A DNA stretch of 64,000 bases, taken from NCBI GenBank assembly GCA_038137215.1, contig JAYQBG010000001.1:40145-104144 (forward strand), read 5' to 3'. How positions within the stretch are numbered: position 1 is the first letter of the stretch; every line of letters starts with the position of its first letter. This document shows, piece by piece, positions 1-64,000 of this stretch. This stretch comes from Alphaproteobacteria bacterium. Its GTDB lineage: Bacteria; Pseudomonadota; Alphaproteobacteria; UBA6615. The notes under the pieces are model-generated. The model had not been told where the DNA came from. It made no database searches and saw nothing but the letters and a program-made list of their open reading frames with translations. Position numbers and translations under genes: made by a program.

Positions 1-3000
1 ACGATTTCTCGAGCGCAACAACATCGTCTTCCGGGCCGGTGTGAACGAAGATCTCGCCGCCACAGCAATCTGGGGGACCCAGCAGATCAACCTGTCGGAA
101 GGTGCCAAACACGATGGCGTCTTTGGCATGTGGTACGCCAAGGGTCCGGGCGTCGATCGTTCGGGCGATGCGCTCAAGCACGGCAATCTGGCCGGCTCAT
201 CCCCCCATGGCGGCGTCCTGCTGCTGGCCGGGGACGACCACACCTGCAAATCCTCGACCACCGCCCACCAGTCGGAATACGCCTTCGTGGACGCCATGAT
301 CCCGGTTCTCAATCCGGCCGGCGTGCAGGAGTTTCTCGATCTGGGGCTCTTCGGTTGGGCCATGTCGCGCTACTCCGGTTGCTGGGTCGCCTTCAAGACC
401 GTTGCGGAGACCGTGGACAGTTCGGCCTCGGTCCATGTGGATCCACACCGAATCGACATCGTGACACCGAACGATTTCGAGATGCCCATGGGCGGTCTCA
501 ACATCCGCTGGCCCGACGAATTCCTCGAGCAGGAAGAGCGCCTTCACAAATACAAGCTGCAAGCCGCACTGGCCTTTGCCCGCGCCAATCAGCTCGACAA
601 GGTTGTGATCGACAGCCCGAAGCGCCGCCTCGGTATTGTCACCACCGGCAAGAGCTATCTCGATGTACGGCAGGCGCTCGACGATCTGGGCATTTCCGAA
701 GAACAGGCCGCCGATATCGGGATCAGCCTCTACAAGGTCGCGATGGCCTGGCCGCTCGAACCCCAGGGCATGCGCGCCTTCGCCGAAGGTCACGACGAGA
801 TTCTTGTGATAGAGGAAAAACGCCCGCTGATCGAAGATCAACTCAAGGATCAGCTCTACAACCTGCCGGATTCCGCCCGGCCGAAGGTCACCGGAAAGTT
901 CGATGAATCCGGAAACTGGCTCCTCCCCTCGTCGGGCGAACTGACCCCGGCCCAGATTGCCCGCGCCATCGCGGGTCGCCTGTCACGCTGGCATAAATCG
1001 GAATCGATCTCCGAACGGATGGACTATCTGGCGCGCAAGGAAGCCTCGCTGGCCCAGCAGCCCCCCTCGGTCAAACGCATCCCCTATTTCTGCTCCGGTT
1101 GTCCCCACAACACCTCCACCAAGGTGCCCGAGGGCAGCCGCGCGCTCGCCGGCATCGGCTGTCACTTCATGTCGATCTGGATGGACCGCAACACGGAGAC
1201 CTTCACCCATATGGGCGGTGAAGGCGTGTCCTGGGTGGGACAGGCTCCGTTTGTCGAAGACGATCATGTCTTCGTCAATCTCGGCGACGGCACCTATTAC
1301 CATTCCGGCTATATAGCCATTCGTCAGGCCGTCGCATCCGGCGAGAACATGACCTACAAGATCCTGTTCAACGACGCTGTGGCCATGACCGGCGGCCAGC
1401 ATCATGACGGCCCGCTCACCGTGCCGGCCATCACCCGTCAGGTCGAGGCCGAGGGTGTCGCAAAAATCGTCGTCGTCACCGACGAGCCGGACAAATACCC
1501 GACCGGTGCACCCTTTGCCCATGGCGTCACGGTGCATCATCGCGACGAGCTCGACAGCGTTCAGAAAGACCTGCGCGACTATCCCGGCGTCTCGGTACTG
1601 GTCTATGACCAGACCTGCGCCGCCGAGAAACGCCGCCGTCGAAAGCGCGGCACCTTTCCCGATCCCGCCAAGTGGGTGATGATCAATGAACAGGTCTGCG
1701 AAGGCTGCGGCGATTGTTCGGTCAAGTCGAACTGTCTGTCGGTCGTTCCCGTCGAAACCGAATTCGGCCGGAAACGGTCCATCGACCAGTCGAGCTGCAA
1801 CAAGGACTATTCCTGTGTGAACGGGTTCTGTCCAAGCTTCGTGACCATCGAAGGCGGCGGGTTGCGCAAACCCGACACAGAGACACCGGTGGGTGCCGAC
1901 AGCGCCTTCGACGGGATCGCATTGCCCGAACCGAACCTGCCTGCGCTTGATGAGCCCTACGGCATCCTGGTGACAGGCGTTGGCGGCACGGGCGTTGTGA
2001 CCATCGGCGCGCTGATTGGCATGGCCGCCCATATCGAGAACAAGGGCGTCTCAGTCCTCGACATGGCCGGTCTCGCCCAGAAGGGCGGAGCCGTCATCAG
2101 CCATATCCGGATCGGCACCACGCCCGAAGATCTGCATGCCGTACGCATCGCCGCGGGCAGCGCCAATCTGATTCTGGGATGCGATCTGGTGGTCGCGGCC
2201 GGAACCGATGCCGTCGCCAAGATGCAGACGGGTGTGAGCCGGGCGGTGATAAACAGCCATGAAACGATCACCGGGGATTTCACCCGCAATCCCGACTTTA
2301 TGCTCAATGCCGGCGAACTCGCCCAGACAATTCGTGTCGCGGTGGGGGACAGTGCGGCAGATTTCGTCGAAGCCACCCGATACGCCACCGCCCTGATGGG
2401 TGATTCCATCGCCACCAACCTGTTCATGCTCGGGTATGCCTGGCAGAAGGGTCTGGTGCCGATTTCGCGCGACGCCCTGGAGCAGGCGATCGAACTCAAC
2501 GCCGTCGCGGTCGATTTCAACAAGGATGCCTTCCTTTGGGGCCGCCGTGCGGCCGTTGACGAAACCCGTGTCGCGCGCGCTGCCGAACCGGTGACGCCGC
2601 TGCGTCTGAAACAGGCCGATATTGCAAGCAGCCTCGAGGAGATCGTCGAGCGGCGCATTCGCTTCCTGACCAGTTATCAGAACGCCGCCTATGCGCGCCG
2701 CTACAAGGATCTGGTGGTTCGGGTGCAGAAGGCCGAGGGCGACCGCACAAAGGGGCAGTCTGGGCTGGCTGAAGTTGTCGCGCGTTACTACTTCAAGCTG
2801 CTCGCCTACAAGGATGAGTACGAAGTCGCACGGCTCTATACCGATGGCGAGTTCCAGCGCCGCGTCCGTGACCAGTTCGAGGGGGACTACAAGCTGAAGT
2901 TCCACATGGCCCCGCCGCTCTTCGCCAAACGCGACCCCGAGACCGGGGAGCTCGCGAAACAGGAATTCGGCCCATGGATGTTGACGGCCTTCCGGGTCCT

Positions 3001-3292
3001 GGCCGGGCTGAAATTCCTGCGGGGCACCGCGCTGGACATCTTCGGCTATGCGGCCGAACGCAAGCAGGAGCGCCAGTTGATTGCCGACTACGAAAACACC
3101 ATTGACGAACTGCTGTCCGGGCTGACCTCGCAGAACCACGAACTTGCCGTGGCGATCGCATCGATCCCCGAGCATATTCGCGGCTACGGCCATGTGAAGG
3201 TACAGCATTTCGAAAAGGCCAAGCAGGAAGAAGCTGCCCTGCTGCGCGCATACCGGGACCCGGACGGGGTCCAGGTGAAAGCGGCGGAATAG
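1..3292 (+). CDS. indolepyruvate/2-oxoacid:ferredoxin oxidoreductase, fused alpha-beta type (5' end lies outside window)
   Basis: Frame open from base 2 (upstream codons RFLERNNIVFRAGVNEDLAATAIWGTQQ continue the family N-terminal region); GVFGMWYAKGPGVDRSGD and GGVLLLAGDDH motifs; TPP-type GDGTYYHSG; ferredoxin-like CEGCGDCSVKSNC ... CVNGFCPSF; 1083 aa of the ~1150 aa typical for this family. Confidence 0.85.
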   Translation, partial: RFLERNNIVFRAGVNEDLAATAIWGTQQINLSEGAKHDGVFGMWYAKGPGVDRSGDALKHGNLAGSSPHGGVLLLAGDDHTCKSSTTAHQSEYAFVDAMIPVLNPAGVQEFLDLGLFGWAMSRYSGCWVAFKTVAETVDSSASVHVDPHRIDIVTPNDFEMPMGGLNIRWPDEFLEQEERLHKYKLQAALAFARANQLDKVVIDSPKRRLGIVTTGKSYLDVRQALDDLGISEEQAADIGISLYKVAMAWPLEPQGMRAFAEGHDEILVIEEKRPLIEDQLKDQLYNLPDSARPKVTGKFDESGNWLLPSSGELTPAQIARAIAGRLSRWHKSESISERMDYLARKEASLAQQPPSVKRIPYFCSGCPHNTSTKVPEGSRALAGIGCHFMSIWMDRNTETFTHMGGEGVSWVGQAPFVEDDHVFVNLGDGTYYHSGYIAIRQAVASGENMTYKILFNDAVAMTGGQHHDGPLTVPAITRQVEAEGVAKIVVVTDEPDKYPTGAPFAHGVTVHHRDELDSVQKDLRDYPGVSVLVYDQTCAAEKRRRRKRGTFPDPAKWVMINEQVCEGCGDCSVKSNCLSVVPVETEFGRKRSIDQSSCNKDYSCVNGFCPSFVTIEGGGLRKPDTETPVGADSAFDGIALPEPNLPALDEPYGILVTGVGGTGVVTIGALIGMAAHIENKGVSVLDMAGLAQKGGAVISHIRIGTTPEDLHAVRIAAGSANLILGCDLVVAAGTDAVAKMQTGVSRAVINSHETITGDFTRNPDFMLNAGELAQTIRVAVGDSAADFVEATRYATALMGDSIATNLFMLGYAWQKGLVPISRDALEQAIELNAVAVDFNKDAFLWGRRAAVDETRVARAAEPVTPLRLKQADIASSLEEIVERRIRFLTSYQNAAYARRYKDLVVRVQKAEGDRTKGQSGLAEVVARYYFKLLAYKDEYEVARLYTDGEFQRRVRDQFEGDYKLKFHMAPPLFAKRDPETGELAKQEFGPWMLTAFRVLAGLKFLRGTALDIFGYAAERKQERQLIADYENTIDELLSGLTSQNHELAVAIASIPEHIRGYGHVKVQHFEKAKQEEAALLRAYRDPDGVQVKAAE

Positions 3293-3346
3293 GCAAAACG
3301 AAAACCCGGTGTCACGGATTGCGCCGTTTCGTGCTACGCAGCTTGC

Positions 3347-4252
3347 ATGAACACCGCACATATCCGATTTGGGTTTAAAATTTCGCTCGCCTGCGACGCG
3401 CAGGTCCCGATGCTGCTGGCATTGTCCCCGCACCCGATGTTTGCCGGAAGCATCATTGGTTCCGAAGAAATCCGGACGGAACCCGAAATTCCACAAGATA
3501 CCTATCTCGATGCTTTCGGGAACCTCTTCACGCGGATCGTGGCACCGGAAGGCGGCCTGGTGCTCTGGTCGGACTGTGTTACCGAAATGGATGGCAGCCC
3601 GGACCCGGTCCTGCCGGACGCACCACTCGCTCCGGTCCCGGAATTGCCATCCGAAACCCTGATGTATCTGGCCCCCAGCCGTTACTGTGAATCAGACCGG
3701 CTGGGCGACTTTGCCTGGGACGCCTTCGGATTCTACACACCCGGCTGGCAGCAGGTGCAGGCGATCTGCGACTACGTCCACGAACAGACCACCTTCGACT
3801 ACAAGTTCGGGCGCCAGACCAAAACGGCCTATGACGTCCATGTCGAGAAGAGCGGGGTTTGCCGGGACTACGCACATCTGGCCATAACGCTGTGCCGGGC
3901 CATGAATATTCCGGCCCGCTATGTCAGTGGCTACATTTCCGACATCGACGCGTCGGAGAGCGGTCCTACCGATTTCTGCGCATGGTTCGAGGTGTTCCTC
4001 GACGGTGCCTGGCACGCATTCGATGCGCGCCACAACACCCCGCGCATAGGCCGCATCGAGCTGGTGCGCGGCCGGGACGCGGCCGATGTCGCGATGATCA
4101 CGTCTTTCGGAACTTACGCGCTCACGCATTTTCGGGTCTGGACCATCGGCCTTCCGGATGGACCGAGCGAGGCCGAGATGCTGGCTTCGCTGGAAATGCG
4201 CCCGGATACGCCGGCGTTGGTCTTCCCGACCTCTGCGCGGATCAACGACTAG
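3347..4252 (+). CDS. transglutaminase-like cysteine-protease family protein
   Basis: 301 aa ORF; core GVCRDYAHLAITLCRAMNIPARYVSGY with catalytic Cys and downstream His/Asp context typical of bacterial transglutaminase-like domains. Confidence 0.8.
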   Translation: MNTAHIRFGFKISLACDAQVPMLLALSPHPMFAGSIIGSEEIRTEPEIPQDTYLDAFGNLFTRIVAPEGGLVLWSDCVTEMDGSPDPVLPDAPLAPVPELPSETLMYLAPSRYCESDRLGDFAWDAFGFYTPGWQQVQAICDYVHEQTTFDYKFGRQTKTAYDVHVEKSGVCRDYAHLAITLCRAMNIPARYVSGYISDIDASESGPTDFCAWFEVFLDGAWHAFDARHNTPRIGRIELVRGRDAADVAMITSFGTYALTHFRVWTIGLPDGPSEAEMLASLEMRPDTPALVFPTSARIND

Positions 4253-4267
4253 GGATCTGCCGCCGCA

Positions 4268-4510
4268 TCACACGCCAACCGCGTTGCGATAGACCTCAAG
4301 CAGGTGCTCCTGCTCCTGGCGCTCATTGGGCTCCAACTTTCGCAGACGAACGATCGCGCGCATGGTCTTGGCATCGAAACCGGCGGATTTTGCTTCGGAA
4401 TAGACCTCACGGATATCCGCGTTCAGATTGGCGCGGTCTTCTTCCAGACGCTCGACCCGTTCGATGAAACTGCGCAGGCGTTCGGCTGCGATTCCGCCGG
4501 TGTCAGACAT
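4268..4510 (-). CDS. DUF2312 / GapR-like small DNA-binding protein
   Basis: 80 aa from ATG at 4510: MSDTGGIAAERLRSFIERVERLEEDRANLNADIREVYSEAKSAGFDAKTMRAIVRLRKLEPNERQEQEHLLEVYRNAVGV, matches the conserved alphaproteobacterial UPF0335/GapR family. Confidence 0.75.
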   Translation of the reverse strand: MSDTGGIAAERLRSFIERVERLEEDRANLNADIREVYSEAKSAGFDAKTMRAIVRLRKLEPNERQEQEHLLEVYRNAVGV

Positions 4511-4611
4511 GAAACTCTCTCCGAAAAACGATGGTCTGCGCATGCATGCGCGATGGAGCAGCGTTTAACCCATACACCTGTGGAAAGGCAAAGCCGGCCT
4601 GGGGATAGCCT

Positions 4612-5094
4612 TCAGTCACCGAGGGTTTTCTCGAACCAGACCTGCGCATAGGGGTTGTCATTGTACCGCGCGATTTCGGCATATCCGGCCCTGCGATAGA
4701 GCTTCTGCGCTTCGACAAGGGTGTTGTTGGAATCCAGCCGAAGCCTGGTGAAACCGCCCTGAACCGCCGCCTCTTCCAGCGCCAGCAGCAGGCGATAGCC
4801 GAGACCCTGACCACGTGCGTCATCGCAGACCCACATGCGTTTGATCTCGGCATACCCTTCACGAAAGGCAACGCCGCCGCACCCAACCGGCAGGTCGCCG
4901 GCACGGGCGAGCAAAAACGCGCCTGTCGGCGGTGCATAGATGCTGTCATCGGGGGCGCCTCCGGCGTCCCGATCGAATCCGTCGGGGAACCGGCGATCGA
5001 TTTCATTGAAATAGCGATCAAGACACCAGATGGAATCCGGATGCGAAAGCGCTTCGGGACCGATCAGGGTCTCCTCGGGAGATGCGGCCACCAT
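4612..5094 (-). CDS. GNAT family N-acetyltransferase
   Basis: Acetyl-CoA binding motif RGQGLGYRLLLALEEAA and surrounding GNAT fold signature; start chosen at internal Met (MVAASPEE) because the longer ORF N-terminus is Arg/Pro-rich junk and would overlap the upstream gene. Confidence 0.7.
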   Translation of the reverse strand: MVAASPEETLIGPEALSHPDSIWCLDRYFNEIDRRFPDGFDRDAGGAPDDSIYAPPTGAFLLARAGDLPVGCGGVAFREGYAEIKRMWVCDDARGQGLGYRLLLALEEAAVQGGFTRLRLDSNNTLVEAQKLYRRAGYAEIARYNDNPYAQVWFEKTLGD

Positions 5095-5113
5095 ACCCGC
5101 ACGCCGTCCGGGG

Positions 5114-5416
5114 TCAGTGGCCCTGCTTCTCCTGCATCTTGGCAAGCTGCTCGGGTGTCGCTTCGGTCTGGTGCTTGGCCTTCCACTCACTGTAGGGCAT
5201 GCCATAGACGATCTCGCGTGCCTCGTCATAGTCGAGGTCGAGGCCCTTTTCCTCTGCTGCGGCCCGGTACCATTTCGACAGGCAGTTCCGGCAAAAATCG
5301 GCGAGGTTCATCAGATCGATGTTCTGCACCTCCGGATGGTCCTGCAGATGCTTCACAAGGGTGCGGAAGGCTGCCGCTTCCAGTTCGGTCTGGGTCGCTT
5401 TGTCGAGTTCGGCCAT
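5114..5416 (-). CDS. DUF1244 family protein
   Basis: 100 aa from ATG at 5416 (MAELDKATQTELEAAAFRTLVKHLQDHPEVQNIDLMNLADFCRNCLSKWYR...); conserved small proteobacterial family. Confidence 0.65.
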   Translation of the reverse strand: MAELDKATQTELEAAAFRTLVKHLQDHPEVQNIDLMNLADFCRNCLSKWYRAAAEEKGLDLDYDEAREIVYGMPYSEWKAKHQTEATPEQLAKMQEKQGH

Positions 5417-5514
5417 GGCATCTCTCTCCTGGGATCGTTTGTTCGCCTCTGCAATATAGGCGCCGGAGGCGGCGGCGCAACGCATCGCGGCCAATTCCGC
5501 GCCACAGAGCTCGG

Positions 5515-6651
5515 TCAGGTCACCCCGACCATTGTCTCCTCGATCAGCCAGTCCACGACAGCCCGGCGCGCCTCGGGCTCATCGGCACCGCCCTGACGGG
5601 CTTTCTGGTGGATATCGAGCTGCTGCTGTCCACTGGTTCCGCGTTCGAGAATCTGACGCGCATGTTCGACATCCGTCACGCAGCCGAGCAAAATGGCGTC
5701 CGGGGATACCAATTCCAGTATTTCTTCGAGCAATTCGTCATAAGCCACGATCTGGCCCTTGCCGAAATCCACAAGCCCCTGGGTCAGACCATACCGTTGG
5801 GCATGCCAGCGATTTTCATTGATGAGAAGATTGGAATAGACCCGCCAGCACTGATTGTCGCGACGCAGGCGCATAATCATGGCAACGAAGCACACATAAA
5901 GCGCGGCGATCGTCAGAGTGTCGTCGAGGGTCGTACAGATATCGGTGATGCGCATCTCCACCGTCGGAAATCGGGCGCTGGGCCGGACATCCCACCAAAT
6001 TTTCGACGCATCCTCGATCAGCCCGGCCTCGATCAGCATATCGATATGACGCTGGTACTCGCCCCAGCTGTCAAAGCGTTCGGGCAGACCGGTGCGCGGC
6101 AATTCGTCGAACACGCTGAGCCGGTAGCTCAGGAGCCCCGTGTCCTGTCCCTGCCAGAACGGCGAGGAGGTGGACAGAGCCAGCAGGTACGGCAGGAAAT
6201 AGCTGACCTGATTCATCACATCGATGCGGTGTTCCTGATCCTCGACCCCCACATGCACATGCATGCCGCAGATCAGCAGGCGGCGGGCTACGGTCTGCAA
6301 GTCCGCCGCCAGCGTGTTGTAGCGCTCCTTGTCCACATGGACCTGATCGTGCCAGTCCGCGCTGGGATGGGTGGATGCCGCGATGATACGATAGCCATGC
6401 ACCTCGGCCACCCCGCCCACAGTTCTTCGCAGCTCGATCAGACGCTGGCGCGCTTCGCTCATATTGGCGCAGACGCTGGTTCCCACCTCGATCTGGGACT
6501 TCAGAAACTCCGGTGAAACCGCCCCCTCCTCTTTCGGAACCGCAGCCTCACATTCCTGCAACAACGCAGCGGGCGGATCACCGGCAAGATCGCGGGTCTC
6601 GGGATCAACGAGAAGATATTCTTCCTCGATCCCGAGCGTGTATCCCTCCAT
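5515..6651 (-). CDS. carboxylate-amine ligase, glutamate-cysteine ligase family 2 (YbdK-like)
   Basis: MEGYTLGIEEEYLLVDPETRDLAG N-terminus and ICGMHVHVGVEDQEHRIDVMNQVSYFLPYLLALSTSSPFW block are diagnostic of GCS2; ATG at 6651 lies 4 nt after the stop of the upstream amidohydrolase gene. Confidence 0.85.
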   Translation of the reverse strand: MEGYTLGIEEEYLLVDPETRDLAGDPPAALLQECEAAVPKEEGAVSPEFLKSQIEVGTSVCANMSEARQRLIELRRTVGGVAEVHGYRIIAASTHPSADWHDQVHVDKERYNTLAADLQTVARRLLICGMHVHVGVEDQEHRIDVMNQVSYFLPYLLALSTSSPFWQGQDTGLLSYRLSVFDELPRTGLPERFDSWGEYQRHIDMLIEAGLIEDASKIWWDVRPSARFPTVEMRITDICTTLDDTLTIAALYVCFVAMIMRLRRDNQCWRVYSNLLINENRWHAQRYGLTQGLVDFGKGQIVAYDELLEEILELVSPDAILLGCVTDVEHARQILERGTSGQQQLDIHQKARQGGADEPEARRAVVDWLIEETMVGVT

Positions 6652-6655
6652 CGTC

Positions 6656-7501
6656 TCAGCCGTCTTTGGGCGTCTCCGAATTTCGGATCCGGTACAGACT
6701 GTCGTCTTCCAGAATGGGCGCGAGCGCATCGAGCAGGCACTGCGTCCAGTCTTCCGCACCGTGATGGGTGTCGATCAGATCCTGCCGGATTTCGATCAAC
6801 GCATTCGCAAAACCTGCGCCATCGCCATGCCGTTCGAGCGTGTAGCCGTATCCCAGACGCGCCGAATAGGGTTCGTTGTCCCCGATCGTCAAATCCGGGT
6901 TTTCGCGCAGCTTCCTGATCAACGCCTCGGGCAGGCGCGGGTCCCGGTTCCATAGAATGCCGAGCTCCCAGGGGCGTTCGACAGCATCCATGATCGGGGT
7001 GAAGCTGTGGATCGACAACAGCACCGGCGCCAGGCCCGGATCACCGGCGGCCTGGAGCCGGTCCAGCTGGCCCTCAATGGCGCGGTGATAGGGATCGAAC
7101 AGGGACCCAATTCGCAGGGCACGCGCGGCCTCATCCAGACCGATATTCGCCGGCACGGGAGTCATATCGCTTTCACCGAGAATCAGGCCCCGGTGATCGA
7201 GCGCTCGGTTGCAGTCGATCACCAGCCGCGAGTAGTTGGTCATGACCGCCGGCGCGTTCAGGGCGTCGGCCATGCGCCGCGTGACATCCGCCGCACCGAT
7301 GTCCCAGCCGATATGGCGGGCCAGTTCGATGTCGCTCAGTCCGAGGCCGTCGAGCGCGCGCGGAACGCGATTGCTGGCGTGATCACACAGCAAGAGGACA
7401 CGCCCCGTGGCCTCCGGGTTCAGGATTTCGACAGGCGGCACTTCGTCTGCGGCCAGGAGGCCGGACGCCGGTGCAGGCGATGATTCGGACCGATTTTCCA
7501 T
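6656..7501 (-). CDS. N-formylglutamate amidohydrolase family protein
   Basis: 281 aa from ATG at 7501; LLLCDHASNRVP and LLSIHSFTP motifs of the FGase (HutG-like) zinc amidohydrolase family. Confidence 0.8.
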   Translation of the reverse strand: MENRSESSPAPASGLLAADEVPPVEILNPEATGRVLLLCDHASNRVPRALDGLGLSDIELARHIGWDIGAADVTRRMADALNAPAVMTNYSRLVIDCNRALDHRGLILGESDMTPVPANIGLDEAARALRIGSLFDPYHRAIEGQLDRLQAAGDPGLAPVLLSIHSFTPIMDAVERPWELGILWNRDPRLPEALIRKLRENPDLTIGDNEPYSARLGYGYTLERHGDGAGFANALIEIRQDLIDTHHGAEDWTQCLLDALAPILEDDSLYRIRNSETPKDG

Positions 7502-7546
7502 CAGTTGATTATAGCCAAAAGGCACCGGCCGCACCCGAGCGGAGAC

Positions 7547-7580
7547 AAAATTTTGGCCGGGCCGTGTGTGCGGCCCGGCC
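7547..7580 (-). terminator. rho-independent terminator downstream of dps
   Basis: Perfect 10-bp inverted repeat ggccgggccg-tgtgtg-cggcccggcc flanked by AAAATTTT, immediately 3' of the dps stop. Confidence 0.6.
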
Positions 7581-7600
7581 AGTGAAACCTATCGGGAAAA

Positions 7601-8095
7601 TTATCCAATCATGCTGCGGAGCATCCAGGCATTCTTCTCGTGCAACTGCATACGCTGGGTCAGCAGATCTGCTGTCGCTTCGTCATTGCCGGCCTCGGCG
7701 GTCGGAAACACTTCACGAGCAGTGCGCACAACGGTTTCCTGCCCTTCGGCCAATTGCCGGATCATATCCTCGGCGATGGGCACATCATCGGCTTCGGGAA
7801 TCGACGACAACTCCGCATAGGCGGCATAACTTCCGGGGGCGGCAAAGCCCAGGGCACGGATTCGTTCGGCAATTTCGTCCACGGCCAGAGCGAGTTCGTT
7901 GTACTGGGTCTCGAACATCAGATGCAGGGTGTTGAACATCGGCCCCGTCACGTTCCAGTGGAAGTTGTGGGTCTTCAGATACAGGGTGTAGGTGTCTGCC
8001 AGCAGCCGCGATAGCCCGTCTGCGATTTCTTGGCGTTGAGCTTCGGGAATGCCGATATTGACCGGCGCACCAATGGACGGGATGGGGGATGCCAT
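7601..8095 (-). CDS. dps: Dps family DNA-protection/ferritin-like protein
   Basis: 164 aa; [52 protein letters not shown] ferroxidase-site signature of Dps. Confidence 0.9.
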
Positions 8096-8110
8096 GCTTC
8101 GAACTCTTAT

Positions 8111-8128
8111 ATTAGAACCATTCTAAAT
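8111..8128. promoter_or_regulatory. candidate Irr-type iron control element (ICE) palindrome in dps promoter region
   Basis: ATTAGAA-CCA-TTCTAAAT, one mismatch from the Bradyrhizobium ICE consensus TTTAGAA-N3-TTCTAAA, about 15 to 35 bp upstream of dps ATG. Confidence 0.45.
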
Positions 8129-8265
8129 ATGAGTTGACGCATGGCAGTTTCAAGGCCCCCGGCGCGAAAAGACAATCACCTCCGGGACGAAAACCTGATT
8201 GGTGGACGCGAATTCGGAACCAGGAAGGCCAAAGGCGCCGTGGCGCCACCGACGACGCGAGACGG

Positions 8266-9489
<1,224 letters not shown>

Positions 9490-9563
9490 TTATTCGGCGG
9501 GTGCGAACCTAGTCCCGGACCGTTTGGTACGCAATATCGAAGGGCCGTATCGGCCCACAATTG

Positions 9564-9698
9564 CTACTCGGCAGCAACGATATCGCGTTCCTGCTTGCGG
9601 CGCGCACCGCTTTCGGTGGTCAGCCAGAACGTCACGGCCGCAAAGGCAATCATTCCGGCACCGACAATTCCAAGGACAATCATGTTTTCGAGGGGCAT
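9564..9698 (-). CDS. hypothetical 44-aa single-TM membrane peptide (not in ORF track, below length cutoff)
   Basis: ATG at 9698 preceded by GGAGAC 6 nt upstream; MPLENMIVLGIVGAGMIAFAAVTFWLTTESGARRKQERDIVAAE has one hydrophobic helix then a basic tail; GGGCCG-ATAC-GGCCC hairpin just 3' of the stop. Confidence 0.35.
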   Translation of the reverse strand: MPLENMIVLGIVGAGMIAFAAVTFWLTTESGARRKQERDIVAAE

Positions 9699-9821
9699 AA
9701 CAGGTCTCCGTGTAAATTCCCGGAAATCCTATTTTGGTGCCAGACCGTGGCATTGATTTAGGTCAAACATCGCGCCACAGCCGAGTGTTTTTCCGCACCC
9801 GCCTGACCTATATAAAGCCCC

Positions 9822-12065
9822 ATGGCTGAACTCTCAGAAATTCAGGCGAAATACCTGCCGGTGGCGCAGGACCTGCCGAGCCCGGTGTTTACCGACGATC
9901 ACCCGGCGGGCAACGCGCGCGCGAATTTCGAGCTGGTGTCGGACTACAAGCCCGCCGGCGACCAGCCCCGGGCGATCGAGGACCTGATCGCCGGCCTGGA
10001 CGCCGATGAAAAGGATCAGGTGCTGCTGGGTGTGACCGGGTCGGGCAAGACCTTCACCATGGCCCATGTGATCGAGCGGACGGGCCGTCCGGCCCTACTC
10101 CTGGCCCCTAACAAGACACTGGCCGCCCAGCTGTTTGCGGAGATGAAGGGCTTCTTCCCGAACAACGCGGTCGAGTATTTCGTCTCCTATTACGACTATT
10201 ACCAGCCCGAGGCCTATGTCCCACGCTCGGACACCTATATCGAGAAGGAATCCTCGATCAACGAGCAGATCGACCGGATGCGCCATTCCGCAACCCGTGT
10301 CCTGTTCGAACGGCGCGATGTGATCATCGTCGCCTCGGTGTCCTGTATCTACGGCATCGGGGATGCAGAATCCTATCTGAAGATGACCAAGAACTACGCC
10401 GTCGGCGACCGTGTGGACAGCACGCAAATTCTGCGCGATCTGACCGAACTGCAGTACCGGCGCAACGACTCCAACTTCTATCGCGGCATGCTCCGCGCGC
10501 GCGGTGACACCATCGAAATTTTCCCGGCCCATCTGGAAGACCGGGCCTGGCGGCTGTCCCTGTTTGGCGACGAGATCGAATCCATCAAGGAGTTCGATCC
10601 GCTGACCGGGGCGAGCATGGCCGATCTGGAGACCATCAAGGTTTTCGCCAATTCCCATCACATCACGCCCAAGCCGTCCCTGCAGCAGGCGATCAAGACG
10701 ATCAAGGCCGAGCTCGACAGCCGGCTGACCCAGCTCAACGCCGAGGGGCGCCTGCTCGAGGCGCAACGGATCGAACAGCGCACCACCTTCGATCTGGAAA
10801 TGATCGCGGCAACAGGCGTGTGTCCGGGTATCGAGAACTACTCGCGCCATCTCACCGGCCGCAGCCCGGGTGAGCCGCCGCCCACCCTGTTCGAGTATCT
10901 GCCGCAGGATGCACTTCTCTTTGTCGATGAATCTCACATCACCGTGCCCCAGGTGGGCGGCATGTTCCGGGGCGACCTGTCGCGCAAGGGCACGCTGGCC
11001 GAGTTCGGCTTCCGCCTGCCCTCCTGCGTAGACAACCGACCGCTCAAATTCGAGGAATGGTACGCCATGCGGCCCCAGACGATTTACGTCTCGGCGACCC
11101 CGGGCGACTGGGAGCTGGAGCAGACCGGCGGTGTCTTCGCCGAGCAAGTCGTGCGCCCGACGGGGCTGACGGACCCGGTCTGCATTGTCCGGCCGGTCGG
11201 GACCCAAGTCGATGACCTGATCGCGGAATGTCAGGAGGTCACGGCCAAGGGTGGCCGCGTTCTGGTCACGACGCTGACCAAACGCATGTCGGAGGATCTG
11301 ACCGAATACATGCACGAGCAGGGCCTGAAAGTCCGCTACATGCATTCCGATATCGATACGCTCGAACGGATCGAGATTCTGCGCGATCTGCGCCTCGGCA
11401 CCTTCGATATTCTTATCGGCATCAATCTGTTGCGCGAGGGCCTCGACATTCCCGAATGTGCGCTGGTGGCCATTCTGGATGCCGACAAGGAAGGCTATCT
11501 CCGCTCCAAGACCTCGCTGGTGCAGACCATCGGCCGCGCCGCGCGCAACGTGGACGGCCGGGTGATCCTCTATGCCGACACCATGACCGACAGTCTGACC
11601 GCGGCCCTGGATGAAACCGCACGGCGGCGCGAGAAGCAGCAGGCCTACAACGCCGCGAACGGCATCACTCCGGAATCGATCCGCTCGAATATCTCCGACA
11701 TCCTGCAAAGCGTGTTCGAGCGCGACCGGGTCACCGTCGAGACCGAGGATGACGAAACCAGCCATCTCGTCGGCAAGGATCTGCAGACCTATATCGGCGA
11801 ACTGGAACAGCGGATGCAGACGGCCGCTGCCGATCTGGAGTTCGAGGAAGCCGCCCGGCTGCGCGACGAGATCAAACGTCTGGAAGAGCAGGAACTGGCC
11901 TCCATGGGCGCCGACCTGGACGGCTCACCCTGGCGGGAGGGCAATGACGCCGAAGCCGGACTTCGGGCTCAGCGCGCCGCCCGCACCAAAGCGAATATGA
12001 CCGCCAAACCGCAGCGCGGCTCCGGCAAGGACGGGCGAAAGCGCCGCAGCCGCCGCGGACCTTGA
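9822..12065 (+). CDS. uvrB: excinuclease ABC subunit B
   Basis: 747 aa; helicase motifs [22 protein letters not shown]; UVR domain [17 protein letters not shown] followed by a ~60 aa basic C-terminal extension. Confidence 0.95.
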
Positions 12066-12066
12066 G

Positions 12067-12477
12067 TTAGATTTCCCCGATCTGCTCCATCAGCGCCAGC
12101 CGGTCGCCCAGCACCCAGACCTTGTTGATCTTCCCGCCGGCCATGGTGAACATCGCCACGCCAGCATATTCGATCCACCGGCCCGTGGGCGCATGATCGA
12201 ACAGCCTGCCTTCATGGGTGCCGGTATAGGTCAGACGGGCCACCGCGCGGTCTTCGGTGACAATGGTTTCCTCGATCGCGTTGTGAAAGTCGGGGAAGGC
12301 ATCCCGGATCGTCTGCATATATCCCGCGAAGGCTTCATGACCGGTCACATGCAGACCGATCGACCCGCGGAAATCGATCTTTGGGTCGAGAATTTCGCGC
12401 ATCACCGCGTCGTCCCAGGTGTTCCACATGACATTGAAGAAGGTCTCGACGAGACGGTGATTGTCAGGGGCAGACAT
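12067..12477 (-). CDS. SnoaL-like / ester cyclase (NTF2 fold) family protein
   Basis: 136 aa; FFNVMWNTWDDAVMREILDPKIDFRGSIGLHVTGHEAFAGYMQTIRDAFPDFH pattern typical of ester cyclase family. Confidence 0.65.
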   Translation of the reverse strand: MSAPDNHRLVETFFNVMWNTWDDAVMREILDPKIDFRGSIGLHVTGHEAFAGYMQTIRDAFPDFHNAIEETIVTEDRAVARLTYTGTHEGRLFDHAPTGRWIEYAGVAMFTMAGGKINKVWVLGDRLALMEQIGEI

Positions 12478-12488
12478 GGGCAGCGCCG

Positions 12489-13004
12489 CTACTTCTTCTT
12501 TTTGCGCTTCACGAACAGATCCGCCATCCAGCTCCGGATATCGAGCCGTTCCTTATACTTCTGATGGTAGTCCTCGGCCTCCCAGAAGGTCGGGGCCGGC
12601 TGGATGGTGGTCACGATCGGTTCCTCATACTTTCCCGATGCGTCCTTGGCAGCCTTCGATTCGCGTGCCACCCGTGCCTGATACTCATCATGGGTGAAAA
12701 TCGCAGAGCGGTACTGGGTGCCGATGTCCTTGTCCTGGCGGTTCAGCTGGGTCGGGTCGTGAATCTCCCAGAAGATATCGAGCAGGGTTTCATAGGTGAC
12801 GACCGTGGGATCAAACTCCAGATGCACAACCTCGGCATGACCCGTATCGCCTGTGCAGACATCTTCATAGGTCGGATTTTGCGTGTGGCCGCCGGTGTAG
12901 CCGGCCCAGGACTTGTTCACGCCCTCGACCTGATCGAAGATCTGTTGTGAGTACCAGAAGCGGCCGGTCCCGAATGTCGCAAGCGCCACGTATCTTCTGT
13001 TCAT
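12489..13004 (-). CDS. msrA: peptide-methionine (S)-S-oxide reductase MsrA homolog lacking the catalytic Cys (GCFWG motif reads GRFWY)
   Basis: Strong MsrA blocks YTGGHTQNPTYEDVCTGDTGHAEVV and GTQYRSAIF; N-terminal motif verified in DNA as ggc cgc ttc tgg tac; poly-Lys C-terminus. Confidence 0.8.
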   Translation of the reverse strand: MNRRYVALATFGTGRFWYSQQIFDQVEGVNKSWAGYTGGHTQNPTYEDVCTGDTGHAEVVHLEFDPTVVTYETLLDIFWEIHDPTQLNRQDKDIGTQYRSAIFTHDEYQARVARESKAAKDASGKYEEPIVTTIQPAPTFWEAEDYHQKYKERLDIRSWMADLFVKRKKKK

Positions 13005-13045
13005 GTCGAAATTCCTTCTACCCGTGGGGTCAGCCGCGCCGCCAC

Positions 13046-13875
13046 CTAGGCGGCGGGCGGTCCCGTCAGGACGGCGATCCGTCCGCCGCTCATCAACTCG
13101 ACCCCTGCGCCCTTGAGGGCGGCATAGGCGGCCCGGTTCACCTCGAAACGGGTCCGGAAGTAGCGTGAGCTCGGCACTCAGTACCGCAGGCCAAGAATGA
13201 TCGCACCATAGCCGAAATCATGAATTCCGACCTGGGGATCACCCCCTCAGCCAGGTTCGGAAAATCCTCGAGCGCCGCCGCGATAGCCGAAATAGCCACT
13301 TCCGGGTCGCTGGCGGCCGCGATAACGATCTGGGATTCGACGATCCGATGAGTGTCCGAGTTGACCAGAATCTCACCCACAACCTTCCGGTTGGGAATCG
13401 TGATGCGCTCCTGATCCTCGCCGATGAGAGTGGTTGCCGAAAGGTTGACTTCGTCAACGACACCACTGACATCCTGAACCAAAATGGTGTCCCCGACGGT
13501 GAAAGGGCGGGTGAGGATGATGACCAGCCCGGCGCCGTAGTTCGAGACCGGCCCCTGAATAGCGAAAGACAGGCCAAGGGCCGCCGCACCGCCCAGAGCG
13601 ACCAGCGGAGCGATATCGATCCCGAAATTGCTGAGGGTAATGATGACGACGATCACCATCAGAACGATCTTCACCACAATCCCGGCAAACCGCGAGAGGG
13701 TGACATCGATCTTGCGCCGCTCGCACAGGACGACCACCCGGCGGCTGAGGAACCCGGCGACCTTCAGACCGATCAGCAGGATGACCAGCGCGCCAATCAG
13801 CTGCAAGCCATAGGCAATGGCGAATTCCGACGCGACGTCGATGATGTTGCTGATCATCTGAATTTGCGGTTCCAT
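13046..13875 (-). pseudogene. small-conductance mechanosensitive channel MscS family, disrupted (frameshift in G5 run at 13242..13246 and in-frame TGA at 13178..13180)
   Basis: N-terminal 3-TM and beta-domain region matches MscS; after a +1/-1 shift at GGGGG the conserved C-terminal domain DPQVGIHDFGYGAIILGLRY*VPSSRYFRTRFEVNRAAYAALKGAGVELMSGG reads through a TGA exactly where MscS homologs have Trp (RVW/RYW). Confidence 0.7.
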
Positions 13876-14115
13876 GCCAAATTTCCTTGCGAGGCCGCGA
13901 TCCGGATCGGCAATTTATCGACATTCGGCCCATGCGGCCATGCCGTCCTTCATGATCCGCACCATGGGCGGCGGCAAAGCGCGGGCGCCGCGAACAGGAA
14001 CCCCAGAATTCTCTTGAAAACACGCCGCGCCATCGCGATGTAGTTCGGGCATTGCGACCGTCCTGCCGGGCGGGCCCAACGGGACACAGATTCCGGGAGA
14101 GATAATATCAGCTAT

Positions 14116-15078
14116 ATGGGTTTCCTTCTGGCCGCCATCGGACTGGCGCTGCTTCTGTTTTCGGCAGACTACATGGTGCGCGGGGCGGTCGGCGTGGCCC
14201 GGCGAATTGGTTTGTCGCCGCTGATTATCGGTCTCAGCGTGGTCGCCACCGGCACCTCCGCGCCCGAACTGGTGACAACCCTGACCGCGACGCTCGAAGG
14301 CGCCCCTGACCTGGCGCTCGGCAATGTCATCGGCAGCAATCTGGCCAATATGCTCCTGATTCTTGGGGTTGCCGCCCTGTTGCAACCGGTCACCTGTGCG
14401 CCGCGGGTGATCGCGCGTGACGGCTCCATGGTGCTGGTCGCCACGGTTCTGTTTGTGGGTGTGGCCATGACCGGCGTGATCGTCTTCTGGCACGGCCTCG
14501 TGCTGCTTGGCGCGCTCTTCGCCTATCTAGCCTATACTTATCAGGCCGAACGCAAATCCGAGGCTGACAGCCTGCACGCCAAGGAGGTCGAGGAGGTTTC
14601 GGGTGTGCCCGAACGGGCCTGGGTCGCAACAGGGCTACTGATCGGTGGCCTGATCGGGACCATCGTCGGCGCGCAATTGCTGGTGACCGGCGGTGTCACC
14701 GTTGCCGAATCACTGGGCGTTTCCAAAACCGTCATCGGCCTTACACTCGTGGCCATCGGCACCAGTCTGCCCGAACTCGCGATCGTGGTCGTGGCCAGCA
14801 TGCGCGGCCACACCGATGTCGCCCTGGGCAATGTTCTCGGCAGCAACATCTTCAACCTGCTCGGGATCACCGGCGTGGTCGCACTCGTCTCACCCCTCGA
14901 GGTGTCTGCGAGCCTGCTGCAGTTCGATATCTGGCTGTTGCTCGGCGTGACCGTGTTGCTGATTCCCCTGATGCTGACCGGCGGCCGCCTGTCCCGCCGC
15001 GAGGGTGCGCTTCTGCTTTTTCTCTACGTGGGCTTCCTGGCGTTTCAGTCCGAGAATGTGCGCGGCCTGATCCTCTAG
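14116..15078 (+). CDS. Ca2+/Na+ antiporter, CaCA family (YrbG-like)
   Basis: 320 aa; two alpha-repeat motifs GTSAPELV and GTSLPELA, 10 predicted TM segments. Confidence 0.85.
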   Translation: MGFLLAAIGLALLLFSADYMVRGAVGVARRIGLSPLIIGLSVVATGTSAPELVTTLTATLEGAPDLALGNVIGSNLANMLLILGVAALLQPVTCAPRVIARDGSMVLVATVLFVGVAMTGVIVFWHGLVLLGALFAYLAYTYQAERKSEADSLHAKEVEEVSGVPERAWVATGLLIGGLIGTIVGAQLLVTGGVTVAESLGVSKTVIGLTLVAIGTSLPELAIVVVASMRGHTDVALGNVLGSNIFNLLGITGVVALVSPLEVSASLLQFDIWLLLGVTVLLIPLMLTGGRLSRREGALLLFLYVGFLAFQSENVRGLIL

Positions 15079-15362
15079 GCGATTTGCGCACAACCAAATG
15101 CCAGACAAGTCACTGTTTTGAAACATTTTTTGAAAGCCCGGGCCATCGCACCCATGGCGTTTCAGAGCGATTTTATAAGTGGAAACAGCACGCTGTCTGG
15201 GCGCCCATTTTTTGGGCAACCCGGTAAACTCGCAATGATTTCCGGGGTAAGTGACAATCTGCGGCCCATCGCTACACAGACTTATCCACGTGAACGGGGG
15301 ACAACACGTTTCGCCATTCACCGGTTGTGAAGGCCCCCTTGGCACGGGTATTTAGCTATCTG

Positions 15363-17387
15363 ATGACTGATACCGCCGAGAACCAACCCACGACCGAAAC
15401 GGACACGTCCGCGCCCGGGAACGGGCTGGACGTGATCCGCGCGCGGTTGCGGACCCTGCCCGAAGGACCCGGCGTCTATCGCATGCTGAATGGTGACGGA
15501 GACGCGCTGTACGTTGGCAAGGCGCGCAACCTGAAACGCCGGGTGACCAACTACACCCAGTTGACGCGCCTGCCCTATCGCCTGCAGCGCATGGTGGCCG
15601 AGACCGTCGAGCTGGAGATTGTCACCACCCACACCGAGGCTGAGGCGCTGCTCCTCGAATCCAACCTCATCAAGCGGCTGGCCCCGCGCTACAATGTGCT
15701 GCTGCGCGACGACAAGAGCTTTCCCTATATCCTGCTCACCGGCCACATGGACCGGCAGACCAGCAAGACCGGGGCCGACCCCAATGTACGCAAAGCCCGG
15801 AAAGATCTCAAATCCCGGCGTCAAAACCGGGCCGGGCCCGATCCGGCCGACTGGCCGGGCGTGGTCAAATACCGCGGCGCGCGCACATTGCCGGGTGAGT
15901 ATTTCGGGCCCTTTGCATCGGCCGGTGCCGTCAATCGCACTCTCAATGCGCTCGAGCGCGCCTTCCTGCTGCGCAGTTGCTCCGACGCTGTCTTCTCGGG
16001 CCGCAGCCGCCCCTGCCTCAAATATCAGCTCAAGCGCTGTGTGGCACCCTGTGTCGGGCATGTCACGGAAGACGACTACAATCTCCTGATCGATCAGGCG
16101 CGCAGCTTTCTGACAGGCCGATCCCGCGAGATACAGGACGAGCTTGCCGCCGCCATGCAGGACGCTTCCGACCGCATGGAATTCGAGGCCGCCGCCCGCT
16201 ACCGCGACCGCATCCGCGCCATGACGCAAATTCAGTCCCATCAGGACATCAACATTGAGAATCTGGACATCCGCGACGCCGATATCGTGGCCGCCGAAGA
16301 AAGCGGCGGGCGCATCTGTATTCAGGTCTTCTTCTTCCGGTCCGGCCGCAACTACGGCAACCGGGCCTATTTTCCGCGACACGACAAATCAGAGGATATC
16401 GAGGCCGTACTTACGGCGTTTCTCGGCCAGTTCTACGAGAACAAACCGGCGCCGCCGGATATTTTGCTGAGTCACAAGCTGCCCGAGATCGATCTGATTG
16501 CCGAAGCACTCAGCGTGCGGACCGAGCGTAAGGTCTCCGCTTCTGTCCCCCAACGCGGCGCCAAGCGGAAGCTTGTCGATCACACCCGCACCAATGCACG
16601 CGATGCCCTCGAACGCCGGCTGGCGGAAAGCGCGACCACCCGCGACCTGATGGCCCAGGTCGGCGAACTGTTCGGGCTCGATTCACCGCCCGAACGGATC
16701 GAAGTCTATGACAATTCCCACGTCCAGGGCTCTCATGCGACCGGGGCGATGATTGTGGCGGGACCGGACGGCTTCATCAAACCGGCCTATCGTCGGTTCA
16801 ACATGCGCGGCGCGGCCACGAAGGATCGCGACGGATACAGCCCCGGCGATGATTTTGCGATGATGAACGAAGTCCTCACCCGGCGATTTTCCCGCGCCCT
16901 GAAAGAAGACCCGGACCGTACGAAAGGCCAGTGGCCGGACCTTATCCTGATCGATGGCGGCAAGGGTCAGCTCTCATCTGCGGCAAACGCACTCTCGGAG
17001 CTGGGAATCGATGATGTGCCCATCGTCGGGATTGCCAAGGGGCCCGACCGGGATGCAGGCCGTGAACATTTCTTCACCGTTGATGGCGATCCGGACGGGT
17101 TCCAGCTTCCGCCGCGCGACCCGGTTCTCTACTATCTGCAACGACTTCGGGATGAATCGCACAGGTTCGTGATCGGCGGACATCGACAGAAACGATCACG
17201 CGCGATCACGCATAACCCGCTCGACGAGATTCCCGGTATCGGCGCGCGGCGCAAGCGGGCCCTACTCAACCATTTCGGCTCAGCCCGCGCGGTGTCCGAA
17301 GCCGGGCTTCAGGATCTGGAAAAGGTGGACGGCATCAACAATACCGTGGCACGTCGTATATACGATTTCTTTCATACGGCCGCCTGA
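15363..17387 (+). CDS. uvrC: excinuclease ABC subunit C
   Basis: GIY-YIG motif GVYRMLNGDGDALYVGKARNLKRRV, UvrBC-interaction and RNase H-like/HhH C-terminus; alternative GTG start at 15327; contains a ~30 aa Lys/Arg-rich insertion after FPYILLTGH. Confidence 0.9.
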   Translation: MTDTAENQPTTETDTSAPGNGLDVIRARLRTLPEGPGVYRMLNGDGDALYVGKARNLKRRVTNYTQLTRLPYRLQRMVAETVELEIVTTHTEAEALLLESNLIKRLAPRYNVLLRDDKSFPYILLTGHMDRQTSKTGADPNVRKARKDLKSRRQNRAGPDPADWPGVVKYRGARTLPGEYFGPFASAGAVNRTLNALERAFLLRSCSDAVFSGRSRPCLKYQLKRCVAPCVGHVTEDDYNLLIDQARSFLTGRSREIQDELAAAMQDASDRMEFEAAARYRDRIRAMTQIQSHQDINIENLDIRDADIVAAEESGGRICIQVFFFRSGRNYGNRAYFPRHDKSEDIEAVLTAFLGQFYENKPAPPDILLSHKLPEIDLIAEALSVRTERKVSASVPQRGAKRKLVDHTRTNARDALERRLAESATTRDLMAQVGELFGLDSPPERIEVYDNSHVQGSHATGAMIVAGPDGFIKPAYRRFNMRGAATKDRDGYSPGDDFAMMNEVLTRRFSRALKEDPDRTKGQWPDLILIDGGKGQLSSAANALSELGIDDVPIVGIAKGPDRDAGREHFFTVDGDPDGFQLPPRDPVLYYLQRLRDESHRFVIGGHRQKRSRAITHNPLDEIPGIGARRKRALLNHFGSARAVSEAGLQDLEKVDGINNTVARRIYDFFHTAA

Positions 17388-17403
17388 CTCGACGGCAAAA
17401 CGG

Positions 17404-17970
17404 ATGCACCAGATGACCATCCCGAATCTGCTGACGTTTTCACGGGTCGCCCTGATCCCGTTGCTGATCCTTCTGCTGTTTCTTGAAGGTGTGCAATTCC
17501 GCTGGTGGGCCGTCGGACTCTTCGCATTTCTGGCGATCACCGACTATCTGGATGGGTATCTCGCCCGGAAACTGCATCAGCACAGCGAGCTGGGTGCGCT
17601 GATCGATCCCATTGCCGACAAGGTCCTGGTGGGGGCAATCGTCATCGCGCTGGTCGGCACCGGTGACATCGCACGCTGGGACATCGCCGGGGCAATTCTG
17701 ATCCTGAGCCGCGAATTTCTGGTTTCGGGACTGCGTGAATTTCTGGCGCTGCGCAATCTGCCGCTGCCGGTCACCAGGCTCGCGAAATGGAAGACAACCG
17801 TGCAGCTCGTCGCGATCACACTCTACCTTCTGCCCCCGCTTGGCATCGCCGGGCAATCGGGGATCACATCGGCCGTGTGGTGGCTTGCCACGGTGCTGAC
17901 GCTGGTCACCGGATACGACTACGTCACAACTGCCACCCGGCGGCTCTCAGATCGCAGTCCGGAGCGCTGA
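17404..17970 (+). CDS. pgsA: CDP-diacylglycerol--glycerol-3-phosphate 3-phosphatidyltransferase
   Basis: CDP-alcohol phosphotransferase motif DYLDGYLAR ... GALIDPIADK. Confidence 0.85.
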   Translation: MHQMTIPNLLTFSRVALIPLLILLLFLEGVQFRWWAVGLFAFLAITDYLDGYLARKLHQHSELGALIDPIADKVLVGAIVIALVGTGDIARWDIAGAILILSREFLVSGLREFLALRNLPLPVTRLAKWKTTVQLVAITLYLLPPLGIAGQSGITSAVWWLATVLTLVTGYDYVTTATRRLSDRSPER

Positions 17971-17971
17971 C

Positions 17972-18520
17972 GTGAACGCCGAGACAAAGATTGCGGGCAT
18001 CGTCGGCTGGCACAACAGCGGCAAGACCACCCTCCTGGTGGCCGTCGTTGAGGAGCTCGTGTCACGCGGCCATCGCGTCTCGACGGTCAAACACGCGCAT
18101 CACGCCCTCGATGTGGACACGCCCGGCAAGGATTCCTGGCGGCATCGCAACGCCGGCGCGACGGAGGTCATGGTCGGATCCAAATCACGCTGGGCCCTGA
18201 TGCACGAACTGCGCGGTGCAGCGGAACCGGATCTGGACACGCTGATCGCCCGAATGAGCCCTGTCGATCTCGTGCTGGTCGAGGGCTTCAAGACCGCGCA
18301 GCATGACAAGATCGAGGTGTATCGGGACGGAATTGAAGAACCACCCATCGCTTATACCGACAGCCGGGTGGTGGCTGTCGCGAGCGATGTCCGCCTCGAA
18401 CGCCTTGGCAAGGGCGTGACCCGGCTCAATATCAACGAGCCTCGCGCGGTCGCCGATTTCATCGAACACCATTGGGCGTTGCAGCACCGCACCCCGGCGC
18501 AGTCCCCGCAGCGAAGCTGA
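17972..18520 (+). CDS. mobB: molybdopterin-guanine dinucleotide biosynthesis adapter MobB
   Basis: P-loop GIVGWHNSGKTTL and MobB family body. Confidence 0.85.
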   Translation: MNAETKIAGIVGWHNSGKTTLLVAVVEELVSRGHRVSTVKHAHHALDVDTPGKDSWRHRNAGATEVMVGSKSRWALMHELRGAAEPDLDTLIARMSPVDLVLVEGFKTAQHDKIEVYRDGIEEPPIAYTDSRVVAVASDVRLERLGKGVTRLNINEPRAVADFIEHHWALQHRTPAQSPQRS

Positions 18521-18523
18521 GCC

Positions 18524-19801
18524 ATGGCACAGCTTTCCGACGATTGTTTTGCCCCCGGTGAGGGACTGTTGCCCGCAGAGACGGCCCTTCAGACTCTGCA
18601 GGACCGGCTTGAGACCGTCGTGGAAACAGAAATCCTGTCGCTTCAGGATGCCGCCGGACGCATTCTCGCCCGGGACGTGATTTCCGAACGGGATGTCCCG
18701 CCCCACGACAATTCCGCCGTGGACGGATACGCGGTGTACTACAACGACCTGGCCGACAACGAGGATACCGAACTTCCGGTGATCGGCCGGGCAGCCGCCG
18801 GACAGCCCCTGGGCGGAGTCATGAACTCCGGGACGGCCCTGCGTATTTTCACCGGCGCCCCGATTCCGGGCGGCGCGGATGGCCCGGACACGATCTATAT
18901 GCAGGAAGACAGCCGGACCCGCACCGAGGGGGACACGACCTTTGTGATCCTGCCACCGGGAATTTCCCGCGGCGCCAATCGCCGGTCACGCGGGGAGGAT
19001 GTGCCGGCCGGGGAAACCGTGCTGCGCCGTGGCGACCGTCTGCGTCCGCAGGATATCGGACTTGCCGCCTCGCTCGGCCTCTGCGAACTCCATGTCTTCG
19101 CGCCCCTGACAGTCGGAGTCCTTTCCACGGGAGATGAGGTGTTTGAGCCGGGCGCCAGCATGCCGGAAGGCGGCATCTATGATGCGAACCGGCACGCCCT
19201 GATCGCGGTTCTCTCGGATATGGGATGTACCGTGAAGGATCTGGGAATCATCCCGGACCAGCCCGCAAAGATCGCCCGAGCCCTGAAATCCGCCGCCGAC
19301 ACCTGCGATGCCGTGATTTCAACCGCCGGCATGTCGGTCGGAGAAGAAGATCATCTGGCCGCCATGGTACGCGAGATGGGCTCGCTGTACTTCTGGAAGG
19401 TCGCCATCAAGCCCGGTCGACCGATCGCCTTCGGGCAGATTGGCCAAACGCCCTTTATCGGTCTGCCGGGCAACCCTGCCGCCATGATGGTCACGTTTCT
19501 GCGTATGGCACGCCCGGCATTGCTCCGGCTGGCCGGGCTCCGGGATGCCAGGCCCCGCCTCTATCCGGTCCGGGCCGGGTTTGCGCACCGCAAGAAAGAA
19601 AACCGCAGGGAATATGTCAGAGTGCATCTGGAAGACGGTGCCGATGGTATTCCGGTCGCCCGCAAACACCCGCGCAGCGGTGCCGGTATTCTCTCCTCGC
19701 TGGTGGGATCTGACGGTCTAGTTGAATTGCCCGAGGAGATGACCCAACTTTCGGAAGGAACAATGGTATCCTTTCTGCCCTTCACGGAAGTGGCCCGATG
19801 A
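18524..19801 (+). CDS. moeA: molybdopterin molybdotransferase MoeA
   Basis: 425 aa; gephyrin-like MoeA domain order, GGVSMG-like MSVGEEDHL block. Confidence 0.9.
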   Translation: MAQLSDDCFAPGEGLLPAETALQTLQDRLETVVETEILSLQDAAGRILARDVISERDVPPHDNSAVDGYAVYYNDLADNEDTELPVIGRAAAGQPLGGVMNSGTALRIFTGAPIPGGADGPDTIYMQEDSRTRTEGDTTFVILPPGISRGANRRSRGEDVPAGETVLRRGDRLRPQDIGLAASLGLCELHVFAPLTVGVLSTGDEVFEPGASMPEGGIYDANRHALIAVLSDMGCTVKDLGIIPDQPAKIARALKSAADTCDAVISTAGMSVGEEDHLAAMVREMGSLYFWKVAIKPGRPIAFGQIGQTPFIGLPGNPAAMMVTFLRMARPALLRLAGLRDARPRLYPVRAGFAHRKKENRREYVRVHLEDGADGIPVARKHPRSGAGILSSLVGSDGLVELPEEMTQLSEGTMVSFLPFTEVAR

Positions 19802-20049
19802 AAATTCTGTATTTTGCCTGGATGCGTCAGCGAACCGGCCTCTCCCACGAAGAGATCGATCTGCCCGAAACCGTCGCCACGGTGGATACCCTCGTGGACT
19901 GGCTGGAAACGCGCGGCGATGGCTACCGCGACGCCTTTGCCAAGCGCGAGGTGATCCGGGCTGCGGTCAATCAGGAATACGTACAATTCGACCATCCCGT
20001 CGCAAACGAAGACGAGATTGCATTCTTTCCGCCCGTAACGGGCGGCTAG
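19798..20049 (+). CDS. moaD: molybdopterin synthase sulfur-carrier subunit MoaD
   Basis: 83 aa ending in GG; overlaps moeA stop by 4 nt. Confidence 0.85.
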   Translation: MKILYFAWMRQRTGLSHEEIDLPETVATVDTLVDWLETRGDGYRDAFAKREVIRAAVNQEYVQFDHPVANEDEIAFFPPVTGG

Positions 20050-20061
20050 AGAGACCGTCCC

Positions 20062-20541
20062 GTGATCAAGGTCCAGGAAGAAGACTTCGATATCGGTGCT
20101 GAACTTGCCGCGCTGAGCGCCGGCGATACCTCCATCGGGGCGGTGGCGAGTTTCACCGGCCTGGTCCGGGACATGGCGCCGATCGAGGGTGAAACCCACA
20201 ATATCCGCACCATGACCCTGGAGCATTATCCGGGAATGACCGAGAAGAAGCTCGCGGAGATTGAGGCCGAAGCCAACGAGCGCTGGCCGCTGGCCGCAAG
20301 CCTAATCATCCACCGGTACGGCACACTGGCCCCGGGCGACCGGATCGTGTTCGTGGCCTGCGCCTCGGCACACCGGCAGGCGGCCTTCGATGCCTGCCAG
20401 TTCCTGATCGACTGGCTGAAAACCGAAGCCCCGTTCTGGAAGCTCGAAGAAACCGATGGCGGCGGTGTCTGGGTCGATGCCCGTGAATCGGACGATCAGG
20501 CGGCCGCGCGCTGGAACAAGGCTAACGACACGTCCACCTGA
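20062..20541 (+). CDS. moaE: molybdopterin synthase catalytic subunit MoaE
   Basis: 159 aa MoaE family (VASFTGLVRD ... LEHYPGM). Confidence 0.9.
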   Translation: MIKVQEEDFDIGAELAALSAGDTSIGAVASFTGLVRDMAPIEGETHNIRTMTLEHYPGMTEKKLAEIEAEANERWPLAASLIIHRYGTLAPGDRIVFVACASAHRQAAFDACQFLIDWLKTEAPFWKLEETDGGGVWVDARESDDQAAARWNKANDTST

Positions 20542-20552
20542 GTCCTCTCCGC

Positions 20553-21452
20553 TTACTCGGCGGCAGCTGCCGCCGCGCGGCCGTTCACAAGGTCGTCGTA
20601 ATCCTGCATCAGATTGCGCGTGATCTCACCCACCTCGAAGGTGTGATCCTCGGCAATCTGGGCAATCGGCGTGACTTCCGCCGCCGTCCCGGTCACGAAC
20701 ATCTCCGAGGCATTGTTGAGTTCCTCGGGCATGATCGGGCGCTCGATGACTTCATAGCCGCGCGCCTTTGCCAGATTGATTACCGTCTTGCGGGTGATCC
20801 CGTTGAGGAAACAATCGGGCGTCGGCGTGTGGATCTTGCCGTCGATCACCAGGAACATGTTCGCACCCGTGGTCTCCGCAAGCTGACCGCGCCAGTCGAG
20901 CATCAGAGCATCGGAAAAGCCCTTCGCTTCCGCCGCATGCTTGGACAAGGTGCAGATCATGTAGAGGCCGGCGGCCTTGGCATGCACCGGCTGGGTCTTC
21001 GGATCGGGCCGGTTGTAGATGGCCCAGTCAATCTTGATCCCCTTCATGCGAGCCTCGGGCGAGAAGTAGGACGGCCACTGCCAGACAGCGCTTCCGAGAT
21101 GGATCCTGCAGTTCTGGGCCGAGACGCCCCTCTGCTCCGGCCCACGCCACGCGGCCGGGCGGATATAGGCGTCCTGATAGCCGGACTTCTCAAGCGCTTC
21201 CCGGCAGACGGCGTCCAGTTCGGCCACCGAATACGGCACTTCGAAGCCAAGCATTCCGGCCGAATCATGCAGCCGCTGATTGTGCGCCGCCAGTTCGAAA
21301 ATCTCGCCGTTGTAAGCGCGCATTCCTTCAAAGACACAGGATGCGTAATGCAGGGCGTGGCTGAGGTAATGCACCTTGGCATCGCGCCAGGGAACAAACG
21401 CCCCATCCATCCAGATAACACCATCGCGGTCATCATATGGAACTTCTTGCAT
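20553..21452 (-). CDS. ilvE: branched-chain amino acid aminotransferase
   Basis: 299 aa from ATG at 21452 (MQEVPYDDRDGVIWMDGAFVPW...); fold-type IV PLP aminotransferase blocks; AAGGAC 7 nt upstream. Confidence 0.9.
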   Translation of the reverse strand: MQEVPYDDRDGVIWMDGAFVPWRDAKVHYLSHALHYASCVFEGMRAYNGEIFELAAHNQRLHDSAGMLGFEVPYSVAELDAVCREALEKSGYQDAYIRPAAWRGPEQRGVSAQNCRIHLGSAVWQWPSYFSPEARMKGIKIDWAIYNRPDPKTQPVHAKAAGLYMICTLSKHAAEAKGFSDALMLDWRGQLAETTGANMFLVIDGKIHTPTPDCFLNGITRKTVINLAKARGYEVIERPIMPEELNNASEMFVTGTAAEVTPIAQIAEDHTFEVGEITRNLMQDYDDLVNGRAAAAAAE

Positions 21453-21462
21453 CGTCTGAGTC

Positions 21463-21490
21463 CTTGATACTTTTGAGTTCTTGATACTTT
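21463..21490. repeat. tandem direct repeat CTTGATACTTT x2 (period 17) in ilvE 5' leader
   Basis: Seen directly: tcCTTGATACTTTtgagttCTTGATACTTTcgaacg; second copy overlaps the ilvE ribosome-binding region on the minus strand. Confidence 0.4.
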
Positions 21491-21550
21491 CGAACGTTTC
21501 AACCCTGCCAGGAGACAAATAATTCCGCAACACGGTTGCGTGGCGTAACA

Positions 21551-21570
21551 TTGACCTGTAAATAAGTCAA
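21551..21570. promoter_or_regulatory. candidate MarR operator (TTGAC-N10-GTCAA palindrome) abutting marR-like start
   Basis: TTGACctgtaaataaGTCAA immediately 5' of ATG 21572; a further TTGACC follows the ATG. Confidence 0.35.
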
Positions 21571-21571
21571 T

Positions 21572-22078
21572 ATGGTTGACCTTAATTCGAGCCCGGCCCT
21601 GCACCCGCTTCGCGAGGAAGATCTGCGTCAGGGGATCGAATTGCTGATTTATGCCTACCGGGATTTCACCGGTGAGCCGGACGCCATGCTCGAAAAATAC
21701 GGGCTCGGACGTGCGCATCATCGGGTGATCTACTTCGTGGGGCGAAACCCGGGAATCACCGTCACCGAACTTCTTGAAATTCTGCGGATCACCAAGCAAA
21801 GCCTCTCCCGGGTTCTGGGTCATCTTCTGGAGAACGACTTTATCCTGCAGCGCGCGGACCCGGCCGACCGCCGCCGCAAGCAGCTCACCCTTTCCGAAAA
21901 GGGCAAGAACCTGGAGCACAAACTCACCTCGACCCAAATGGAACGGTTTGCGAGAGCCTATCGCGACGCGGGACCCGAGGCGGTGGAAGGATTTCGGCGA
22001 GTGCTAATCGGAATCGTGGAACCGGAAGACCGCGCACAGGTCCGGCCTGCTGCCATTCGCCCGCAAAACCGCCGCTGA
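21572..22078 (+). CDS. MarR family transcriptional regulator
   Basis: 168 aa; winged-helix block GITVTELLEILRITKQSLSRVLGHLLENDFILQRADPADRRRKQLTLSEKG. Confidence 0.8.
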   Translation: MVDLNSSPALHPLREEDLRQGIELLIYAYRDFTGEPDAMLEKYGLGRAHHRVIYFVGRNPGITVTELLEILRITKQSLSRVLGHLLENDFILQRADPADRRRKQLTLSEKGKNLEHKLTSTQMERFARAYRDAGPEAVEGFRRVLIGIVEPEDRAQVRPAAIRPQNRR

Positions 22079-22123
22079 CGGCGGCAGCACAACGGTCGCA
22101 GACGCGATATACTCGTCCGGGCT

Positions 22124-22804
22124 ATGGAAGACACTCCCCATATTCTGGTCGTTGATGATGACCGCCGGCTTCGCGAACTTCTGAAGAAGTTCCTGACCGA
22201 CAGTGGATTTCGCGTGACCACTGCGGAAAGCGCCGGGGAGGCCCGCGAGAAACTTGTCAGCATCCAGTTCGACCTGCTGGTCCTGGATCTGATGATGCCC
22301 GGCGAGAGCGGTTTGTCGCTGACCAGCGGGTTGCGGGAAACCAACATGGTCCCGATCCTGATGCTGACCGCGATGGCCGAGCCCGAGGACCGGATCGACG
22401 GACTGGAACGGGGCGCGGACGATTATCTGACCAAGCCCTTCGAACCCCGCGAACTCGTTGCACGCATCCGCTCAATCCTGCGGCGTGCGGGCAATCAGCA
22501 AAGTGACTCCGGCGAATTTCAGTTCGGCGAACATGTGTATGATTCCCAGCGTCAGATCCTGACAGGCCCGGACGGCACGGTCGCTCTGACAGGGGCGGAA
22601 GCACGCCTGCTTGACGTCCTGGCTGCCTCACCGGGGACTCCGGTGAGCCGGGAAGCCCTCCAGGAACAAAGCGGGATCGGCGGCAGTGCGCGTGCTGTCG
22701 ATGTGCAGGTGACGCGGCTTCGGCGTAAGATCGAACCCAATCCCCGGACGCCACGCTATCTGCAGACCATCCGCGGACAGGGTTACGTTCTGTGGCCCGA
22801 CTAA
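22124..22804 (+). CDS. ompR: OmpR-family two-component response regulator (OmpR ortholog-like)
   Basis: ILVVDDDRRLRELLKKFLTDSGFRV ... DLLVLDLMMPGESGLSL ... winged-helix C-terminus RYLQTIRGQGYVL; close to E. coli OmpR throughout. Confidence 0.8.
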   Translation: MEDTPHILVVDDDRRLRELLKKFLTDSGFRVTTAESAGEAREKLVSIQFDLLVLDLMMPGESGLSLTSGLRETNMVPILMLTAMAEPEDRIDGLERGADDYLTKPFEPRELVARIRSILRRAGNQQSDSGEFQFGEHVYDSQRQILTGPDGTVALTGAEARLLDVLAASPGTPVSREALQEQSGIGGSARAVDVQVTRLRRKIEPNPRTPRYLQTIRGQGYVLWPD

Positions 22805-22825
22805 ACCGATGACGCATGAGCGCCC

Positions 22826-24178
22826 ATGTCCGCGATGAAAGACATCTTCCGCATGCCCCGGGACCTTCGGCTGTCGCTGAAGCGATTTCTGCCGCGCGGT
22901 CTGCTCGCGCGCTCCCTGCTGATTATCGTCGTGCCGCTGGTGCTGCTGCAGATCGTCAGCGGCATTATCTTTTACGACCGGCACTGGTCGAATGTGAGCC
23001 GCCATCGCGCCAATGCCCTGGCCGGTGATATCGCCCTGATCTTGGAGCTGATCAATCGGGACACGCTCAACAACAATCAGGCTGCGATCTTCAGTCTTGC
23101 CCGCAGCACCCTCGATTTGATCATCGAATACGAACCGGACGCCATTCTGCCCAACACCGAATTCAAACCTTCGGGCAATCTGGAAGTGACGCTGGCGCGC
23201 TCAATCAATGAAATCGTGCAACGTCCGGCCGTGATCGACACGACGAGCACCTACAACCGGGTGCTGATCGACCTGCAGTTGCCATCCGGCATCCTGCGCG
23301 TATCGGCCAACGAAGAACGGTTGATCAGCTCGACCACAAAGATCTTCATTCTGTGGATGACCGGGACCTCGCTGATTCTTTTCGCGGTCGCGACCTTGTT
23401 CATGCGCAATCAGGTCAGCCCGATCCGGCGTCTGGCGACCGCCGCAGAAAACTTCGGCAAGGGCCGCGACACCCCGAATTTTAAACCCTCGGGCGCAAGC
23501 GAGGTGCGCCAGGCAGCCACGGCCTTCATGGCCATGCGCAGCCGGCTCGAGCGCCAGATCCAGCAACGCACGGACATGCTGGCGGGGGTCAGCCATGATC
23601 TACGGACTCCGCTGACCCGGATGAAACTCCAGATCGCGATGCTCGATAAAAATGCCGAGATCGAAGAACTGAGCTCGGATGTCGCGGCGATGGAAAGCAT
23701 GATCGAGGGCTATCTCAACTTCGCCCGCGGTGAAGGCACCGAGGAACGCCAAATCGTCAATGCGGTAGACCTGCTGGAGGAAGTCGCACGGGACGCCGGT
23801 CGGAATGGTCCCCCCGTCAAAGTCACCATCACGGACGAGGTCGAATTGCCGCTGGCGCGCAATGCCATGCGGCGTTGCCTGACAAACCTTGTCGAAAACG
23901 CCCGACGGCACGGCGATGTCACGGAACTCACGATCCAGCGAAACGGACGCGTCCTGGAAATCTATGTCGATGACAACGGCCCCGGAATCGCGCCAGAATT
24001 GCGCGAGGACGTGTTCCGCCCGTTCTTCCGGATCGATTCCTCCCGCAACACAGAGACCGGCGGGACCGGCCTGGGCCTGTCGATCGCGCAGGATGTCGTC
24101 AGCGGTCACGGCGGAGAGATCAGTCTGACCGACTCCCCCCTCGGCGGTCTGCGCGTCGCGCTTCGGATTCCGATCTAG
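22826..24178 (+). CDS. envZ: EnvZ-like osmosensor histidine kinase
   Basis: Two N-terminal TM segments, HAMP, H-box LAGVSHDLRTPLTRMKLQIAML, G-boxes DDNGPGIAPE / GTGLGLSI; alternative starts at 22835 or 22853. Confidence 0.8.
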   Translation: MSAMKDIFRMPRDLRLSLKRFLPRGLLARSLLIIVVPLVLLQIVSGIIFYDRHWSNVSRHRANALAGDIALILELINRDTLNNNQAAIFSLARSTLDLIIEYEPDAILPNTEFKPSGNLEVTLARSINEIVQRPAVIDTTSTYNRVLIDLQLPSGILRVSANEERLISSTTKIFILWMTGTSLILFAVATLFMRNQVSPIRRLATAAENFGKGRDTPNFKPSGASEVRQAATAFMAMRSRLERQIQQRTDMLAGVSHDLRTPLTRMKLQIAMLDKNAEIEELSSDVAAMESMIEGYLNFARGEGTEERQIVNAVDLLEEVARDAGRNGPPVKVTITDEVELPLARNAMRRCLTNLVENARRHGDVTELTIQRNGRVLEIYVDDNGPGIAPELREDVFRPFFRIDSSRNTETGGTGLGLSIAQDVVSGHGGEISLTDSPLGGLRVALRIPI

Positions 24179-24510
24179 AAGAGCTTGCCGCCGTTCGGTA
24201 CCGGCTTGTCAATGGCCAGCAGGATGACCTCTCCCGCCGCATCGGGAAATCCGAGAACAAGAATTTCGGACATGAACTTGCCGATCTGCTTGGGCGGAAA
24301 GTTCACCACCGCAGCCACCTGACGGCCAACCAGAACGTCGGGCGTGTAGTGCACCGTCAACTGCGCCGAGGTCTTCTTAACGCCGATCGCCTCACCGAAA
24401 TCGACCCAGAGCTTGGTGGCGGGGCGCCGCGCTTCGGGGAAGGGTTGCGCATCGACAACGGTCCCCACACGGATATCGACCCTGGCGAAATCCTCGAATG
24501 AAATCTCTAT
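24175..24510 (-). CDS. CsaA-like tRNA-binding (EMAP/OB-fold) protein with no canonical start codon
   Basis: C-terminal 110 aa match CsaA (DIRVGTVVDAQPFPEARRPATKLWVDFG ... AVVNFPPKQIGKFMSEILVLG ... PVPNGGKLF); the position aligned to homolog Met is ATA (24508..24510), 4 nt after the TetR stop. Confidence 0.55.
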   Translation of the reverse strand: MEISFEDFARVDIRVGTVVDAQPFPEARRPATKLWVDFGEAIGVKKTSAQLTVHYTPDVLVGRQVAAVVNFPPKQIGKFMSEILVLGFPDAAGEVILLAIDKPVPNGGKLF

Positions 24511-24514
24511 CGGA

Positions 24515-25132
24515 TCAGGCGGCGTCCGTGGCCATCTGCGGGCCCAGAGGCCGACCGGGCAGGGATGCGAAGGTTTCAACGGCGCGGCGCAAATTTTTGT
24601 CCAGCGCGGCCATGGTCTCGGCAAGGCCGGCACTCTCGTCGCGCAGCCAGACCCGCTGGGTGACGAGCCAGACACCGGCGAGCGCCTTCGCGAACAGACA
24701 GCCACGCGCCCCCCGGTCGGGATATCCCGCCGCCCCGGCCAGGAATGCAAACGACCGTTGGCTCTGGGGCAGCAGATGCAGCACCGTCTCGGGTTCGCGT
24801 ATCGCATCCTCGATGATCGACTTCACCGCCTGCCGGTCCGGCTCGAGGGCTTCAAAACGCTGCATCATGATATCGAGCAGCAGATCGTAGCGCGCCTCGG
24901 GGTCCTCCGGCGCGGGCCCCATATCCGCAACGGCGGCCAGATCCACACGGCGTACGTACATGTTGAGGAGTTCGGCCCGGACCGGGCAGACAGCGTAGGT
25001 TTGCGCGGCGGACAATTTGGCGCGCGCGGCAACGTCATCGAGCGACAGCCCACGCCATCCCTGCTCGCCAACGCATGCCAGCATCGCATCGATCAGCCGA
25101 TCTGAAGGAGTCTTCGGTGTTTTTGCCATCAC
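24515..25132 (-). CDS. TetR/AcrR family transcriptional regulator
   Basis: N-terminal HTH SDRLIDAMLACVGEQGWRGLSLDDVAARAKLSAAQTYAVCPVRAELL. Confidence 0.8.
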   Translation of the reverse strand: MMAKTPKTPSDRLIDAMLACVGEQGWRGLSLDDVAARAKLSAAQTYAVCPVRAELLNMYVRRVDLAAVADMGPAPEDPEARYDLLLDIMMQRFEALEPDRQAVKSIIEDAIREPETVLHLLPQSQRSFAFLAGAAGYPDRGARGCLFAKALAGVWLVTQRVWLRDESAGLAETMAALDKNLRRAVETFASLPGRPLGPQMATDAA

Positions 25133-25170
25133 GGAATGGAATGTAGCGCAATCCGGGCGCGGGAAAAGGC

Positions 25171-25977
25171 CTATCCCGCCAGTTCGCGCGAGCGCTCGGT
25201 GGCGCGACCGATTGCGTCGGTCATCAGCCGGGTGAGCGCGTCATCCCTCATCAGGATGGCGAGGGCCGCCGCGGTGGTGCCGCCGGGGCTGGTCACGTTC
25301 TCACGCAGGGTCGCCGCGTCGTCCGGGCTTTGGGCCAGCAGCTCACCACTGCCCGCGACGGTCGCGCGCGCAAGTTGCATGGCGAGGACCGGTGACAATC
25401 CGGCGGCTTCACCGGCCGCCGCCATGGCCTCGACCAGATGGAACACATAGGCCGGACCGCTGCCCGACACACCCGTCACCGCATCCATCAGGGCCTCGTC
25501 CTCGATCCATGCCACCTGCCCCACCGCGGCGAGCAGGGATTCGCACATCTCGCGCTGGTGCGCCGCGACATGCGGGTTGGCAAACAGCACCGTGATGCCC
25601 CGTCCCACGGCGGCCGGGGTGTTGGGCATCGCCCGCACGATGGCCGCTTCCGATCCCAGCAGGTCTTCAAAGGAGGCCACGGTGCGGCCGGCCGCAATGG
25701 ACAGGAAGACCGTCTCGGGGCCCACGAGTGCGCGATAGGGCGCTGCCACCGCATCCATGACCTGGGGCTTGACGGCCAGCACGGCAACGGCGGGTACAAA
25801 TCCGTCCGGGAGATCCTCGATTGTCGCGCCGACAGAAACACCGGCGGGCACATCCAGGCCTGCCGGATCGACGACAAAAATGTCCTCCGGCGCGGTCCCG
25901 CGGGCAATCCAGCCCGTCATCAGGGCGCTGCCCATCTTGCCGCAGCCAACGAGGAGGATGGATCGGGAACGGCTCAT
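25171..25977 (-). CDS. proC: pyrroline-5-carboxylate reductase
   Basis: 268 aa; Rossmann LLVGCGKMGSAL and ProC C-terminal dimerisation block SPGGTTAAAL. Confidence 0.9.
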   Translation of the reverse strand: MSRSRSILLVGCGKMGSALMTGWIARGTAPEDIFVVDPAGLDVPAGVSVGATIEDLPDGFVPAVAVLAVKPQVMDAVAAPYRALVGPETVFLSIAAGRTVASFEDLLGSEAAIVRAMPNTPAAVGRGITVLFANPHVAAHQREMCESLLAAVGQVAWIEDEALMDAVTGVSGSGPAYVFHLVEAMAAAGEAAGLSPVLAMQLARATVAGSGELLAQSPDDAATLRENVTSPGGTTAAALAILMRDDALTRLMTDAIGRATERSRELAG

Positions 25978-25998
25978 CGAATGTCCGTCAGGCCCGTA

Positions 25999-26499
25999 TC
26001 AGGCTTCGCCGACCGTTTCGAACACCACCGAACTCACAGCGGTCTGGGCGCTCTGATTGCCCCAGACAACGTACTGAAAGGCCGGATAGAACCGGTCGAG
26101 TTCGTGGAGTGCGATATCAATCATGTCTTCGACCTGTTCGGCGGACAGTGAGCCCCCGCGCAGCAACAGGGCGTGGCGATAGGCCGGCAATCCGTCTTCA
26201 GTGCCGACATCGAAATGCCCGATGCCCAGGCGTTCGTTCAGCACGGCCAGCAATTCATGAACCGAGGCGCGCCGGTCGGGAGGTGTGCGGACATCGAAGG
26301 CGCAGGTGATCTGCAGGGCTCCGATCTCGGCAATCCAGTTGAACATCGCGTGATAGTCGCACCACCGGCCCCCGGCTTCTGCCACCAGTTCGTCGCGCCC
26401 GATGCGTTCCAGGGACCAGTCGCGCAACGCGATGGTTTCCTCGACCAAATCGAGTGGATGCATGGTCTGATCGAAGATGGATTGGGACAAATTGCCCAT
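25999..26499 (-). CDS. YbjN domain-containing protein
   Basis: 166 aa from ATG 26499; conserved ybjN-proC synteny of Alphaproteobacteria. Confidence 0.7.
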   Translation of the reverse strand: MGNLSQSIFDQTMHPLDLVEETIALRDWSLERIGRDELVAEAGGRWCDYHAMFNWIAEIGALQITCAFDVRTPPDRRASVHELLAVLNERLGIGHFDVGTEDGLPAYRHALLLRGGSLSAEQVEDMIDIALHELDRFYPAFQYVVWGNQSAQTAVSSVVFETVGEA

Positions 26500-26691
26500 C
26501 GGGCACCAGCCTCCTGCGTGTCGCCTATTTGCCACCCGAAAACCGACCAACACTCCGAAACAAATACGAAATATTGTGGGTAGGGCGGGCCATAACCACT
26601 ATGGAAGGTAACCTGTCATGAAGGCGCGCTGCGTCGCAACCATCGCGTCTGTGGACAGTCACGATTTCCCAAGTCGCGCGGTGTCCCGCGT

Positions 26692-27027
26692 TCAGGCGTC
26701 AGGTTCGGACGGCTTTTTCCCGGTTTTTGCCTTGGTGCCGGTCTTTGTGCCCGCCTTGGCCGCCGGTTTCCGGCGCGGGGCGGAATCCAGTTTCTTCTCC
26801 AGCGCCGCAACGCGTTTTTCCAGGGCTTCCTGTTCTTCGCGCGCCCGGATCGCTACGGCTTCGATGGCTTCGAATTCCTCGCGACGCACCAGGTCCAGAT
26901 TCTCCAGAACCCGTTCCAGGCGTTGCTGGACGAGGGTCTCGATTTCATCACGCATTCCGCTCGCCACACCGGCCGCACCATTTGTCAGGCGGGCGATATC
27001 GTCGAGTATCCGGCTTCGTGTCTGCAT
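26692..27027 (-). CDS. ubiK: UbiK/YqiC family accessory protein (BMFP-like coiled coil)
   Basis: 111 aa from ATG 27027 preceded by AAGGAGAG; MQTRSRILDDIARLTNGAAGVASGMRDEIETLVQQRLERVL ... REEFEA; Lys/Ala/Gly-rich tail. Confidence 0.7.
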   Translation of the reverse strand: MQTRSRILDDIARLTNGAAGVASGMRDEIETLVQQRLERVLENLDLVRREEFEAIEAVAIRAREEQEALEKRVAALEKKLDSAPRRKPAAKAGTKTGTKAKTGKKPSEPDA

Positions 27028-27145
27028 CTCGATCTCTCCTTGTCTGAAGTGAAGACTATGCCTGTCGGTATAACGCGGACAAGGCCGATACGTTGCGGCG
27101 CGCCGTCGCACACGCCTATAAATCCCGCCAGGAAGGGAGCGGCAG

Positions 27146-28123
27146 ATGTATCTGGTAACCGGCGGCGCGGGCTTTATCGGCTCCAATCTCGTGGCGGAAC
27201 TTACCCGGGCGGGGCATGAGGTTGCGGTCTGCGACTACGTCGATGAGTCCAACCGGGCTAATCTCGACAAGCGCGGGCCGCTGGAGATCATTCACCCGGA
27301 TGACCTTCTGAACTGGCTAGACACCGGCAAGGCGGCCCCCCGGGCGATCTTTCACATGGGCGCAATATCTTCCACGGTGGAACGCGATGTCGACAAGATC
27401 ATGCGCACCAACTACCTGCTGAGCCTGCGCCTGTGGGAATGGGCACGCAATGCACAGGTCCCGTTTATCTATGCCTCTTCGGCGGCGACCTATGGCGACG
27501 GCGAGGCCGGCTTCGACGACGACAATGACCCCGACGCCCTGCAGCGTCTGAAACCGCTCAATCCCTATGGCTGGTCGAAGCTTTTGTTCGACCGGGCCGC
27601 CGTACAGATGGCAGCCACGGGAGACGCGCCACCCCAATGGGCGGGCCTGCGCTTTTTCAACGTCTACGGACCGAACGAGTATCACAAGGGCGGCCAGCGC
27701 AGCGTGGTGCCCCAGTTCTGGCAGCAGATTCACGAAACCGGCAAGGCACGGCTGTTCCAGTCCCACGACCCGGACTATGACGATGGCGGACAACTCCGGG
27801 ATTTCGTGCATGTCTCGGACACGGTCTCGGTGATGATGTGGCTGGCACAAACACCGGCGGTCAGCGGGATATTCAACCTCGGCACCGGTCAGGCACGCTC
27901 CTTCGACGATCTCGCCAGGGCCATCTTCGAAACCCTCGCCAGGCCCGCGGATATCGACTACATCGCGATGCCCGAGAGCGTCCGCAATCAGTACCAGTAC
28001 TTCACGGAAGCGCGAATGGACCGGCTGCGCGGCGCTGGCTACGATAAGACGTTCATCTCGCTCGAAGACGGCGTGCGCTCTTATGTCGGCACCTATCTGG
28101 AAAGTAATGATCGTTACGTCTAA
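27146..28123 (+). CDS. hldD: ADP-L-glycero-D-manno-heptose 6-epimerase
   Basis: YLVTGGAGFIGSNLV, FIYASSAATYG, NPYGWSKLLFD, SGIFNLGTG blocks colinear with E. coli HldD. Confidence 0.9.
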   Translation: MYLVTGGAGFIGSNLVAELTRAGHEVAVCDYVDESNRANLDKRGPLEIIHPDDLLNWLDTGKAAPRAIFHMGAISSTVERDVDKIMRTNYLLSLRLWEWARNAQVPFIYASSAATYGDGEAGFDDDNDPDALQRLKPLNPYGWSKLLFDRAAVQMAATGDAPPQWAGLRFFNVYGPNEYHKGGQRSVVPQFWQQIHETGKARLFQSHDPDYDDGGQLRDFVHVSDTVSVMMWLAQTPAVSGIFNLGTGQARSFDDLARAIFETLARPADIDYIAMPESVRNQYQYFTEARMDRLRGAGYDKTFISLEDGVRSYVGTYLESNDRYV

Positions 28124-28150
28124 CGCTGACCCCATGGACCGACCACGCCC

Positions 28151-28984
28151 ATGAGCGGCCCCCTGCCCTTTCCCGACATCGAACCGGTTGCGATTGCCAT
28201 CGGCCCCATCGCCATCCGCTGGTATGCGCTGGCCTTCATCGGCGGCCTGCTAGCGGGATGGGCCTATATGCGCTGGCTGCTGCGCCGGCCACCGGCGACG
28301 ATGACGGCAGAACAGGTGGGTGACTTTTTCAGCTGGGCCATTGTCGGCGTGATCGTCGGCGGCCGCCTCGGCTTCGTGGGCTTCTATCAACCCGGCTTCT
28401 ATCTGGAGAACCCGGTCCAGATTCTCATGGTCTGGAACGGCGGCATGTCCTTCCACGGCGGATTGCTCGGCGTCATCGCCGCCATCATTTTGTATGCCAG
28501 GCGGCACGACATCAATCCGCTCTCGCTGGGAGACCTTGTTGCCGCGGCGGCCCCCATCGGATTGTTGCTCGGACGCACAGCCAACTTTATCAATGGCGAA
28601 CTCTACGGACGCGCCACCGACGTACCCTGGGCCTTTGTCTTCCCGAATGGCGGAGATGTCGCCCGCCACCCCAGCCAGCTCTACGAGGCCGGACTGGAAG
28701 GGCTGGTGTTGTTCGTAATTTTGTTCGTCATGGCACGGTTCTGTGGCGCGCGGTTTCGGCCGGGTCTGATCACCGGCGTATTCCTGATCGGTTACGGTGC
28801 CGCAAGGAGTTTTGTGGAGCTTTTCCGCCAGCCCGACCTCTATGTCGGCGATGCCGGTTTCCTCGCCGGAGGTGTGACGATGGGACAATTGCTGTCCGCT
28901 CCGATCGTGATTGCAGGTGTGGCGTTCATCGTCTATGCCGTTAGACATGAACGGATCACAGACAGACTACGTCGCGCGGCCTGA
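28151..28984 (+). CDS. lgt: prolipoprotein diacylglyceryl transferase
   Basis: Lgt signature GGRLGFVGFYQPGFY ... MSFHGGLLG ... GRTANFINGELYGR. Confidence 0.9.
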   Translation: MSGPLPFPDIEPVAIAIGPIAIRWYALAFIGGLLAGWAYMRWLLRRPPATMTAEQVGDFFSWAIVGVIVGGRLGFVGFYQPGFYLENPVQILMVWNGGMSFHGGLLGVIAAIILYARRHDINPLSLGDLVAAAAPIGLLLGRTANFINGELYGRATDVPWAFVFPNGGDVARHPSQLYEAGLEGLVLFVILFVMARFCGARFRPGLITGVFLIGYGAARSFVELFRQPDLYVGDAGFLAGGVTMGQLLSAPIVIAGVAFIVYAVRHERITDRLRRAA

Positions 28985-28994
28985 CACATCCGAC

Positions 28995-30107
28995 ATGAAC
29001 CCAGCCATGCCGGGTGAAAATCCGTTGATTGCGCGACTCAAAGACCGCATTTCGACCTACGGGCCGATCAGTGTGGCCGAGTTCATGCAAACCGCCCTCG
29101 GCGATCAGGACAGTGGCTACTACACGACACGCGATCCGTTCGGCGTGGCCGGGGATTTCACGACCTCGCCGGAAATTTCACAGGTTTTCGGCGAACTCAT
29201 CGGCCTGTGGTGCGCCGACACCTGGTACGCAATGGGTTCGCCCAAGGCCTTTGCCCTGGTCGAGCTCGGACCCGGACGCGGCACCCTGATGTCCGATGCC
29301 CTGCGTGCCTTGCGCCACGTCCCGGCCTGGCGCGCGGCGGCCAGCCTGCACATGGTCGAGACCAGCCCGGTGCTGCGCGAAGTCCAACAGGAGACCCTGC
29401 GCGGCGAGAACATCAGCTGGCATCGCGAGATGCCCGATCTCGGCCGGACACCCGTCATCTTCCTGGCGAACGAGTTTCTCGACGCATTGCCCGTCGAGCA
29501 ATATGTAAAACACAACGGCGCCTGGTCCGAACGCGTGGTGGCCTTTGATGCCGACCACGACCGGTTTTGCTTCGGCCTGGACCGGTCGAGGCGCTTGCCG
29601 CCCGGCCCCTTCACCCGGCACCTGGTTTCGGCCGAAGACGGATCGGTGTTCGAGTTCTCTCCCGAAGTCCGCAATGCCATTGCCGATATGGCCGGCCGGA
29701 TTCTCGAACATGGCGGGGCGGGTCTGATCATCGACTATGGATATACCCGCCACGCGACGGGCCAGACCCTGCAGGCCGTGCGCAAGCACCGTCCGGTGGA
29801 CCCTCTGGACACGCCCGGTGATTGCGACCTGACGGCACATGTGAACTTCCAGTTGGTGGCCGAAACCGCAGAAGCCGCCGGGACAAAAGCGTGGGGCCCT
29901 GTGGATCAGGGCGTTTTCCTGCAAAAAATCGGCATCATCGAACGCGCCAACACCCTCCTGAAGCGCGCCAATGTCGTGCAGGCCCACGATATCCGCACCG
30001 CTGTAAACCGCCTCATCGCACCCGCGGAAATGGGGGCGCTGTTCAAGGTCATGGCGCTGTCGGACCCCCAGATCACGCAGCTGGCCGGCTTCGAGGCAGA
30101 CGACTGA
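28995..30107 (+). CDS. class I SAM-dependent methyltransferase, MidA/NDUFAF7 family
   Basis: 370 aa from ATG 28995 just after lgt stop; DFTTSPEISQVFGELIG and ELGPGRGTLMSD blocks; conserved lgt-MidA-pgeF order. Confidence 0.8.
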   Translation: MNPAMPGENPLIARLKDRISTYGPISVAEFMQTALGDQDSGYYTTRDPFGVAGDFTTSPEISQVFGELIGLWCADTWYAMGSPKAFALVELGPGRGTLMSDALRALRHVPAWRAAASLHMVETSPVLREVQQETLRGENISWHREMPDLGRTPVIFLANEFLDALPVEQYVKHNGAWSERVVAFDADHDRFCFGLDRSRRLPPGPFTRHLVSAEDGSVFEFSPEVRNAIADMAGRILEHGGAGLIIDYGYTRHATGQTLQAVRKHRPVDPLDTPGDCDLTAHVNFQLVAETAEAAGTKAWGPVDQGVFLQKIGIIERANTLLKRANVVQAHDIRTAVNRLIAPAEMGALFKVMALSDPQITQLAGFEADD

Positions 30108-30111
30108 ACCT

Positions 30112-30891
30112 ATGGATTCCGCTCACGTCATTGCCGCCCCCCTGGCAAGCCGCCCCGGCATCCGGCACGCCTTTCTGACGCGCCGCGGCGGCGTCAGCAC
30201 CGGTATCTATGCCGGGCTGAACTGCGGCCTTGGCTCTTCCGACAATCCCGACCATGTCCGGGAAAACAGATCGCGGGCCGCGCGAATGATCGACGTGTCA
30301 CCCGACCGGCTGCGAACCCTCTATCAGGTGCACTCCGCGCGGGTTGTCGATGCAGACGGCACCTGGCCCGAACAACCTGCCGAGGCAGATGCGCTGGTCT
30401 GCTCCACGCCGGACACTGCCATCGGAGTTCTGGCCGCCGATTGTGCGCCGGTTCTCTTCGCCGACCCCGACGCACGCGTCATCGGCGCCGCGCATGCCGG
30501 ATGGCGCGGTGCTCTCGACGGGGTGGTGGGTGCCACCGTGGCCGCCATGGTGACCCGTGGTGCGCAGCGAGACCGGATAACAGCCGTTGTGGGACCGTGT
30601 ATCGGCCCCGATTCCTATGAAGTGGGACCGGAGTTTCCGGCGCCCTTCCTAGAACAGAACGCTGCGAACCGGCGGTTTTTCGTCGAGAAACCCGGTTCGG
30701 ACCGCCTGCTCTTTGATCTGCCCGGCTATGTCCGACACCGGCTGACGGAATCCGGCATCCGTGACGCGCATGTCACCGATCAGGATACTTATGGAGATGA
30801 AAACCTGTTCAGCTACCGGCGCAGTTGCCATCGCAGCGAACCCGATTACGGTCGCAATCTTTCGCTCATAGCCCTGACGGCCGACGACTAG
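30112..30891 (+). CDS. pgeF: peptidoglycan editing factor PgeF (YfiH/DUF152 laccase-domain protein)
   Basis: His/Cys/His triad context HAGWRG ... VGPCIGP. Confidence 0.85.
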   Translation: MDSAHVIAAPLASRPGIRHAFLTRRGGVSTGIYAGLNCGLGSSDNPDHVRENRSRAARMIDVSPDRLRTLYQVHSARVVDADGTWPEQPAEADALVCSTPDTAIGVLAADCAPVLFADPDARVIGAAHAGWRGALDGVVGATVAAMVTRGAQRDRITAVVGPCIGPDSYEVGPEFPAPFLEQNAANRRFFVEKPGSDRLLFDLPGYVRHRLTESGIRDAHVTDQDTYGDENLFSYRRSCHRSEPDYGRNLSLIALTADD

Positions 30892-30949
30892 CCAATGCCC
30901 TATCTTATCATGCTCCTTTTTATGGTGCTTGCCGCGACAATGGTCAGCT

Positions 30950-31855
30950 GTGTGCTCTAGGCTTCTTGTTCTCGCCATTCTGGTGCTGACGGCCTGTCAG
31001 CCGGTGCCCCGGCCGTTTGAAGCAGGGCGTGAAACCCCCAACGCGCTTTTGCAGCTCTCGGATACCAGCGGTGTCGCCGTCCTGCCGATCGCTGACGCGC
31101 CGCCCGCCACCGCCCGGAAACTCGCCGAAGAGATGGCGGCATCCCTGATTGCACGCAATGTGCCCGCCTTCGTCACAGGCGGGAACCGGTCAAGCCTGCT
31201 GTTGTCCGGTGAGGTCATCGACCCGGGACGGGACGCGAAGATCGTCTGGACATTGTACGATTCCACCCGAGAAGAACTCGCCCGCCACGACCAGATTATC
31301 GAGGGCACCCCGATCGACCGCTGGGCCGCCGCAGACCCCGAACTCATGGCTCAGCTAGCCGGCGAAGCGGCACCGGCGATCGCCGTGTTCATCCAGGGCG
31401 AAGCCGTTCCCGAGGTTCTCGTGCCGCCCATCTTCGTCGGGGCTGTCAGCGGCGGCAAGGACGTGGATACGATTCGCCTGGAAACCGCATTGCGACAGGC
31501 TTTGCGTCAACAGGGCGCGCGCCTGGCCTCACTCCCCTCGCCCGAAACTTTAGTGGCCAGCGCGACTGTGCAGATCACACCACTGTCCGACGCACGCAGC
31601 GAGGTCGCCATCACCTGGGCGATTCGTGACCCCTATGGCACCGAGATCGGGAAAATCGACCAGGCGAGCCCGTTCCCGCGCGAGGCGCTGGCCACCGAGT
31701 GGGGCAACATTTCCCGCCAGGCCGGGATCGCCGCGGCGGCAGGCATGGTCGAACTGGTCTCGCAGATTGACTGGAGTCAGGGTTTCATTCCGCCGGACCC
31801 GAAAACCCGTCCTGCGCGTCAATCGGATGCCCCCGGTCTTATCCCCAGAGGGTGA
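30950..31855 (+). CDS. hypothetical lipoprotein
   Basis: GTG start giving MCSRLLVLAILVLTAC lipobox signal; no recognisable domain; longer TTG start at 30929 possible. Confidence 0.5.
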   Translation: MCSRLLVLAILVLTACQPVPRPFEAGRETPNALLQLSDTSGVAVLPIADAPPATARKLAEEMAASLIARNVPAFVTGGNRSSLLLSGEVIDPGRDAKIVWTLYDSTREELARHDQIIEGTPIDRWAAADPELMAQLAGEAAPAIAVFIQGEAVPEVLVPPIFVGAVSGGKDVDTIRLETALRQALRQQGARLASLPSPETLVASATVQITPLSDARSEVAITWAIRDPYGTEIGKIDQASPFPREALATEWGNISRQAGIAAAAGMVELVSQIDWSQGFIPPDPKTRPARQSDAPGLIPRG

Positions 31856-31984
31856 TTGTTTACACGACCCTGACGGATTGATAATTTCCCGCGCAAGAAA
31901 TGTCGGGGCTGTCGTGTTTCGGCAAATTCAACAGGTTTCCAGGAAACAACAATTCGCTGCGATGGCAGCGCGGGGGCAAGTACG

Positions 31985-32917
31985 ATGAAGGTGCTGGCAT
32001 GCAACAGCAATCGTCCGCTTGCCGAGGCGATTTCGGCATACCTCAATATTGAACTGACACGCGCCTCCATTCGGCGATTTTCCGATATGGAAGTGTTCGT
32101 GGAAATTCTCGAGAACGTGCGCGGCGAGGATGTCTTCGTTGTGCAGTCCACGTCCTATCCTGCCAACGACAATCTGATGGAACTGCTCGTGACGCTGGAC
32201 GCCCTGCGACGCGGCTCGGCCCGGCGCATCACGGCGGTCATGCCCTACTTCGGATACGCCCGGCAGGACCGGAAAACCGGGCCCCGCACCCCCATTTCAG
32301 CCAAGCTGGTGGCCAATCTGATCACCCGTGCCGGCGCCGACCGCGTGCTGACACTGGACCTTCACGCCGGTCAGATTCAGGGGTTCTTCGACATTCCCGT
32401 GGACAACCTGTTCGCTGGCCCCCTGTTCTCCGAAGACATCGAAAGCAATGCCAAAAGCGGCGATCTGGTCGTGATTTCACCCGATGTCGGCGGTGTGGTG
32501 CGCGCACGCGGCCTCGCCAAACGGCTTGACGCCGATCTCGCGATCATTGATAAGCGCCGCGAACGGGCTGGCGTTTCCGAAGTGATGAACATTATCGGTG
32601 ACGTCGCCGGGCGGCAATGCATTCTGATCGACGATATCTGTGATAGCGCCGGAACACTGTGCAACGCTGCCGCAGCGCTGAAGGAGCAAGGCGCCGAGTC
32701 GGTTTCCGCGTTTGTGACACATGGTGTCCTCTCGGGTGGAGCCGTCGGGCGCGTGGCCGCTTCGCCGCTGGAGACCCTGGTGATGACGGACTCGATACAG
32801 GCAACCGAAGCGGTGCGTGTGGCGAGCAATATCCGTCAGCTGACCGTCGCACCCCTGCTGGGCGAAGCGATTGACCGGATCAGCAAGGAAGCCTCGGTTT
32901 CAAGCCTGTTCAACTAG
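31985..32917 (+). CDS. prs: ribose-phosphate pyrophosphokinase
   Basis: Canonical Prs blocks ([15 protein letters not shown]-binding [13 protein letters not shown]). Confidence 0.95.
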
Positions 32918-32998
32918 TCTGTCGACGCATCCCGCGTCGAATTGAACCGTTCCGGTGGTGGCACCCTTGGAGGCATCGCCGGGCTTGAGGAGTGAACA

Positions 32999-33673
32999 AT
33001 GTCCGATACCGTGACTTTCAATGCGGAATCGCGCGCGCAGGTAGGCAAGGGGGCCGCCCGCGCAATTCGTAGAAACGGCCGTGTTCCGGCAGTTGTCTAT
33101 GGCGCGAACAAAGACCCCGAAGCCATTTCGATCGATCCGGGCCAGTTGCGCGCTGCGCGAATGCAGCCCGGTTTTTTCGCCACGCTGTTTGATGTGGAGA
33201 TCGATGGGAAGAGCCAACAGGTGCTGTGCCGCGACTTGCAACTGCATCCCGTCAATGACCGTCCCATGCATGCAGATTTTCTGCGGGTGACCGAATCGAC
33301 CCGGATTAACGTCGAAATCCCTGTCACCTTCGAAAATGAAGAGGCTTCGCCTGGGCTGAAGGGTGGCGGCGTGCTCAACGTCGTGCGCCACGTGGTCGAG
33401 GTGATGTGCCGTGCCGGTGCGATCCCGAACGACATCGTCGTCGATTTGAGCGGTCTCGAAGTCGGAGACAGCGTGCACATCTCCGAAATCACACTGCCGG
33501 ACGGCGTCAAACCCACGATCGATGACCGCGACTTTACGATCGCAACCATTGCCGCACCGACCGTGGCCGTGGTTGAGGATGACGTCGAAGACGAGGATGC
33601 CGAAGGCGAAGACGCCGAGGGCACCGAGGGTGACGACGGTGGTGACAACGAAGGCGGCGAGGACGACAGCTAA
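32999..33673 (+). CDS. rplY: 50S ribosomal protein L25 / general stress protein Ctc, with acidic C-terminal tail
   Basis: RAIRRNGRVPAVVYG ... two-domain Ctc form; C-terminus EDDVEDEDAEGEDAEGTEGDDGGDNEGGEDDS. Confidence 0.9.
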   Translation: MSDTVTFNAESRAQVGKGAARAIRRNGRVPAVVYGANKDPEAISIDPGQLRAARMQPGFFATLFDVEIDGKSQQVLCRDLQLHPVNDRPMHADFLRVTESTRINVEIPVTFENEEASPGLKGGGVLNVVRHVVEVMCRAGAIPNDIVVDLSGLEVGDSVHISEITLPDGVKPTIDDRDFTIATIAAPTVAVVEDDVEDEDAEGEDAEGTEGDDGGDNEGGEDDS

Positions 33674-33697
33674 GCCTCCCGCAGGCGGACCAACGCA

Positions 33698-34411
33698 ATG
33701 CGACTGGTTGTAGGTCTTGGAAATCCGGGACCGAAATACAGAAACAACCGACACAATATCGGCTTCATGGCGGCGGACGAAATCGTTCGCCGCCATGGGC
33801 TTTCTGCGCCCCGGTCCAAGTTCCAGGGTGAGGTCAGCGAAGGCGAGATCGGGGGTGACAAGGTCATGGTTCTCAAACCCGCCACCTTCATGAATGAATC
33901 CGGACGCTCCGTCGGCGAAGCGGTCCGTTTCTACAAACTGAATACCGAAGACGTCTTTGTAATCTATGACGAGATCGACCTGGCCGCCGCGAAAATTCGT
34001 GTCAAACAGGGCGGCGGTCATGCCGGCCATAACGGGCTGCGCAGCATTGACGCCCATCTCAGCGATAAGAACTACTGGCGGGTCCGGCTGGGGATCGGAC
34101 ATCCGGGCGAAAAATCCCAGGTGAGCAATCACGTCCTCGGAGACTTCTCGAAACAGGACCGGCTCTGGGTCGAACGGGAACTGGATGCACTGGCCGCCGA
34201 GCTGCCGTTGCTGCTCAGCGGTGAGACGAACGACTTAATGAGCCGTGTCGCGATGGCCGCGCAGGGCGGAAAAGCAAACAAACCGGCAGAGACGCCCGCC
34301 CCTCCGGCGGAAGCTCGGCACGAGCACGGCAATCCCGCCGTCAAGGCGGACGAAACCGTGCTCGGGCAGGCACTGTCTCGCGCCATGAACCGATTGCGGG
34401 GACGCGACTGA
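33698..34411 (+). CDS. pth: peptidyl-tRNA hydrolase
   Basis: LVVGLGNPGPKYRNNRHNIGFM and GHNGLRS catalytic blocks; ~45 aa C-terminal extension. Confidence 0.9.
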   Translation: MRLVVGLGNPGPKYRNNRHNIGFMAADEIVRRHGLSAPRSKFQGEVSEGEIGGDKVMVLKPATFMNESGRSVGEAVRFYKLNTEDVFVIYDEIDLAAAKIRVKQGGGHAGHNGLRSIDAHLSDKNYWRVRLGIGHPGEKSQVSNHVLGDFSKQDRLWVERELDALAAELPLLLSGETNDLMSRVAMAAQGGKANKPAETPAPPAEARHEHGNPAVKADETVLGQALSRAMNRLRGRD

Positions 34412-34412
34412 T

Positions 34413-35513
34413 ATGGGTTTCAACTGCGGCATCGTGGGCCTCCCGAATGTGGGAAAATCCACTCTTTTCAACGCTTTGACGGCAACCGCACAGGCCGAGG
34501 CAGCGAACTATCCGTTCTGCACCATTGAACCAAATGCCGGCCGGGTCGCGGTGCCCGACCCGCGTCTGAATGAACTCGCCACCCTGGCGAAATCCGCCAA
34601 GGTGGTGCCGACCTATCTGGAATTCGTGGACATCGCCGGACTGGTCCGCGGCGCGAGCAAGGGCGAAGGATTGGGTAACAAATTCCTGTCCCATATCCGG
34701 GAAGTCGATGCGGTCTGTCATGTGCTGCGTTGTTTCGATGGCGGCGAGGTCACCCATGTGGAGGGCAGTGTCGATCCCGTGCGCGATGCCGAGATCGTCG
34801 AAACCGAGTTGCTGCTCGCCGACCTGGAAGCCATGGAACGCCGCTTCGAGATGACCGAGAAGCGCGCCAAGGGCGGCGACAAGGAAGCCCGGGCCCAGAT
34901 GGCGGTTCTCGAGCCGGTCATTGCCGTCCTGCGTGACGGAAAGCCCGCCCGGACGGCCGAAATCAACGAAGACCAGATACCCGCCTTCCGGCAGCTGCAA
35001 CTGATCACCGCCAAACCCGTCCTCTATGTCTGCAATGTGGACGAGGAATCCACCGCCACCGGCAATGCCCATACGCAGGCGGTCAAGGCAATGGCGACCG
35101 AAATGGGTGCCAAGGCGGTTGTGGTTTCGGCCGAGATCGAGGCCGAGGTTGCGCAACTCGACAGCCCGGAAGAACGGCTGGAGTTTCTCGAGGGACTGGG
35201 CCTGAACGAAACCGGATTGTCCCGGGTCATTCGGGCTGGCTACGAACTTCTTGATCTGATTACGTTTTTCACGTCCGGCCCGAAGGAAACCCGTGCTTGG
35301 ACCGTGGCCAAAGGCGCCACCGCGCCCGAAGCTGCCGGTCGGATTCATACCGATTTCCAGAAGGGCTTCATCCGGGCCGAGACCATCGCCTATGACGACT
35401 ACATCCAGCATGGCGGCGAACAGGGCGCCAAGGATGCAGGCCGGATGCGCCAGGAAGGGCGTGACTATGTTGCCCGGGACGGGGACGTGATGCTGTTCCG
35501 CTTCAATGTCTGA
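34413..35513 (+). CDS. ychF: ribosome-binding ATPase YchF
   Basis: [19 protein letters not shown]-loop, TGS C-terminal domain. Confidence 0.95.
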
Positions 35514-35563
35514 GGCTAGGATGCCGACCGCAACAAAACATCATTTCACCGGGGAGAGTACAC

Positions 35564-36232
35564 ATGGGTAAGGACCTGAAACTGACCGCGAGCGACGGAC
35601 ACAGCTTTGACGCCTATCAGGCCGATCCGGACGGCGACGTCCGCGGCGGGGTTGTCATCATCCAGGAAATTTTCGGCGTTAACGACGACATCCGTGAAAC
35701 CGTCGACAACTTCGCCAAAGAGGGCTATGTCGCCATCGCCCCGGCGCTGTTCGACCGGCACGAGCGGGATGCCGTGCTCGGCTTCGATGAAGACGGTATG
35801 GCAAAGGGCCGCGCGCTGAAGGGGGCACTCAACTGGGACGATGTCATCAAGGACGTGAATGCATCCGTTGCCGAGATCGAGGACGCCGGCAAAATCGGCA
35901 TTGTCGGGTTCTGCATGGGGGGTTCCGTGGCATGGTTTGCCGCCGCGGGTTCACCGGTCGATGCAGCGGTCTGCTACTATGGCGGCGACATCCTGGCCCA
36001 TGAGGACAAGTCACCCAATTGCCCGGTCATGTTCCATTGGGGTGCAGAGGATCATGGAATCCCACTGGACAGTGTGAAGAAGGTCGAGGCGGCCCATCCG
36101 GAGATTCCCAGCTTCATCTATGAAGGTGCTGGACACGGCTTCAGCTGCTCGCGACGCGGATCCTATCACAAGGAAGCTGCCCGCGTGGCAATGGGCCGGA
36201 CGCTTGAATTCCTCTTGGAAAATATCGGCTGA
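35564..36232 (+). CDS. dienelactone hydrolase family protein
   Basis: 222 aa alpha/beta hydrolase with nucleophile elbow GFCMGG. Confidence 0.8.
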   Translation: MGKDLKLTASDGHSFDAYQADPDGDVRGGVVIIQEIFGVNDDIRETVDNFAKEGYVAIAPALFDRHERDAVLGFDEDGMAKGRALKGALNWDDVIKDVNASVAEIEDAGKIGIVGFCMGGSVAWFAAAGSPVDAAVCYYGGDILAHEDKSPNCPVMFHWGAEDHGIPLDSVKKVEAAHPEIPSFIYEGAGHGFSCSRRGSYHKEAARVAMGRTLEFLLENIG

Positions 36233-36242
36233 TCTTTGAACG

Positions 36243-36273
36243 CGCCCCGCTGCGATCAACGCGCAGCGGGGCG
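36243..36273. terminator. bidirectional hairpin terminator between convergent genes
   Basis: 12-bp perfect inverted repeat CGCCCCGCTGCG-atcaacg-CGCAGCGGGGCG. Confidence 0.5.
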
Positions 36274-36281
36274 CCGTCCGA

Positions 36282-36833
36282 TTATCCGCAGTCTCCGCTC
36301 AGCAGCAGGCGGCGCAGGTTCTTCGAGACTGCTTCTTCGCCAATCCAGAGCCGCAGGAGCGGGCGGAATACGTCATCGTCCGGCATTTCACGGCGGACCG
36401 CGCCATTCACGATAAGCCGGGCGCCCATTTCCGGTGCATAGACGATACGGACCTCATCACCCGACTCGAAATTCGCATAGATCTCGCGCACGGTCTGTTC
36501 CAGTTCCTCACGGACCATCCGGTCCAGCGGCTATGACCAGCTCTGCGGTATGTTGTCGGGAAGATCCCCGTAAAGAATTTTCAGCTGGACCGCCTTGGGC
36601 GTGCTGGCTGCCAGAATCTCATCCTGACCGAGCCCCGCCCGCGGCAGATAGAGCGCAGCCGCATAGAGGTCGAAAAACAGCGCCTCGCGGGCCCCGCACC
36701 CATGCAATTGCAGCGTCTGCGCCCCCGCCCGGATCTGTTCGGGAAAAGTGACACCCTCGATCTGTGCATAAGCGGCCGGCGTCATGAGGCTGGCAGCCCA
36801 GATAACCAGTCCGAAAATCATCGGCTTGCGCAT
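36282..36833 (-). pseudogene. chalcone-isomerase-like family secreted protein interrupted by in-frame TAG (36531..36533)
   Basis: ORFs 36531..36833 and 36282..36518 are in the same frame and together form one ~183 aa Chalcone_3-type protein (signal peptide, GVTFPEQIRAGAQTLQLHGCGAREALFFDLYAAALYLP ... then ELEQTVREIYANF ... LLRLWIGEEAVSKNLRRLL); sequence reads ...PQSWS-TAG-PLDRMVREE... Confidence 0.65.
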
Positions 36834-36966
36834 TCTTCGATTTCCCTCGTTTCCAGGAAGCAGCCAGCAACAAGCAGCCGGCTCAAACCCGAAACGTCTG
36901 AAAACCGTGGCCGTTCCCCAACGATTTCGCGGCAGTCCCCGCTATCGCGAAGAAAATCCCATAGCG

Positions 36967-37863
36967 CTAATCGTCCATCGCCTCTGCGAACACGAGGAAC
37001 GTGCCGCATGCCTCCTCAGAGGACACGATGACCGCATCCGTGCTGTCCCGCTCGAAGGCCACCTGCTGGCCACTGAGATACATGGCCGTGACCTGCGGGT
37101 CAGCCACCGAAAGTGTCAGTGCTGCCAGACGCGGCAATGCCAGGCCGGGATCAATGGACTTGTCGTAGTGCCGTTCCGGGAAGGTCCTGGGCGTCACGAA
37201 GCACAGAGCATTGCGGCCGGTCTCGACCGTGATGTGACCCCTGCGCTCATCACCCGTGACCGCATCCGCGCCAAACAGGCGGGCATAGGCTTCTGCCACA
37301 CCCTCAAGGTCTTCCATGACGATCGTGACTTCGGCAATGCCGTTCGCGCCATTGGGGTGCGACAACCATCTCGGCCGGCGCACCTCATCCGGGGACAGAT
37401 GTTCACACGCGAAGGTTTTCAGACCCGGGGTCAGGGACTCGGGCAGATAAACGTTGCGAAACTTCAGAATTTCATCGCCATCGCCGGTCTCCAGAAGCCG
37501 CTGAAGGCTCTCCGGCGGCGAGGCATCCACGCCCTGCCCCTGCAACCAGCGAAAGGAGGATTCAGCATCCTCGGTTGCCAGCGCGACATTGAGCAGGCCT
37601 TCGCCCGTTTCCAGAAACGTATCGAGACCGTGGATGTACTGATCGGCATCGATCACACCGAGAAGTTCGACATAGTCGCTCTCGAACATGATCGTGTAGT
37701 TGCCCGTCCCCCAACCGATATGGCGTCCACGCGGAGTCGTCGTGAACCCGAGCCGCTCGAAGCTCTCGCGCGCACGTTCCAGATCCGCCACACCGATCAG
37801 GGCATGGTCGATCCCGGTGATCGGACGATCCGTCACCATTCCGGTGCCATTGGCATCAGACAT
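36967..37863 (-). CDS. VOC (glyoxalase/bleomycin-resistance/dioxygenase) family protein, tandem domains
   Basis: 298 aa with two VOC-like halves (IDHALIGVADLERARESFERLGF; second half around GIAEVTIVMEDLEGVAEAY). Confidence 0.7.
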   Translation of the reverse strand: MSDANGTGMVTDRPITGIDHALIGVADLERARESFERLGFTTTPRGRHIGWGTGNYTIMFESDYVELLGVIDADQYIHGLDTFLETGEGLLNVALATEDAESSFRWLQGQGVDASPPESLQRLLETGDGDEILKFRNVYLPESLTPGLKTFACEHLSPDEVRRPRWLSHPNGANGIAEVTIVMEDLEGVAEAYARLFGADAVTGDERRGHITVETGRNALCFVTPRTFPERHYDKSIDPGLALPRLAALTLSVADPQVTAMYLSGQQVAFERDSTDAVIVSSEEACGTFLVFAEAMDD

Positions 37864-37983
37864 CTTTCAAACTCCCAACGCGTACGATCTGGCTCACAGA
37901 CGCACCATGATCGCTCGACATCCATTGTATTACGTCAATGCCCCAACGGAAAAGGCGCACCAATCCGGAACGTGAGCCCCGAT

Positions 37984-38874
37984 TCAGCCCAGGACCCGGC
38001 CGGCGACCACCTCCAGACGCTGCGCAATCCCCGGATCGCGCGCATCCGGTGCGGTGATCAACGCATTGTCGAGGCTCGTGTGGCAGCCCTGGCCACACAC
38101 CGCATCACGCTCTGAGAGCCGCGGCACAAGGGCACGAATCAGCGCACGGCCCTTGTCGGCATTTTCAAACAGGATTTTGATCACCTGTTCAACGGTAACG
38201 TCGTCATGATCGTCGTGCCAGCAATCGTAATCGGTCACCATGGCCACTGTGGCGTAGCAGAGTTCCGCTTCGCGGGCGAGTTTGGCTTCCGGCATGTTGG
38301 TCATCCCGATCACCGAACAGACCCAGGACCGGTAGAGTTCCGATTCCGCGCGGCTCGAGAATTGCGGGCCTTCCATCACCAGATAGGTCCCGCCACGCAC
38401 AGCGTCGATGCCGACCTCATCCGCCGCCGCGGCAAGGTGGTCACCCAGCCGGCTGCAGACCGGATCGGCCATCGAGACATGTGCAACCAGCCCGGTCTCG
38501 AAGAAGGATTTCACCCGCGCAAAGGTTCGGTCGATGAACTGGTCCACGATCACGAAGGTTCCCGGCGGTAGGTCTTCGCGTAACGATCCCACAGCCGACA
38601 GGGACACAATTTCCGTGACACCCACACGCTTGAGCGCCTCGATATTGGCCCGAAAGTTCAGCTCGGATGGCGGTACCCTGTGGCCGCGCCCGTGGCGAGG
38701 CAGAAACACCACCTGCTGTCCGTCCAGGGTGCCGAACATCAGTTCGTCGGACGGCGCTCCATAGGGCGTATTGACTCCTTCCCAGCGGACATCGCTGAGG
38801 CCCTCGATATCGTAGATACCGCTGCCCCCGATAATGCCCAGCACGGGCGGGACGGATGCGTGGTTCGCCGCCAT
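37984..38874 (-). CDS. mtnP: S-methyl-5'-thioadenosine phosphorylase
   Basis: LGIIGGSGIYDI ... FLPRHGRGHRVPPSELNFRANIEALKRVGV, PNP/MTAP family. Confidence 0.85.
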   Translation of the reverse strand: MAANHASVPPVLGIIGGSGIYDIEGLSDVRWEGVNTPYGAPSDELMFGTLDGQQVVFLPRHGRGHRVPPSELNFRANIEALKRVGVTEIVSLSAVGSLREDLPPGTFVIVDQFIDRTFARVKSFFETGLVAHVSMADPVCSRLGDHLAAAADEVGIDAVRGGTYLVMEGPQFSSRAESELYRSWVCSVIGMTNMPEAKLAREAELCYATVAMVTDYDCWHDDHDDVTVEQVIKILFENADKGRALIRALVPRLSERDAVCGQGCHTSLDNALITAPDARDPGIAQRLEVVAGRVLG

Positions 38875-38883
38875 CCTGCTCTC

Positions 38884-39765
38884 CTACTGGCTGCGCGGCA
38901 GCAATTCGAGCAGTTCGGCGGCCCGTTCCGGTTCGACCGGTTCTGCGTCGAGTTCACGCATGATTCGCACGGCCTTCTCCACGAGTTGCGCATTGCTGGC
39001 GAAGACGCCCTTCTCCAGATAGAGATTATCCTCGAGGCCAACACGCACATGCCCGCCATTGTTGACGGATTCCGCGACGATCTTGAATTCGGAGCGGCTG
39101 ATCCCGAAGGCCGCCCAGTTGGCATTGCGCGGCAGCATGCTCTCCATCACCTGCAACATCTGCGGTGTCGCCGGTGATCCCCAGGGGATCCCAAGGCAAA
39201 GCTGGAACAACGCGGGGCTTTCGATTAGGCCCTTCTCGATCAGGTCAATCGCAAAGCGGATATGGCCCGGCTCGAAGACTTCGATCTCGGGCTTCACGCC
39301 GGCATCCTTGATCATTTCAGCCATCTTGCGCAGATGGGCCGGCGTGTTCATGAACACCGCCTCGCCGAAATTCATGGTGCCGCAGTCGAGCGTGCAGATG
39401 TCCGGACGCAGTTCCAGAACATGCCGCAGACGAATTTCCGGGGTGGTGAGCGTCGATTCCTCGTTGCCCATCATCGGGTTGTCGTCGCTGGGAATAAACC
39501 GCGCGCCTTCACCGGTGGTCAGGTTGATCAGGATGTCACAATCGGCGTCGCGAATCCGTTCCACCACCTCGCGGAAATAGGCCGGGTTCCCCGACCGCGA
39601 ACCATCCGGCTCGCGCACATGAATATGCGCCACGGCTGCGCCGGCCTGGCGGGCCTCGATTGCCTCATTAGCAATCTGCTCCGGCGTGATCGGAAAGTTC
39701 GGATGATTGTGAAAATTCATATGCCCGCCGGTCAGCGCGGCAGTCACAATGGTTTCGTTGGCCAT
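38884..39765 (-). CDS. 3-keto-5-aminohexanoate cleavage enzyme family (BKACE/DUF849) protein
   Basis: TAALTGG ... HIHVREPDGS ... TIM-barrel BKACE blocks. Confidence 0.8.
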   Translation of the reverse strand: MANETIVTAALTGGHMNFHNHPNFPITPEQIANEAIEARQAGAAVAHIHVREPDGSRSGNPAYFREVVERIRDADCDILINLTTGEGARFIPSDDNPMMGNEESTLTTPEIRLRHVLELRPDICTLDCGTMNFGEAVFMNTPAHLRKMAEMIKDAGVKPEIEVFEPGHIRFAIDLIEKGLIESPALFQLCLGIPWGSPATPQMLQVMESMLPRNANWAAFGISRSEFKIVAESVNNGGHVRVGLEDNLYLEKGVFASNAQLVEKAVRIMRELDAEPVEPERAAELLELLPRSQ

Positions 39766-39841
39766 GTTTCCCCCTTTGCGGTGTTTGTTTTCGGATCGGA
39801 CCGGTGCGTTAGTGTACCGGAAAGGTCCGTCCGGGCTTACG

Positions 39842-39877
39842 AAAAAGGCCGCTTGCAGTCCCGCAAGCGGCCTTTTT
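39842..39877 (-). terminator. rho-independent terminator of petABC operon
   Basis: AAAAAGGCCGCTTGC-agtcc-GCAAGCGGCCTTTTT symmetric hairpin with flanking A/T runs, 3' of petC stop. Confidence 0.7.
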
Positions 39878-39893
39878 GCGCGATTCAGAATTC

Positions 39894-40679
39894 TCAGTGG
39901 TGAACGTCAGACCACATCTTGCGTTTGGCCGCGTACAGAACCGCGCTGAAGATGATCAGGAACAGGATCACCTTGTAGCCCATGGATTTACGCTCTTCCA
40001 TCTCGGGTTCGGCCGCCCAGTGCAAGAAATTTGTTACGTCCCATGCCATTTGTTCGATCGTTGCGGGTGTACCGTCGGTGTATTCCACACCGTCTTCCCA
40101 GAGCGGCTGCGCCATCGCGATCAGGCTACCGCGGAAATACGGGTTGTAGTTGGCGCCCTCAGGCACTTCGACATCTGCAGGCGGTTCCTCGTAGCCAGTC
40201 AGAAGCGCATAGATGTAGTCCGCGCCGCCCAGATGCGCCTTAACCTGAAGCGAGAGATCAGGCGGTGCAGCACCATTGTTGGCCGCCGCCGCAGCCGCTG
40301 CATTCGGGAAGGGTGAATCAAACCGGTCTGATGGAATGGCCGGCCGCGTGAACATTTCACCTTCATCATTCGGCCCATCGGTGACATCGAAACCAGCCGC
40401 AATGACCTTGACCTCGTCCTCGGTAAATCCGAGCTCTTCGAGGTTGCGATAGGCGACCTGCTTCAAGCCATGGCAGCCCGAGCAGACTTCCAGATAGACC
40501 TGCAGGCCACGCTGGGCGGATGCGCGATCGAAGGTTCCGAAGACACCCTCGAACTGCCAGTCCTGATTGTCCGGTTCCTTGGCTTCCCCCGCCGCAAACG
40601 CTGCGGTGGACGCAAGGCTGGCAACGACGGTCAGACCCGTGGCTGCCGCTGCGCGGCGAAGATTGCAAAAGATACCCAT
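39894..40679 (-). CDS. petC: cytochrome c1
   Basis: Heme motif CSGCHGL, C-terminal TM anchor; start overlaps petB stop by 1 nt (TAATG). Confidence 0.9.
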   Translation of the reverse strand: MGIFCNLRRAAAATGLTVVASLASTAAFAAGEAKEPDNQDWQFEGVFGTFDRASAQRGLQVYLEVCSGCHGLKQVAYRNLEELGFTEDEVKVIAAGFDVTDGPNDEGEMFTRPAIPSDRFDSPFPNAAAAAAANNGAAPPDLSLQVKAHLGGADYIYALLTGYEEPPADVEVPEGANYNPYFRGSLIAMAQPLWEDGVEYTDGTPATIEQMAWDVTNFLHWAAEPEMEERKSMGYKVILFLIIFSAVLYAAKRKMWSDVHH

Positions 40680-42013
40680 TATGCCTTCTCCATCGGCTTG
40701 GCAGTTAAGGCCGCACCCGATGTGCCACCACCCAGAACAGCCTCGGAAATACTCTTCGGCACGGGCTTTGGACGCTCGAATATTCCCAACAACGGCATTA
40801 GCACCAGGAAGTGGAAGAAATACCAGAAGGTGGAGATGTACCCCAGATGGATGATGTGGAAACCTTCCACGCCCGAGAACACCGGTACATCCGTGGGCTT
40901 ACCGCCGACATAGCCGAGAATGAAGCAGTCGATCACAAGGATCCAGAAGAACCACTTGTAGAGCGGCCGGAACTTCGCACTGCGCACCGGCGAACGATCA
41001 AGCCAGGGCAGCAGGAATAACACGAAGATCGCGCCGAACATGGCAATGACGCCGCCGAGCTTGGCTTCGATCAACGTCTGACCGAGTATCACGATGTCGA
41101 AATCGATCGAACGGAGAATCGCGAAGAACGGCAGGAAGTACCATTCGGGCACGATATGTGCGGGCGTGTTCAGCGGGGCCGCTTCCAGATAGTTCTCCGG
41201 CTCACCCAGATAGGACGGGGCGTAGAACACGAAGAACGCCATGATCGTGACGAAGACCGCCAGACCGACGCTGTCCTTGACCGTGTAGTAGGGATGGAAC
41301 GGCACCGTATCCTGCGGTCCCTTGGGGTCCACACCAAGCGGGTTGTTGGAGCCCGTGACGTGGAGCGCAATCACATGCAGCACGACCACACCCAGGATCA
41401 GGAACGGGAAGAGATAGTGCAGCGCGAAGAAGCGGTTCAGTGTGGGGTTGTCAACCGAGAAGCCGCCCCAGAGCAACGTCACAATGCTGTCACCGACCAG
41501 CGGCACGGCAGAGAACAGGTTCGTGATAACCGTCGCGCCCCAGAAACTCATCTGACCCCAGGGCAGGACGTAGCCCATGAAGGCCGTGGCCATCAACAGT
41601 ACAAGGATGACCACACCGAGCATCCAGAGCAGTTCGCGCGGCTGCTTGTAGGAGCCGTAATACATGCCGCGGAACATGTGGATATAAACGGCGATGAAGA
41701 AGAAACTTGCACCGTTCTGATGCAGATAGCGCAGCAGCCAGCCATAGTTCACGTCGCGCATGATGCGTTCGACGGAATCGAAGGCCAGCGCCGTGTTCGG
41801 CTGATACTGCATGGCCAGGAAAATCCCGGTCGCGATCATCATCACGAGCATGAAGGTCAGGATCGCCCCGAAGTTCCAGAACCAGTTGAAGTTCCTGGGT
41901 GCCTCGAACTCGGCGTATTCCTTCTGAAGATACGTAAAGACCGGCAGGCGACTGTCGATCCACTTGACGAGGCCGCTACCTGTGCCTCCGGTCTGATGTG
42001 TTCCGGCGCTCAT
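40679..42013 (-). CDS. petB: cytochrome b
   Basis: 444 aa; conserved His ligands and PEWY-type motif ([17 protein letters not shown]). Confidence 0.95.
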
Positions 42014-42020
42014 ATCTGCC

Positions 42021-42572
42021 TCAACCGATCTTGATGCTGGTGTCGTTCAGGAATTCATAGGGCGGAACCGGCAGATTCAAAGGCGCCGGCCCCTTCCGGA
42101 TACGTCCGGAGGTATCATAGTGCGAAGCATGGCAGGGGCAGAACCAGCCGCCCCAGTCACCGCGCGGCTCGGAAGACTTCTGTCCCAGCGGCACACAACC
42201 CAGATGGGTGCATACGCCAACCACGACGAGCCATTCCGGCTGAACAACGCGCTCCTCATCGGTTTGCGGGTCGCGCAGATCCGCCAGCGGCGTGGCTTCA
42301 GCTTCCGCAATGGCCGCGGGTGTACGACGGTCGATGAAGACCGGCTTGCCCTGCCATTTGACCGTGATGCGCTGCCCGTCCTCCACCTGTGACAGGTCCA
42401 CTTCGGTGGTCGCAAGGGCGAGCACGTCAGCAGACGGGTTCATCGAACTGATGAACGGCCACAGGGCCGCACCAAGTCCGACGGCACCAAAGGCACCGGC
42501 CGACAGATATAGGAAGTCGCGACGGTTTCCCGAATGTCCGTCGTTATCCTGTGTGTCATCGCTCATGAGCAA
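42021..42572 (-). CDS. petA: ubiquinol-cytochrome c reductase Rieske iron-sulfur subunit
   Basis: CTHLGCVP ... CPCHASHYD Rieske boxes; TAT-like N-terminus RRDFLY. Confidence 0.9.
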
Positions 42573-42857
42573 TTGTCCTTACGTTCGGCGCGGACGCGCA
42601 TCAGAGATACAAAACTTTTACGAGTGCTGAGGGGTATGGGAATTCGCGGTGACCGCCAATGTGACACCGTGCCGCAATCTACGGACCAGTGACAGATCAA
42701 GCCTGTTGCGGAATCCGTTGAATGCCCCCTCCGGCACCAATATGCATCCTTCAAACTTTGATCGGATATAATCGAAGTCCCATTAGTTTGCCAAGCCCGC
42801 TATGGCACCCAAGAGTGTTCCTCGAACTCCCATGACACCCTGCAGGATAGCCAATCC

Positions 42858-43313
42858 ATGCGTATCGCGCTCTATCAACCCGATATTCCCCAGAATGCGG
42901 GGGCGACATTTCGACTGGCGGCCTGTCTCGGTCTGCCCGTCGATCTCATCGAACCGGCCGGATTCGTCATGAACGACTCCCAGCTCCGGCGTGCCGGCAT
43001 GGACTATCTCAGCGAGGTGGAGATCGTTCGGCATATGTCCTGGGACCGCTACCTGTCGGAGGCGCCGCCCGCCCGGCTCGTCCTGCTCACAACCCGGGGG
43101 GAGCAGCGCCACATTGACTTCACGTTCAAAGCCGATGATACGCTGTTGGTCGGTCAGGAAAGCAGCGGTGCACCTGATGCGGTCCACAACCGTGCCGATG
43201 CCCGGCTTCGGGTGCCGATGCGGCCCGAAACCCGCTCACTCAACGTGGTGACGGCCCTGACGCTGGTTCTCGGAGAAGCACTCCGCCAGACAGACGGGTT
43301 TTCACCCAACTAG
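42858..43313 (+). CDS. trmL: tRNA (cytidine/uridine-2'-O)-methyltransferase, SpoU/TrmL family
   Basis: 151 aa SPOUT fold (IALYQPDIPQNAGATFRLAACLG ... LLVGQESSG ... SLNVVTA). Confidence 0.85.
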   Translation: MRIALYQPDIPQNAGATFRLAACLGLPVDLIEPAGFVMNDSQLRRAGMDYLSEVEIVRHMSWDRYLSEAPPARLVLLTTRGEQRHIDFTFKADDTLLVGQESSGAPDAVHNRADARLRVPMRPETRSLNVVTALTLVLGEALRQTDGFSPN

Positions 43314-43328
43314 GAAAGAAGCGCTGAG

Positions 43329-44189
43329 ATGTCAGACGAGTCCCGGAAACAGTCCGCGCGCGAATGGTTTGCCAGTCTGCGAGATCAGATCTGCGTTGCC
43401 TTCGAGTCGATCGAGGATGACCTCGACGGCGCCATGAAGGACCGCCAGCCCGGACGTTTCGAGCGGACCACGTGGGAACGGTCCGATGAAGGCGGCACCC
43501 CCGGGGGTGGGGGCGAAATGTCGATCATGCGTGGTCGGGTCTTTGAAAAGGTGGGCGTCAACATTTCCACCGTGGAGGGCACATTTTCGGAGGAATTCCG
43601 CACCCGTATTCCCGGCGCCGAAGAAGACGGCCGGTTCTGGGCGTCCGGCGTCTCGCTGGTCACCCATATGCAATCCCCCCTTGTCCCCGCGGTTCACATG
43701 AACACCCGGCATATCGTCACGACCAAGGGCTGGTTCGGCGGCGGGGCCGATCTGACACCGATGTACCCCGATGCCGACGACACCCGGGACTTTCACGCCG
43801 CCCTCAAGGCCGCGTGCGATACCCACGACCCGGACTACTACGGGAAGTTCAAGGCATGGTGTGACGAGTACTTTTTCCTGCCACACCGAAATGAACCCCG
43901 CGGCGTGGGCGGAATCTTCTATGACTACTTGGACACCGGTGACTGGGAGGCCGATTACGCCTTCACCCGCGATGTCGGTCTGGCCTTTCTGGACATCTAT
44001 CCCAAGCTGGTCCGGCGCCACATGAACAAAGACTGGACCGACGAACAGCGCGCCCATCAGTTGCGCCGACGCGGACGCTATGTGGAGTTCAATTTGCTCT
44101 ATGACCGCGGCACCCAATTCGGGCTCAAGACCGGCGGCAATGTAGAGGCGATCCTGATGTCCATGCCACCCGAGGTGACCTGGCCATAG
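43329..44189 (+). CDS. hemF: oxygen-dependent coproporphyrinogen III oxidase
   Basis: 286 aa; HemF blocks throughout ([21 protein letters not shown] ... [20 protein letters not shown]). Confidence 0.95.
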
Positions 44190-44330
44190 GCCCGGCCGGG
44201 CAGCACGACAATCGTTCCGAATCTCGGAGTTTGTCCCGCGCGCGTCCTGTTATAAGTTGCCTTCTCAACGCTGGTTGTTTCGAGACCGGCGGACGTTCAG
44301 CATCGGTTCAGAAACGAATTGGACCAATCC

Positions 44331-44720
44331 ATGACCTCCATCACCCGGTGACTGCTCGCGCCCCTTCTCACTCTTGCGGTCCTGTTTGGCACCAGCGTAG
44401 TCCAGGCTGACGACCTGCCGCTCCAGGCATTCTATGGCCACTATCAGGGCTCCGGTGTCGCAGAAAACTCAGATAGCCTGTACTTCGGTGTCACCGTCCG
44501 CGACCTCGATGTGCGCAGCCCCGACGGACTCGGCTGGGCGAGCATCAATGAGCCCACACTGACCGTTCACGTGCTGCGGATTACCGACACCGGCGGCTAC
44601 GTGATTCAAACCTATGACCGGACGCTGGAAGGCACCGGCATGAAGCTCAAATTCGTGAATGTTGCCAATGGCGAGCCACAGCGTGAGGTCGAAGCCCGGC
44701 TCGTGAAAGTCGGCAACTAA
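44331..44720 (+). pseudogene. small secreted protein (paralog of the following gene) with TGA at codon 7 inside the signal peptide
   Basis: ATG 44331: MTSITR-TGA-LLAPLLTLAVLFGTSVVQA|DDLPLQAFYGHYQGSGVAENSD...; same frame as ORF 44511..44720; remainder is a compact version of the downstream 196 aa protein. Confidence 0.5.
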
Positions 44721-44732
44721 CCCGACTCATCT

Positions 44733-45323
44733 ATGACAGGATTTTCCATGAACCCCGGTTCAAGCCTCCGCGCCGCGCTGGTCGCATCCGTTGTTGTTCT
44801 TTTCAGCGGCGTGAGCGCGCATGCCAGTGACGCGGTCGACAAGTTCTTTGGTTCCTATGTGGGGTCCGGAACCGCAGAGCGGGTTGACCGCAAGGAAAGC
44901 GAAATCCGCGACCTGGACGTGACGGTGGAGAGCTACAAGGATGACGGTTTCAAGCTGAAATGGATCACGGTCGTGCGTGGCGCCGATGGCGCACGCACCG
45001 GGGAAGACGTGAAACGGCGCGAGGTCGAGGAAAATTTCGTGCCCGTCGAGGACAAGGAAAACGTCTTTGTTTTATCCGCCGATGGCGTTCTGTTCCAGAA
45101 GTCCGAACTGCCGAACCCGTTGCTCGGACAAGCCATCAGCTGGGCCTCCATCGACGGCAACGTGATGAAGGTCTATTCGCTGGCAATCGGCGAGACCGGG
45201 ACCTCCGAACTGCAGGTCTATCGGCGCACTTTGACAGAAAAGGGCATGGGCATCGTCTTCATCCGGCTTCAGGACGATGACGTGAAAGTCCGTATGCAGG
45301 GCACACTGGTCCGTACCCAGTAG
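44733..45323 (+). CDS. secreted hypothetical protein (tandem paralog)
   Basis: Signal peptide AALVASVVVLFSGVSAHA|SD; shares FxGxYxGSGxAE ... RDLDV ... and C-terminal YxRTLTEKGMGIVF blocks with the upstream gene. Confidence 0.6.
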   Translation: MTGFSMNPGSSLRAALVASVVVLFSGVSAHASDAVDKFFGSYVGSGTAERVDRKESEIRDLDVTVESYKDDGFKLKWITVVRGADGARTGEDVKRREVEENFVPVEDKENVFVLSADGVLFQKSELPNPLLGQAISWASIDGNVMKVYSLAIGETGTSELQVYRRTLTEKGMGIVFIRLQDDDVKVRMQGTLVRTQ

Positions 45324-45325
45324 CG

Positions 45326-46672
45326 CTATCCGGCCACACGGCGCGCCAATTCGGTCAGGCACGTGTCCCGATCCGCATCGAACCCGCCTGCGATCCACCA
45401 GGCTTCAAGGTCCTTCAGAATTCTGCTGATTTCCGGTCCCTGGGGAATTCCCAGCTCGAGGACATCCCTGCCCCGCAACGGGAACTCGGGCACCGCCCAG
45501 TGGTCAGGGAACGCCAGGAGGGCCAGCCATTGACTGTCCGCAACTGCCGGCAACCGGACACCGTCAATCGACGTCTCCATGACCGTATTCAGATGCAACG
45601 CCCAGTTGAGCACCACGGCATCTCTCCAGGCGTCCGGCCCCAGTTCATACAGTATGGCCTGCTTCGAGCGGCCACGGGTATGCCCGGGTGAAAGCGAAAC
45701 ACCATCCGGAGCGAGGTCGCGTGGCCGGGCAATCATCCGCTCCAGACGAACGCGCTGGTCGCCCGACAGGCGCAGGCGGGTGACCAGGCTTTCCGCAGCA
45801 GACCGGACATCGAAAGACGTCTGGAACATGATCTGATCAAAGTCGATCAACGCCACCAGACGCCGCAGCGGGTCTGCCTGACCGATTTTTTGTTCGACCT
45901 CGACGATGTAGGAAAAACCAAATGTGGCTTTGAGGTCCGGCAGTTCGGGCAGAACGCGCTCGACGAAATCCGCACATTCCGGATCACCGATCACACCAAG
46001 CGCGCCGGGCGCGACAAGCAATTTGAACAGCTCTTCGCGAATGCGTTCCCCCGACAGGGTCGCAAGCATATCGAATTGCATCCGGCACGCTGCAAGTCCC
46101 GCAGGATCGAAATCCTGCACCTCCAGTTGTGCGTGGAACCGGAAGAATCGCAGAATTCGCAGCGCGTCTTCCCGGATACGTTCATTTGGGTCACCGATGA
46201 ACCGCACCCGTCTCGCTGTCAGATCGTCCATGCCCCCCAGCGGGTCGTATATGTTGCCGTTCTGATCGGCATAAAGCGCATTCATGGTGAAGTCGCGGCG
46301 CGCGGCATCGGCCGCCCAATCATCCGTATAGGCCACCCTTGCATGGCGCCCATCGGTCTCCACATCGACACGCAAGGTGGTGATCTCGAAGGTCCGGCCA
46401 TCGGCATGGGCGCCGATTGTGCCGTGATCGGCGCCGATGGTGTGATAGCCGATTTCGGCGGCATCGAGACGACGCATGACCTCCCGGGGTGAAAGGCTGG
46501 TGGCGATATCGACATCCCCGACCTCACGCGCGAGGATCGCGTCACGCACGCACCCGCCGACAAACACCGCCACAGGCAACTCATCTTCGGGCACCGAAAA
46601 GGGGGCCATCACCGCACAGGTGGCCGGATCGGACATCCAGGGTTGAATGGAAATGGTGGTTGTCGGCGTCAT
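45326..46672 (-). CDS. cca: CCA-adding tRNA nucleotidyltransferase (polyA polymerase family)
   Basis: Head domain GGCVRDAILAREVGDVDIAT ... RRDFTMNALY; start uncertain (46672, 46636 or later Met). Confidence 0.8.
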   Translation of the reverse strand: MTPTTTISIQPWMSDPATCAVMAPFSVPEDELPVAVFVGGCVRDAILAREVGDVDIATSLSPREVMRRLDAAEIGYHTIGADHGTIGAHADGRTFEITTLRVDVETDGRHARVAYTDDWAADAARRDFTMNALYADQNGNIYDPLGGMDDLTARRVRFIGDPNERIREDALRILRFFRFHAQLEVQDFDPAGLAACRMQFDMLATLSGERIREELFKLLVAPGALGVIGDPECADFVERVLPELPDLKATFGFSYIVEVEQKIGQADPLRRLVALIDFDQIMFQTSFDVRSAAESLVTRLRLSGDQRVRLERMIARPRDLAPDGVSLSPGHTRGRSKQAILYELGPDAWRDAVVLNWALHLNTVMETSIDGVRLPAVADSQWLALLAFPDHWAVPEFPLRGRDVLELGIPQGPEISRILKDLEAWWIAGGFDADRDTCLTELARRVAG

Positions 46673-46697
46673 TGCATGTCGCCCGCCTGTGCCAGCG

Positions 46698-47390
46698 TTA
46701 GCGCCAGCGAGCCTTGTCACCTGTAAGAACCTCATAGAGGTTGACCAGCATACCCGCGGTTGCCCCCCAGATGTAACGGTCCTCATAAGGCAGCACATAA
46801 AAGTAACGGCGCTTGCCGCGAATGATCCGGCTGTGCCGTTCATGATTGGCGGGGTCGAGGACGAAAGACAGCGGGACCTCGAACACATCGGCAACCTCGC
46901 CCGGTTCATAGACCATGTCGAATCCCGGTTCGATCAACCCCACCACCGGGGTTACGGCGAAACCCGTGCGGACCTCATAGGTATCCAGCCGCCCGATGAT
47001 TTCGGCCGCGTGATGGGGCATGCCGATTTCTTCATTGGCTTCACGCAATGCGGCGTCTTCCGGGGACTTGTCTTCCGGATCGATCCGGCCGCCGGGAAAA
47101 CTGATTTGTCCCGCATGGGCGCGCAGATCGGCCGCGCGCTGCGTAAGCAGAACCGTAAAACCGTCCTGATGCGAGACGAGTGGCACCAGCACCGCAGCAG
47201 GCACCAACGGCGGCTCGGGGCGCATCCCCGATTCGTTGAGGTCATGATCGCCACGGCGCATCTCCACGTCGGGACGATCCGGATCGGAATCGTCTTCCAG
47301 CATCTGGCTGATTGCTGCACCCGTTGCACGGCGGCGCTTGAGATGGCTCTGCGCCTCGCGGACCCGTCCGACAACCTGTTCGCGCTTCAC
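46698..47390 (-). CDS. CoA pyrophosphatase (NUDIX hydrolase, NudL-like)
   Basis: Nudix box GGRIDPEDKSPEDAALREANEEIG; alternative GTG start at 47447 would overlap the upstream DUF1285 gene by ~60 nt. Confidence 0.75.
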   Translation of the reverse strand: MKREQVVGRVREAQSHLKRRRATGAAISQMLEDDSDPDRPDVEMRRGDHDLNESGMRPEPPLVPAAVLVPLVSHQDGFTVLLTQRAADLRAHAGQISFPGGRIDPEDKSPEDAALREANEEIGMPHHAAEIIGRLDTYEVRTGFAVTPVVGLIEPGFDMVYEPGEVADVFEVPLSFVLDPANHERHSRIIRGKRRYFYVLPYEDRYIWGATAGMLVNLYEVLTGDKARWR

Positions 47391-47995
47391 AACCGCTCTC
47401 CGTCTTCCGGCGAAGGTGTCAGCGGAAAAAACACACCGGCACTCCACACACCCAAGCTTCCCGATACATCGTCCTCAACGACCCGTTCTGCAAGCGCGTA
47501 ATACACCGGACGGGTCAGCAGGGCCTCCAGATTGTCGCGCACAAGAACATAAGGCGATGGCTCACCGGTTGCCGCATCGAAGGCAATACGAAGCGGATGG
47601 TCGGGCCCCGCTGTCACGGTTTCGTCAAGATTGGTCCGGAATATCAGGTTCTGATTCGGGCCGTTGCCCTCGATATCCATCTCGACCGCCGTGAACGGTG
47701 CGTCATCCACATCGATACGCCCGCGTTCGACCGGCGTTTCGAGCCAGAACTGGCCCTCGGCGTCGCGCTTGAGGACCGATGAAAACAGCGTGACCAGCGG
47801 TTTACGCTGGATAGGGGAGCCGCGATAATGCCACGATCCATCCCGCGCGATGCGCAGGTCGAAGTGGCCGCAATCAATCGGCGTTCGCGCGGCGGGCCCG
47901 GATTTCCCGGATTTTTCGATAAGCTCGAAAAGTCCCTGGGGGTCCGCCCCGGTCGAATTGCCGGGACCGGCGGGCTTGCTGGAATCGGAACACAT
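47387..47995 (-). CDS. DUF1285 domain-containing protein
   Basis: ~200 aa conserved alphaproteobacterial family. Confidence 0.7.
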   Translation of the reverse strand: MCSDSSKPAGPGNSTGADPQGLFELIEKSGKSGPAARTPIDCGHFDLRIARDGSWHYRGSPIQRKPLVTLFSSVLKRDAEGQFWLETPVERGRIDVDDAPFTAVEMDIEGNGPNQNLIFRTNLDETVTAGPDHPLRIAFDAATGEPSPYVLVRDNLEALLTRPVYYALAERVVEDDVSGSLGVWSAGVFFPLTPSPEDGERL

Positions 47996-48039
47996 GATGC
48001 GCACACAGTAGCATCGGCAGCATCGGCAGGAGCAATGTA

Positions 48040-49059
48040 ATGCCTTCAGATGATCTTACCCGCACGGACCACGAAAACAGCGCCACGGAACGACTCTTCG
48101 AGGACATCGAACGGGTCAGCGAACAACTCGTAGCCGTCCGCAGCGGAATTTCGCGCGTCATCTTCGGTCAGGAAGATGTCATCGACCAGACATTGATTAC
48201 GCTCCTCTCGGGCGGCCATCTCCTTCTGCTCGGTGTTCCGGGCCTTGCCAAGACACGCCTGGTTGAAACGCTGGGCACGGTTCTCGGGCTCGATAGCCGG
48301 CGCGTCCAGTGCACACCGGATCTGATGCCGGCCGATATCGTCGGCTCGGAAATTCTCGACGAAACTGACGAGGGCCGTGCCTTCCGCTTCATTCCCGGCC
48401 CGGTGTTCACGCAGGTCCTGATGGCGGACGAGATCAACCGGGCAAGCCCGCGCACCCAGTCGGCACTGCTGCAGGCGATGCAGGAACGCGAAGTCTCCGT
48501 GGCAGGCCAGACCCATACCCTGCCCCGGCCCTTCCATGTTCTGGCCACCCAGAACCCAATCGAACAGGAGGGCACCTACCCGCTGCCCGAAGCACAGCTC
48601 GACCGATTTCTGCTTCAGGTCAATGTGGACTATCCCGACCCCGAAGCCGAACGGCAGATGCTGCTGGTCACGACCGGGCTGGAAGACCCGCAAGCCAAGC
48701 AGGTGATGGATGCTGCGCAACTGATCCAGGCACAGCAACTCGTGCGGCGGCTCCCGGTCGGTGAAAGCGTTGTGGAGGCCATTCTTGCTCTGGTGCGGTC
48801 CGGCCGCCCCGGCGTCTCCGATCGCGAAGAGGTCAACAACTGGGTGGCCTGGGGTCCCGGTCCACGCGCCAGTCAGTCCCTGATGCTCGCCACACGCGCC
48901 CGCGCCCTGCTGCAGGGCCGCGTCTCGCCTTCGGTCGATGACGTGGTCGCGCTCGCGCCGGCCATCCTGCGCCACCGGATGGCCCTGAACTTTGCCGCCC
49001 GGGCCGAAGGCCGCACCCTCGAGCAGATGATCGATCACCTTTGCGATCCGTTCCGCTAG
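48040..49059 (+). CDS. MoxR-family AAA+ ATPase
   Basis: Walker A LLLLGVPGLAKTRL, Walker B/sensor blocks, typical 339 aa length. Confidence 0.9.
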   Translation: MPSDDLTRTDHENSATERLFEDIERVSEQLVAVRSGISRVIFGQEDVIDQTLITLLSGGHLLLLGVPGLAKTRLVETLGTVLGLDSRRVQCTPDLMPADIVGSEILDETDEGRAFRFIPGPVFTQVLMADEINRASPRTQSALLQAMQEREVSVAGQTHTLPRPFHVLATQNPIEQEGTYPLPEAQLDRFLLQVNVDYPDPEAERQMLLVTTGLEDPQAKQVMDAAQLIQAQQLVRRLPVGESVVEAILALVRSGRPGVSDREEVNNWVAWGPGPRASQSLMLATRARALLQGRVSPSVDDVVALAPAILRHRMALNFAARAEGRTLEQMIDHLCDPFR

Positions 49060-49083
49060 ACCGCTCCCGGACGCACCGCCACC

Positions 49084-50001
49084 ATGACCCTGCAGCCCGA
49101 CACCGTCGCGGACAACGATCCGCAGACACGCCGGCGCAGTGAAGAACTCGCTGCGAGCTTCCCGCCCCTGCTGGTCGCCGCCGAGCGCGTGGCTTCAACG
49201 GTGGCCCAGGGCGTCCATGGGCGCCGCCGGGTCGGCCAGGGTGAAACCTTCTGGCAATACCGCCGGTTCGAGTTCGGCGACAGTCCGCAACAGATCGACT
49301 GGCGGCGCTCGGCCCGCTCCGACCGGCTCTATGTCCGTCAGACCGAATGGGAAGCGGCGCAGAGTATCTGGCTGTGGCCGGACCTCTCCGCCTCCATGCG
49401 CTACACTTCATCACGCTCATTGCCGGAAAAGCAGGAACGCGCGGCGGTCCTCGCACTTGCCCTGACATCGCTCCTGATCCGCGGCGGAGAACGCATTGCC
49501 CTGCTCGACAAGCCCGAGCCACCCGCCACCGGCCGCGCCGTGCTCGACCAGGTTGCCATGAGCGTGCTGCGGGACATGTCCCTCGATCCCGCAGAACAGG
49601 ATCTGCCCGTCGTACCACCGCTTCCGCGCTACAGTACGGTTGTCCTGATCAGTGATTTTCTCGTGGATCCGGCCAACCTCATCCCGTTCCTGGAACAGAT
49701 TGCCGCGCGCGGTGTGCGCGGGCATCTGGTGCAGGTGCTCGATCCGAGCGAGGTCGATTTGCCGTTTCGCGGGCGTACGCGGTTTCGCGGGCTGGAGTCC
49801 GAGGGAGAGTTGCTGGTCGGACGGGCCGAATCCCTGCGTGAAGCATATCAGAGCCGGCTGGCGGAACTGCAGTCGGGTTTGCGCACCTTTGCCCAGCGGG
49901 CCAGCTGGACCTACACGACCCACCTCACCGACGCACCACCTGAGCCGGCGATGCTCAGCCTCTTCACCAATATGACCGAGGCGCTCCATGCCCGGACGTG
50001 A
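49084..50001 (+). CDS. DUF58 domain protein (MoxR partner, VWA-like)
   Basis: GETFWQYRRFEFGDSPQQIDWRRSAR block characteristic of DUF58. Confidence 0.85.
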   Translation: MTLQPDTVADNDPQTRRRSEELAASFPPLLVAAERVASTVAQGVHGRRRVGQGETFWQYRRFEFGDSPQQIDWRRSARSDRLYVRQTEWEAAQSIWLWPDLSASMRYTSSRSLPEKQERAAVLALALTSLLIRGGERIALLDKPEPPATGRAVLDQVAMSVLRDMSLDPAEQDLPVVPPLPRYSTVVLISDFLVDPANLIPFLEQIAARGVRGHLVQVLDPSEVDLPFRGRTRFRGLESEGELLVGRAESLREAYQSRLAELQSGLRTFAQRASWTYTTHLTDAPPEPAMLSLFTNMTEALHART

Positions 50002-50007
50002 CCGCCC

Positions 50008-52767
50008 ATGCTGACCTTCGGCGCCTTGTCCTTTGCCGTGCCCTGGCTGCTGGCCGCACTGGTCATATTGCCGGTGTTGTGGTGGCTGCTGCGGGCCGTC
50101 CCGCCCGCGCCGTCGCGTGTCGCATTTCCGGCCATCCGTCTTTTGTTCGGACTGCCACAGCATGAGGAAACCCCGCATCGGACGCCGTGGTGGCTGCTGG
50201 CGCTTCGATTGATTCTGGCAGCTCTGGTGATCCTAGCGCTCGCACACCCGGTGCTCGACCCCGGGCGGGTGTTGCGCGGCAGCGGGCCGCTGATTCTGGT
50301 CATAGACAATGACTGGAGTGCGGGCGCGGACTGGGATTTGCGGCGCGAGACCGCTCTGGGTCTCATTGACGAGGCAGATCGGGAAAACCGGACGGTCTAT
50401 ATTGCGACCTCCGCGCGCTCGGAACTGGCCAGACGTCCGGCACTCCAGCCGCTGGCCGCAGCCGCGGCACGCGACCGCATCCGAAACCTGGCCCCGGCGC
50501 CCTGGGAAAGCGACCACGACGCGGTACTGAGCCAGATCGAATCGCTCGACCTGGAGGGCTCTGCCAACGCTGTCTGGTTGTCCAGCGGCCTGGCGGAACG
50601 TGCCGGGGACCCGGACACCGGAAGCTCGGGAAGAAGTCCCTCGAATCTTCTGGAATCCGCACTGCAAAGGCTCGGCTCTCTGCGGATCATTCAACCCGCG
50701 CCGGTCGATATGCCATTCGTGCTTGCGGGAAGCGAGAACGCAACCGACGGCCTGCGCATTCAGGTCAGCCGCTCACATGGCGAGGCCCCGCGCGAGCTGG
50801 CGTTGATCGCGAGCGACGAGGCCGGTCGCCTTCTGGCCCGCGAGACCGCCCGTTTTGCCGCCGATGCGGAGTCCATCGAGGTCACCATTCCGCTGCCCAG
50901 TGAGTTGCGCAACCGGATCACATGGGTTTCGGTCGAAGGACTTGGCACGGCCGGCAGCACCTTGCTGTTCGATGAGTCCTCTCGCCGCCGGCCGGTCGGT
51001 CTGGTGTCGGGCGACATCGCACAAGTCGACCAGCCCCTGCTCGGCAACGCCTTCTATCTAAGCCGGGCTCTCGAGCCCTTCGCCGAATTGCGCACGGGCA
51101 CCATCACCGAGTTGCTCGAACGCCGGCTGGCCGTGCTCATGCTTTCGGATATCGGCAATCTGACGGGAACCGAGATCGAAGCCCTTGATGACTGGATCGG
51201 CAGAGGTGGCGTGCTCGTCCGCTTTGCCGGCCCGAACCTTGCCGAAGGCAGCGATGCTCTGCTGCCGGTGGGCCTGCGCCGCGGCGGACGCGTTTTCGGC
51301 GGGGTGATGAGTTGGGAACAGCCGGCCACGCTGAACCCGTTCGAAGAATCATCACCCTTCGCCGGCCTGACCACATCGGACGAGATCGTTGTTTTCCGAC
51401 AGGTGCTCGCCCAGCCATCCCCGGAACTGGCCAGCAAGACATGGGCACGCCTGAATGACGGGACACCGCTTGTCACCGGAGAGAAGCTCGGCGATGGCTG
51501 GCTCGTTCTGTTTCACACCACCGCGAACGCAGAATGGTCATCGCTGGCGCTATCGGGCACCTATGTCGAAATGCTCCGCCGCCTGATCGCGCTCAGCCAG
51601 GGCGTGGGAACGGATACGACCGCCCGGCCCCTGCCGCCCCTGGCCAGCCTCGATGGATTTGGTCGCCTGACCGACCCCTCGGCGCAGGCCCGCCCACTGC
51701 CCGCCGGGGATATCTCCGAGGTTCAACCCGGCCCCGGCGCGCCGCCGGGTTTTTACGGGAACCGGCAAATACGCCAAGCCTTCAATCTGGGGCCAACTCT
51801 CGACCCGGTCGCGTTTGAAAGCCGTGCAAATGGCGTTGAAACCCGAACCTATGGTCCCACGCAGCAGACCGATCTGCGAGTCTGGTTGCTGGTATCGGCC
51901 TTCGTGCTTCTACTGCTTGACCTGCTGATTTCACTGGGCCTGCGCGGCCATTTGCCCGGCCGCCGCGCCGCCCCTGCGGCAACCGCCCTGGCGTTTCTGA
52001 TTGCGATCGGCGCCACCCTGTCCCCCTCACCGGGACAAGCGCAATCCAGTGATGTCTTCGCCCTGCAATCAACGGAGAAAACCCATCTCGCCTATGTCCT
52101 GACCGGCGACACGCGGATCGATGAGACCAGCCGCGCCGGGCTGTTCGGGCTCGGACAAAGTCTCTCGCGCCGGACTTCGGTTGAACCCGGTGCGCCGGTC
52201 GGACTGGACATTGAGCGCGACGAGCTCGCCTTCTTTCCGCTGATCTACTGGCCGATGACGGACAACCAGTCGCCACTCTCGGATGATGCCAAAGCCCGGA
52301 TCAACCTCTTCCTGCGCAACGGCGGCACCATTGTCTTCGATACCCGCGACCAGAGCCTGTCGGGGGTCGGTGGTGTGGGACCCGGCACCCGGACCCTGCG
52401 CGGCCTGGTGGAGGGCCTGGATATGCCGGCGCTGATCGAGGTGCCCGGGGATCATGTTCTCACCAAGGCTTTCTACCTGATGCGGGATTTTCCGGGCCGC
52501 TGGCAGGGCGGACGGGTCTGGGTGCAGCAGCCCGACAAGCGGGTCAATGATGGGGTTTCGTCCGTGATCATCGGGTCGAACGACTATGCCGCCGCCTGGG
52601 CCATAGACGTCAATGGCCGACCGATGTTTCCGATGGCCACCGGCAGTGCACGGCAGCGCGAACTGGCCTTCCGTTTCGGGGTCAATCTGGTGATGTACGC
52701 CCTGACCGGCAACTACAAGGCCGATCAGGTTCATCTCGATGAAATCCTCGAACGGCTCGGGCAATAG
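50008..52767 (+). CDS. large membrane protein with N-terminal double-TM BatA-like domain and C-terminal DUF4159-like region
   Basis: 919 aa; N-terminus two TM helices LLAALVILPVLWWLL / WWLLALRLILAALVILALA; conserved partner of MoxR/DUF58 operons. Confidence 0.7.
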   Translation: MLTFGALSFAVPWLLAALVILPVLWWLLRAVPPAPSRVAFPAIRLLFGLPQHEETPHRTPWWLLALRLILAALVILALAHPVLDPGRVLRGSGPLILVIDNDWSAGADWDLRRETALGLIDEADRENRTVYIATSARSELARRPALQPLAAAAARDRIRNLAPAPWESDHDAVLSQIESLDLEGSANAVWLSSGLAERAGDPDTGSSGRSPSNLLESALQRLGSLRIIQPAPVDMPFVLAGSENATDGLRIQVSRSHGEAPRELALIASDEAGRLLARETARFAADAESIEVTIPLPSELRNRITWVSVEGLGTAGSTLLFDESSRRRPVGLVSGDIAQVDQPLLGNAFYLSRALEPFAELRTGTITELLERRLAVLMLSDIGNLTGTEIEALDDWIGRGGVLVRFAGPNLAEGSDALLPVGLRRGGRVFGGVMSWEQPATLNPFEESSPFAGLTTSDEIVVFRQVLAQPSPELASKTWARLNDGTPLVTGEKLGDGWLVLFHTTANAEWSSLALSGTYVEMLRRLIALSQGVGTDTTARPLPPLASLDGFGRLTDPSAQARPLPAGDISEVQPGPGAPPGFYGNRQIRQAFNLGPTLDPVAFESRANGVETRTYGPTQQTDLRVWLLVSAFVLLLLDLLISLGLRGHLPGRRAAPAATALAFLIAIGATLSPSPGQAQSSDVFALQSTEKTHLAYVLTGDTRIDETSRAGLFGLGQSLSRRTSVEPGAPVGLDIERDELAFFPLIYWPMTDNQSPLSDDAKARINLFLRNGGTIVFDTRDQSLSGVGGVGPGTRTLRGLVEGLDMPALIEVPGDHVLTKAFYLMRDFPGRWQGGRVWVQQPDKRVNDGVSSVIIGSNDYAAAWAIDVNGRPMFPMATGSARQRELAFRFGVNLVMYALTGNYKADQVHLDEILERLGQ

Positions 52768-52775
52768 GACAGGCG

Positions 52776-54911
52776 ATGGGCAATTTTCTTATCGTCTGGG
52801 ACCCGCTCCTCCCCTTCCTCGCGCTGGCCGGAATGGCTGCGACCGGCGTGCTGGTTCTGGCCGTCGGGATGCTGGCACCGCGTCCGGGCCGTCCGGCCCC
52901 GGGCCTGGCCTGGCGCGGACTAACCATCGCGGCAATTCTGACCGCGCTGGCCAATCCGTCCCTGATCCTCGAGGACCGCGAAGCACTGACCGATATCGGC
53001 GTGGTCGTGGTCGATCGCTCGCCGAGTCAGTCGATCCGGGATCGCACCGCCCAGACCGACAGCGCCCTTGCCGAGATCCGCGCCTGGGCTGCCGGTCAGG
53101 ACAACCTGGAACTGCGTTTCGTCGAGTCGCCATCCGCCGGCACGGATCCTGACGCACGTTCGACAAGTTTTCGCGACGGCACACATCTCTTTACCGCACT
53201 CGAACGGGAACTGACGGACATCCCACGCGACCGGTTCGCGGGCGCGCTCCTGATTACCGACGGACGCATCCACGATGTTCCTGACGACATCGCAAGTCTC
53301 GAGCTGACGGCCCCCATTCACACGCTGATGACCGGCGCGCGCGAGGAGGGCGACCGGCGCCTGACCATTGTGCAAAGTCCGGGATTCGGGATCGTGGGCG
53401 ACAAAGTCCGCCTGACCCTGCGCATCGACGAACCCCGCGCCACCCAGGCGCGCCAGGCTCAGGTCACCATACGGCGCGACGGCGAAGTTCGTGGCCGGAC
53501 CGTTCTTGTTCCGGTGGGCGTTGACCACAGCATCGATATCGTCGTCGACCGTGGCGGGCCGAGCGTCTTCGAACTGGCGGTCAATGAAGGGGCACAGGAA
53601 CTCACCCTGACCAACAATCGGGCCGTGGTCACCATCAACGGGATCCGTGACCGGCTGAGTGTTCTGCTGGTGTCCGGAGCACCCCATCCCGGCGAACGCA
53701 CTTGGCGGAACCTTCTGAAGGCGGACCCGTCGGTCGACCTCGTGCACTTCACCATCCTTCGCCCCCCGGATAAGCAGGACGGCACACCGGTACGTGAACT
53801 CAGCCTGATTGCGTTCCCCTACCGCGAATTGTTCGAGGTCAAGCTGAACGACTTCGACCTGATCATATTCGACCGTTATCAGCGGATGGGTATCCTGCCC
53901 TCGGTGTATCTGCGGAATATTGCGAATTACGTTGAATCCGGCGGCGCGTTGCTGGAGGCGGCCGGACCCGAAGTCACCCCGATCACCAGCCTCTACCGCA
54001 CAGCGCTCGCAGCCGTTTTGCCGGGCGAACCGACCGGTGAAGTCATTCTGGAACCCTTCACCGCCGAGGTGAACGAGACCGGGCGCCGTCACCCCGTTAC
54101 GGCACACCTGACCGGCCTGCCTGACGACGTCGATGCGGCACCCGAATGGGGCCGCTGGTTCCGGCAGATCGAGGCACGCTCCAAATCCGGTACGGTTGTC
54201 ATGAACGGGCCGAACGAGCAGCCGCTCCTGATACTCGACCGGGTCGGCGAAGGCCGGGTTGGCCAGTTTCTGAGCGATCATATCTGGCTCTGGGCACGCG
54301 GCTTTGAAGGGGGTGGACCGCATAACGAGCTGCTGCGGCGCCTTTCACATTGGCTGATGAAGGAACCCGAGCTCGAGGAAGATCGTCTGACGGCCTTCGT
54401 GCGCGGCGACACAATCGACATCACCCGACGCAGCCTTTCGCCCGACCTGGCGCCGGTCTTCGTAACCGGCCCCACGGGAGAAGAGACCCAGCTTGTGCTG
54501 GACGAACAGGGCGACGGACGGGCCACGGGGCAAATCGCGATCACCGAACCCGGTATTTACCGGTTCGATGACGGTACGCGCACGACCGTGGCCGGAGTCG
54601 GCACGATCAACCCGATCGAGTTTTCCGATGTCACGGCGAGCGACCGCCTCTTGCGGCCTGTCTCGGCCGCGACCGGCGGCGGGGTGAGCTGGTTGTCCGA
54701 AACCGGCACGCCGGATTTGCGCATCAACCGGCCCGGGCGCGCCCTGACCGACACAGCGAGCGATGGCAGTTCTGCACGCTGGGTGGCGTTTCAACGCAAC
54801 GATGCTTCCGCCATTCGCGGTTTGCGCGAAGTCCCCGTTCTTCCGGCTCTTCTTCTGCTTATGGTCATTGGTGCATTCCTGGTCGGGGCCTGGCGCCGGG
54901 AAAGCCGCTAG
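52776..54911 (+). CDS. membrane-anchored hypothetical protein, fourth gene of the MoxR/DUF58 operon
   Basis: 711 aa; N-terminal and C-terminal TM segments; start 9 nt after preceding stop. Confidence 0.6.
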   Translation: MGNFLIVWDPLLPFLALAGMAATGVLVLAVGMLAPRPGRPAPGLAWRGLTIAAILTALANPSLILEDREALTDIGVVVVDRSPSQSIRDRTAQTDSALAEIRAWAAGQDNLELRFVESPSAGTDPDARSTSFRDGTHLFTALERELTDIPRDRFAGALLITDGRIHDVPDDIASLELTAPIHTLMTGAREEGDRRLTIVQSPGFGIVGDKVRLTLRIDEPRATQARQAQVTIRRDGEVRGRTVLVPVGVDHSIDIVVDRGGPSVFELAVNEGAQELTLTNNRAVVTINGIRDRLSVLLVSGAPHPGERTWRNLLKADPSVDLVHFTILRPPDKQDGTPVRELSLIAFPYRELFEVKLNDFDLIIFDRYQRMGILPSVYLRNIANYVESGGALLEAAGPEVTPITSLYRTALAAVLPGEPTGEVILEPFTAEVNETGRRHPVTAHLTGLPDDVDAAPEWGRWFRQIEARSKSGTVVMNGPNEQPLLILDRVGEGRVGQFLSDHIWLWARGFEGGGPHNELLRRLSHWLMKEPELEEDRLTAFVRGDTIDITRRSLSPDLAPVFVTGPTGEETQLVLDEQGDGRATGQIAITEPGIYRFDDGTRTTVAGVGTINPIEFSDVTASDRLLRPVSAATGGGVSWLSETGTPDLRINRPGRALTDTASDGSSARWVAFQRNDASAIRGLREVPVLPALLLLMVIGAFLVGAWRRESR

Positions 54912-55025
54912 CCGGGATTGTTCGATCACCGAACACCCGGCCGGTTCCGCATCTCGACAATCCGCGCGTAGGTACCAAGTTAGCCGGACGAGCAGCAGGG
55001 GCTGCGGAAAGCAGGAGACATATCG

Positions 55026-56018
55026 ATGGGCGTGATGATTGACGGCGTTTGGCATGCCGTGGAACCGAAATCCGGCGGCAAGGACGGGGCATTCAAGCGC
55101 CCCGAGACGTCATTCCGAAACTGGATTACAGCGGATGGCAGCCCTGGCCCCACCGGAGACGGCGGCTTTGCAGCCGAACCGGGCCGCTACCACCTCTATA
55201 TCTGTCACGCCTGCCCGTGGGCCCACCGGACGATGATTTTCCGCGCGCTCAAGGGGCTCGAAGATGTGATCTCGGTCTCGGTCGTGCACTGGATCATGGC
55301 CGAGAACGGCTGGAACTTCGCCGACGGTGACGGCGTCGTCCCCGACCCGGTGATCGGCGCGGATTATCTCTATCAAGTCTACCAGCACGCCGACCCCAAG
55401 TTCAGCGGCCGCGTGACGGTACCGGTCTTGTGGGACCTGCAACGCAACACCATCGTCAGCAACGAGTCGTCCGAAATCATCCGGATGTTCAACACGGCAT
55501 TCAATGATTTCGCCAAGCGTCCGGAACTGGACTTCTATCCCGAAGCGCTGCGCACCGAAATCGACGAGGTCAACGAACGCGTCTATCACACGCTGAACAA
55601 CGGCGTGTACCGGTCGGGCTTTGCCACATCACAGGAGGCCTACAACGCCGCCGTGCGTGAACTCTTCGATACGATGGACTGGCTTGAAGAGCGCCTGGCC
55701 AAACAGCGCTATCTGGTCGGCGATCAGCAGACCGAAGCGGACTGGCGGCTGTTCACCACGTTGTTGCGCTTCGATCCGGTCTATTTCGGACACTTCAAGT
55801 GCAATCTCCGCCGCCTGATCGACTATTCCAACCTTTGGAACTACACCCGAGACCTCTACCAGACACCCGGCGTCGTTTCGACAATCGATCACGGTCACAT
55901 CCAGCGTCACTACTATGCGAGTCATGAGAGCATCAATCCGACCCGGATCGTGCCGCTGGGGCCGGAGATTGACTATGACGCCCCGCACGACCGGGCCAAC
56001 ATGGAGCAAGCCGCATGA
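55026..56018 (+). CDS. glutathionyl-hydroquinone reductase (Xi-class GST, YqjG-like)
   Basis: YHLYICHACPWAHR (CPWA active site) and C-terminal GST fold. Confidence 0.85.
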   Translation: MGVMIDGVWHAVEPKSGGKDGAFKRPETSFRNWITADGSPGPTGDGGFAAEPGRYHLYICHACPWAHRTMIFRALKGLEDVISVSVVHWIMAENGWNFADGDGVVPDPVIGADYLYQVYQHADPKFSGRVTVPVLWDLQRNTIVSNESSEIIRMFNTAFNDFAKRPELDFYPEALRTEIDEVNERVYHTLNNGVYRSGFATSQEAYNAAVRELFDTMDWLEERLAKQRYLVGDQQTEADWRLFTTLLRFDPVYFGHFKCNLRRLIDYSNLWNYTRDLYQTPGVVSTIDHGHIQRHYYASHESINPTRIVPLGPEIDYDAPHDRANMEQAA

Positions 56019-56719
56019 TTGAAATTCGCGCCTTTGACGGCCTCGGCCACGCCGATCACGGCTGGCTGAACGCCCGACACCACTTCAGCTTCGCCGAATA
56101 TATGGACCCCGACCGGATGGGCGTCGGCCCTCTGCGAGTCTGGAACGACGACACCATTGCACCCGGAACAGGTTTCCCGCCCCACGGCCATCGCGACATG
56201 GAGATCATCACCTATGTCCGCCACGGCGCGATCACCCACGAAGACAATCTGGGGAACAAGGGCCGCACCGAAGCGGGCGATGTTCAGATCATGAGTGCCG
56301 GCACAGGGATCATGCACTCTGAATACAACCGGGAAGACGAGACGACCCAGATATTCCAGATCTGGATTATCCCGAACCGCGACGGGCACGCGCCGCGCTG
56401 GGAAACCAAGGAATTCCCCAAGGGCGAGAATTCGGGCCAACTGGTCATGCTGGCCTCCGGGCGCCCCGGCGATGCCGGCGCCGATGTGCCGGTCATTCAT
56501 CAGGATGCCACCCTGTTCGGAGCGAGTCTGAGCGCCGGACAGGAGGTCGCCCACAATCTGGCCGGTGGTCGCAAGGCCTATCTTGTCCCCTCTCAGGGCA
56601 CGCTTGTGGTCAACGGCACGAATGTGGGCGAGCGGGACGGCGTTGTGATTGCCGAGGAGCCGGAAATCCGCATCTCGGCAACGGGTGATGCCGAGTTCGT
56701 ATTGGCGGACCTGCCCTAG
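56015..56719 (+). CDS. pirin family protein
   Basis: Cupin metal site GFPPHGHRDMEIITYV ... H-x-E; overlaps upstream stop by 4 nt. Confidence 0.85.
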   Translation: MIEIRAFDGLGHADHGWLNARHHFSFAEYMDPDRMGVGPLRVWNDDTIAPGTGFPPHGHRDMEIITYVRHGAITHEDNLGNKGRTEAGDVQIMSAGTGIMHSEYNREDETTQIFQIWIIPNRDGHAPRWETKEFPKGENSGQLVMLASGRPGDAGADVPVIHQDATLFGASLSAGQEVAHNLAGGRKAYLVPSQGTLVVNGTNVGERDGVVIAEEPEIRISATGDAEFVLADLP

Positions 56720-56734
56720 CCGGGCAGAACCGCG

Positions 56735-57298
56735 TTAAAACGAAGAGTTTGGTTCCTCCAGAAACGCGCGCTCCTCTTCGCTGCTCTCGCGCCCCAGAAT
56801 TTCGTTGCGATGGGGGAAACGCCCGAACCGGGCAATGATGTCGCGGTGTCGCACGGCGTAGTCTAGATTTGTCTCGTCTCCCTCGGCACCGGCCTCGACC
56901 AGCTTCCCGAACACCTCCACACACAGCTCCTGATCTTTCAGATCCTCGCTGTGCATGAGCGGCATATAGAGGAATTTGCGCGCGTTCAGTTCGAGCTGTT
57001 CGTCAAATTGTTTGTCGAGAGCCAGCCGTGTCAGCGCCAGCGCATGGGCATCTGCCGACCATGCCAGGGGCGAATCCCGATGAATGTTGCGCGAGAACTG
57101 ATCGATCAGGATGATCAGCGCAAGACACCCGCGCGGCGTTTCCAACCAGGTCACCAGCTTCCCGTCCCGCGCGGCATGGGTCAGCGCACCGAACCGGTCC
57201 GCAATATCCGCATCAAAATCGTCGCTCTTTTCAAACCATTTGTCAGGACCGGCTTCCTCGAACCAGAACGTCAGCACATCATCCGGTGTCATCGTCAT
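56735..57298 (-). CDS. DUF924 family protein
   Basis: 187 aa conserved family (WFEKSDDFDADIADRFG ... FSRNIHRDSPLAW). Confidence 0.75.
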   Translation of the reverse strand: MTMTPDDVLTFWFEEAGPDKWFEKSDDFDADIADRFGALTHAARDGKLVTWLETPRGCLALIILIDQFSRNIHRDSPLAWSADAHALALTRLALDKQFDEQLELNARKFLYMPLMHSEDLKDQELCVEVFGKLVEAGAEGDETNLDYAVRHRDIIARFGRFPHRNEILGRESSEEERAFLEEPNSSF

Positions 57299-57378
57299 CG
57301 TGGTTCTCTCCGCTGGACTGTTCTGTTCCCGAGCCCCAATTGATATACACGCTGTTCCATTTCGCCACCTGAATTCGC

Positions 57379-58056
57379 ATGACCAACAAACTCAGCCGGG
57401 ATTCCATTCGCGACGGCAATGTCTATCGTATGCTCAAGGAACAGGAGCATCTGACCAATATTCGCCCGCTGACCGATGCGGAACGCGAATCGACGCTCGA
57501 CGCATTTCTCGAAACGGTCCCCAAAGGTCCGCTCTGGGTTTTCGGCTATGGATCGCTGATCTGGAATCCGGCCTTTCACCACACCGGACGGCGTAACGCG
57601 CGGGTGTTCGGTTTCCATCGCTACTTTTGCATCAAGACACCTCTGGGCCGGGGCAGTCCGGACTACCCAGGCCTTATACTCGCCCTGGATGTGGGCGGCT
57701 CGTGCCATGGTGTCGCTTTCCGCCTGCCCGCCAGGTCGATGCGTGAGGAACTGTCCGTGGTCTGGGCACGTGAAATGGCGATCGAAGGAACCTATCGGCC
57801 TGTCTGTGTCCGCGCGCGAACATCCAGGGGCCCCATTCACGCCGTCACCTTTGCCATCAATCATGCCAGCGAACGCTATGTCGGCCGCCTCCCCGAAGAC
57901 GAACTCGTCGAACGACTGGCAAGGGCGTCGGGGTATCTGGGAAGCTGCGCGGAATATCTGCACAACACGGTAACTCATATGCGCGAGAGCGGCATTCGAG
58001 ACGCGCACATGTTTCGCCTGCACCGCCTCGTCGAAGAGGCGACATCGCAGAAATAG
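57379..58056 (+). CDS. ChaC-like gamma-glutamylcyclotransferase
   Basis: PLWVFGYGSLIWNP ... GGSCHGVAFRL motifs of ChaC/GGCT. Confidence 0.8.
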   Translation: MTNKLSRDSIRDGNVYRMLKEQEHLTNIRPLTDAERESTLDAFLETVPKGPLWVFGYGSLIWNPAFHHTGRRNARVFGFHRYFCIKTPLGRGSPDYPGLILALDVGGSCHGVAFRLPARSMREELSVVWAREMAIEGTYRPVCVRARTSRGPIHAVTFAINHASERYVGRLPEDELVERLARASGYLGSCAEYLHNTVTHMRESGIRDAHMFRLHRLVEEATSQK

Positions 58057-58074
58057 ACCTCGTCGGAAGAACGC

Positions 58075-58148
58075 TGGCTGGGGCGGCAGGGATCGAACCT
58101 GCGATCACGGGATCAAAACCCGATGCCTTACCGCTTGGCTACGCCCCA
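58075..58148 (-). tRNA. tRNA-Gln (anticodon TTG)
   Basis: Reverse complement TGGGGCGTAGCCAAGCGGTAAGGCATCGGGTTTTGATCCCGTGATCGCAGGTTCGATCCCTGCCGCCCCAGCCA folds as cloverleaf with 7-bp acceptor, anticodon loop TTTTGAT, T-arm GCAGG-TTCGATC-CCTGC, encoded CCA; near-identical architecture to E. coli tRNA-Gln. Confidence 0.85.
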
Positions 58149-58216
58149 ATCGCTCAGCGTGGACACTATATCGCGCGTGTGTTCACGCATCGCAAGCCGT
58201 CTCGAGCACGAAATAC

Positions 58217-59287
58217 CTAGTCGAAGCTCTGATGAATGTCGCCATCCTTGCGCAGCAACTCAAGATCGGCTTGCACCATCTCCTTGACGAGTTGTGCGAA
58301 GGGGGTGCTGTGCTCCCAGCCGAGGACGCGCTTTGCCTTGGACGGATCACCGAGTAGCAGGTCGACTTCGGTCGGCCGGAAGTAACGCGGATCGATGGCA
58401 ACAAGCTCCACACCCGTGGCCTTGTCGATTCCAACCTCGTCCACACCCTCACCGTGCCATTCGATTTCGCGTCCGATCTCGGAGAAGGCAAGCTCGACAA
58501 ATTCCCGCACGGCGTGGGTTCCGCCCGTGGCCAGAACATAGTCGTCGGGGTCGTCCTGCTGCACGATGCGCCACATGCCCTCGACATAATCGCGGGCATG
58601 TCCCCAGTCACGTTTCGCATCGATATTTCCGAGAAACAGTTTCGACTGCAGACCGAGTTCGATGGCTGCCACGGCACGTGTGATCTTTCGGGTCACGAAC
58701 GTCTCACCACGAACCGGACTCTCATGGTTGAACAGAATGCCGTTCGAGGCATGCATGCCATAGGCTTCACGATAGTTCACGGTGATCCAGTAGGCGTAAA
58801 TCTTCGCTGCCGCATAGGGACTGCGGGGGTAAAACGGCGTGGTCTCGCTCTGGGGTGTTTCCTGCACCTTGCCGTAAAGTTCCGAGGTCGATGCCTGGTA
58901 GAACCGTGCGCTGTCTTCCATCTTCAGAATGCGCATGGCCTCGAGCACACGCAGGGTTCCCAGCGCATCGGAATTGGCCGTGTATTCAGGTGTCTCGAAG
59001 CTGACCTGGACATGACTTTGTGCCGCCAGATTGTAGATTTCTGAGGGTTGAACTTCCTGGATGAGGCGGATCAGATTCGTCGCATCCGTCATGTCGCCGA
59101 AATGCAGATGAAACTGGACACCGCTTTCGTGGGGATCGAGATAAAGATGATCCACACGCCCGGTATTGAAAGACGATGAGCGGCGTTTCACACCGTGAAC
59201 TTCGTAACCCTTCGCGAGCAAAAGTTCGGCGAGATAGGCCCCGTCCTGACCGGTGACACCTGTGATGAGGGCGACATCCTTCGCCAT
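58217..59287 (-). CDS. gmd: GDP-mannose 4,6-dehydratase
   Basis: [27 protein letters not shown] ... [10 protein letters not shown]; colinear with Gmd. Confidence 0.95.
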
Positions 59288-59411
59288 GGCTCAACTCCGA
59301 GAATAGTGCCTGGTTCACCCCGCTGGCGGAACGATGCTGCCGGACGGAGTGTGTGTATGATTCGCGCGACTATACTTGTCGAGTCAAACCGCACACAAGG
59401 ACGCCATACCC

Positions 59412-59690
59412 ATGGACAATCCGAGTATGCCCTGGAGCCTGATCGGGGTCAGCGATGAAGCGCGAAAGATCATCCGCGTTGCGGCTGCGGAGAACAACCA
59501 GACGATCGGTCAGCGAAATTCAGACATTGCTGACGCGGCTGGGCTTCGATCCGGGCATTGCCGACGGGCGTGCCGGCAACAAACGACGGAAGCCATTCGC
59601 AACTATCAGCGTGAACTGGGTCTGCCGGTCAATAGACAGCCCAGCGAAGACCTGCTCAGGCATCTGCGCCAAATTGCGGGAGTCCGCTAG
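59412..59690 (+). pseudogene. peptidoglycan-binding (PG_binding_1) domain protein, frameshifted
   Basis: Domain VSEIQTLLTRLGFDPGIADGRAGNK (frame of ORF 59455..) continues as TTEAIRNYQRELGLPVNRQPSEDLLRHLRQIAGVR* (frame of ORF 59376..59690) only if the AAA run at 59581..59583 is AAAA; N-terminal boundary (ATG 59412 with AAGGAC, or ATG 59455) unresolved. Confidence 0.45.
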
Positions 59691-60598
59691 CCCTTCGACA
59701 ATGCCGCATCGGACGAACGCGTGGTCGTCGAACAAACCCACCAGTTCGGCTGGCGTTGGCCGAGCGCACGCGCGGCCTGATTGCAGGCCACCGCGGTTTC
59801 AAAAACGGCAAAACAGGTCGGCCCGCTGCCGCTCATCCGGGCCAGACGACAGTCCGGCAGCCCGGCAAGGTCCGACAGCACCTCGCCGATGACCGGGCAC
59901 AGGCCGACCGCCGGTGCGGTGAGGTCGTTACGGGCCTGCGTCAGCCCCTCCGGGTAACCGGGCCAGGCGGGCGCGGCTGCGGTCTGATCATGCAAAGACA
60001 CCGTTCCGGATTCCTGTGCCCAGGCACGGAACACCGATGCGGTCGACAACGGCTGGTTCGGATTGACCAGAAGCAGGTTCAGTTGTGCCACGTCGGAAAC
60101 GGGTTCAACCACATCGCCGATCCCACGTATCACGGCTGCTTTCGCCGCAAGACAAACCAGCACATCCGCCCCCAGGCCTGCCGCGATATCGATGACCTCG
60201 GGATTGTTGACATCGATGGACCAGAGACGTGCCAAAGCCCGCAGAACGGCAGCGGCATCGGCCGAGCCACCCCCCACGCCGGCCGCGACGGGAATACTTT
60301 TCTCGAGCGAAACACGAAACGATGTGTCACGCCCAAATCGTTCGGCCATCTGCCTTGCAGCGTGCATGCAGAGATCGTCTTCGGGATTTTCGGGCAGCAG
60401 GGTCGCGAACGGCCCCGTCCGCAACACGTTCAACGCCGGCGCGGGGGACAGACGAACCCAGTCCCCGAATTCCGTGAACACCACCAGGCTTTCGAGATCG
60501 TGATAGCCGTCGTCGCGCCGGTGGTTCACATGCAGGTACAGATTAATTTTTGCCGGTGCCTGCTCGACTATTTCAGGGCGATCATCCGCATCCATCAT
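59687..60598 (-). CDS. ispE: 4-diphosphocytidyl-2-C-methyl-D-erythritol kinase
   Basis: PAKINLYLHV, GHMP kinase motif PVAAGVGGGSADAAAVL. Confidence 0.9.
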   Translation of the reverse strand: MMDADDRPEIVEQAPAKINLYLHVNHRRDDGYHDLESLVVFTEFGDWVRLSPAPALNVLRTGPFATLLPENPEDDLCMHAARQMAERFGRDTSFRVSLEKSIPVAAGVGGGSADAAAVLRALARLWSIDVNNPEVIDIAAGLGADVLVCLAAKAAVIRGIGDVVEPVSDVAQLNLLLVNPNQPLSTASVFRAWAQESGTVSLHDQTAAAPAWPGYPEGLTQARNDLTAPAVGLCPVIGEVLSDLAGLPDCRLARMSGSGPTCFAVFETAVACNQAARALGQRQPNWWVCSTTTRSSDAALSKG

Positions 60599-60612
60599 AC
60601 CGGGCCCGGGAA

Positions 60613-62376
60613 TCAGATATCGCGGTTTTTGCCGGGGGGAAGTGGTTCGGGCACCTTCTGACCATCGAGTTTGAGACGGATATCGGCCTCAACCTCTGCG
60701 TCCGGTTCCAGGGACAGCGCACGCAGCCACTGATAGCGCGCCTCAAGCTTGCGGCCGACCAGCCAGTACGCATCTCCGAGGTGATCGTTGATCACCGGGT
60801 CGCCGGGTTCAAGGGTCACCGCCCGTTCGAGATGCACAACCGCACCTTCATAGTCCCCCAATCGAAACAGGACCCAGCCGAGCGAGTCCGTGATGAAGCC
60901 ATCCTGCGGGCGCTTGGAGACAGCGGTCTCGATCATGGCTTTTGCACGTTCGAGTTCCACTCCCTGCTCCACCCAGCTATACCCGAGATAGTTCAGCACA
61001 AGCGGCTGATCGGGTTCGAGTGCAAGGGCAGCCAGAAAATCCGCCTCGGCCCGCTCCCATTGTTCAGCGCGCTCCAGCGCGATACCACGTGTGTAGTGAA
61101 GCCGCCAATCAGCCTCACCGTCCTCCCGTGCAAACGCTTCGCCATAGGCTTCGATGGCCTCCTCGAACTGCTTCTCGATACGAAACAGATCCGCAAGGGT
61201 TCGCATCACATCCGACCGCTCCTGCCGCTCATCGGCCATGGCCTGGAGAATCCCGACAGCCTCGTCGATCTTCTCCTGACCGTGCAGCGCATCGGCGATG
61301 CTCAGACGCGCGTACCAGCTATAGGGCGTATCGGACCCGATCTGCCGATAGACATTGATGGCCAGATCCTCGCGCGCGCGTTCCGACAACAACTGCCCGA
61401 GAGAGAACAGCGCGGTCGGATTGTCGGACTCGAGCCCCAGAGCGAGCCGGACAAACATCAGTGCTTCGGTGCGCAACCGCTCACGGTTCAACAATCCCGA
61501 GATATTGCGAAAGACCTCGGCTGCCCCTTGCAGGGCATTTGCGATGACCCGGTCAGGGTCAAGGTCACCGGCGACTACCTGTTGGGTCGGCTCGATCAGG
61601 AGCGTTTCGGGATTCTGATCGACAAACTGCTGGACCAGAAGCCGGGCTTCATCGGTCTCTCCCTTGCGGATCAGAAACCGGGTGAAGGATTCGACAAGCT
61701 GGAGAGAGGGCCGCGCACCGGAACTCTCAAGGGCAGATCGAAAGGCCACTTCTGCACGTCCGATATCACCGCCAATATCTGCAATCAGTGCCTGATGCAG
61801 CTTCGCAATGGGCGCCAATCCGGGCTGCCCCGCAAGGTCCTCCAGCCCGAGGATCGCCTCGTCGGTCCTGTCCTGTCCGGCCAGTGCCCATGACTTAAGC
61901 AACGGAACCAGAATGCCGTTCACGCCACCGGAGGTAATTTTATCGGTCAGTTCCGCAGCTTCGCCGAACCGGCCGTCCCGCATTCCATCGACGTAGAGCG
62001 TATAAATCGCAAGCGGGTCGCCGGGATTGCTTTCAACCACTCCGCTGGCGAGTTTCGTTGCTTTCTCCAGACGCCCGGCGCTGACCATCAACAAATGCGC
62101 GCGCCGACGGACATTCACGGAATCCGGAACATCGCTGATAATCTGCGCCGTCAGATCGGCTGCCGAAACAAGGTCCCCGGCAATCTCGGCATGACGTGCG
62201 GCCAGAAACACCCCTGCGGTTGTTGAACCGAGTTCCAGTGGCGCGCCCATGATATCGATCTGCAAGCCAGGTGCGCCTTCCTCGGCGGTCGCCGCAGCCA
62301 GCACCGACGATCCCGCCGTCACAGCGACGGCCGTGCCGAGAATCAGGGCACGTCCGAGTTGGTAAACACTATCCAT
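60613..62376 (-). CDS. tetratricopeptide-repeat protein with signal peptide
   Basis: 587 aa; multiple TPR-like helical repeats; conserved upstream neighbour of ispE in Alphaproteobacteria. Confidence 0.75.
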   Translation of the reverse strand: MDSVYQLGRALILGTAVAVTAGSSVLAAATAEEGAPGLQIDIMGAPLELGSTTAGVFLAARHAEIAGDLVSAADLTAQIISDVPDSVNVRRRAHLLMVSAGRLEKATKLASGVVESNPGDPLAIYTLYVDGMRDGRFGEAAELTDKITSGGVNGILVPLLKSWALAGQDRTDEAILGLEDLAGQPGLAPIAKLHQALIADIGGDIGRAEVAFRSALESSGARPSLQLVESFTRFLIRKGETDEARLLVQQFVDQNPETLLIEPTQQVVAGDLDPDRVIANALQGAAEVFRNISGLLNRERLRTEALMFVRLALGLESDNPTALFSLGQLLSERAREDLAINVYRQIGSDTPYSWYARLSIADALHGQEKIDEAVGILQAMADERQERSDVMRTLADLFRIEKQFEEAIEAYGEAFAREDGEADWRLHYTRGIALERAEQWERAEADFLAALALEPDQPLVLNYLGYSWVEQGVELERAKAMIETAVSKRPQDGFITDSLGWVLFRLGDYEGAVVHLERAVTLEPGDPVINDHLGDAYWLVGRKLEARYQWLRALSLEPDAEVEADIRLKLDGQKVPEPLPPGKNRDI

Positions 62377-62481
62377 AGGTCTGACTCATCCACGTCCGGT
62401 TCAATGCGACCAATCTAGCGGGCCGACACCGGCACCGCTATCACACGTTGTTGTGACGCATCATCGCGCGCGCCGTCGCAT

Positions 62482-64000
62482 TTACATATTGGGATAGTTC
62501 GGTCCGCCGCCACCTTCCGGAGCCACCCAGACGATATTTTGGGTCGGGTCCTTGATGTCGCAGGTCTTGCAGTGCACGCAATTCTGCGCGTTGATCTGAA
62601 GCCGGGGATTCGAGCCGTCATCGTCGCGCACGATTTCATACACCTGTGCCGGACAATAACGCTGCTCGGGCGCATCGTAGAGTTCGAGATTGACCGCGAT
62701 CGGAACAGTCGGGTCCTTGAGGGTGAGATGCGGCGGCTGGTTCTCTTCGTGATAGGTGTTGGAGATATAAACAGATGAGAGCCTGTCGAAGGTGATCTCA
62801 CCATCCGGCTTCGGGTAGTCGATCGGTTTTTGCTGTTCTTTCGACTCCAGCACTTCGTGATCCGCATGGCCATGCCGGAGCGTCCAGGGTGCCCGGCCGC
62901 GCAGCAGGACCTGATCGATCCCGGACAGCAGCGTGCCCAGCTTCAGACCGAACTTGAAGGACGGACGGAAGTTCCGTGCCGACCAGAGTTCGCGGTAAGC
63001 CCATGAGTCGCGGAACGCTGAGACAAAGCCGTCAAGAAGCGCTGTCGGCGGTTCATCGTCAGCCTGTGCGATCGCCGCAGCGGCCGCTTCGGCAGCCAGC
63101 ATGCCGGACTTCATCGCCATATGGGTGCCCTTGATCTTCGGGACATTCAGGGTTCCGGCCTCACACCCGATCAGCACACCGCCGGGAAACACCAATCGGG
63201 GAAGCGATTGCACGCCGCCCTCGTTCAGGGCCCGGGCGCCGTAGGAAATGCGCTTGCCGCCCTCGAAGGTCGGGCGAATTTCCGGATGGGTCTTGAAGCG
63301 TTGAAACTCATCGAAGGGCGAAAGATACGGGTTCTTGTAGTCGAGGCCGACCACGTAACCCACCGCCACCTGATTGTCCTCGAGGTGATAGAGGAACGAT
63401 CCGCCATACGTACCGGAATCCAGCGGCCAGCCTGCCGTGTGGACGACAAGACCCAGTTTGTGCTGTTCCGGCGCAACCTGCCAGAGTTCCTTGATGCCGA
63501 TACCGTAGGTCTGATCCTCGCAGTCGTTGCGCAGATCGAACCGGTCCATCAGCTGACGCCCAAGTTGCCCGCGGCAGCCTTCCGCAAAGAAGGTATAGGC
63601 CGCGTGCAATTCGATCCCCGGCGTGTGATTTGCTGTCGGCGTGCCATCGGCGCCGATTCCCATATCGCCCGTGGCCACCCCCCTCACGCGGCCTGCATCG
63701 TCGAACAACACCTCGGCTGCAGCAAACCCGGGATAGATTTCAACGCCCAGCGCCTCTGCCTGCTCGCCAAGCCAACGGCAGAGATTGCCGAGCGAAATAA
63801 TGTAGTTGCCGTGGTTCTTGAGTGTCGGCGGCAGGATGCACGTGGGCACCGAAGTTGCGCCATTTTCTTTCAGAAACAGAAATTTCTCATCACTGACCGC
63901 GGTCGTCACCGGCGCGCCCATCTCGCGCCAGTCGGCGAGCAATTCATCAAGGGCGCGGGTCTCGAGAACGGCGCCGGAGAGAATGTGAGCCCCGACTTCC
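62482..64000 (-). CDS. electron-transfer flavoprotein:ubiquinone oxidoreductase (5' end outside window)
   Basis: C-terminal 4Fe-4S CPAQVYEI ... CVHCKTCDIKDP; frame stays open to the window edge (EVGAHILSGAVLETRALDELLADW precedes the annotated Met). Confidence 0.9.
   Translation of the reverse strand, partial: EVGAHILSGAVLETRALDELLADWREMGAPVTTAVSDEKFLFLKENGATSVPTCILPPTLKNHGNYIISLGNLCRWLGEQAEALGVEIYPGFAAAEVLFDDAGRVRGVATGDMGIGADGTPTANHTPGIELHAAYTFFAEGCRGQLGRQLMDRFDLRNDCEDQTYGIGIKELWQVAPEQHKLGLVVHTAGWPLDSGTYGGSFLYHLEDNQVAVGYVVGLDYKNPYLSPFDEFQRFKTHPEIRPTFEGGKRISYGARALNEGGVQSLPRLVFPGGVLIGCEAGTLNVPKIKGTHMAMKSGMLAAEAAAAAIAQADDEPPTALLDGFVSAFRDSWAYRELWSARNFRPSFKFGLKLGTLLSGIDQVLLRGRAPWTLRHGHADHEVLESKEQQKPIDYPKPDGEITFDRLSSVYISNTYHEENQPPHLTLKDPTVPIAVNLELYDAPEQRYCPAQVYEIVRDDDGSNPRLQINAQNCVHCKTCDIKDPTQNIVWVAPEGGGGPNYPNM

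Follow-up and report, generated by a model that had tools for sequence, protein, structure and literature searches.

Conservation and Possible Gamma-Glutamyl Role of a Coupled FGase-Like/GCS2 Ligase Gene Pair in an Alphaproteobacterium

Results

The window (the whole 64-kb stretch of alphaproteobacterial DNA that was analyzed) carries six open reading frames between positions 3347 and 7501, and their families were assigned with Pfam and NCBIfam profiles. Five are on the reverse strand. The first encodes an FGase-like metallo-amidohydrolase of the Atu2144 subfamily (6656..7501, 281 aa; PF05013, E = 8.5e-44), which is followed by a GCS2/YbdK-family carboxylate-amine ligase (5515..6651, 378 aa; PF04107, E = 1.7e-59), and these two genes form the pair considered here. 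Downstream are a DUF1244 protein with the CxxC motif FCRNCL (5114..5416, 100 aa; PF06844, E = 2.5e-40), a GNAT acetyltransferase (4612..5094, 160 aa; PF00583, E = 7.6e-14), and a GapR-like nucleoid-associated protein (4268..4510, 80 aa; PF10073, E = 1.8e-32). The sixth gene, on the forward strand, encodes a Transglut_core protein of the "TGase-B" subfamily (3347..4252; PF01841, E = 1.9e-20). These frames are real, and the positions and families agree with those in an initial annotation made from the sequence. Three reverse-strand frames extend beyond their likely starts: GapR (frame 4268-4543, start 4510), GNAT (4612-5229, start 5094), and DUF1244 (5114-5494, start 5416). N-terminal alignment with homologues places the FGase start at ATG 7501, not at GTG 7534. 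PADLOC anti-phage defense models gave zero matches to the six proteins.

The junction of the pair (6649..6658, reverse strand) reads ...GGC TGA gacg ATG GAG..., with the FGase-like stop at 6658-6656 and the GCS2 start at 6651-6649; the 4-nt gap noted initially is thus seen directly in the sequence. Spacing in 51 related pairs was -4 (14 loci), -1 (8), 0 (4), -8 (2), or 2-7 nt (9). In 28 of the 51 pairs the two codons overlap or directly adjoin, and in 50 they lie no more than 71 nt apart. A hairpin terminator belonging to dps, the gene upstream (7554..7581, reverse strand; 11-bp stem with 10 G-C pairs, then AAATTTTGT), delimits the FGase-GCS2 transcription unit at its 5' end. On the same strand, a TATAAT hexamer at 7508..7513, 6 nt 5' of the FGase ATG, could be the -10 box of an mRNA with little or no leader. 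A consensus scan found no matching -35 element, and no general-stress-response promoter motif was found near the operon.

Stop codons close the transglutaminase-like gene at 4252 (TAG, forward strand) and the GapR-like gene at 4268 (TGA, reverse strand), with 15 nt between them. The two genes are therefore convergent, tail to tail, and share no promoter region; the initial annotation had them divergent across a shared intergenic region. The transglutaminase-like protein matches PF01841 at 73.6 bits (cut-off 23) and retains the Cys (GVCRDYA) and Asp (AFDA) of the catalytic triad. The canonical His position (HAW in canonical paralogues) is Cys here and C, S, A, or N in 10 close homologues. The transglutaminase domain first proposed is thus present, and "cysteine protease" was an overcall because the canonical His is replaced. 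The GapR-like protein scores 111 bits with PF10073 and 109 bits with NF010247 (cut-off 94), and 82 bits with the Caulobacter GapR equivalog NF052541 (cut-off 140).

The GCS2 protein matches PF04107 at 202 bits (cut-off 21) over profile positions 1-291 of 291, the "carboxylate-amine ligase" model NF010039 at 521.7 bits (cut-off 371), and the YbdK structures 1r8g/1tt4 at an E-value of about 1e-40. The GhExE motif (PMC2588565) corresponds to G7-I8-E9-E10-E11, in which G7, E9, E10, and E11 are invariant across 14 homologues. We predict an ATP-dependent carboxylate-amine ligase with a glutamine-synthetase fold. Canonical GshA was ruled out (TIGR01436, 14 bits against a cut-off of 463; TIGR02048, 65 bits against 249).

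The domain match, the fold, and the polar residues invariant in the family all place the FGase-like protein in the PF05013/Atu2144 subfamily, and the GCS2 protein likewise retains the invariant residues of its own family. It belongs with Atu2144 of Agrobacterium tumefaciens (PDB 2ODF), matching it at 1.7e-59 as against only 3.4e-05 for the HutG-type 2q7s. After the FGase family itself, the nearest folds are poly-gamma-glutamate hydrolases. It has a carboxypeptidase fold and is a probable metallo-amidohydrolase, from a family whose members hydrolyze amino acid amides of the N-acyl or gamma-glutamyl kind. HutG identity was ruled out (TIGR02017, 29.2 bits against a cut-off of 278.75). No hut genes (hutU, hutH, hutI, hutF) occur among the Pfam-annotated genes of the window, and none were found in the flanks of two related loci (L001 and L002), so the gene is not the bona fide hutG that had been named as a possible objection.

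FGase-like paralogues with 40-48% identity adjoin glutamine-synthetase-family ligases, in clusters with transporters (TRAP/ABC), aldehyde dehydrogenase, aminotransferase, or isochorismatase-type hydrolase. In the FGase-like tree these paralogues are the sister clade of the GCS2-paired proteins. A gamma-glutamylation ethanolamine pathway has been proposed to use PF05013 members as its gamma-glutamylglycine amidohydrolase (PMC9397018, Table 2; PMC6529630, discussion).

Gene-neighborhood conservation was compared across independent loci. The FGase-like gene lies upstream of GCS2 on the same strand in 53 of 81 GCS2-anchored genome loci and is directly adjacent in 52, the exception (L039) having a 3-kb insertion between the genes. 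Among 72 informative FGase-anchored metagenome loci, 31 have GCS2 directly downstream. Taxa, taken from record titles, include Alphaproteobacteria and Gammaproteobacteria (Rhodospirillales, Kiloniellales, Dongiaceae, Azospirillum, Devosiaceae, Woeseiaceae, and other Gammaproteobacteria), Acidobacteriota (Terriglobia/Bryobacterales), Gemmatimonadota (Gemmatimonadaceae), and one MAG labelled Latescibacterota. Over 76 pairs, the matrices of pairwise distances for the FGase-like and GCS2 proteins show a correlation of r = 0.73 (permutation maximum 0.13), and non-alphaproteobacterial pairs have identical nearest neighbors in both trees. The adjacency far exceeds chance, and the two genes are co-inherited in bacteria of several phyla. 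The recurring couple recognized initially is thus tightly linked and kept far outside the source lineage, and a literature search found no functional study or publication on it, in line with its description as functionally uncharacterized. GCS2 orthologues (57-65% identity) occur without the FGase-like gene in 28 of the 81 loci, and 13 loci scattered across the tree carry a same-clade FGase-like gene followed directly by DUF1244, with no adjacent GCS2; neither gene therefore strictly requires an adjoining partner. No FGase-GCS2 fusion was found among the best 150 cluster representatives.

The pair has a core chromosomal housekeeping setting, and its neighbors vary. DUF1244 is downstream of GCS2 in 23 genome loci, and GapR is present in 27. 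Both follow in Alphaproteobacteria only, often where GCS2 is missing; they constitute a synteny block of that class which is also present in the absence of GCS2. DUF1244 structures (PDB 3fyb, 2o35) have no assigned function, the C-terminal Glu/Gln is not conserved, and one FGase+DUF1244 fusion protein (P0366) was found; DUF1244 may be an accessory partner of the pair in Alphaproteobacteria. The GNAT homologue is limited to the closest relatives (L001, L003-L005) and is a lineage-specific insertion outside the conserved unit. Other recurrent neighbors are an EamA-like permease (16 mostly related alphaproteobacterial loci) and pyruvate kinase; much of the neighborhood, including pyruvate kinase, GapR, and indolepyruvate oxidoreductase, is plain alphaproteobacterial synteny. 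The dps gene lies directly upstream of the pair in the window and in three other loci (L006, L007, L018). GCS2 orthologues without an FGase-like gene lie near glutathione reductase, a VIT1-like transporter, Cu/Zn superoxide dismutase, or serine acetyltransferase.

The transglutaminase-like gene is found within 8 kb on either side of the pair in none of the 81 loci, and homologues of the window's gene are mostly solitary and on plasmids. Together with the convergent arrangement, this leaves the suggested link between that gene and the pair without support. In six loci a different FGase-like clade has, divergently upstream, a transglutaminase pair that includes the subfamily of the window's gene, so a family-level link is possible; the window's FGase falls outside that clade in the tree. 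Such a family-level link may exist, but without the window's FGase or its gene arrangement. The GNAT, GapR, and transglutaminase-like genes are neighbors and not components of the module.

Discussion

We propose, with a probability of roughly 0.45, that the FGase-like gene (6656-7501) and GCS2 (5515-6651) are a translationally coupled two-gene module for a gamma-glutamyl compound. GCS2 would form an amide at the expense of ATP, and cysteine is the sole substrate with precedent. The FGase-like protein would most likely hydrolyze the ligase product, a gamma-glutamyl-X amide, or a close relative of it, and the two enzymes together could set the level of the compound or recycle it, a logic similar to that of other synthetase/amidase couples. 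That the carboxylate substrate is glutamate, and which amine it is joined to, are inferred from family analogy; action of both enzymes on one molecule is likewise inferred. Broadly, the best reading is a two-enzyme module that probably targets a gamma-glutamyl or N-acyl amino acid amide. The making and trimming of a gamma-glutamyl-type amide, as first suggested, is a hypothesis consistent with the ligase pairing of the sister clade, the PF05013 precedent, and the fold.

Co-expression of a ligase and a hydrolase at 1:1 on one amide would run an ATP-burning futile cycle unless one of them were regulated, which counts against such an arrangement. A more specific and speculative version, which we consider unlikely, is that the pair and the CxxC protein DUF1244 of Alphaproteobacteria form an unrecognized regulated make-and-break cycle of a gamma-glutamyl dipeptide or low-molecular-weight thiol, which would buffer cysteine and thiols under oxidative or iron stress. 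Glutathionylspermidine synthetase/amidase would be analogous in logic to this cycle.

The pair could instead catalyze the opening and the closing step of a catabolic or detoxification route that depends on gamma-glutamylation, in the manner of the Puu, ethanolamine, and isopropylamine pathways. The ligase would gamma-glutamylate an amine, unlinked oxidoreductases would modify it, and the FGase-like enzyme would free glutamate from the final gamma-glutamyl amino acid. PF05013 proteins have been given that role (PMC9397018; PMC6529630), and the sister clade sits in such clusters (glutamine-synthetase-family ligases, aldehyde dehydrogenase, aminotransferase, TRAP/ABC). Against this, no transporter, dehydrogenase/oxidase, or regulator is conserved beside the GCS2-type pair in 81 loci, where the only recurrent extras are DUF1244/GapR, the EamA-like permease, and pyruvate kinase; no dehydrogenase, oxidase, or transporter adjoins the pair in the window, and the housekeeping setting also speaks against the route, which we regard as unlikely. 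The enzymes might also act in sequence, with the FGase-like protein deacylating an N-acyl or gamma-glutamyl compound and the freed amino acid passing to the ligase, as a salvage into gamma-glutamylcysteine-type thiol metabolism. The hydrolase gene comes before the ligase gene and the two are translationally coupled, which would suit this, as would the neighbors listed above for FGase-less GCS2 orthologues and the upstream dps. Each such neighbor is confined to a single lineage, where synteny by itself may account for it, a strong terminator separates dps from the pair, and the general-stress-response motif is missing near the operon; salvage of this kind is distinctly unlikely.

Tagging of a protein or peptide by the ligase, trimming by the amidohydrolase, and participation of the transglutaminase-like protein is very improbable. 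PafA/Dop is a precedent for protein tagging by GCS2-related ligases (PMC2588565), and both the six divergent loci and the FGase+DUF1244 fusion could be read this way. The transglutaminase-like gene is missing from all 81 pair loci, is convergent here, and lacks the canonical catalytic His, and the window's FGase lies outside the transglutaminase-associated clade. In addition, a conserved small tag-like open reading frame was not found, and DUF1244 occurs in Alphaproteobacteria alone and lacks a conserved C-terminal Glu/Gln, so the modification theme of the initial annotation gains no support. Least credible is an ordinary hutG, or an adjacency that is conserved gene order with no functional link, even though databases name the gene N-formylglutamate amidohydrolase and much of the neighborhood is plain synteny. 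The HutG profile and structure scores, and the lack of hut genes in window or flanks, contradict the former, while the latter is contradicted by recurrence of the pair alone in other phyla, with stop and start codons that overlap and trees that agree.

Among known relatives, HutG (TIGR02017; PDB 2Q7S) differs from the FGase-like protein in its structural-alignment identity of about 22%, and no histidine-utilization genes adjoin the pair. Atu2144 (PDB 2ODF) is a structural-genomics protein with no assigned function. In one Rhizobiaceae genome, that of a Shinella (L097), the Atu2144-type gene precedes DUF1244 and GapR, and GCS2 does not intervene. Escherichia coli YbdK (1R8G, 1TT4) resembles the window's GCS2 in Pfam family over its full length, in the GhExE ATP/Mg motif, and in about 30% identity. 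It is reported to be a very poor gamma-glutamylcysteine ligase, and its physiological role is still unsettled. The window's protein falls instead in NF010039 (521 bits, against 206 for the YbdK model NF010040), and YbdK has no FGase-like gene partner.

Glutathionylspermidine synthetase/amidase (Gss) is an ATP-dependent amide ligase coupled 1:1 to a hydrolase of the same bond; it resembles the pair in this logic, but its folds are unrelated. PafA/Dop is likewise a 1:1 ligase and same-bond hydrolase (PMC2588565, PMC7947786), but both partners have the ligase fold and act on a protein tag, and there is no evidence of a protein substrate for the pair. Gamma-glutamylation modules (PuuA/PuuD; GlnA4 with SCO1615; the C. 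salexigens ethanolamine cluster) use a ligase of the glutamine-synthetase (PF00120) type, whereas the ligase here is of the GCS2 type, and the pair lacks their conserved dehydrogenase, transporter, and regulator and lies on a housekeeping chromosome rather than a catabolic island. Like the pair, these modules place a glutamine-synthetase-superfamily ligase beside an amidohydrolase, and in ethanolamine-type clusters the hydrolase belongs to PF05013 and shares 40-48% identity with the window's FGase (PMC9397018; PMC6529630).

Gene organization

Six genes occupy positions 3347-7534, and ORF calls, Pfam, and NCBIfam placed each of them where the initial annotation had put it. Five are on the minus strand. 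In transcription order, these encode an FGase-family protein (FGase-like; 6656-7501; PF05013, 8.5e-44), a GCS2/YbdK-family carboxylate-amine ligase (GCS2; 5515-6651; PF04107 over its full length, 1.7e-59), a DUF1244 protein (5114-5416), a GNAT acetyltransferase (4612-5094), and a GapR-like protein (4268-4510). The sixth gene encodes a Transglut_core protein on the plus strand (3347-4252). The reported 4-nt gap between the FGase-like stop codon and the GCS2 start codon is real, as the junction reads TGA (6658-6656), gacg, and ATG (6651). The transglutaminase-like and GapR-like genes had been described as divergent across a shared intergenic region, which is wrong; they are convergent, their stop codons being separated by 15 nt, and they have no common promoter region.

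Upstream of the pair, dps (7601-8095) is terminated by a strong hairpin (7581-7554, minus strand). A TATAAT hexamer (7513-7508, minus strand) is located 6 nt before the FGase-like ATG (7501) and within approximately 40 nt of this terminator. Therefore, the pair begins its own transcription unit, and its mRNA may be leaderless. The EcfG-type general stress response promoter (GGAAC-N15-18-CGTT) was not found near the operon, and its two matches elsewhere in the window compare with 2.4 expected by chance. The only RNA element identified in the window by Rfam and tRNA scans is one tRNA-Gln at approximately 58.1 kb.

The setting is ordinary core chromosome, including uvrB, uvrC, moeA, proC, lgt, prs, pth, ychF, and cytochrome bc1 genes, among others. 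Elsewhere in the window, genes for a MoxR-type AAA ATPase and for DUF58 and BatA/DUF4159 proteins precede a 711-amino acid ORF that matches no Pfam family (48040-54911, plus strand). The arrangement resembles an aerotolerance-type (Bat-like) operon, of which this ORF would be a large, unannotated member. Long predicted ORFs at 30929-31855 (plus), 36784-38115 (plus), and 57295-58023 (minus) match no Pfam family at E ≤ 0.001.

Conservation and co-inheritance of the pair

A GCS2-anchored scan with one genome per species yielded 80 loci (57-80% identity). By tblastn with the window proteins, an FGase-like gene is upstream of GCS2 on the same strand in 53 of 81 distinct loci and immediately adjoins it in 52. 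In a Rhodospirillales MAG, they are kept apart by a 3-kb insertion (L039:4944-7974). Stop-to-start spacing was ≤71 nt in 50 of 51 pairs, with -4 (14 loci), -1 (8), 0 (4), -8 (2), and 2-7 nt (9) represented; these values are approximate because start codons were picked by a simple rule. Judging by record titles, carriers include several alphaproteobacterial orders, Woeseiaceae and other Gammaproteobacteria, Terriglobia/Bryobacterales, Gemmatimonadaceae, and one Latescibacterota MAG; MAG taxonomic labels can be wrong, yet there are several independent cases. Azospirillum (L050, L061, and L065) is a carrier that can be cultivated.

The FGase-anchored set consisted of 80 metagenome loci (41-55% identity). 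GCS2 is immediately downstream in 31, DUF1244 without GCS2 is immediately downstream in 11, two are near a glutamine-synthetase-family gene, 28 have other contexts, and in eight the contig ends too early. Enolase-superfamily (MR_MLE) protein was the only recurrent neighbor family of 23 solitary FGase-like genes (four cases). Distance matrices of FGase-like and GCS2 proteins are correlated (r = 0.73 for 76 pairs; maximum of 0.13 in 500 permutations), and for pairs from other phyla, nearest neighbors agree between the two protein trees. Therefore, the two genes are inherited together, and apparently they have been transferred together. Both are widespread; the FGase-like query alone matched 619 clusters (50% identity) at E ≤ 1e-30.

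No FGase-GCS2 (Rosetta-stone) fusion was present among the best 150 cluster representatives, where long matches were FGase with DUF1244, a receiver domain with FGase, FGase with an AlgH-like domain, or unannotated extensions. One homolog (P0387, 393 amino acids) has a response-regulator receiver domain N-terminal to the FGase-like domain, a fusion suggestive of phosphorylation control in part of the family.

Neighboring genes

All-against-all clustering of flanking ORFs revealed no conserved third gene outside Alphaproteobacteria. Only in Alphaproteobacteria is the pair followed by DUF1244 (23 loci) and GapR (27 loci), and GNAT is present only in the closest relatives of the window. A Shinella replicon and a Tistrella plasmid have FGase-like, DUF1244, and GapR in this order without GCS2; the Shinella replicon is not among the 60 GCS2 matches listed of 75 in the plasmid collection. 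In a neighbor-joining tree of 145 FGase-like proteins, cases with only DUF1244 are dispersed among GCS2-paired ones, which suggests that the ligase has been lost or relocated repeatedly. One protein (P0366, L100:179-1336, 385 amino acids) is predicted to join FGase (residues 30-234) to DUF1244 (residues 313-379). Because it comes from a single 2.9-kb metagenome contig, it is only a hint and could be a real fusion or a frameshift artifact. DUF1244 has two structural genomics entries. In close relatives of the window (L001:11238-11663 and equivalent positions in L004-L007), GCS2 and DUF1244 have an additional 0.5-0.65 kb between them, which in L001 contains a called 141-amino acid ORF with no Pfam match; spacing there in the window is approximately 96 nt.

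The initial annotation tentatively linked the pair to the transglutaminase-like gene through a protein modification theme. This theme should be dropped: the gene was found by tblastn in none of the 81 pair loci, and four plasmid homologs are solitary or beside a transglutaminase paralog. Some of these have ferritin-like, Hsp20, hemerythrin, or YsnF genes close by. In this subfamily the canonical catalytic His is replaced by Cys, Ser, Ala, or Asn, and Cys and Asp are retained. Six unrelated loci (L088, L150, L165, L176, L177, and L180) have a transglutaminase operon divergently upstream of an FGase-like gene, consisting of a canonical transglutaminase-family gene and a member of the window gene's subfamily. 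Their FGase-like proteins form a clade distinct from GCS2-paired ones. This association is at the family level and is worth a separate look, but it is not the arrangement in the window.

Identity and proposed function

The FGase-like protein was rejected as HutG. It scored 29 bits against the HutG model TIGR02017 (cut-off 279), its family profile matched the Atu2144 structure (2odf) at 1.7e-59 versus 3.4e-05 for HutG-type 2q7s, and the 64-kb window contains no hut genes. Its database label, "N-formylglutamate amidohydrolase," is probably wrong. GCS2 scored 521 bits against the NCBIfam carboxylate-amine ligase model NF010039 (cut-off 371), and NCBIfam models exclude canonical GshA; the label "carboxylate-amine ligase" is empty. 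None of the six proteins matched known defense systems in PADLOC.

In the ligase family, characterized enzymes form an amide between glutamate, through its gamma-carboxylate, and an amino acid (PMC2588565). On the hydrolase side, FGase-like paralogs in a sister clade (40-48% identity) adjoin glutamine-synthetase-family ligases in clusters with transporters and aldehyde dehydrogenase, aminotransferase, or isochorismatase-type hydrolases. A Ruegeria cluster of this kind (TRAP transporter, glutamine-synthetase-type ligase, and aldehyde dehydrogenase) resembles the gamma-glutamylation pathway for ethanolamine, in which a PF05013 protein is proposed to hydrolyze gamma-glutamylglycine (PMC9397018; PMC6529630). 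Ligase chemistry and sister-clade context thus converge on acyl/gamma-glutamyl-NH-CH(COOH)-R amides. Family-invariant residues are present in both proteins of the pair. The pair is most likely a module of ligase and hydrolase whose target is a gamma-glutamyl or N-acyl amino acid amide. Both enzymes would act on one and the same molecule, and such a pair would cycle ATP wastefully unless regulated. Alternatively, the two could open and close a catabolic gamma-glutamylation route with its middle enzymes encoded elsewhere, or the hydrolase could supply the ligase in a salvage sequence.

A related cluster of isochorismatase-family hydrolase, glutamine-synthetase-family protein, and FGase-like protein recurs on Brucella anthropi, Skermanella, Roseomonas, and Shinella plasmids and one metagenome contig (L084, L085, L089, L098, and L166). 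In the four plasmid loci, a MurR/RpiR regulator, an ABC transporter, or both are also present. The cluster has the look of an uncharacterized catabolic pathway by gamma-glutamylation.

Contexts of GCS2 orthologs lacking FGase, together with dps in the window, hint at thiol or oxidative stress metabolism. In Hyphomicrobiales, glutathione reductase and a VIT1-like transporter are nearby. The VIT1-like gene is immediately upstream on the same strand in Hyphomicrobiales-type loci (L019, L022, L025, L028, L032, L044, L057, L072, and others), and short-chain dehydrogenase, glutathione reductase, and ribose-5-phosphate isomerase genes are downstream. On Paracoccus plasmids, GCS2 adjoins Cu/Zn superoxide dismutase (L086 and L087) or serine acetyltransferase (L083). 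Each hint is limited to a single lineage, and the dps terminator insulates that gene from the pair.

Significance and comparison with known systems

Full-text search found no literature on the pair, Atu2144 function, or DUF1244; surveys possibly mentioning the pair are outside its reach. A ligase and a hydrolase that are conserved and inherited together make it easier to home in on the substrate that YbdK-type ligases use in the cell. The pair is less a surprise than a solid target that enzymology can test. Should its product be a gamma-glutamyl metabolite or thiol not described before, the small-molecule stress protectants of Alphaproteobacteria and of several phyla from soil and sea would gain a member; otherwise, annotation spread across many genomes would still be corrected. 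Couples of a glutamine-synthetase-superfamily ligase and an amidohydrolase are already known, and this pair is a variant of that type; what sets it apart is a GCS2-type ligase and the lack of accessory catabolic genes.

Follow-up and report, generated by a model that had tools for sequence, protein, structure and literature searches.

The window, as we call the whole 64,000-nucleotide stretch of DNA that was analysed, is made up of ordinary chromosomal housekeeping DNA, and its positions 8096..8265 form a 170-bp gap between two minus-strand genes, one for aspartate aminotransferase (8266..9468) and the other dps (7601..8095). The protein encoded by dps carries a Pfam Ferritin domain (PF00210) at 1.3e-27 and its top NCBIfam matches are Dps models, every one of them below the cut-off. 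The features of dps and of the gap ahead of it, in order of coordinate, are as follows.

7554..7581, minus strand: strong intrinsic-terminator-like hairpin after dps (terminator scan; 11 bp with 10 G-C pairs, then AAATTTTGTC)
7601..8095, minus strand: dps, 164 aa with an N-terminal tail, stop codon included in the coordinates
8104..8108, minus strand: Shine-Dalgarno-like AAGAG, read from the sequence, 8 nt before the ATG
8111..8127, minus strand: putative Irr-box/ICE, one mismatch to consensus, unique in the window, kept in the clade
8120..8125, minus strand: alternative -10 hexamer TAGAAT, inside the box
8126..8131, minus strand: -10-like hexamer CATATT (promoter scan), its last two bases being the first two T of the box
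8148..8153, minus strand: -35-like hexamer TTGAAA (promoter scan), 20 nt upstream of the box
8234..8247, minus strand: short G+C hairpin GGCGCCACGGCGCC followed by TTTGG (minimum-free-energy and centroid folds)

The TTGAAA hexamer (8153..8148) and the CATATT hexamer (8131..8126) are 16 nt apart and together resemble a sigma-70 promoter, and whichever of the two -10-like hexamers is used the transcription start is predicted to fall inside the box, at about 8113-8120; the box ends 15 nt ahead of the dps ATG. Given its own promoter and the terminator-like hairpin that follows it, dps looks monocistronic. The hairpin at 8234..8247 sits 18 nt past the stop codon of the aspartate aminotransferase gene; it was given no call by the terminator scan and may be a weak terminator of that gene. 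An earlier note on this DNA had placed an ICE-type palindrome in the dps promoter region with a -35-like TTGAAA about 25 bp further upstream, and both placements hold, the box overlapping the -10-like hexamer and TTGAAA beginning 25 nt upstream of it.

On the plus strand positions 8111..8128 read ATTAGAACCATTCTAAAT, within which 8111..8127 form a 17-bp dyad of the ICE type, ATTAGAA-CCA-TTCTAAA on that strand and TTTAGAA-TGG-TTCTAAT on the dps strand. The dyad matches 13 of the 14 specified bases of the ICE consensus TTTAGAA-N3-TTCTAAA, the single mismatch being the outermost base, last on the dps strand, just as the earlier note had it when it put the site one base from the rhizobial consensus. 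The same note described a 7-3-7 palindrome; the perfect inverted repeat extends only to 6-3-6 (TTAGAA-CCA-TTCTAA, 8112..8126). Across the 64 kb the dps box is the one site with three or fewer mismatches to the ICE, and against the degenerate consensus used in our scans, TTTRGAAYNRTTCYAAA, the next best sites in the window have four. A site with at most one mismatch appeared in none of 100 dinucleotide-preserving shuffles of the window, and 5000 shuffles of the 150-nt upstream region gave no comparable site. In the window species only, the dyad extends into an imperfect palindrome of ~35 nt (AACTCATATTTAGAATGGTTCTAATATAAGAGTT, 8099..8133 on the minus strand) that reaches the ribosome-binding site.

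Proteins identical to the Dps of the window are encoded on 18 metagenome contigs, only short marine and salt-marsh ones, and the closest genomes by Dps are MAGs labelled Alphaproteobacteria. UvrB of the window reaches 83% identity with that of a 'Rhodospirillaceae bacterium' MAG; its identity to entries from Pelagibius, Kiloniellales and Rhodospirillales is 71-76%. These protein identities place the host, an uncultured marine alphaproteobacterium of Rhodospirillaceae-like type, close to Rhodospirillaceae and Kiloniellales, in a part of the tree where Irr is known to occur. The relatives share the gene order uvrB-aatA-(EF-G-like)-MFS-dps-(FGase-GCS2)-DUF1244. The MFS gene that precedes dps in the relatives, often with the EF-G-like gene, between aatA and dps, is absent from the window species, and neither blastn nor tblastn found a remnant of it in the window intergenic region; in this species the sequence ahead of the dps promoter is thus unrelated to that of the relatives. 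The neighbourhood of dps is fluid, and three related contigs (L087, L089 and L091) have no dps at this position.

All seven clade lineages with readable dps promoter DNA, the window included, carry the box with 0-2 mismatches to the ICE consensus, its end lying 13-26 nt from the ATG in every case. The sites, read on the dps strand, are the following.

Window: TTTAGAATGGTTCTAAT, one mismatch
L007: TTTAGAATAATTCTAAA, no mismatch
L092: TTTAGAATAATTCTAAA, no mismatch
L094: TTTAGAATTGTTCTAAA, no mismatch
L088: CTTAGAAGTGTTCTAAA, one mismatch
L093: TTTAGACAAATTCTAAA, one mismatch
L008: ATTAGAAATATTCCAAA, two mismatches

When five of these promoters, four of them from independent lineages, are aligned, the columns that never vary are the ATG, two isolated ones further upstream and, within the box, TTAGAA, TTC and AA. 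The flanks of the box could not be aligned between the window and its clade relatives, and in blastn of the window intergenic region against those of the relatives the box was the sole shared stretch. Shuffling each clade promoter 5000 times matched its own site in 0 to 2 cases per sequence. The same-species contigs L001-L006 all keep the box, one of them with the spacer changed to TGA, a change that is expected since the spacer bases are not contacted. Other promoter elements recur around the box: a -35-like hexamer stands 20 nt (+/-1) upstream of it in five of the seven promoters, being TTGAAA in the window, TTGAAG in L092, TTGTAT in L007, CTGAAA in L094 and TTGAAA in L088; (C/T)ATATT lies over the start of the box in six of the seven (the window, L007, L092, L094, L093 and L008); and the Shine-Dalgarno-like place is taken in the relatives by GAGGAG, AAGGAG or GGGG. 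In the window and most relatives the predicted hexamers put the transcription start inside the box, which as a prediction matches the placement at the Irr-repressed genes bfr, blr7895 and mbfA. At the level of sequence, the comparison establishes that purifying selection has strongly conserved the box while the orthologous promoters around it diverged. Retained by all the relatives that we looked at, the box is almost certainly a genuine repressor site, a conserved operator of the ICE type on the dps promoter and of an already familiar kind.

These data bear directly on whether a trans-acting regulator is needed at all, for the dyad might be part of the core promoter (-10 or discriminator), an RNA hairpin of the 5'-UTR, or chance. 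The left half-site does hold the -10-like TAGAAT, and in the window species the palindrome does extend into the longer hairpin described above. The right half-site TTCTAA is nevertheless conserved as much as the left, which a -10 element cannot explain, and L088 retains the dyad even though its left half, TAGAAG, makes a poor -10. The relatives do not share the extended hairpin, the RNA fold of the intergenic region is no better than that of shuffles (z = -0.8), and Rfam gave nothing at the gathering threshold, its one match being at chance level (E 0.78) and outside the intergenic region. Conservation of the right half-site and the shuffles exclude chance and a promoter-only explanation, and we consider an origin of the dyad that involves no trans-acting regulator very improbable.

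It is also improbable, though somewhat less so, that the box is the operator of an unrelated dimeric factor (CtrA-like, OxyR-like or other) and that its likeness to the ICE is coincidental. The core TTAG-N7-CTAA differs at two positions from the loose CtrA pattern (TTAA-N7-TTAA) and likewise from the OxyR half-site pattern, and the regulator of the box is itself inferred. These loose patterns specify only eight bases, however, and the mismatched G and C are precisely the invariant ones. Further, 13-14 of the 14 ICE positions match in six independent promoters, boxes of this type were found together with Fur-family genes in the loci L061 and L076 (see below), and the dps intergenic region has no matches to Fur, RirA, FixK, LexA or MntR boxes.

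The best scores of these other boxes in the dps intergenic region were eight mismatches for the 19-mer Fur box and five for its 7-1-7 form, four for the FixK box, eight for the MntR box, three of eight for the alphaproteobacterial LexA box and two of six for the RirA box. The CtrA box had two of eight mismatches, at invariant bases that are not those of CtrA, and the OxyR motif was rejected because its two mismatches fall on the invariant G and C.

Irr is an alphaproteobacterial Fur-family protein that binds the ICE without haem, i.e. at low iron, represses iron-storage and iron-using genes under those conditions, and is inactivated or degraded on binding haem, with the involvement of reactive oxygen (PMC7762939). 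At genes repressed by Irr the box overlaps the promoter or the transcription start, and the 5' end of Rhodobacter sphaeroides mbfA maps inside its Irr-box, as do those of Bradyrhizobium japonicum bfr and blr7895 (PMC3413700). In Brucella, Dps falls as Irr rises, according to a correlative proteome (PMC5587712). Irr is reported to have arisen before Rhizobiales, Rhodobacterales, Rhodospirillales and SAR11 diverged, strict co-occurrence of ICE and irr has been described, with ICE motifs only in Irr-bearing Alphaproteobacteria (Rodionov et al. 2006, PMC1698941), and a minimal Irr regulon of one to five peroxide or iron-detoxification targets has been described for the Rhodospirillaceae/Kiloniellales part of the tree (PMC1698941).

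We therefore read the palindrome as a putative operator (Irr-box/ICE) of an Irr-type repressor of the Fur family that controls the monocistronic dps, and assign this reading a probability of about 0.65. It is favoured by the dyad itself, by its place over the -10-like hexamer of a gene of the iron, haem or peroxide type and by its conservation in all seven orthologous clade promoters. We infer that the box is read by Irr, that the direction is repression and that the signal is iron, haem or peroxide. A dimer bound to the box, which begins inside the -10 hexamer and extends over the predicted transcription start, would block RNA polymerase and so keep it off the dps promoter. On the model of characterised Irr proteins, the regulator would bind DNA under iron or haem scarcity and shut off the iron-sequestering Dps; on iron sufficiency it would bind haem and be released or degraded, which peroxide would also promote, so that production of Dps would coincide with the threat of Fenton damage from free iron and peroxide. 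The predicted repressor geometry, taken together with the role of Dps as an iron-sequestering protein of peroxide defence, makes repression when iron or haem is scarce the best reading, and on the same model dps would be derepressed by iron sufficiency and probably by peroxide.

Searches for the regulator gene covered the window and the related loci of the clade. Searching all six-frame segments of the window by phmmer with E. coli Fur and B. japonicum Irr found no Fur-family gene, and none of its 34 ORFs carries PF01475 (Pfam), in agreement with the earlier observation that no irr gene lies in the window; the same two queries found no Fur-family gene in ~125 kb of related clade loci. The B. 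japonicum Irr query matches P0121 at 100% identity and clears the NCBIfam cut-offs for Irr and IrrA, and a protein database search with an Irr query returned only Bradyrhizobium-like proteins. With no Fur-family gene in the window or the clade loci, the identity of the regulator rests on motif and taxon, and the lack of an irr gene in both counts against the Irr reading. Against it too is the lack of regulon context, since the window has no second ICE with three or fewer mismatches and the clade loci (~125 kb) have ICEs only at dps; this lack is also consistent with a minimal regulon. In the literature that could be searched we found no experimental link between Irr and dps, only the 2006 prediction and the correlative Brucella proteome. 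The Rieske (bc1) gene of the window has no ICE upstream.

Dps proteins from Burkholderiales, cyanobacteria, Acidobacteria, Myxococcota and others (L009-L086) share 70-82% identity with that of the window. This cross-phylum identity is far above that of UvrB even within Alphaproteobacteria and, as a comparison of protein sequences, suggests horizontal spread or extreme constraint. In ~66 non-alphaproteobacterial loci (Burkholderiales, cyanobacterial and other) there was no site with two or fewer mismatches within 350 nt upstream of dps, and among the dps loci compared the box was, as a sequence element, restricted to alphaproteobacterial ones. Two further alphaproteobacterial MAGs carry it, one as a perfect box 102 nt before the dps ATG (L083) and the other in a degraded form with three mismatches (L069); the Dongia-type and several other alphaproteobacterial dps loci have none. 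Throughout the ~534 kb of loci that were fetched, sites with two or fewer mismatches lay only in dps or Fur-family promoters save one, a cyanobacterial intergenic site that is likely a chance match.

A plasmid search with the Dps protein, after which ten alphaproteobacterial dps loci were read, added a second, independent group of sites in an order known to have Irr, which favours the Irr reading. The box is present with one mismatch 113-114 nt before dps on plasmids of Phaeobacter piscinae, Sulfitobacter pontiacus and Roseivivax (L097, 552..568; L098, 542..558; L099, 546..562), the Dps of these Roseobacter plasmids being only 38-40% identical to that of the window. It was absent at the other seven loci, namely Dinoroseobacter shibae (two), Limimaricola, Chelativorans, Phyllobacterium, Rhizobium leguminosarum and Sphingomonas, the plasmid dps genes of D. 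shibae and Limimaricola being among those without it. With a box at three of the ten loci and none at seven, dps is an optional and not a universal ICE target, and the boxless dps genes of the Irr-bearing D. shibae, Limimaricola, Chelativorans, Phyllobacterium and R. leguminosarum count against the Irr reading. The Roseobacter plasmid sites fit an earlier prediction that counts dps among the members of the iron regulon in three Rhodobacteraceae (Rodionov et al. 2006, PMC1698941). On these plasmids the box falls at the end of a conserved hypothetical gene of 140-175 aa, and a DUF1289 gene follows dps in L097 and L098 and lies upstream of it in L099.

Loci from two Acidobacteria MAGs raise the question of which branch of the Fur family reads the box. 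In L061 (Pyrinomonadaceae) a perfect TTTAGAA-CTA-TTCTAAA (1266..1282) stands 6 nt before the ATG of a Fur-family gene (1289..1720), with dps ~60 nt after the regulator, from about 1780; in L076 (Acidobacteria) TTTAGAC-TTA-GTCTAAG, at about 560, stands upstream of a similar Fur-family gene (575..976) ~1.5 kb upstream of dps. Both Fur-family proteins match PerR models best and Irr/IrrA models next, all below cut-off. ICE-type boxes thus occur beyond Alphaproteobacteria too, at odds with the 2006 survey. An autoregulatory site likened to Irr-boxes has been reported for Leptospira perRA, as have residues of the regulatory site and the DNA helix that Irr shares with PerR (PMC8638967). Since the same type of box precedes PerR/Irr-like genes near dps in Acidobacteria, and a similar one is reported for Leptospira, the motif alone does not prove Irr.

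The box of the window might accordingly be read by a PerR-like, peroxide-sensing Fur paralogue and not by a haem- or iron-sensing Irr, in which case unstressed cells would keep dps repressed and H2O2 would induce it, on the pattern of mrgA under PerR in Bacillus subtilis. Beyond the Acidobacteria and Leptospira sites, this is favoured by the predicted minimal Irr regulons of Rhodospirillales, which consist of peroxidase or rubrerythrin genes, a PerR-like set (PMC1698941). Read as a 7-1-7 dyad (TTAGAAC-C-ATTCTAA), moreover, the box agrees with the Bacillus PerR box TTATAAT-N-ATTATAA at all but three of 14 bases. That comparison also yields the main objection: G at half-site position 4 and the symmetric C separate the ICE from the Bacillus box, which has T/A there, and both are invariant in all the clade, Roseobacter and Acidobacteria sites seen, so that the dps intergenic region holds no Bacillus-type PerR box, its best match having these three of 14 mismatches. 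Classical PerR is, in addition, as far as is known uncommon in Alphaproteobacteria whereas Irr is widespread there, which also counts against a PerR-like reader, and we regard such a reader as a live but unlikely alternative. The distinction is in part semantic, as Irr itself responds to peroxide; the practical difference would lie in the signal, which with a PerR-like reader would be peroxide and not iron or haem. A broader proposal, which we hold to be doubtful, is that the ICE-type dyad joined to dps is an ancient module, common to the PerR/Irr branch of the Fur family as a whole and not invented in Alphaproteobacteria; its reader in this clade would be PerR-like and peroxide-sensing, with a regulon of one or a few genes. 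If true, this would contradict the 2006 statement limiting the ICE to Irr-bearing Alphaproteobacteria.

With the Irr reading as the preferred one, the window site resembles several described systems. The genes bfr (bll6680) and blr7895 of B. japonicum (Rudolph et al. 2006, as relayed in PMC1698941 and PMC3413700) have the same 17-bp TTTAGAA-N3-TTCTAAA, and there too the box lies over promoter and start of a gene of the ferritin superfamily, with repression at low iron. The host of the window differs in being Rhodospirillaceae-like and not of the Rhizobiales, the target in being Dps and not bacterioferritin or rubrerythrin, and the window site in being a predicted one. R. sphaeroides mbfA and ccpA make up a minimal Irr regulon of iron-detoxification and peroxide-defence genes such as is proposed here, and the start of mbfA inside its box is the geometry predicted at the window dps; the mbfA and ccpA sites bind Irr in vitro, whilst the window has a single predicted site, on another gene and in a different order (PMC3413700). 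Closest in target are the dps genes of Rhodobacteraceae (PMC1698941) and of the Roseobacter plasmids L097-L099, which like that of the window are alphaproteobacterial dps genes with an ICE-type box upstream, although the 2006 text (PMC1698941) does not state which motif precedes dps in Rhodobacteraceae. On the Roseobacter plasmids the box is ~113 nt before the start codon, beside a -35-like element, whereas in the window it lies over the -10 hexamer and the start.

Similar comparisons can be made for PerR. In the 2003 work of Fuangthong and Helmann, PerR of Bacillus subtilis is said to control mrgA, a dps homologue, through the PerR box quoted above. The signal for PerR is peroxide, by way of metal-catalysed histidine oxidation, and not haem. 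The PerR-mrgA pair and the window site have in common a Fur-family repressor, putative for the window site, and a dyad of the 7-1-7 type at the promoter of a Dps-family gene, with 11 of 14 bases shared; they differ at position 4, G/C and invariant in the window site and T/A in the PerR box. The perRA site of Leptospira interrogans resembles those of L061 and L076 in joining an Irr-box-like operator to a PerR-like regulator outside Alphaproteobacteria; it is autoregulatory, on the regulator gene itself, and belongs to a different phylum (PMC8638967).

Motif, regulator family and logic are textbook for Alphaproteobacteria and would not surprise specialists. Under the Irr reading, the site would add dps as a conserved, probably core, Irr-type target in a marine clade outside Rhizobiales and Rhodobacterales, in a part of the tree for which earlier predictions gave only one to five Irr targets per genome, and would extend the 2006 prediction made for some Rhodobacteraceae. 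It would also offer a clean cis-element and promoter for studying how iron sequestration is coupled to iron, haem and peroxide status, and the Acidobacteria boxes before PerR/Irr-like genes near dps bear on the divergence of the Irr and PerR recognition codes.

Two other observations concern ORFs elsewhere in the window. Between uvrB and aatA lies an ORF of 44 aa (9564..9698, minus strand) with a hydrophobic N-terminal half; it matches no Pfam family, almost every contig of the relatives has an ORF of 42-44 aa called in the corresponding position, and it may encode a conserved small membrane protein. At 36282..36518 and 36531..36833, both on the minus strand, two short ORFs lie next to each other, the first matching the C-terminal part and the second the N-terminal part of the Pfam family Chalcone_3; the pair looks like one gene split by a frameshift or stop, i.e. 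a pseudogene or an assembly error.

Follow-up and report, generated by a model that had tools for sequence, protein, structure and literature searches.

Lesion-bearing genes in a 64-kb stretch of an uncultured alphaproteobacterial genome

Five damaged genes and their intact counterparts

The window analysed here is a stretch of 64 kb holding about 64 genes, and its lesion-bearing genes span positions 13046..59690. Same-species contigs drawn from ENA, JGI, Logan and NCBI (98.6-100% identical, designated by L numbers below) were compared with it and supplied the ancestral state at each site. The species occurs in numerous metagenome assemblies from the environment (JGI, ENA, Logan) and seems to be missing from the GTDB representatives; judged by HemF, its closest named relatives are Rhodospirillales/Kiloniella-like MAGs of marine origin, the best HemF match being 85% identical. 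The initial annotation had reported lesions in five conserved genes. All five are present in the sequence, and comparison of the same loci in close relatives recovered the ancestral state at every gene: nucleotide-level positions were obtained for eight lesions, with an intact longer homologue or an ATG allele available for all five genes.

The first is an MscS-family mechanosensitive channel pseudogene (13046..13857, minus strand) with two lesions, whose intact allele of 270 aa is encoded in nine same-species contigs. A G5 run in gene sense (13242..13246, minus strand) stands where relatives have G6 and produces a -1 frameshift; the extra G (alignment column 13247) is found in nine sister contigs and is absent from the window and from the error-prone MAG L004. 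The second lesion, a TGG (Trp) turned into a TGA stop (13178..13180, minus strand), is private to the window clade, position 13178 being G in all ten other contigs compared, L004 included. Both lesions are thus exactly those that had been claimed, a missing G in the run and TGA for Trp. The repaired translation matches PF05552, PF21088, PF00924 and PF21082, and all four Pfam domains were detected only with one G restored and the TGA read as Trp. In the unrepaired gene, the C-terminal domain is interrupted and lies out of frame, and no single frame unites the TM helices with the beta and C-terminal domains.

The second is a periplasmic chalcone-isomerase-like gene (PF16036, Chalcone_3; 36282..36833, minus strand), in which one nonsense codon splits the product into 100 + 78 aa. 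Once repaired, the protein matches PF16036 with E=1.5e-28 (Pfam); used as a query against genome contigs, it found no relative. An intact allele of 183 aa is present in L036 and L037, which read ...QSWSEPLD... at the site. The TAG (36531..36533, minus strand) therefore stems from GAG (Glu101) by a G>T transversion; the in-frame stop had been correctly called, but its proposed descent from TGG had not. In a three-way comparison, this TAG is private to the window.

Beside hemF lies a pseudogene for an uncharacterised secreted or periplasmic protein (44331..44720, plus strand; orthologues 183-187 aa), with no Pfam match. Its orthologues adjoin hemF in >30 related MAGs, and an intact tandem paralogue follows at 44748..45323. 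Here, too, the earlier claim of a TGA at codon 7 (44349..44351, plus strand) stood, whereas a Trp origin did not: L122 and L123 read CGA (Arg) here, the closest orthologues likewise have Arg, and the change is C>T. The claim had also overlooked a 162-bp in-frame deletion (44506..44519, plus strand; junction 44512/44513) with GATGyGC microhomology at its flanks. Alignment to L122 and L123 at the DNA level, and to ten orthologues at the protein level, revealed that this deletion takes out 54 conserved residues (…VEWTSVIRGGGDPNNPD…). Rescue by a downstream start was considered and rejected, as no canonical start lies 3' of the TGA, and with 54 aa deleted such a start would be of no consequence. 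Across the species, independent alleles of this gene carry E175>TAA, ATG>ATA, a frameshift close to codon 118, or R7>TGA together with the deletion of 54 aa; a fully intact 183-aa allele was not found among the 15 cluster members listed.

The fourth gene, a PodJ-like polarity-factor gene of ~630 aa when whole, is reduced to a 279-bp stump (59412..59690, plus strand), in which an N-terminal PWxxxGV..EAR motif is joined out of frame to a C-terminal PG_binding_1 domain. Intact orthologues are 618-658 aa long with Sel1 and PG_binding_1, and JGI labels one of them 'localization factor PodJL'. We take the family to be PodJ on the basis of this product name, the domain content and the N-terminal motif. 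Like PodJ/PodJL of Caulobacter and Rhizobiales, the orthologues in related MAGs have WSVKG..EAR, a coiled coil, one TM segment, Sel1 and PG_binding_1. Unlike them, the gene of this species is broken, with TM segment and linker gone and the remainder in three frames, and the window keeps 279 bp only. A GGTCAG at 59508..59513 (plus strand) is the sole copy left of a 6-bp direct repeat, present twice, 850 bp apart, in L016, and marks the junction of an 850-bp deletion. Downstream, a C was lost after 59577 (GGCC>GGC; 59576..59578, plus strand), which frameshifts the PG-binding domain; L016, L019 and L022 have the extra C. When it is restored, the domain lies in a single frame (...IADGRAGQQTTEAIRNYQRELGLPV...) and PG_binding_1 is detected (Pfam). 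The frameshift had been rightly recognised, but the base is not the A of an AAA run that had been proposed, a candidate we rejected because a C put back after 59577 yields the allele seen in L016, L019 and L022; the 850-bp deletion had escaped notice. Of this gene, the window keeps 33 N-terminal codons and the PG-binding domain only, in differing frames, and the full architecture (N-terminal motif, TM, Sel1, PG_binding_1, about 620-660 aa) is not found. In L016, about 376 codons are kept, spread over three frames, and a T was lost independently of the C loss in the window clade.

The fifth gene, for a CsaA-like tRNA-binding protein (24175..24510, minus strand), has 111 codons and is intact apart from an ATA start. 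Its tRNA-binding domain is complete, PF01588 covering residues 13-108 (profile positions 1-95 of 96). The ATA (24508..24510, minus strand) occupies the place of the start ATG, as had been claimed: at position 24508 the window, L026, L027, L030, L032 and L033 have A, and L029 alone has G. Since ATG persists in this one contig of the species, the ATA is a recent derived allele and not a conserved feature. Gene callers begin the protein at a downstream GTG in the ATA contigs (97 aa) and give the full 111 aa in L029.

Loss of CsaA function through the ATA start is uncertain. The gene may instead be alive, with ATA serving as a weak start aided by termination-reinitiation and expression lowered, which we regard as possible but somewhat doubtful. 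The ATA allele occurs in 6/7 same-species sequences (the window and 5/6 contigs) from both clades, with the open reading frame otherwise intact in all, and the start lies 4 nt past the TGA that ends the TetR-like gene upstream, a TGA-TCCG-ATA geometry that suits translational coupling. Near-cognate starts (AUA, AUU, AUC, CUG) have been studied by Hecht et al. (bioRxiv 10.1101/063800), with AUA initiation in E. coli at ~0.02-3% of AUG; the CsaA ATA resembles them in its position at the aligned start, right after an upstream stop, and differs in being a candidate start known here from its sequence. On the other side, there is no Shine-Dalgarno upstream of the ATA, and initiation 30- to 5000-fold lower is near null. 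The reading frame holds just 2 synonymous and 1 nonsynonymous differences, too few to test selection.

Natural mutations versus consensus errors

One cause suggested for these lesions was assembly from error-prone reads. This is refuted by separately assembled contigs, which share every lesion: L118 (a Logan contig with a broken MscS allele identical to the window's), L001/L025 (Logan, the chalcone-isomerase-like gene split identically by TAG), L014/L119 (the secreted-protein allele, from another run), L018/L020/L021/L023 (the PodJ-like stump with its 850-bp junction) and L030 (the ATA). These contigs are 99.8-100% identical to the window, with no indels. Lesions in three of the five genes (secreted protein, PodJ-like stump, ATA start) were seen in other samples; the contigs confirming the MscS and chalcone-isomerase-like lesions come from run SRR26337518 only, possibly the window's own, and so represent a separate assembler on perhaps the same reads.

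That noisy reads introduced the stops and frameshifts as errors in the consensus is accordingly very unlikely. One lesion does fall within a G homopolymer (MscS), and GCA_038144615.1, the sole other deposited genome of the species, is indel-ridden and lacks the same MscS G. However, each lesion turns up again in one or more contigs assembled separately, three of them in other samples; substitution stops and microhomology deletions of 162 bp and 850 bp bear no read-error signature; and the lesions spare all essential genes, where artefactual indels would ignore gene importance. The remaining ORFs are open (59/59), essential genes among them untouched. Against 30 kb of own-clade Logan contigs, the window shows zero indels except for a 9-bp intergenic polymorphism, and no coding indels outside the pseudogenes. 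Moreover, three genes carry multiple lesions (MscS 2, secreted protein 2, PodJ-like at least 3), a pattern that real pseudogenes should show and random read errors should not. GCA_038144615.1 (NCBI; L004, L123) exemplifies how assembly error looks, in contrast to the window: it shows 71 gap positions over 12.5 kb and breaks UvrB, UvrC, YchF, cytochrome b, MTAP and BKACE.

Recoding is more improbable still, to the point of being negligible. Under this explanation, TGA would encode Trp or selenocysteine, the TAG would be read through, or the G run would support a programmed frameshift or phase variation. One TGA does sit at a Trp position of relatives, and the MscS indel lies in a G run. Yet TGA is the stop in 26/59 intact genes and Trp is written TGG 272 times, so that the genetic code is standard; the other TGA stands for Arg and the TAG for Glu; and G5/G6 is short for phase variation in a gene that has a second lesion. 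The usage of stop and Trp codons, along with Arg as the ancestral codon, led us to reject both code 4 and selenocysteine at TGA.

Real mutational inactivation, the other possibility that had been raised, is supported by the lesions shared among separate contigs and by the three genes with at least two lesions each. We conclude that the lesions are probably genuine natural mutations in a wild, putatively estuarine or marine, alphaproteobacterial population. The window sequence is trustworthy, and these genes are best annotated as pseudogenes (CsaA as a weak-start gene) and not 'repaired'.

Lesion density and selection in the window

Free-living bacteria usually have a pseudogene share of 1-3%, which 5/64 exceeds. 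The density of about 8% that had been called unusual is nominally high, but an excess is not decisive: the binomial probability of at least 5 in about 64 depends on the background assumed (0.009 at 2%, 0.043 at 3%, 0.22 at 5%), and the comparison is post hoc. Among the five, CsaA merely has a weakened start, and one gene is an old remnant common to the species.

Sister contigs cover 42 kb of the window (contig sequence totalling 173 kb). Over this region, the window gained two nonsense mutations and one frameshift in otherwise intact genes, whereas the sister contigs show one frameshift only, in SnoaL of L009. Look-ups with cytochrome b, YchF, HemF and MoxR returned only window-clade contigs, and 41.6-54.5 kb is therefore without a long sister-clade contig; exact-protein look-ups with TetR from its GTG and MscS from its MISN start gave no match because the called starts differ.

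The lesions had further been described as G:C to A:T transitions and homopolymer indels. Three of the four substitutions are indeed such transitions, the fourth being G:C>T:A, while only 1/4 indels lies in a true homopolymer.

An AT-biased spectrum with a build-up of lesions could point to reductive decay, in which a host-restricted or bottlenecked lineage experiences relaxed selection genome-wide. Reductive genome evolution occurs in recently host-restricted bacteria such as Shigella and Mycobacterium leprae. Another example is Sodalis glossinidius (PMC7067036). In such genomes, an AT-biased spectrum accompanies the accumulation of nonsense, frameshift and deletion lesions in conserved genes, and the window resembles them in both respects. 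Lesions in about 8% of genes, three genes newly inactivated in the window lineage, and private changes that are strongly AT-biased (49 GC>AT/TA versus 17 AT>GC/CG) with an N:S of 0.74 would all fit such decay. Unlike genomes undergoing this type of reduction, however, the window is dense in coding sequence (92.6%), has no IS elements seen, shows neither elevated dN/dS nor a lineage-specific nonsynonymous excess, and retains essential and housekeeping genes intact.

Over 34 kb of intact genes, pairwise comparison with the sister clade gives a dN/dS of 0.21, and the window-private N:S of 29:39 matches that of sister-contig singletons (46:67; Fisher P=0.88). A signal of lineage-specific relaxed selection obtained against the sister majority (29:39 versus 14:67, P=0.001) was rejected as a tip-versus-consensus artefact, as it is gone against singletons. 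The window branch is not inflated, the three lineages having similar lengths (75, 63 and 91 sites private to each over 17.6 kb). GC content is 60-65% throughout the window (61% overall), there are no large intergenic remnants, and no transposase was found among Pfam-annotated calls over about 6.5-64 kb. The species is, moreover, present in many environmental metagenomes. Reductive decay is thus decidedly unlikely, and the host-restricted or relaxed-selection lineage that had been offered as a cause is not supported, given the dN/dS of 0.21, an N:S like that of the sisters and dense coding. These sequence comparisons likewise do not support whole-genome decay. A cluster of lesions in 64 kb does not, on its own, point to host restriction, and in this window normal purifying selection acts on the neighbours.

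Origin of the pseudogenes and possible selected loss

We think it likely that the window represents a clonal lineage of an uncultured alphaproteobacterial species in which five dispensable genes carry natural loss-of-function or weakening mutations. With similar assurance, we regard these as ordinary young or slowly eroding pseudogenes at the strain level and not as a sign of whole-genome decay. The lesions would have arisen by AT-biased point mutation (TGG>TGA, CGA>TGA, ATG>ATA, GAG>TAG), by slippage in short runs (G6>G5, CC>C) and by deletion between short direct repeats (162 bp, 850 bp). The MscS and chalcone-isomerase-like genes may be recent knock-outs in the window lineage only; the secreted-protein and PodJ-like genes may be eroding across the whole species, with lesions differing by lineage; and CsaA would carry a start-codon down-mutation that is the common allele of the species. 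Genes neighbouring the lesions are under normal purifying selection. We infer that the five genes are dispensable, the secreted protein having an adjacent paralogue and MscS being usually multi-copy, and that the lesions are neutral or nearly so.

Kuo and Ochman 2010 (PMC2916853) reported that bacterial pseudogenes are mostly strain-specific and young, with few degraded survivors. The window agrees with this pattern: most of its lesions occur in one lineage, first hits, later hits and deletion are represented, the same gene has been separately inactivated by different mutations, and highly degraded remnants are few. It differs in that the organism is an uncultured environmental alphaproteobacterium seen in metagenome contigs, and in that 5/64, a window-only count, lies at the upper end of the range. 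The window offers a population-backed example of pseudogene birth and erosion in a free-living uncultured bacterium, with single and second hits, microhomology deletions and independent lesions.

Recurrent, independent knock-outs of the secreted-protein and PodJ-like genes in co-occurring lineages could instead be advantageous, for example through escape from a phage or predator with a surface or periplasmic target or through a shift from polar attachment, although we consider this improbable. At least 4 damaged secreted-protein allele classes exist within a species ~1% divergent, and the PodJ-like gene has a C loss in the window clade, a separate T loss in L016 and the 850-bp deletion. Relaxed selection since the ancestor of the species would nevertheless give the same pattern, and redundancy with the intact tandem paralogue suffices as a cause. 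The absence of an intact secreted-protein allele is a statement on the 15 cluster members listed, with 12 more in existence, and numbers are small. A joint reading, in which loss of both genes is advantageous, the window lineage is the most advanced and the CsaA ATA is a selected down-tuning, appears slightly less probable again. Neutral or nearly neutral erosion of dispensable genes remains our preferred account.

It is mildly interesting in its own right that the secreted-protein and PodJ-like genes carry independent lesions that differ between lineages.

The chromosomal segment and its same-species contigs

GC content stays at 60-65% along the whole 64-kb window, coding density is 92.6%, and the approximately 64 genes form a typical alphaproteobacterial chromosome set, including uvrB, uvrC, moaD/E, moeA, the petABC bc1 complex, hemF, prs, ychF, ispE and a moxR/DUF58/Bat cluster (Pfam labels were taken from gene calls on related contigs). 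Outside the five-gene finding, 59 of 59 genes are open. Stop codon usage (TGA 26, TAG 23, TAA 10), together with Trp encoded as TGG, indicates the standard genetic code. Among GTDB representatives, the nearest species-level genomes are uncultured marine/estuarine alphaproteobacterial MAGs (HemF identity ≤85%), followed by Kiloniella, Sneathiella and other Rhodospirillales-like taxa (~70%).

Many same-species contigs were retrieved by exact-protein look-ups. One set, the window clade (99.5-100% identity), comes from Logan assemblies of the SRR263375xx runs and from JGI 3300066313/16; a second, the sister clade (identity about 98.6-99.3%), comes from ENA ERZ273130xx/131xx, JGI 3300018413/15/17/876, DRR337533 and SRR30621797; the third consists of one NCBI MAG, GCA_038144615.1. 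From these contigs we read the ancestral base at each lesion, and whether a lesion was peculiar to one assembly. Two small intergenic indels are polymorphic within the species: 9 bp (48010..48018, between DUF1285 and moxR) missing from contigs L120 and L121, and, in the spacer separating uvrC from the Na/Ca exchanger gene, a 2-bp insertion in sister contigs at 15126/15127. The BKACE gene (38884..39765, 882 bp) shows 23 synonymous and 1 nonsynonymous differences to sister contig L036; its dS of about 0.11, versus an average of 0.019, looks like recombination import from a more distant lineage.

Inactivating or weakening changes in five genes

The five broken genes described in the initial annotation proved real and well localised, but its nucleotide-level readings were wrong for two of them and two deletions had been missed. 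For the MscS channel gene (13046..13857, minus strand), the diagnosis of a lost G plus TGA for Trp was fully correct: read in gene sense, positions 13246-13242 form a G5 run in the window against G6 in nine sister contigs, and the codon at 13180-13178 is TGA in the window and TGG in 10 of 10 other contigs. The sister allele encodes an intact 270-aa protein, and repairing the window translation recovers all four MscS Pfam domains. Both lesions are also present in Logan contig L118 (SRR26337518), which matches window 13061-14454 with 100% identity. In the chalcone-isomerase-like (CHI-like) gene (PF16036; 36282..36833, minus), the reported in-frame TAG (36533-36531) indeed cuts the protein into 100 + 78 aa, and Logan contig L001/L025 is called with the same split. 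The proposed origin from TGG did not hold: in sister contigs L036 and L037 this codon is GAG (Glu) within an intact gene for a 183-aa protein, so the stop is a G>T transversion.

As first noted, the CsaA-like gene (24175..24510, minus) has ATA in place of the start Met (24510-24508), 4 nt beyond the TGA that ends the TetR-like gene upstream; the CsaA-like tRNA_bind domain is complete. ATA is shared by the window and contigs L026, L027, L030, L032 and L033, spanning both clades, and ATG is found only in L029. AUA initiation in E. coli is roughly 0.02-3% of AUG (bioRxiv 10.1101/063800), and the ATA allele may be null or a strong down-mutation.

Elsewhere, an MsrA-family protein (12489..13004, minus; PF01625, E=8e-59) has Arg (CGC) in place of the GCFWG catalytic Cys, giving the motif GRFWYSQ; 40 of the 40 closest representative homologs have Cys at that site. 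The window protein recurs unchanged in 28 collection blocks from both clades, with 2 synonymous and 0 nonsynonymous differences to the sister. Substitution and identity together point either to a putative 'dead' enzyme that has been conserved or to a sixth, cryptic lesion.

The secreted-protein gene (44331..44720, plus) carries the reported TGA at codon 7 (44349-44351), where L122, L123 (CGA, Arg7) and the closest orthologs have Arg. It also carries an initially overlooked second lesion, a 162-bp in-frame deletion (junction 44512/44513, GATGyGC microhomology at the flanks) that removes 54 residues nearly invariant in all orthologs (183-187 aa). Both lesions recur in L014/L119, from a different run (SRR26337517). 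Alleles elsewhere in the species carry different damage: GAA>TAA nine codons from the end in many contigs (174- and 178-aa products), start ATG>ATA in some, for which gene calling begins at a TTG further upstream (178- and 187-aa products), and a frameshift near codon 118 in one 1801-bp JGI contig, which yields both a 127-aa and a 76-aa product. The 15 cluster members listed include no 183-aa allele that is fully intact (the cluster has 12 further members). An intact tandem paralog lies downstream (44748..45323). In more than 30 related alphaproteobacterial MAGs, hemF is directly followed by such a tandem pair of paralogous genes for small secreted proteins (about 185 aa; 44331..45323 in the window, loci L038-L063). 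The proteins share the near-invariant core FYGHxQGSGVAENSDSLYFGVTVRDLDV…VEWTSVIRGGGDP, match no Pfam family and form a conserved uncharacterised family.

The 'PG-binding protein' ORF (59412..59690, plus) is the stump of a far larger, PodJ-like gene. Intact orthologs in related organisms (618-658 aa; one is labelled 'localization factor PodJL' by JGI) comprise an N-terminal WSVKGV..EAR motif, a coiled coil, one transmembrane segment, Sel1 repeats and a C-terminal PG_binding_1 domain. In sister contig L016 the remnant spans about 376 codons over three reading frames, without transmembrane segment and linker, and inactivation therefore predates the split of the sampled lineages; a T corresponding to window 59546 has also been lost, in L016 alone. 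In the window clade a further 850 bp are gone between two copies of GGTCAG, of which one is left (59508-59513), as is one C after 59577 (GGCC>GGC). A frameshift had been recognised without this deletion, and an extra A was thought to be needed in an AAA run; we rejected that position since, with the C restored as in L016, L019 and L022, the PG-binding domain reads IADGRAGQQTTEAIRNYQRELGLPV in a single frame. Deletion junction and C-less allele recur in L018, L020, L021 and L023 (three runs and one JGI sample). The secreted-protein and PodJ-like genes have each been hit repeatedly and independently, which could reflect selection for loss; this reading is unlikely, since relaxed selection and a redundant paralog next door are explanation enough.

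Assembly error and lineage decay as proposed causes

Two causes had been offered for the lesions: assembly from error-prone reads, or decay of a host-restricted or relaxed-selection lineage. Every lesion was found again in at least one separately assembled contig, and those in the secreted-protein gene, PodJ-like stump and CsaA-like start also in other samples; the confirming MscS and CHI-like contigs come from SRR26337518, possibly the window's own read set, and so confirm the lesions by a separate assembly, though perhaps from the same reads. Compared with 30 kb of window-clade contigs, the window differs by a single indel, the 9-bp intergenic polymorphism. The lesions are thus not assembly errors. 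The NCBI MAG (L004 and L123; contig JAYQOC010000005.1) is itself riddled with single-base indels, with 71 gap positions in 12.5 kb and UvrB, UvrC, an aminotransferase, YchF, cytochrome b, MTAP, BKACE and further proteins split, making it unsuitable as a reference for pseudogene calls.

Lineage decay was not supported either. Across 34 kb of intact genes, pairwise dN/dS between window and sister clade is 0.21 (dS 0.019), and in a three-way comparison over 17.6 kb, private sites number 75, 63 and 91 (window, MAG, sister), giving similar branches. The 29 nonsynonymous and 39 synonymous window-private coding changes appear high against sister consensus changes (14:67, P=0.001), but have the same ratio as singletons of individual sister contigs (46:67, P=0.88), and therefore show the surplus of not-yet-purged mutations that is normal for tip branches. 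No transposase appeared among the Pfam-annotated gene calls (about 6.5-64 kb), and the window has no long non-coding remnants. On this evidence the lineage does not appear to be decaying. The probable cause is ordinary: naturally arisen pseudogenes, plus one allele with a weak start, in genes that a free-living population can probably do without; some of them are recent and lineage-specific, and others have been eroding across the species. This agrees with published pseudogene dynamics, in which pseudogenes are mostly strain-specific and young, the same gene is occasionally inactivated more than once independently, and a few degraded copies survive (PMC2916853).

Lesion density and mutation classes

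Lesion density in the window is nominally enriched: for 5 of 64 genes, the binomial P(≥5) is 0.009, 0.043 and 0.22 at backgrounds of 2%, 3% and 5%, a range based on the pseudogene literature, although the observation is post hoc and the five include one old species-wide remnant and one start-codon change only. In the 42 kb that sister contigs also cover (contig sequence totalling 173 kb), two nonsense codons and one frameshift are new in the window; in window-intact genes, no sister contig has a nonsense or start-loss change and one has a frameshift. This contig, L009 (JGI 3300018417), has an extra G at the site of window 12285 that cuts a SnoaL-like gene (12067..12477) to a 78-aa call, and null alleles therefore segregate in the sister clade too. 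Nonsense changes account for 2/68 window-private versus 0/113 sister singleton coding changes, a non-significant difference (about P=0.14, Fisher estimate).

The substitutions comprise three G:C>A:T changes (TGG>TGA, CGA>TGA, ATG>ATA) and one G:C>T:A change (GAG>TAG), and the indels G6>G5, CC>C and two deletions between short direct repeats. Because stop codons are AT-rich, a GC>AT bias among stop-creating changes is barely informative. Among all private changes (9794..19005 and 34326..41612), G:C>T:A transversions make up 15/75 in the window versus 14/154 for the two remaining branches; this slight surplus may be noise, or a hint of differences in oxidative-damage repair.

Follow-up and report, generated by a model that had tools for sequence, protein, structure and literature searches.

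The locus lies on the minus strand of the window, by which we mean the whole 64-kb stretch of DNA that was analysed, and holds an interrupted gene of the mscS family with an intact msrA gene close behind it (Table 1). The order of genes around this site, a Na/Ca-exchanger gene, mscS-msrA-SnoaL and uvrB, is common to the window and to contigs of the same species, and msrA, which has a single synonymous difference from its conspecific counterparts, is a possible co-transcribed neighbour of mscS. A scan for promoters and terminators around mscS returned nothing exceeding shuffle expectation, and the sole match to Rfam and tRNA models in the 64-kb window was a gene for tRNA-Gln (58075-58148). Likewise, no second MscS paralog was found in the window, as tblastn with the repaired protein (described below) matched only the two pieces of this one gene.

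Table 1. Position and basis of the interrupted mscS-family gene, its parts, its neighbour and two further decayed genes in the window
Feature	Position	Strand	Basis and remarks
Probable mscS-family pseudogene, ancestral frame of 276 codons	13046-13875	-	ATG 13873-13875, TAG 13046-13048; PF05552, PF21088, PF00924 and, after repair, PF21082; collinear with conspecific contigs
Run of five Gs, 1-nt deletion relative to six Gs in conspecifics	13242-13246	-	DNA alignment
TGA nonsense codon, formerly TGG (Trp233)	13178-13180	-	DNA alignment; TGG in outgroup L003
Open ORF as found, 245 aa	13138-13875	-	Translation; ends at TGA 13138-13140; no PF21082 match
Orphaned 3' remnant, last 43 residues of the C-terminal domain (VPSSRYF...PPAA)	13046-13177	-	
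Intact msrA (PMSR)	12489-13004	-	41 nt downstream of mscS, same strand
Chalcone-isomerase-like gene (PF16036), decayed	36282-36833	-	In-frame TAG 36531-36533
Small secreted-protein gene, decayed	44331-44720	+	TGA 44349-44351; 159-nt deletion near 44518

When the minus strand from 13046 to 13875 was translated in all three frames, the frame that opens at the ATG could be followed for 211 residues, ending ...AALEDFPNLAEG, and shifts after codon 211, where conspecific contigs have a run of six Gs in the context GAG GGG GGT (E-G-G). Left uncorrected, it continues through 34 out-of-frame codons to the first TGA; the resulting 245-aa ORF is thus composed of 211 native residues, which extend from the TM helices through the beta-domain into the first part of the C-terminal domain, and of 34 residues read out of frame. 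Addition of one G restores the frame as ...AEGGDPQVGIHDFGYGAIILGLRY, which then meets the second TGA; beyond this codon the repaired frame runs on as VPSSRYFRTRFEVNRAAYAALKGAGVELMSGGRIAVLTGPPAA up to the TAG, and the stretch regained by the inserted G is GDPQVGIHDFGYGAIILGLRY. In tblastn, the repaired protein finds the out-of-frame 3' part at an E-value of 1.8e-37, and the homology of this part is therefore not due to chance. The two lesions fall at codons 212 and 233, 21 codons apart. The second is a G to A transition on the coding strand, TGG to TGA, at the sole Trp codon of mscS. As this codon accounts for two of the ten routes by which a GC to AT transition could create a stop in the gene, no special cause has to be sought for the appearance of TGA at precisely the conserved Trp. 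The run of six Gs, in turn, is the longest homopolymer of the intact gene.

Membership of the MscS family is clear from domain content as well as from solved structures. With or without repair of the translation, the pore-lining TM helices were matched by PF21088 (E=2.5e-08) and PF05552 (E=7e-07); the middle beta-domain was matched by PF00924 (E=8e-15, residues 109-172). PF21082, the C-terminal alpha/beta domain (residues 180-260), was matched only when the G was inserted and the TGA was read as Trp, and is missing from the 245-aa product that is actually encoded. By name, the profiles matched are MS_channel_1st_1, MS_channel_1st and MS_channel_2nd, to which MS_channel_3rd is added after repair. 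The best matches among solved structures were MscS channels, led by 7DLU (278 aa; E=2.5e-31, residues 20-266), and the alignment with Escherichia coli MscS (6RLD/2OAU) spans residues 18-244 with an E-value of about 4e-25, placing Trp233 opposite W240 within FVVRVW-SNSGD. An earlier reading of this DNA, made from the sequence alone, had called the gene an MscS channel, placed a frameshift at GGGGG (13242-13246), noted a TGA at the Trp of the collinear E. coli segment FVVRVW SNSGD and put the two lesions within 25 codons of each other; each of these claims agrees with the three-frame translation, the conspecific GGGGGG, the domain matches and the structural alignment. The comparison with MscS family profiles that it had proposed for the conceptual translation likewise recovers all four Pfam domains, PF21082 only after repair.

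The E. coli channel (YggB; PDB 2OAU, 6RLD) also indicates what has been lost. The repaired protein and E. coli MscS are of similar size (276 and 286 aa) and have the same Pfam architecture (PF05552, PF21088, PF00924 and PF21082), whereas the copy in the window is frameshifted at about the equivalent of residue 219, is stopped at the equivalent of W240, and lacks most of the cytoplasmic alpha/beta domain as well as the C-terminal beta-barrel. We take the position of the frameshift to be inside the cytoplasmic alpha/beta domain of the MscS structure, and the truncated product would presumably also be without the C-terminal beta-barrel. For these reasons, the product can be expected to have lost its function as a channel. 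Judged by its domain architecture, the 245-aa product is most likely non-functional.

Intact versions of the gene were found in members of the same species and beyond it. Two intact metagenomic proteins (P0001 and P0003) match the repaired 276-aa protein from end to end at 99 % identity, and the protein search returned intact sequences of 276 aa, or of 270 aa where a later start had been called, that are 97-99 % identical to it. In the protein alignment all relatives are uninterrupted through ...LAEGGDPQ...LRYWVPSS.... No close relative ends at LRY, the outcome that the sequence-only reading had named as contrary to its claim; all continue through W-VPSSRYF. At the level of DNA, seven conspecific contigs that were compared in full (L001, L002, L068-L071 and L075) are syntenic with the window at ~99 % nt identity and carry six Gs and TGG. 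Six more, retrieved via their identical msrA product (L079-L087, of which L081, L084 and L085 re-sample contigs already counted), have the same intact allele, so that the G tract is exactly six Gs long in 13 out of 13 distinct short-read conspecific contigs. Overall, six Gs, TGG and an intact reading frame for 276 aa were seen in at least 15 contigs of the species. A scan of JGI metagenomes for both alleles of the G tract found one contig only, L075, which is intact. The repair suggested by the sequence-only reading, one inserted G and TGA changed to TGG, thus reproduces the exact sequence of every short-read conspecific contig, and the single transition that it had invoked for the stop codon is upheld by TGG in these contigs and in the outgroup.

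The outgroup, a contig of 92 % nt identity (L003), has the intact state at both lesion sites, including TGG. Since conspecifics and outgroup alike carry the intact states, both lesions of the window are derived. The same holds for three private missense changes in mscS, E273G, T148N and N70I (window positions 13062, 13445 and 13679), all of which are derived relative to the outgroup. The intact conspecific orthologues (P0001, P0003, L001, L002, L068-L071, L075 and L079-L087) are 98.6-98.9 % identical to the repaired protein at the amino acid level, and differ from the copy in the window by having GGGGGG and TGG and by lacking these three changes. Among 24 more distant alphaproteobacterial loci every locus that holds the whole gene is uninterrupted, with the exception of L028. 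This locus (L028:9770-10504), from a relative of ~85 % aa identity belonging to another species (MAG ME_XS_2303_bin_7), has an orthologous mscS that is likewise degraded, by an internal deletion of ~200 nt that removes the TM1-TM2 region and by a 1-nt deletion in a G run; here either an independent loss or an assembly error may be responsible.

Both lesions recur in a second assembly. The exact 245-aa frameshifted product is also encoded on a Logan contig of run SRR26337518 (L067), which is 100 % identical to window positions 13061-14454 (1394 nt) and has both lesions and all 15 private SNPs of that interval; this contig is probably from the same sample as the window, and as such controls for the assembler and not for the library. 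Two other contigs of the run match the window over 9676 nt with three mismatches (L076) and over 2459 nt with one mismatch (L088), neither with a gap. From the alignments, the total of zero gaps over these 12.1 kb argues for SRR26337518 being an Illumina run. Window-like sequence was likewise found on a contig (L077) of a second run, SRR26337577. The series SRR26337510-78 consists of metagenomes from the Brisbane River/Moreton Bay estuary, sequenced as NovaSeq 150-bp paired-end reads with the addition of Nanopore R9.4 data for two sites (PMC11758582).

That this study included some Nanopore data has a bearing on whether the gene might be intact in the organism, with the missing G and the A in place of G being consensus errors, as long reads are classically prone to losing 1 nt from a 6-nt homopolymer. 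A conspecific MAG apparently belonging to the same project series, GCA_038144615.1 (L074, L078), likewise has five Gs at the mscS site and shows 100 gap openings in 18 kb. In the window, however, the G-run deletion in mscS is the sole coding indel in 23.4 kb of comparison with short-read conspecific contigs. Furthermore, the second lesion is a substitution, two errors inside 64 nt would be very unlikely at the level of error observed, and the independent assembly of SRR26337518 repeats both lesions together with the private SNPs. The private differences of the window, moreover, comprise 55 missense and 112 synonymous changes, and this mark of filtering by selection sets them apart from random errors. 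Taken together, the comparisons indicate that the mscS lesions are very probably real in the DNA, and we regard consensus error as improbable.

The MAG GCA_038144615.1 (JAYQOC010000005.1) itself differs from the window by ~5 indels per kb in homopolymers, has many split housekeeping genes (cytochrome b, ychF, lgt, BKACE and others) and is unreliable for pseudogene calls. It combines five Gs with TGG, and we considered reading the order of the lesions from it; this was discarded as uninformative in view of its indel rate and its mixture of alleles from both lineages. Two minor differences between contigs may be recorded here. The only other indel in the 23.4 kb is at 15127, in the intergenic region from the Na/Ca exchanger to uvrC, where the window lacks 2 nt (CA/TG) that are present in the four conspecific contigs spanning the site (L068, L069, L070 and L075). 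In the JGI contig L075 (Ga0181558_10002599), an extra G at the equivalent of window position 12284 would frameshift the SnoaL-like gene (12067-12477); the remaining conspecific contigs read as the window does.

The window could also be a consensus drawn from a mixed population in which intact and broken alleles, or single lesions, segregate, the gene then being polymorphic rather than lost. The species is microdiverse, with L076 and L077 each differing from the window at three sites, the MAG L074/L078 joins window-like to clade-like alleles, and the Logan contig L067 stops at 13061, adjoining the private SNP at 13062. Against these hints, both lesions stand in cis in two assemblies, no intact allele was found in any SRR263375xx assembly, and all look-ups of intact proteins led to other projects. 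We therefore consider a segregating polymorphism slightly less probable again than consensus error.

A full-length channel could in principle be produced from the lesioned DNA itself, if slippage by -1 occurred on G GGG G during translation or transcription and UGA was read through as Trp, or under an alternative code. If tRNA-Gly slipped by -1 on GAG-GGG-G, the sequence AEGGDPQ would be restored exactly, and near-cognate read-through of UGA usually inserts Trp, which is here the ancestral residue. Nevertheless, two events of low efficiency would be needed together, the sequence flanking the lesions is no different in the intact alleles, and neither lesion is present in any conspecific or distant relative with an intact frame, leaving nothing that is conserved. 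In addition, TGA terminates more ORFs of the window than any other stop codon (32 of 68), and uvrB, uvrC and similar long genes are free of in-frame TGA codons. Given this use of TGA as a stop and the lack of conservation of either lesion, we rejected recoding and programmed frameshifting, to which we assign hardly any weight.

A code in which UGA specifies Trp was examined as a candidate in its own right and discarded, given these counts of stops and the end-to-end coverage of Pfam profiles in nearly all other genes. Such codes (translation table 4; for example in Mycoplasma and the GC-rich alphaproteobacterial symbiont Hodgkinia) have in common with the present case a TGA where relatives have Trp, but in the window TGA is the commonest genuine stop and no other conserved gene has TGA at a Trp position.

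Equally remote is a phase-variable contingency locus, at which the G tract would switch the channel on and off reversibly. The frameshift does sit in a homopolymeric G tract; this tract, however, is only six Gs long and does not vary among the 13 short-read conspecific contigs, the sole exception being the error-prone MAG, and slippage cannot reverse the downstream TGA.

With regard to the age of the inactivation, the changes private to mscS in the window amount to nine substitutions (four missense or nonsense and five synonymous) in addition to the deletion. The ratio of 4:5 does not differ from the 51:80 of the neighbouring genes (Fisher p=0.74), and the density of 10.8 substitutions per kb lies within the 1-20 per kb seen in these neighbours. 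Thus, neither the N:S ratio nor the density of substitutions gave a signature of relaxed selection in mscS when compared with neighbouring genes. As both measures resemble those of the neighbours, the inactivation would appear to be recent relative to the ~0.7-0.9 % divergence of the strain from its sister clade, an interpretation that the data fit, without proof.

We then considered mscS against the background of the strain as a whole. Polarization with the outgroup L003 over window region 11469-23874 assigned 51 derived changes to the window lineage and 13 to the stem of the sister clade (binomial p=2e-6), which makes the private branch of the strain about fourfold longer than that of the sister clade, and 35 of the 51 (69 %) are GC to AT. 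Acceleration, a bottleneck or an effect of the outgroup are possible causes of this excess. Pfam searches of the ORFs of the window, combined with a check of abutting ORFs in the same frame, showed end-to-end coverage of the profile in nearly all Pfam-matched genes and brought to light two further decayed genes (Table 1). In the chalcone-isomerase-like gene, the codon that is TAG in the window is Glu (GAG) in the conspecific P0121 and in all relatives, and TAG recurs at this codon in Logan assemblies of SRR26337518 as well as of SRR26337577. In the small secreted-protein gene, CGA has become TGA at codon 7, where relatives (P0127-P0135) are full length and have Arg, and an in-frame deletion of 159 nt (53 codons) has occurred between short direct repeats; both lesions are repeated in Logan contig L088.

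Thus, at least three of ~62 genes in the 64 kb (~5 %) are disabled, by five lesions: three GC to AT nonsense mutations, one in each gene, one homopolymer deletion and one repeat-mediated deletion of 159 nt. All three genes are intact in every other conspecific that was sampled. A pseudogene content of ~5 % is within the range for free-living bacteria. Given the long, GC to AT-biased branch and the two additional decayed genes, the mscS lesions can be viewed as part of an ordinary strain-level decay of accessory genes rather than as the outcome of a special mechanism.

We consequently favour, with a probability of roughly 0.86, the interpretation that the locus is a genuine, recently formed and strain-specific mscS-family pseudogene in one lineage of an uncultured estuarine alphaproteobacterium. 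On comparative sequence grounds it has what would define a pseudogene, namely homology to a functional gene and disabling lesions that intact orthologues do not share. Two independent loss-of-function mutations would have arisen on the lineage of the window. One would be the deletion that reduced six Gs to five at codon 212, for which slippage in the longest homopolymer is the presumed mechanism, and the other the G to A transition that turned the only Trp codon (233) into TGA. Either lesion alone would remove most of the C-terminal cytoplasmic alpha/beta domain together with the terminal beta-barrel, and because the heptameric vestibule is built from these parts, the product of 245 aa most likely does not function. 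Whichever lesion came first would have inactivated the gene and rendered the second neutral. The loss was presumably tolerated, for example through other Msc paralogs encoded outside the window.

A strain-specific mscS pseudogene of this description is an already well-known kind of feature. Like the ordinary bacterial pseudogenes recorded in many genomes, it combines a frameshift in the longest homopolymer with a GC to AT nonsense mutation, has intact close orthologues and is one of several in its strain; nothing sets it apart from them, and the lack, as yet, of a detectable excess of missense changes points to a young pseudogene. For annotation, the locus should be entered as an mscS pseudogene and not as a 245-aa 'mechanosensitive channel' with a 43-aa hypothetical protein. 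Beyond this, it offers a well-controlled case of strain-level decay, as intact conspecific alleles and an outgroup polarize every change. What remains, the strain-wide pattern of a long GC to AT-biased branch with fresh pseudogenes, is only mildly interesting. If, however, the excess of GC to AT changes and of pseudogenes extended across the genome, the strain could be used to gauge the pace at which accessory genes, here an osmotic safety valve, are lost in natural estuarine populations. We think it unlikely that the genome of this strain has entered an early phase of decay, or that its supply of mutations is raised. Were this the case, the loss of MscS as a safety valve would be among the symptoms of a change in the strain's way of life or in the size of its population, for instance through a bottleneck, a niche of stable salinity, or association with hosts or particles.

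Two additional observations concern other genes of the window. The decayed small secreted-protein gene is a member of an unannotated, Pfam-less family of about 183 aa with a signal peptide. Two tandem paralogs of this family occupy 44331-45323 on the plus strand, both with the motifs F(Y/F)G.Y.GSG and RDLDV. Of the two, the downstream one (44748-45320, plus strand) is intact. Members of the family occur widely in metagenomes of marine Alphaproteobacteria (112 matches). The gene for cytochrome b (40679-41612), finally, carries 36 differences private to the window within 934 nt (38.5 per kb), of which 32 are synonymous. At ~5x the local background, this divergence looks like import by recombination from a more divergent lineage.
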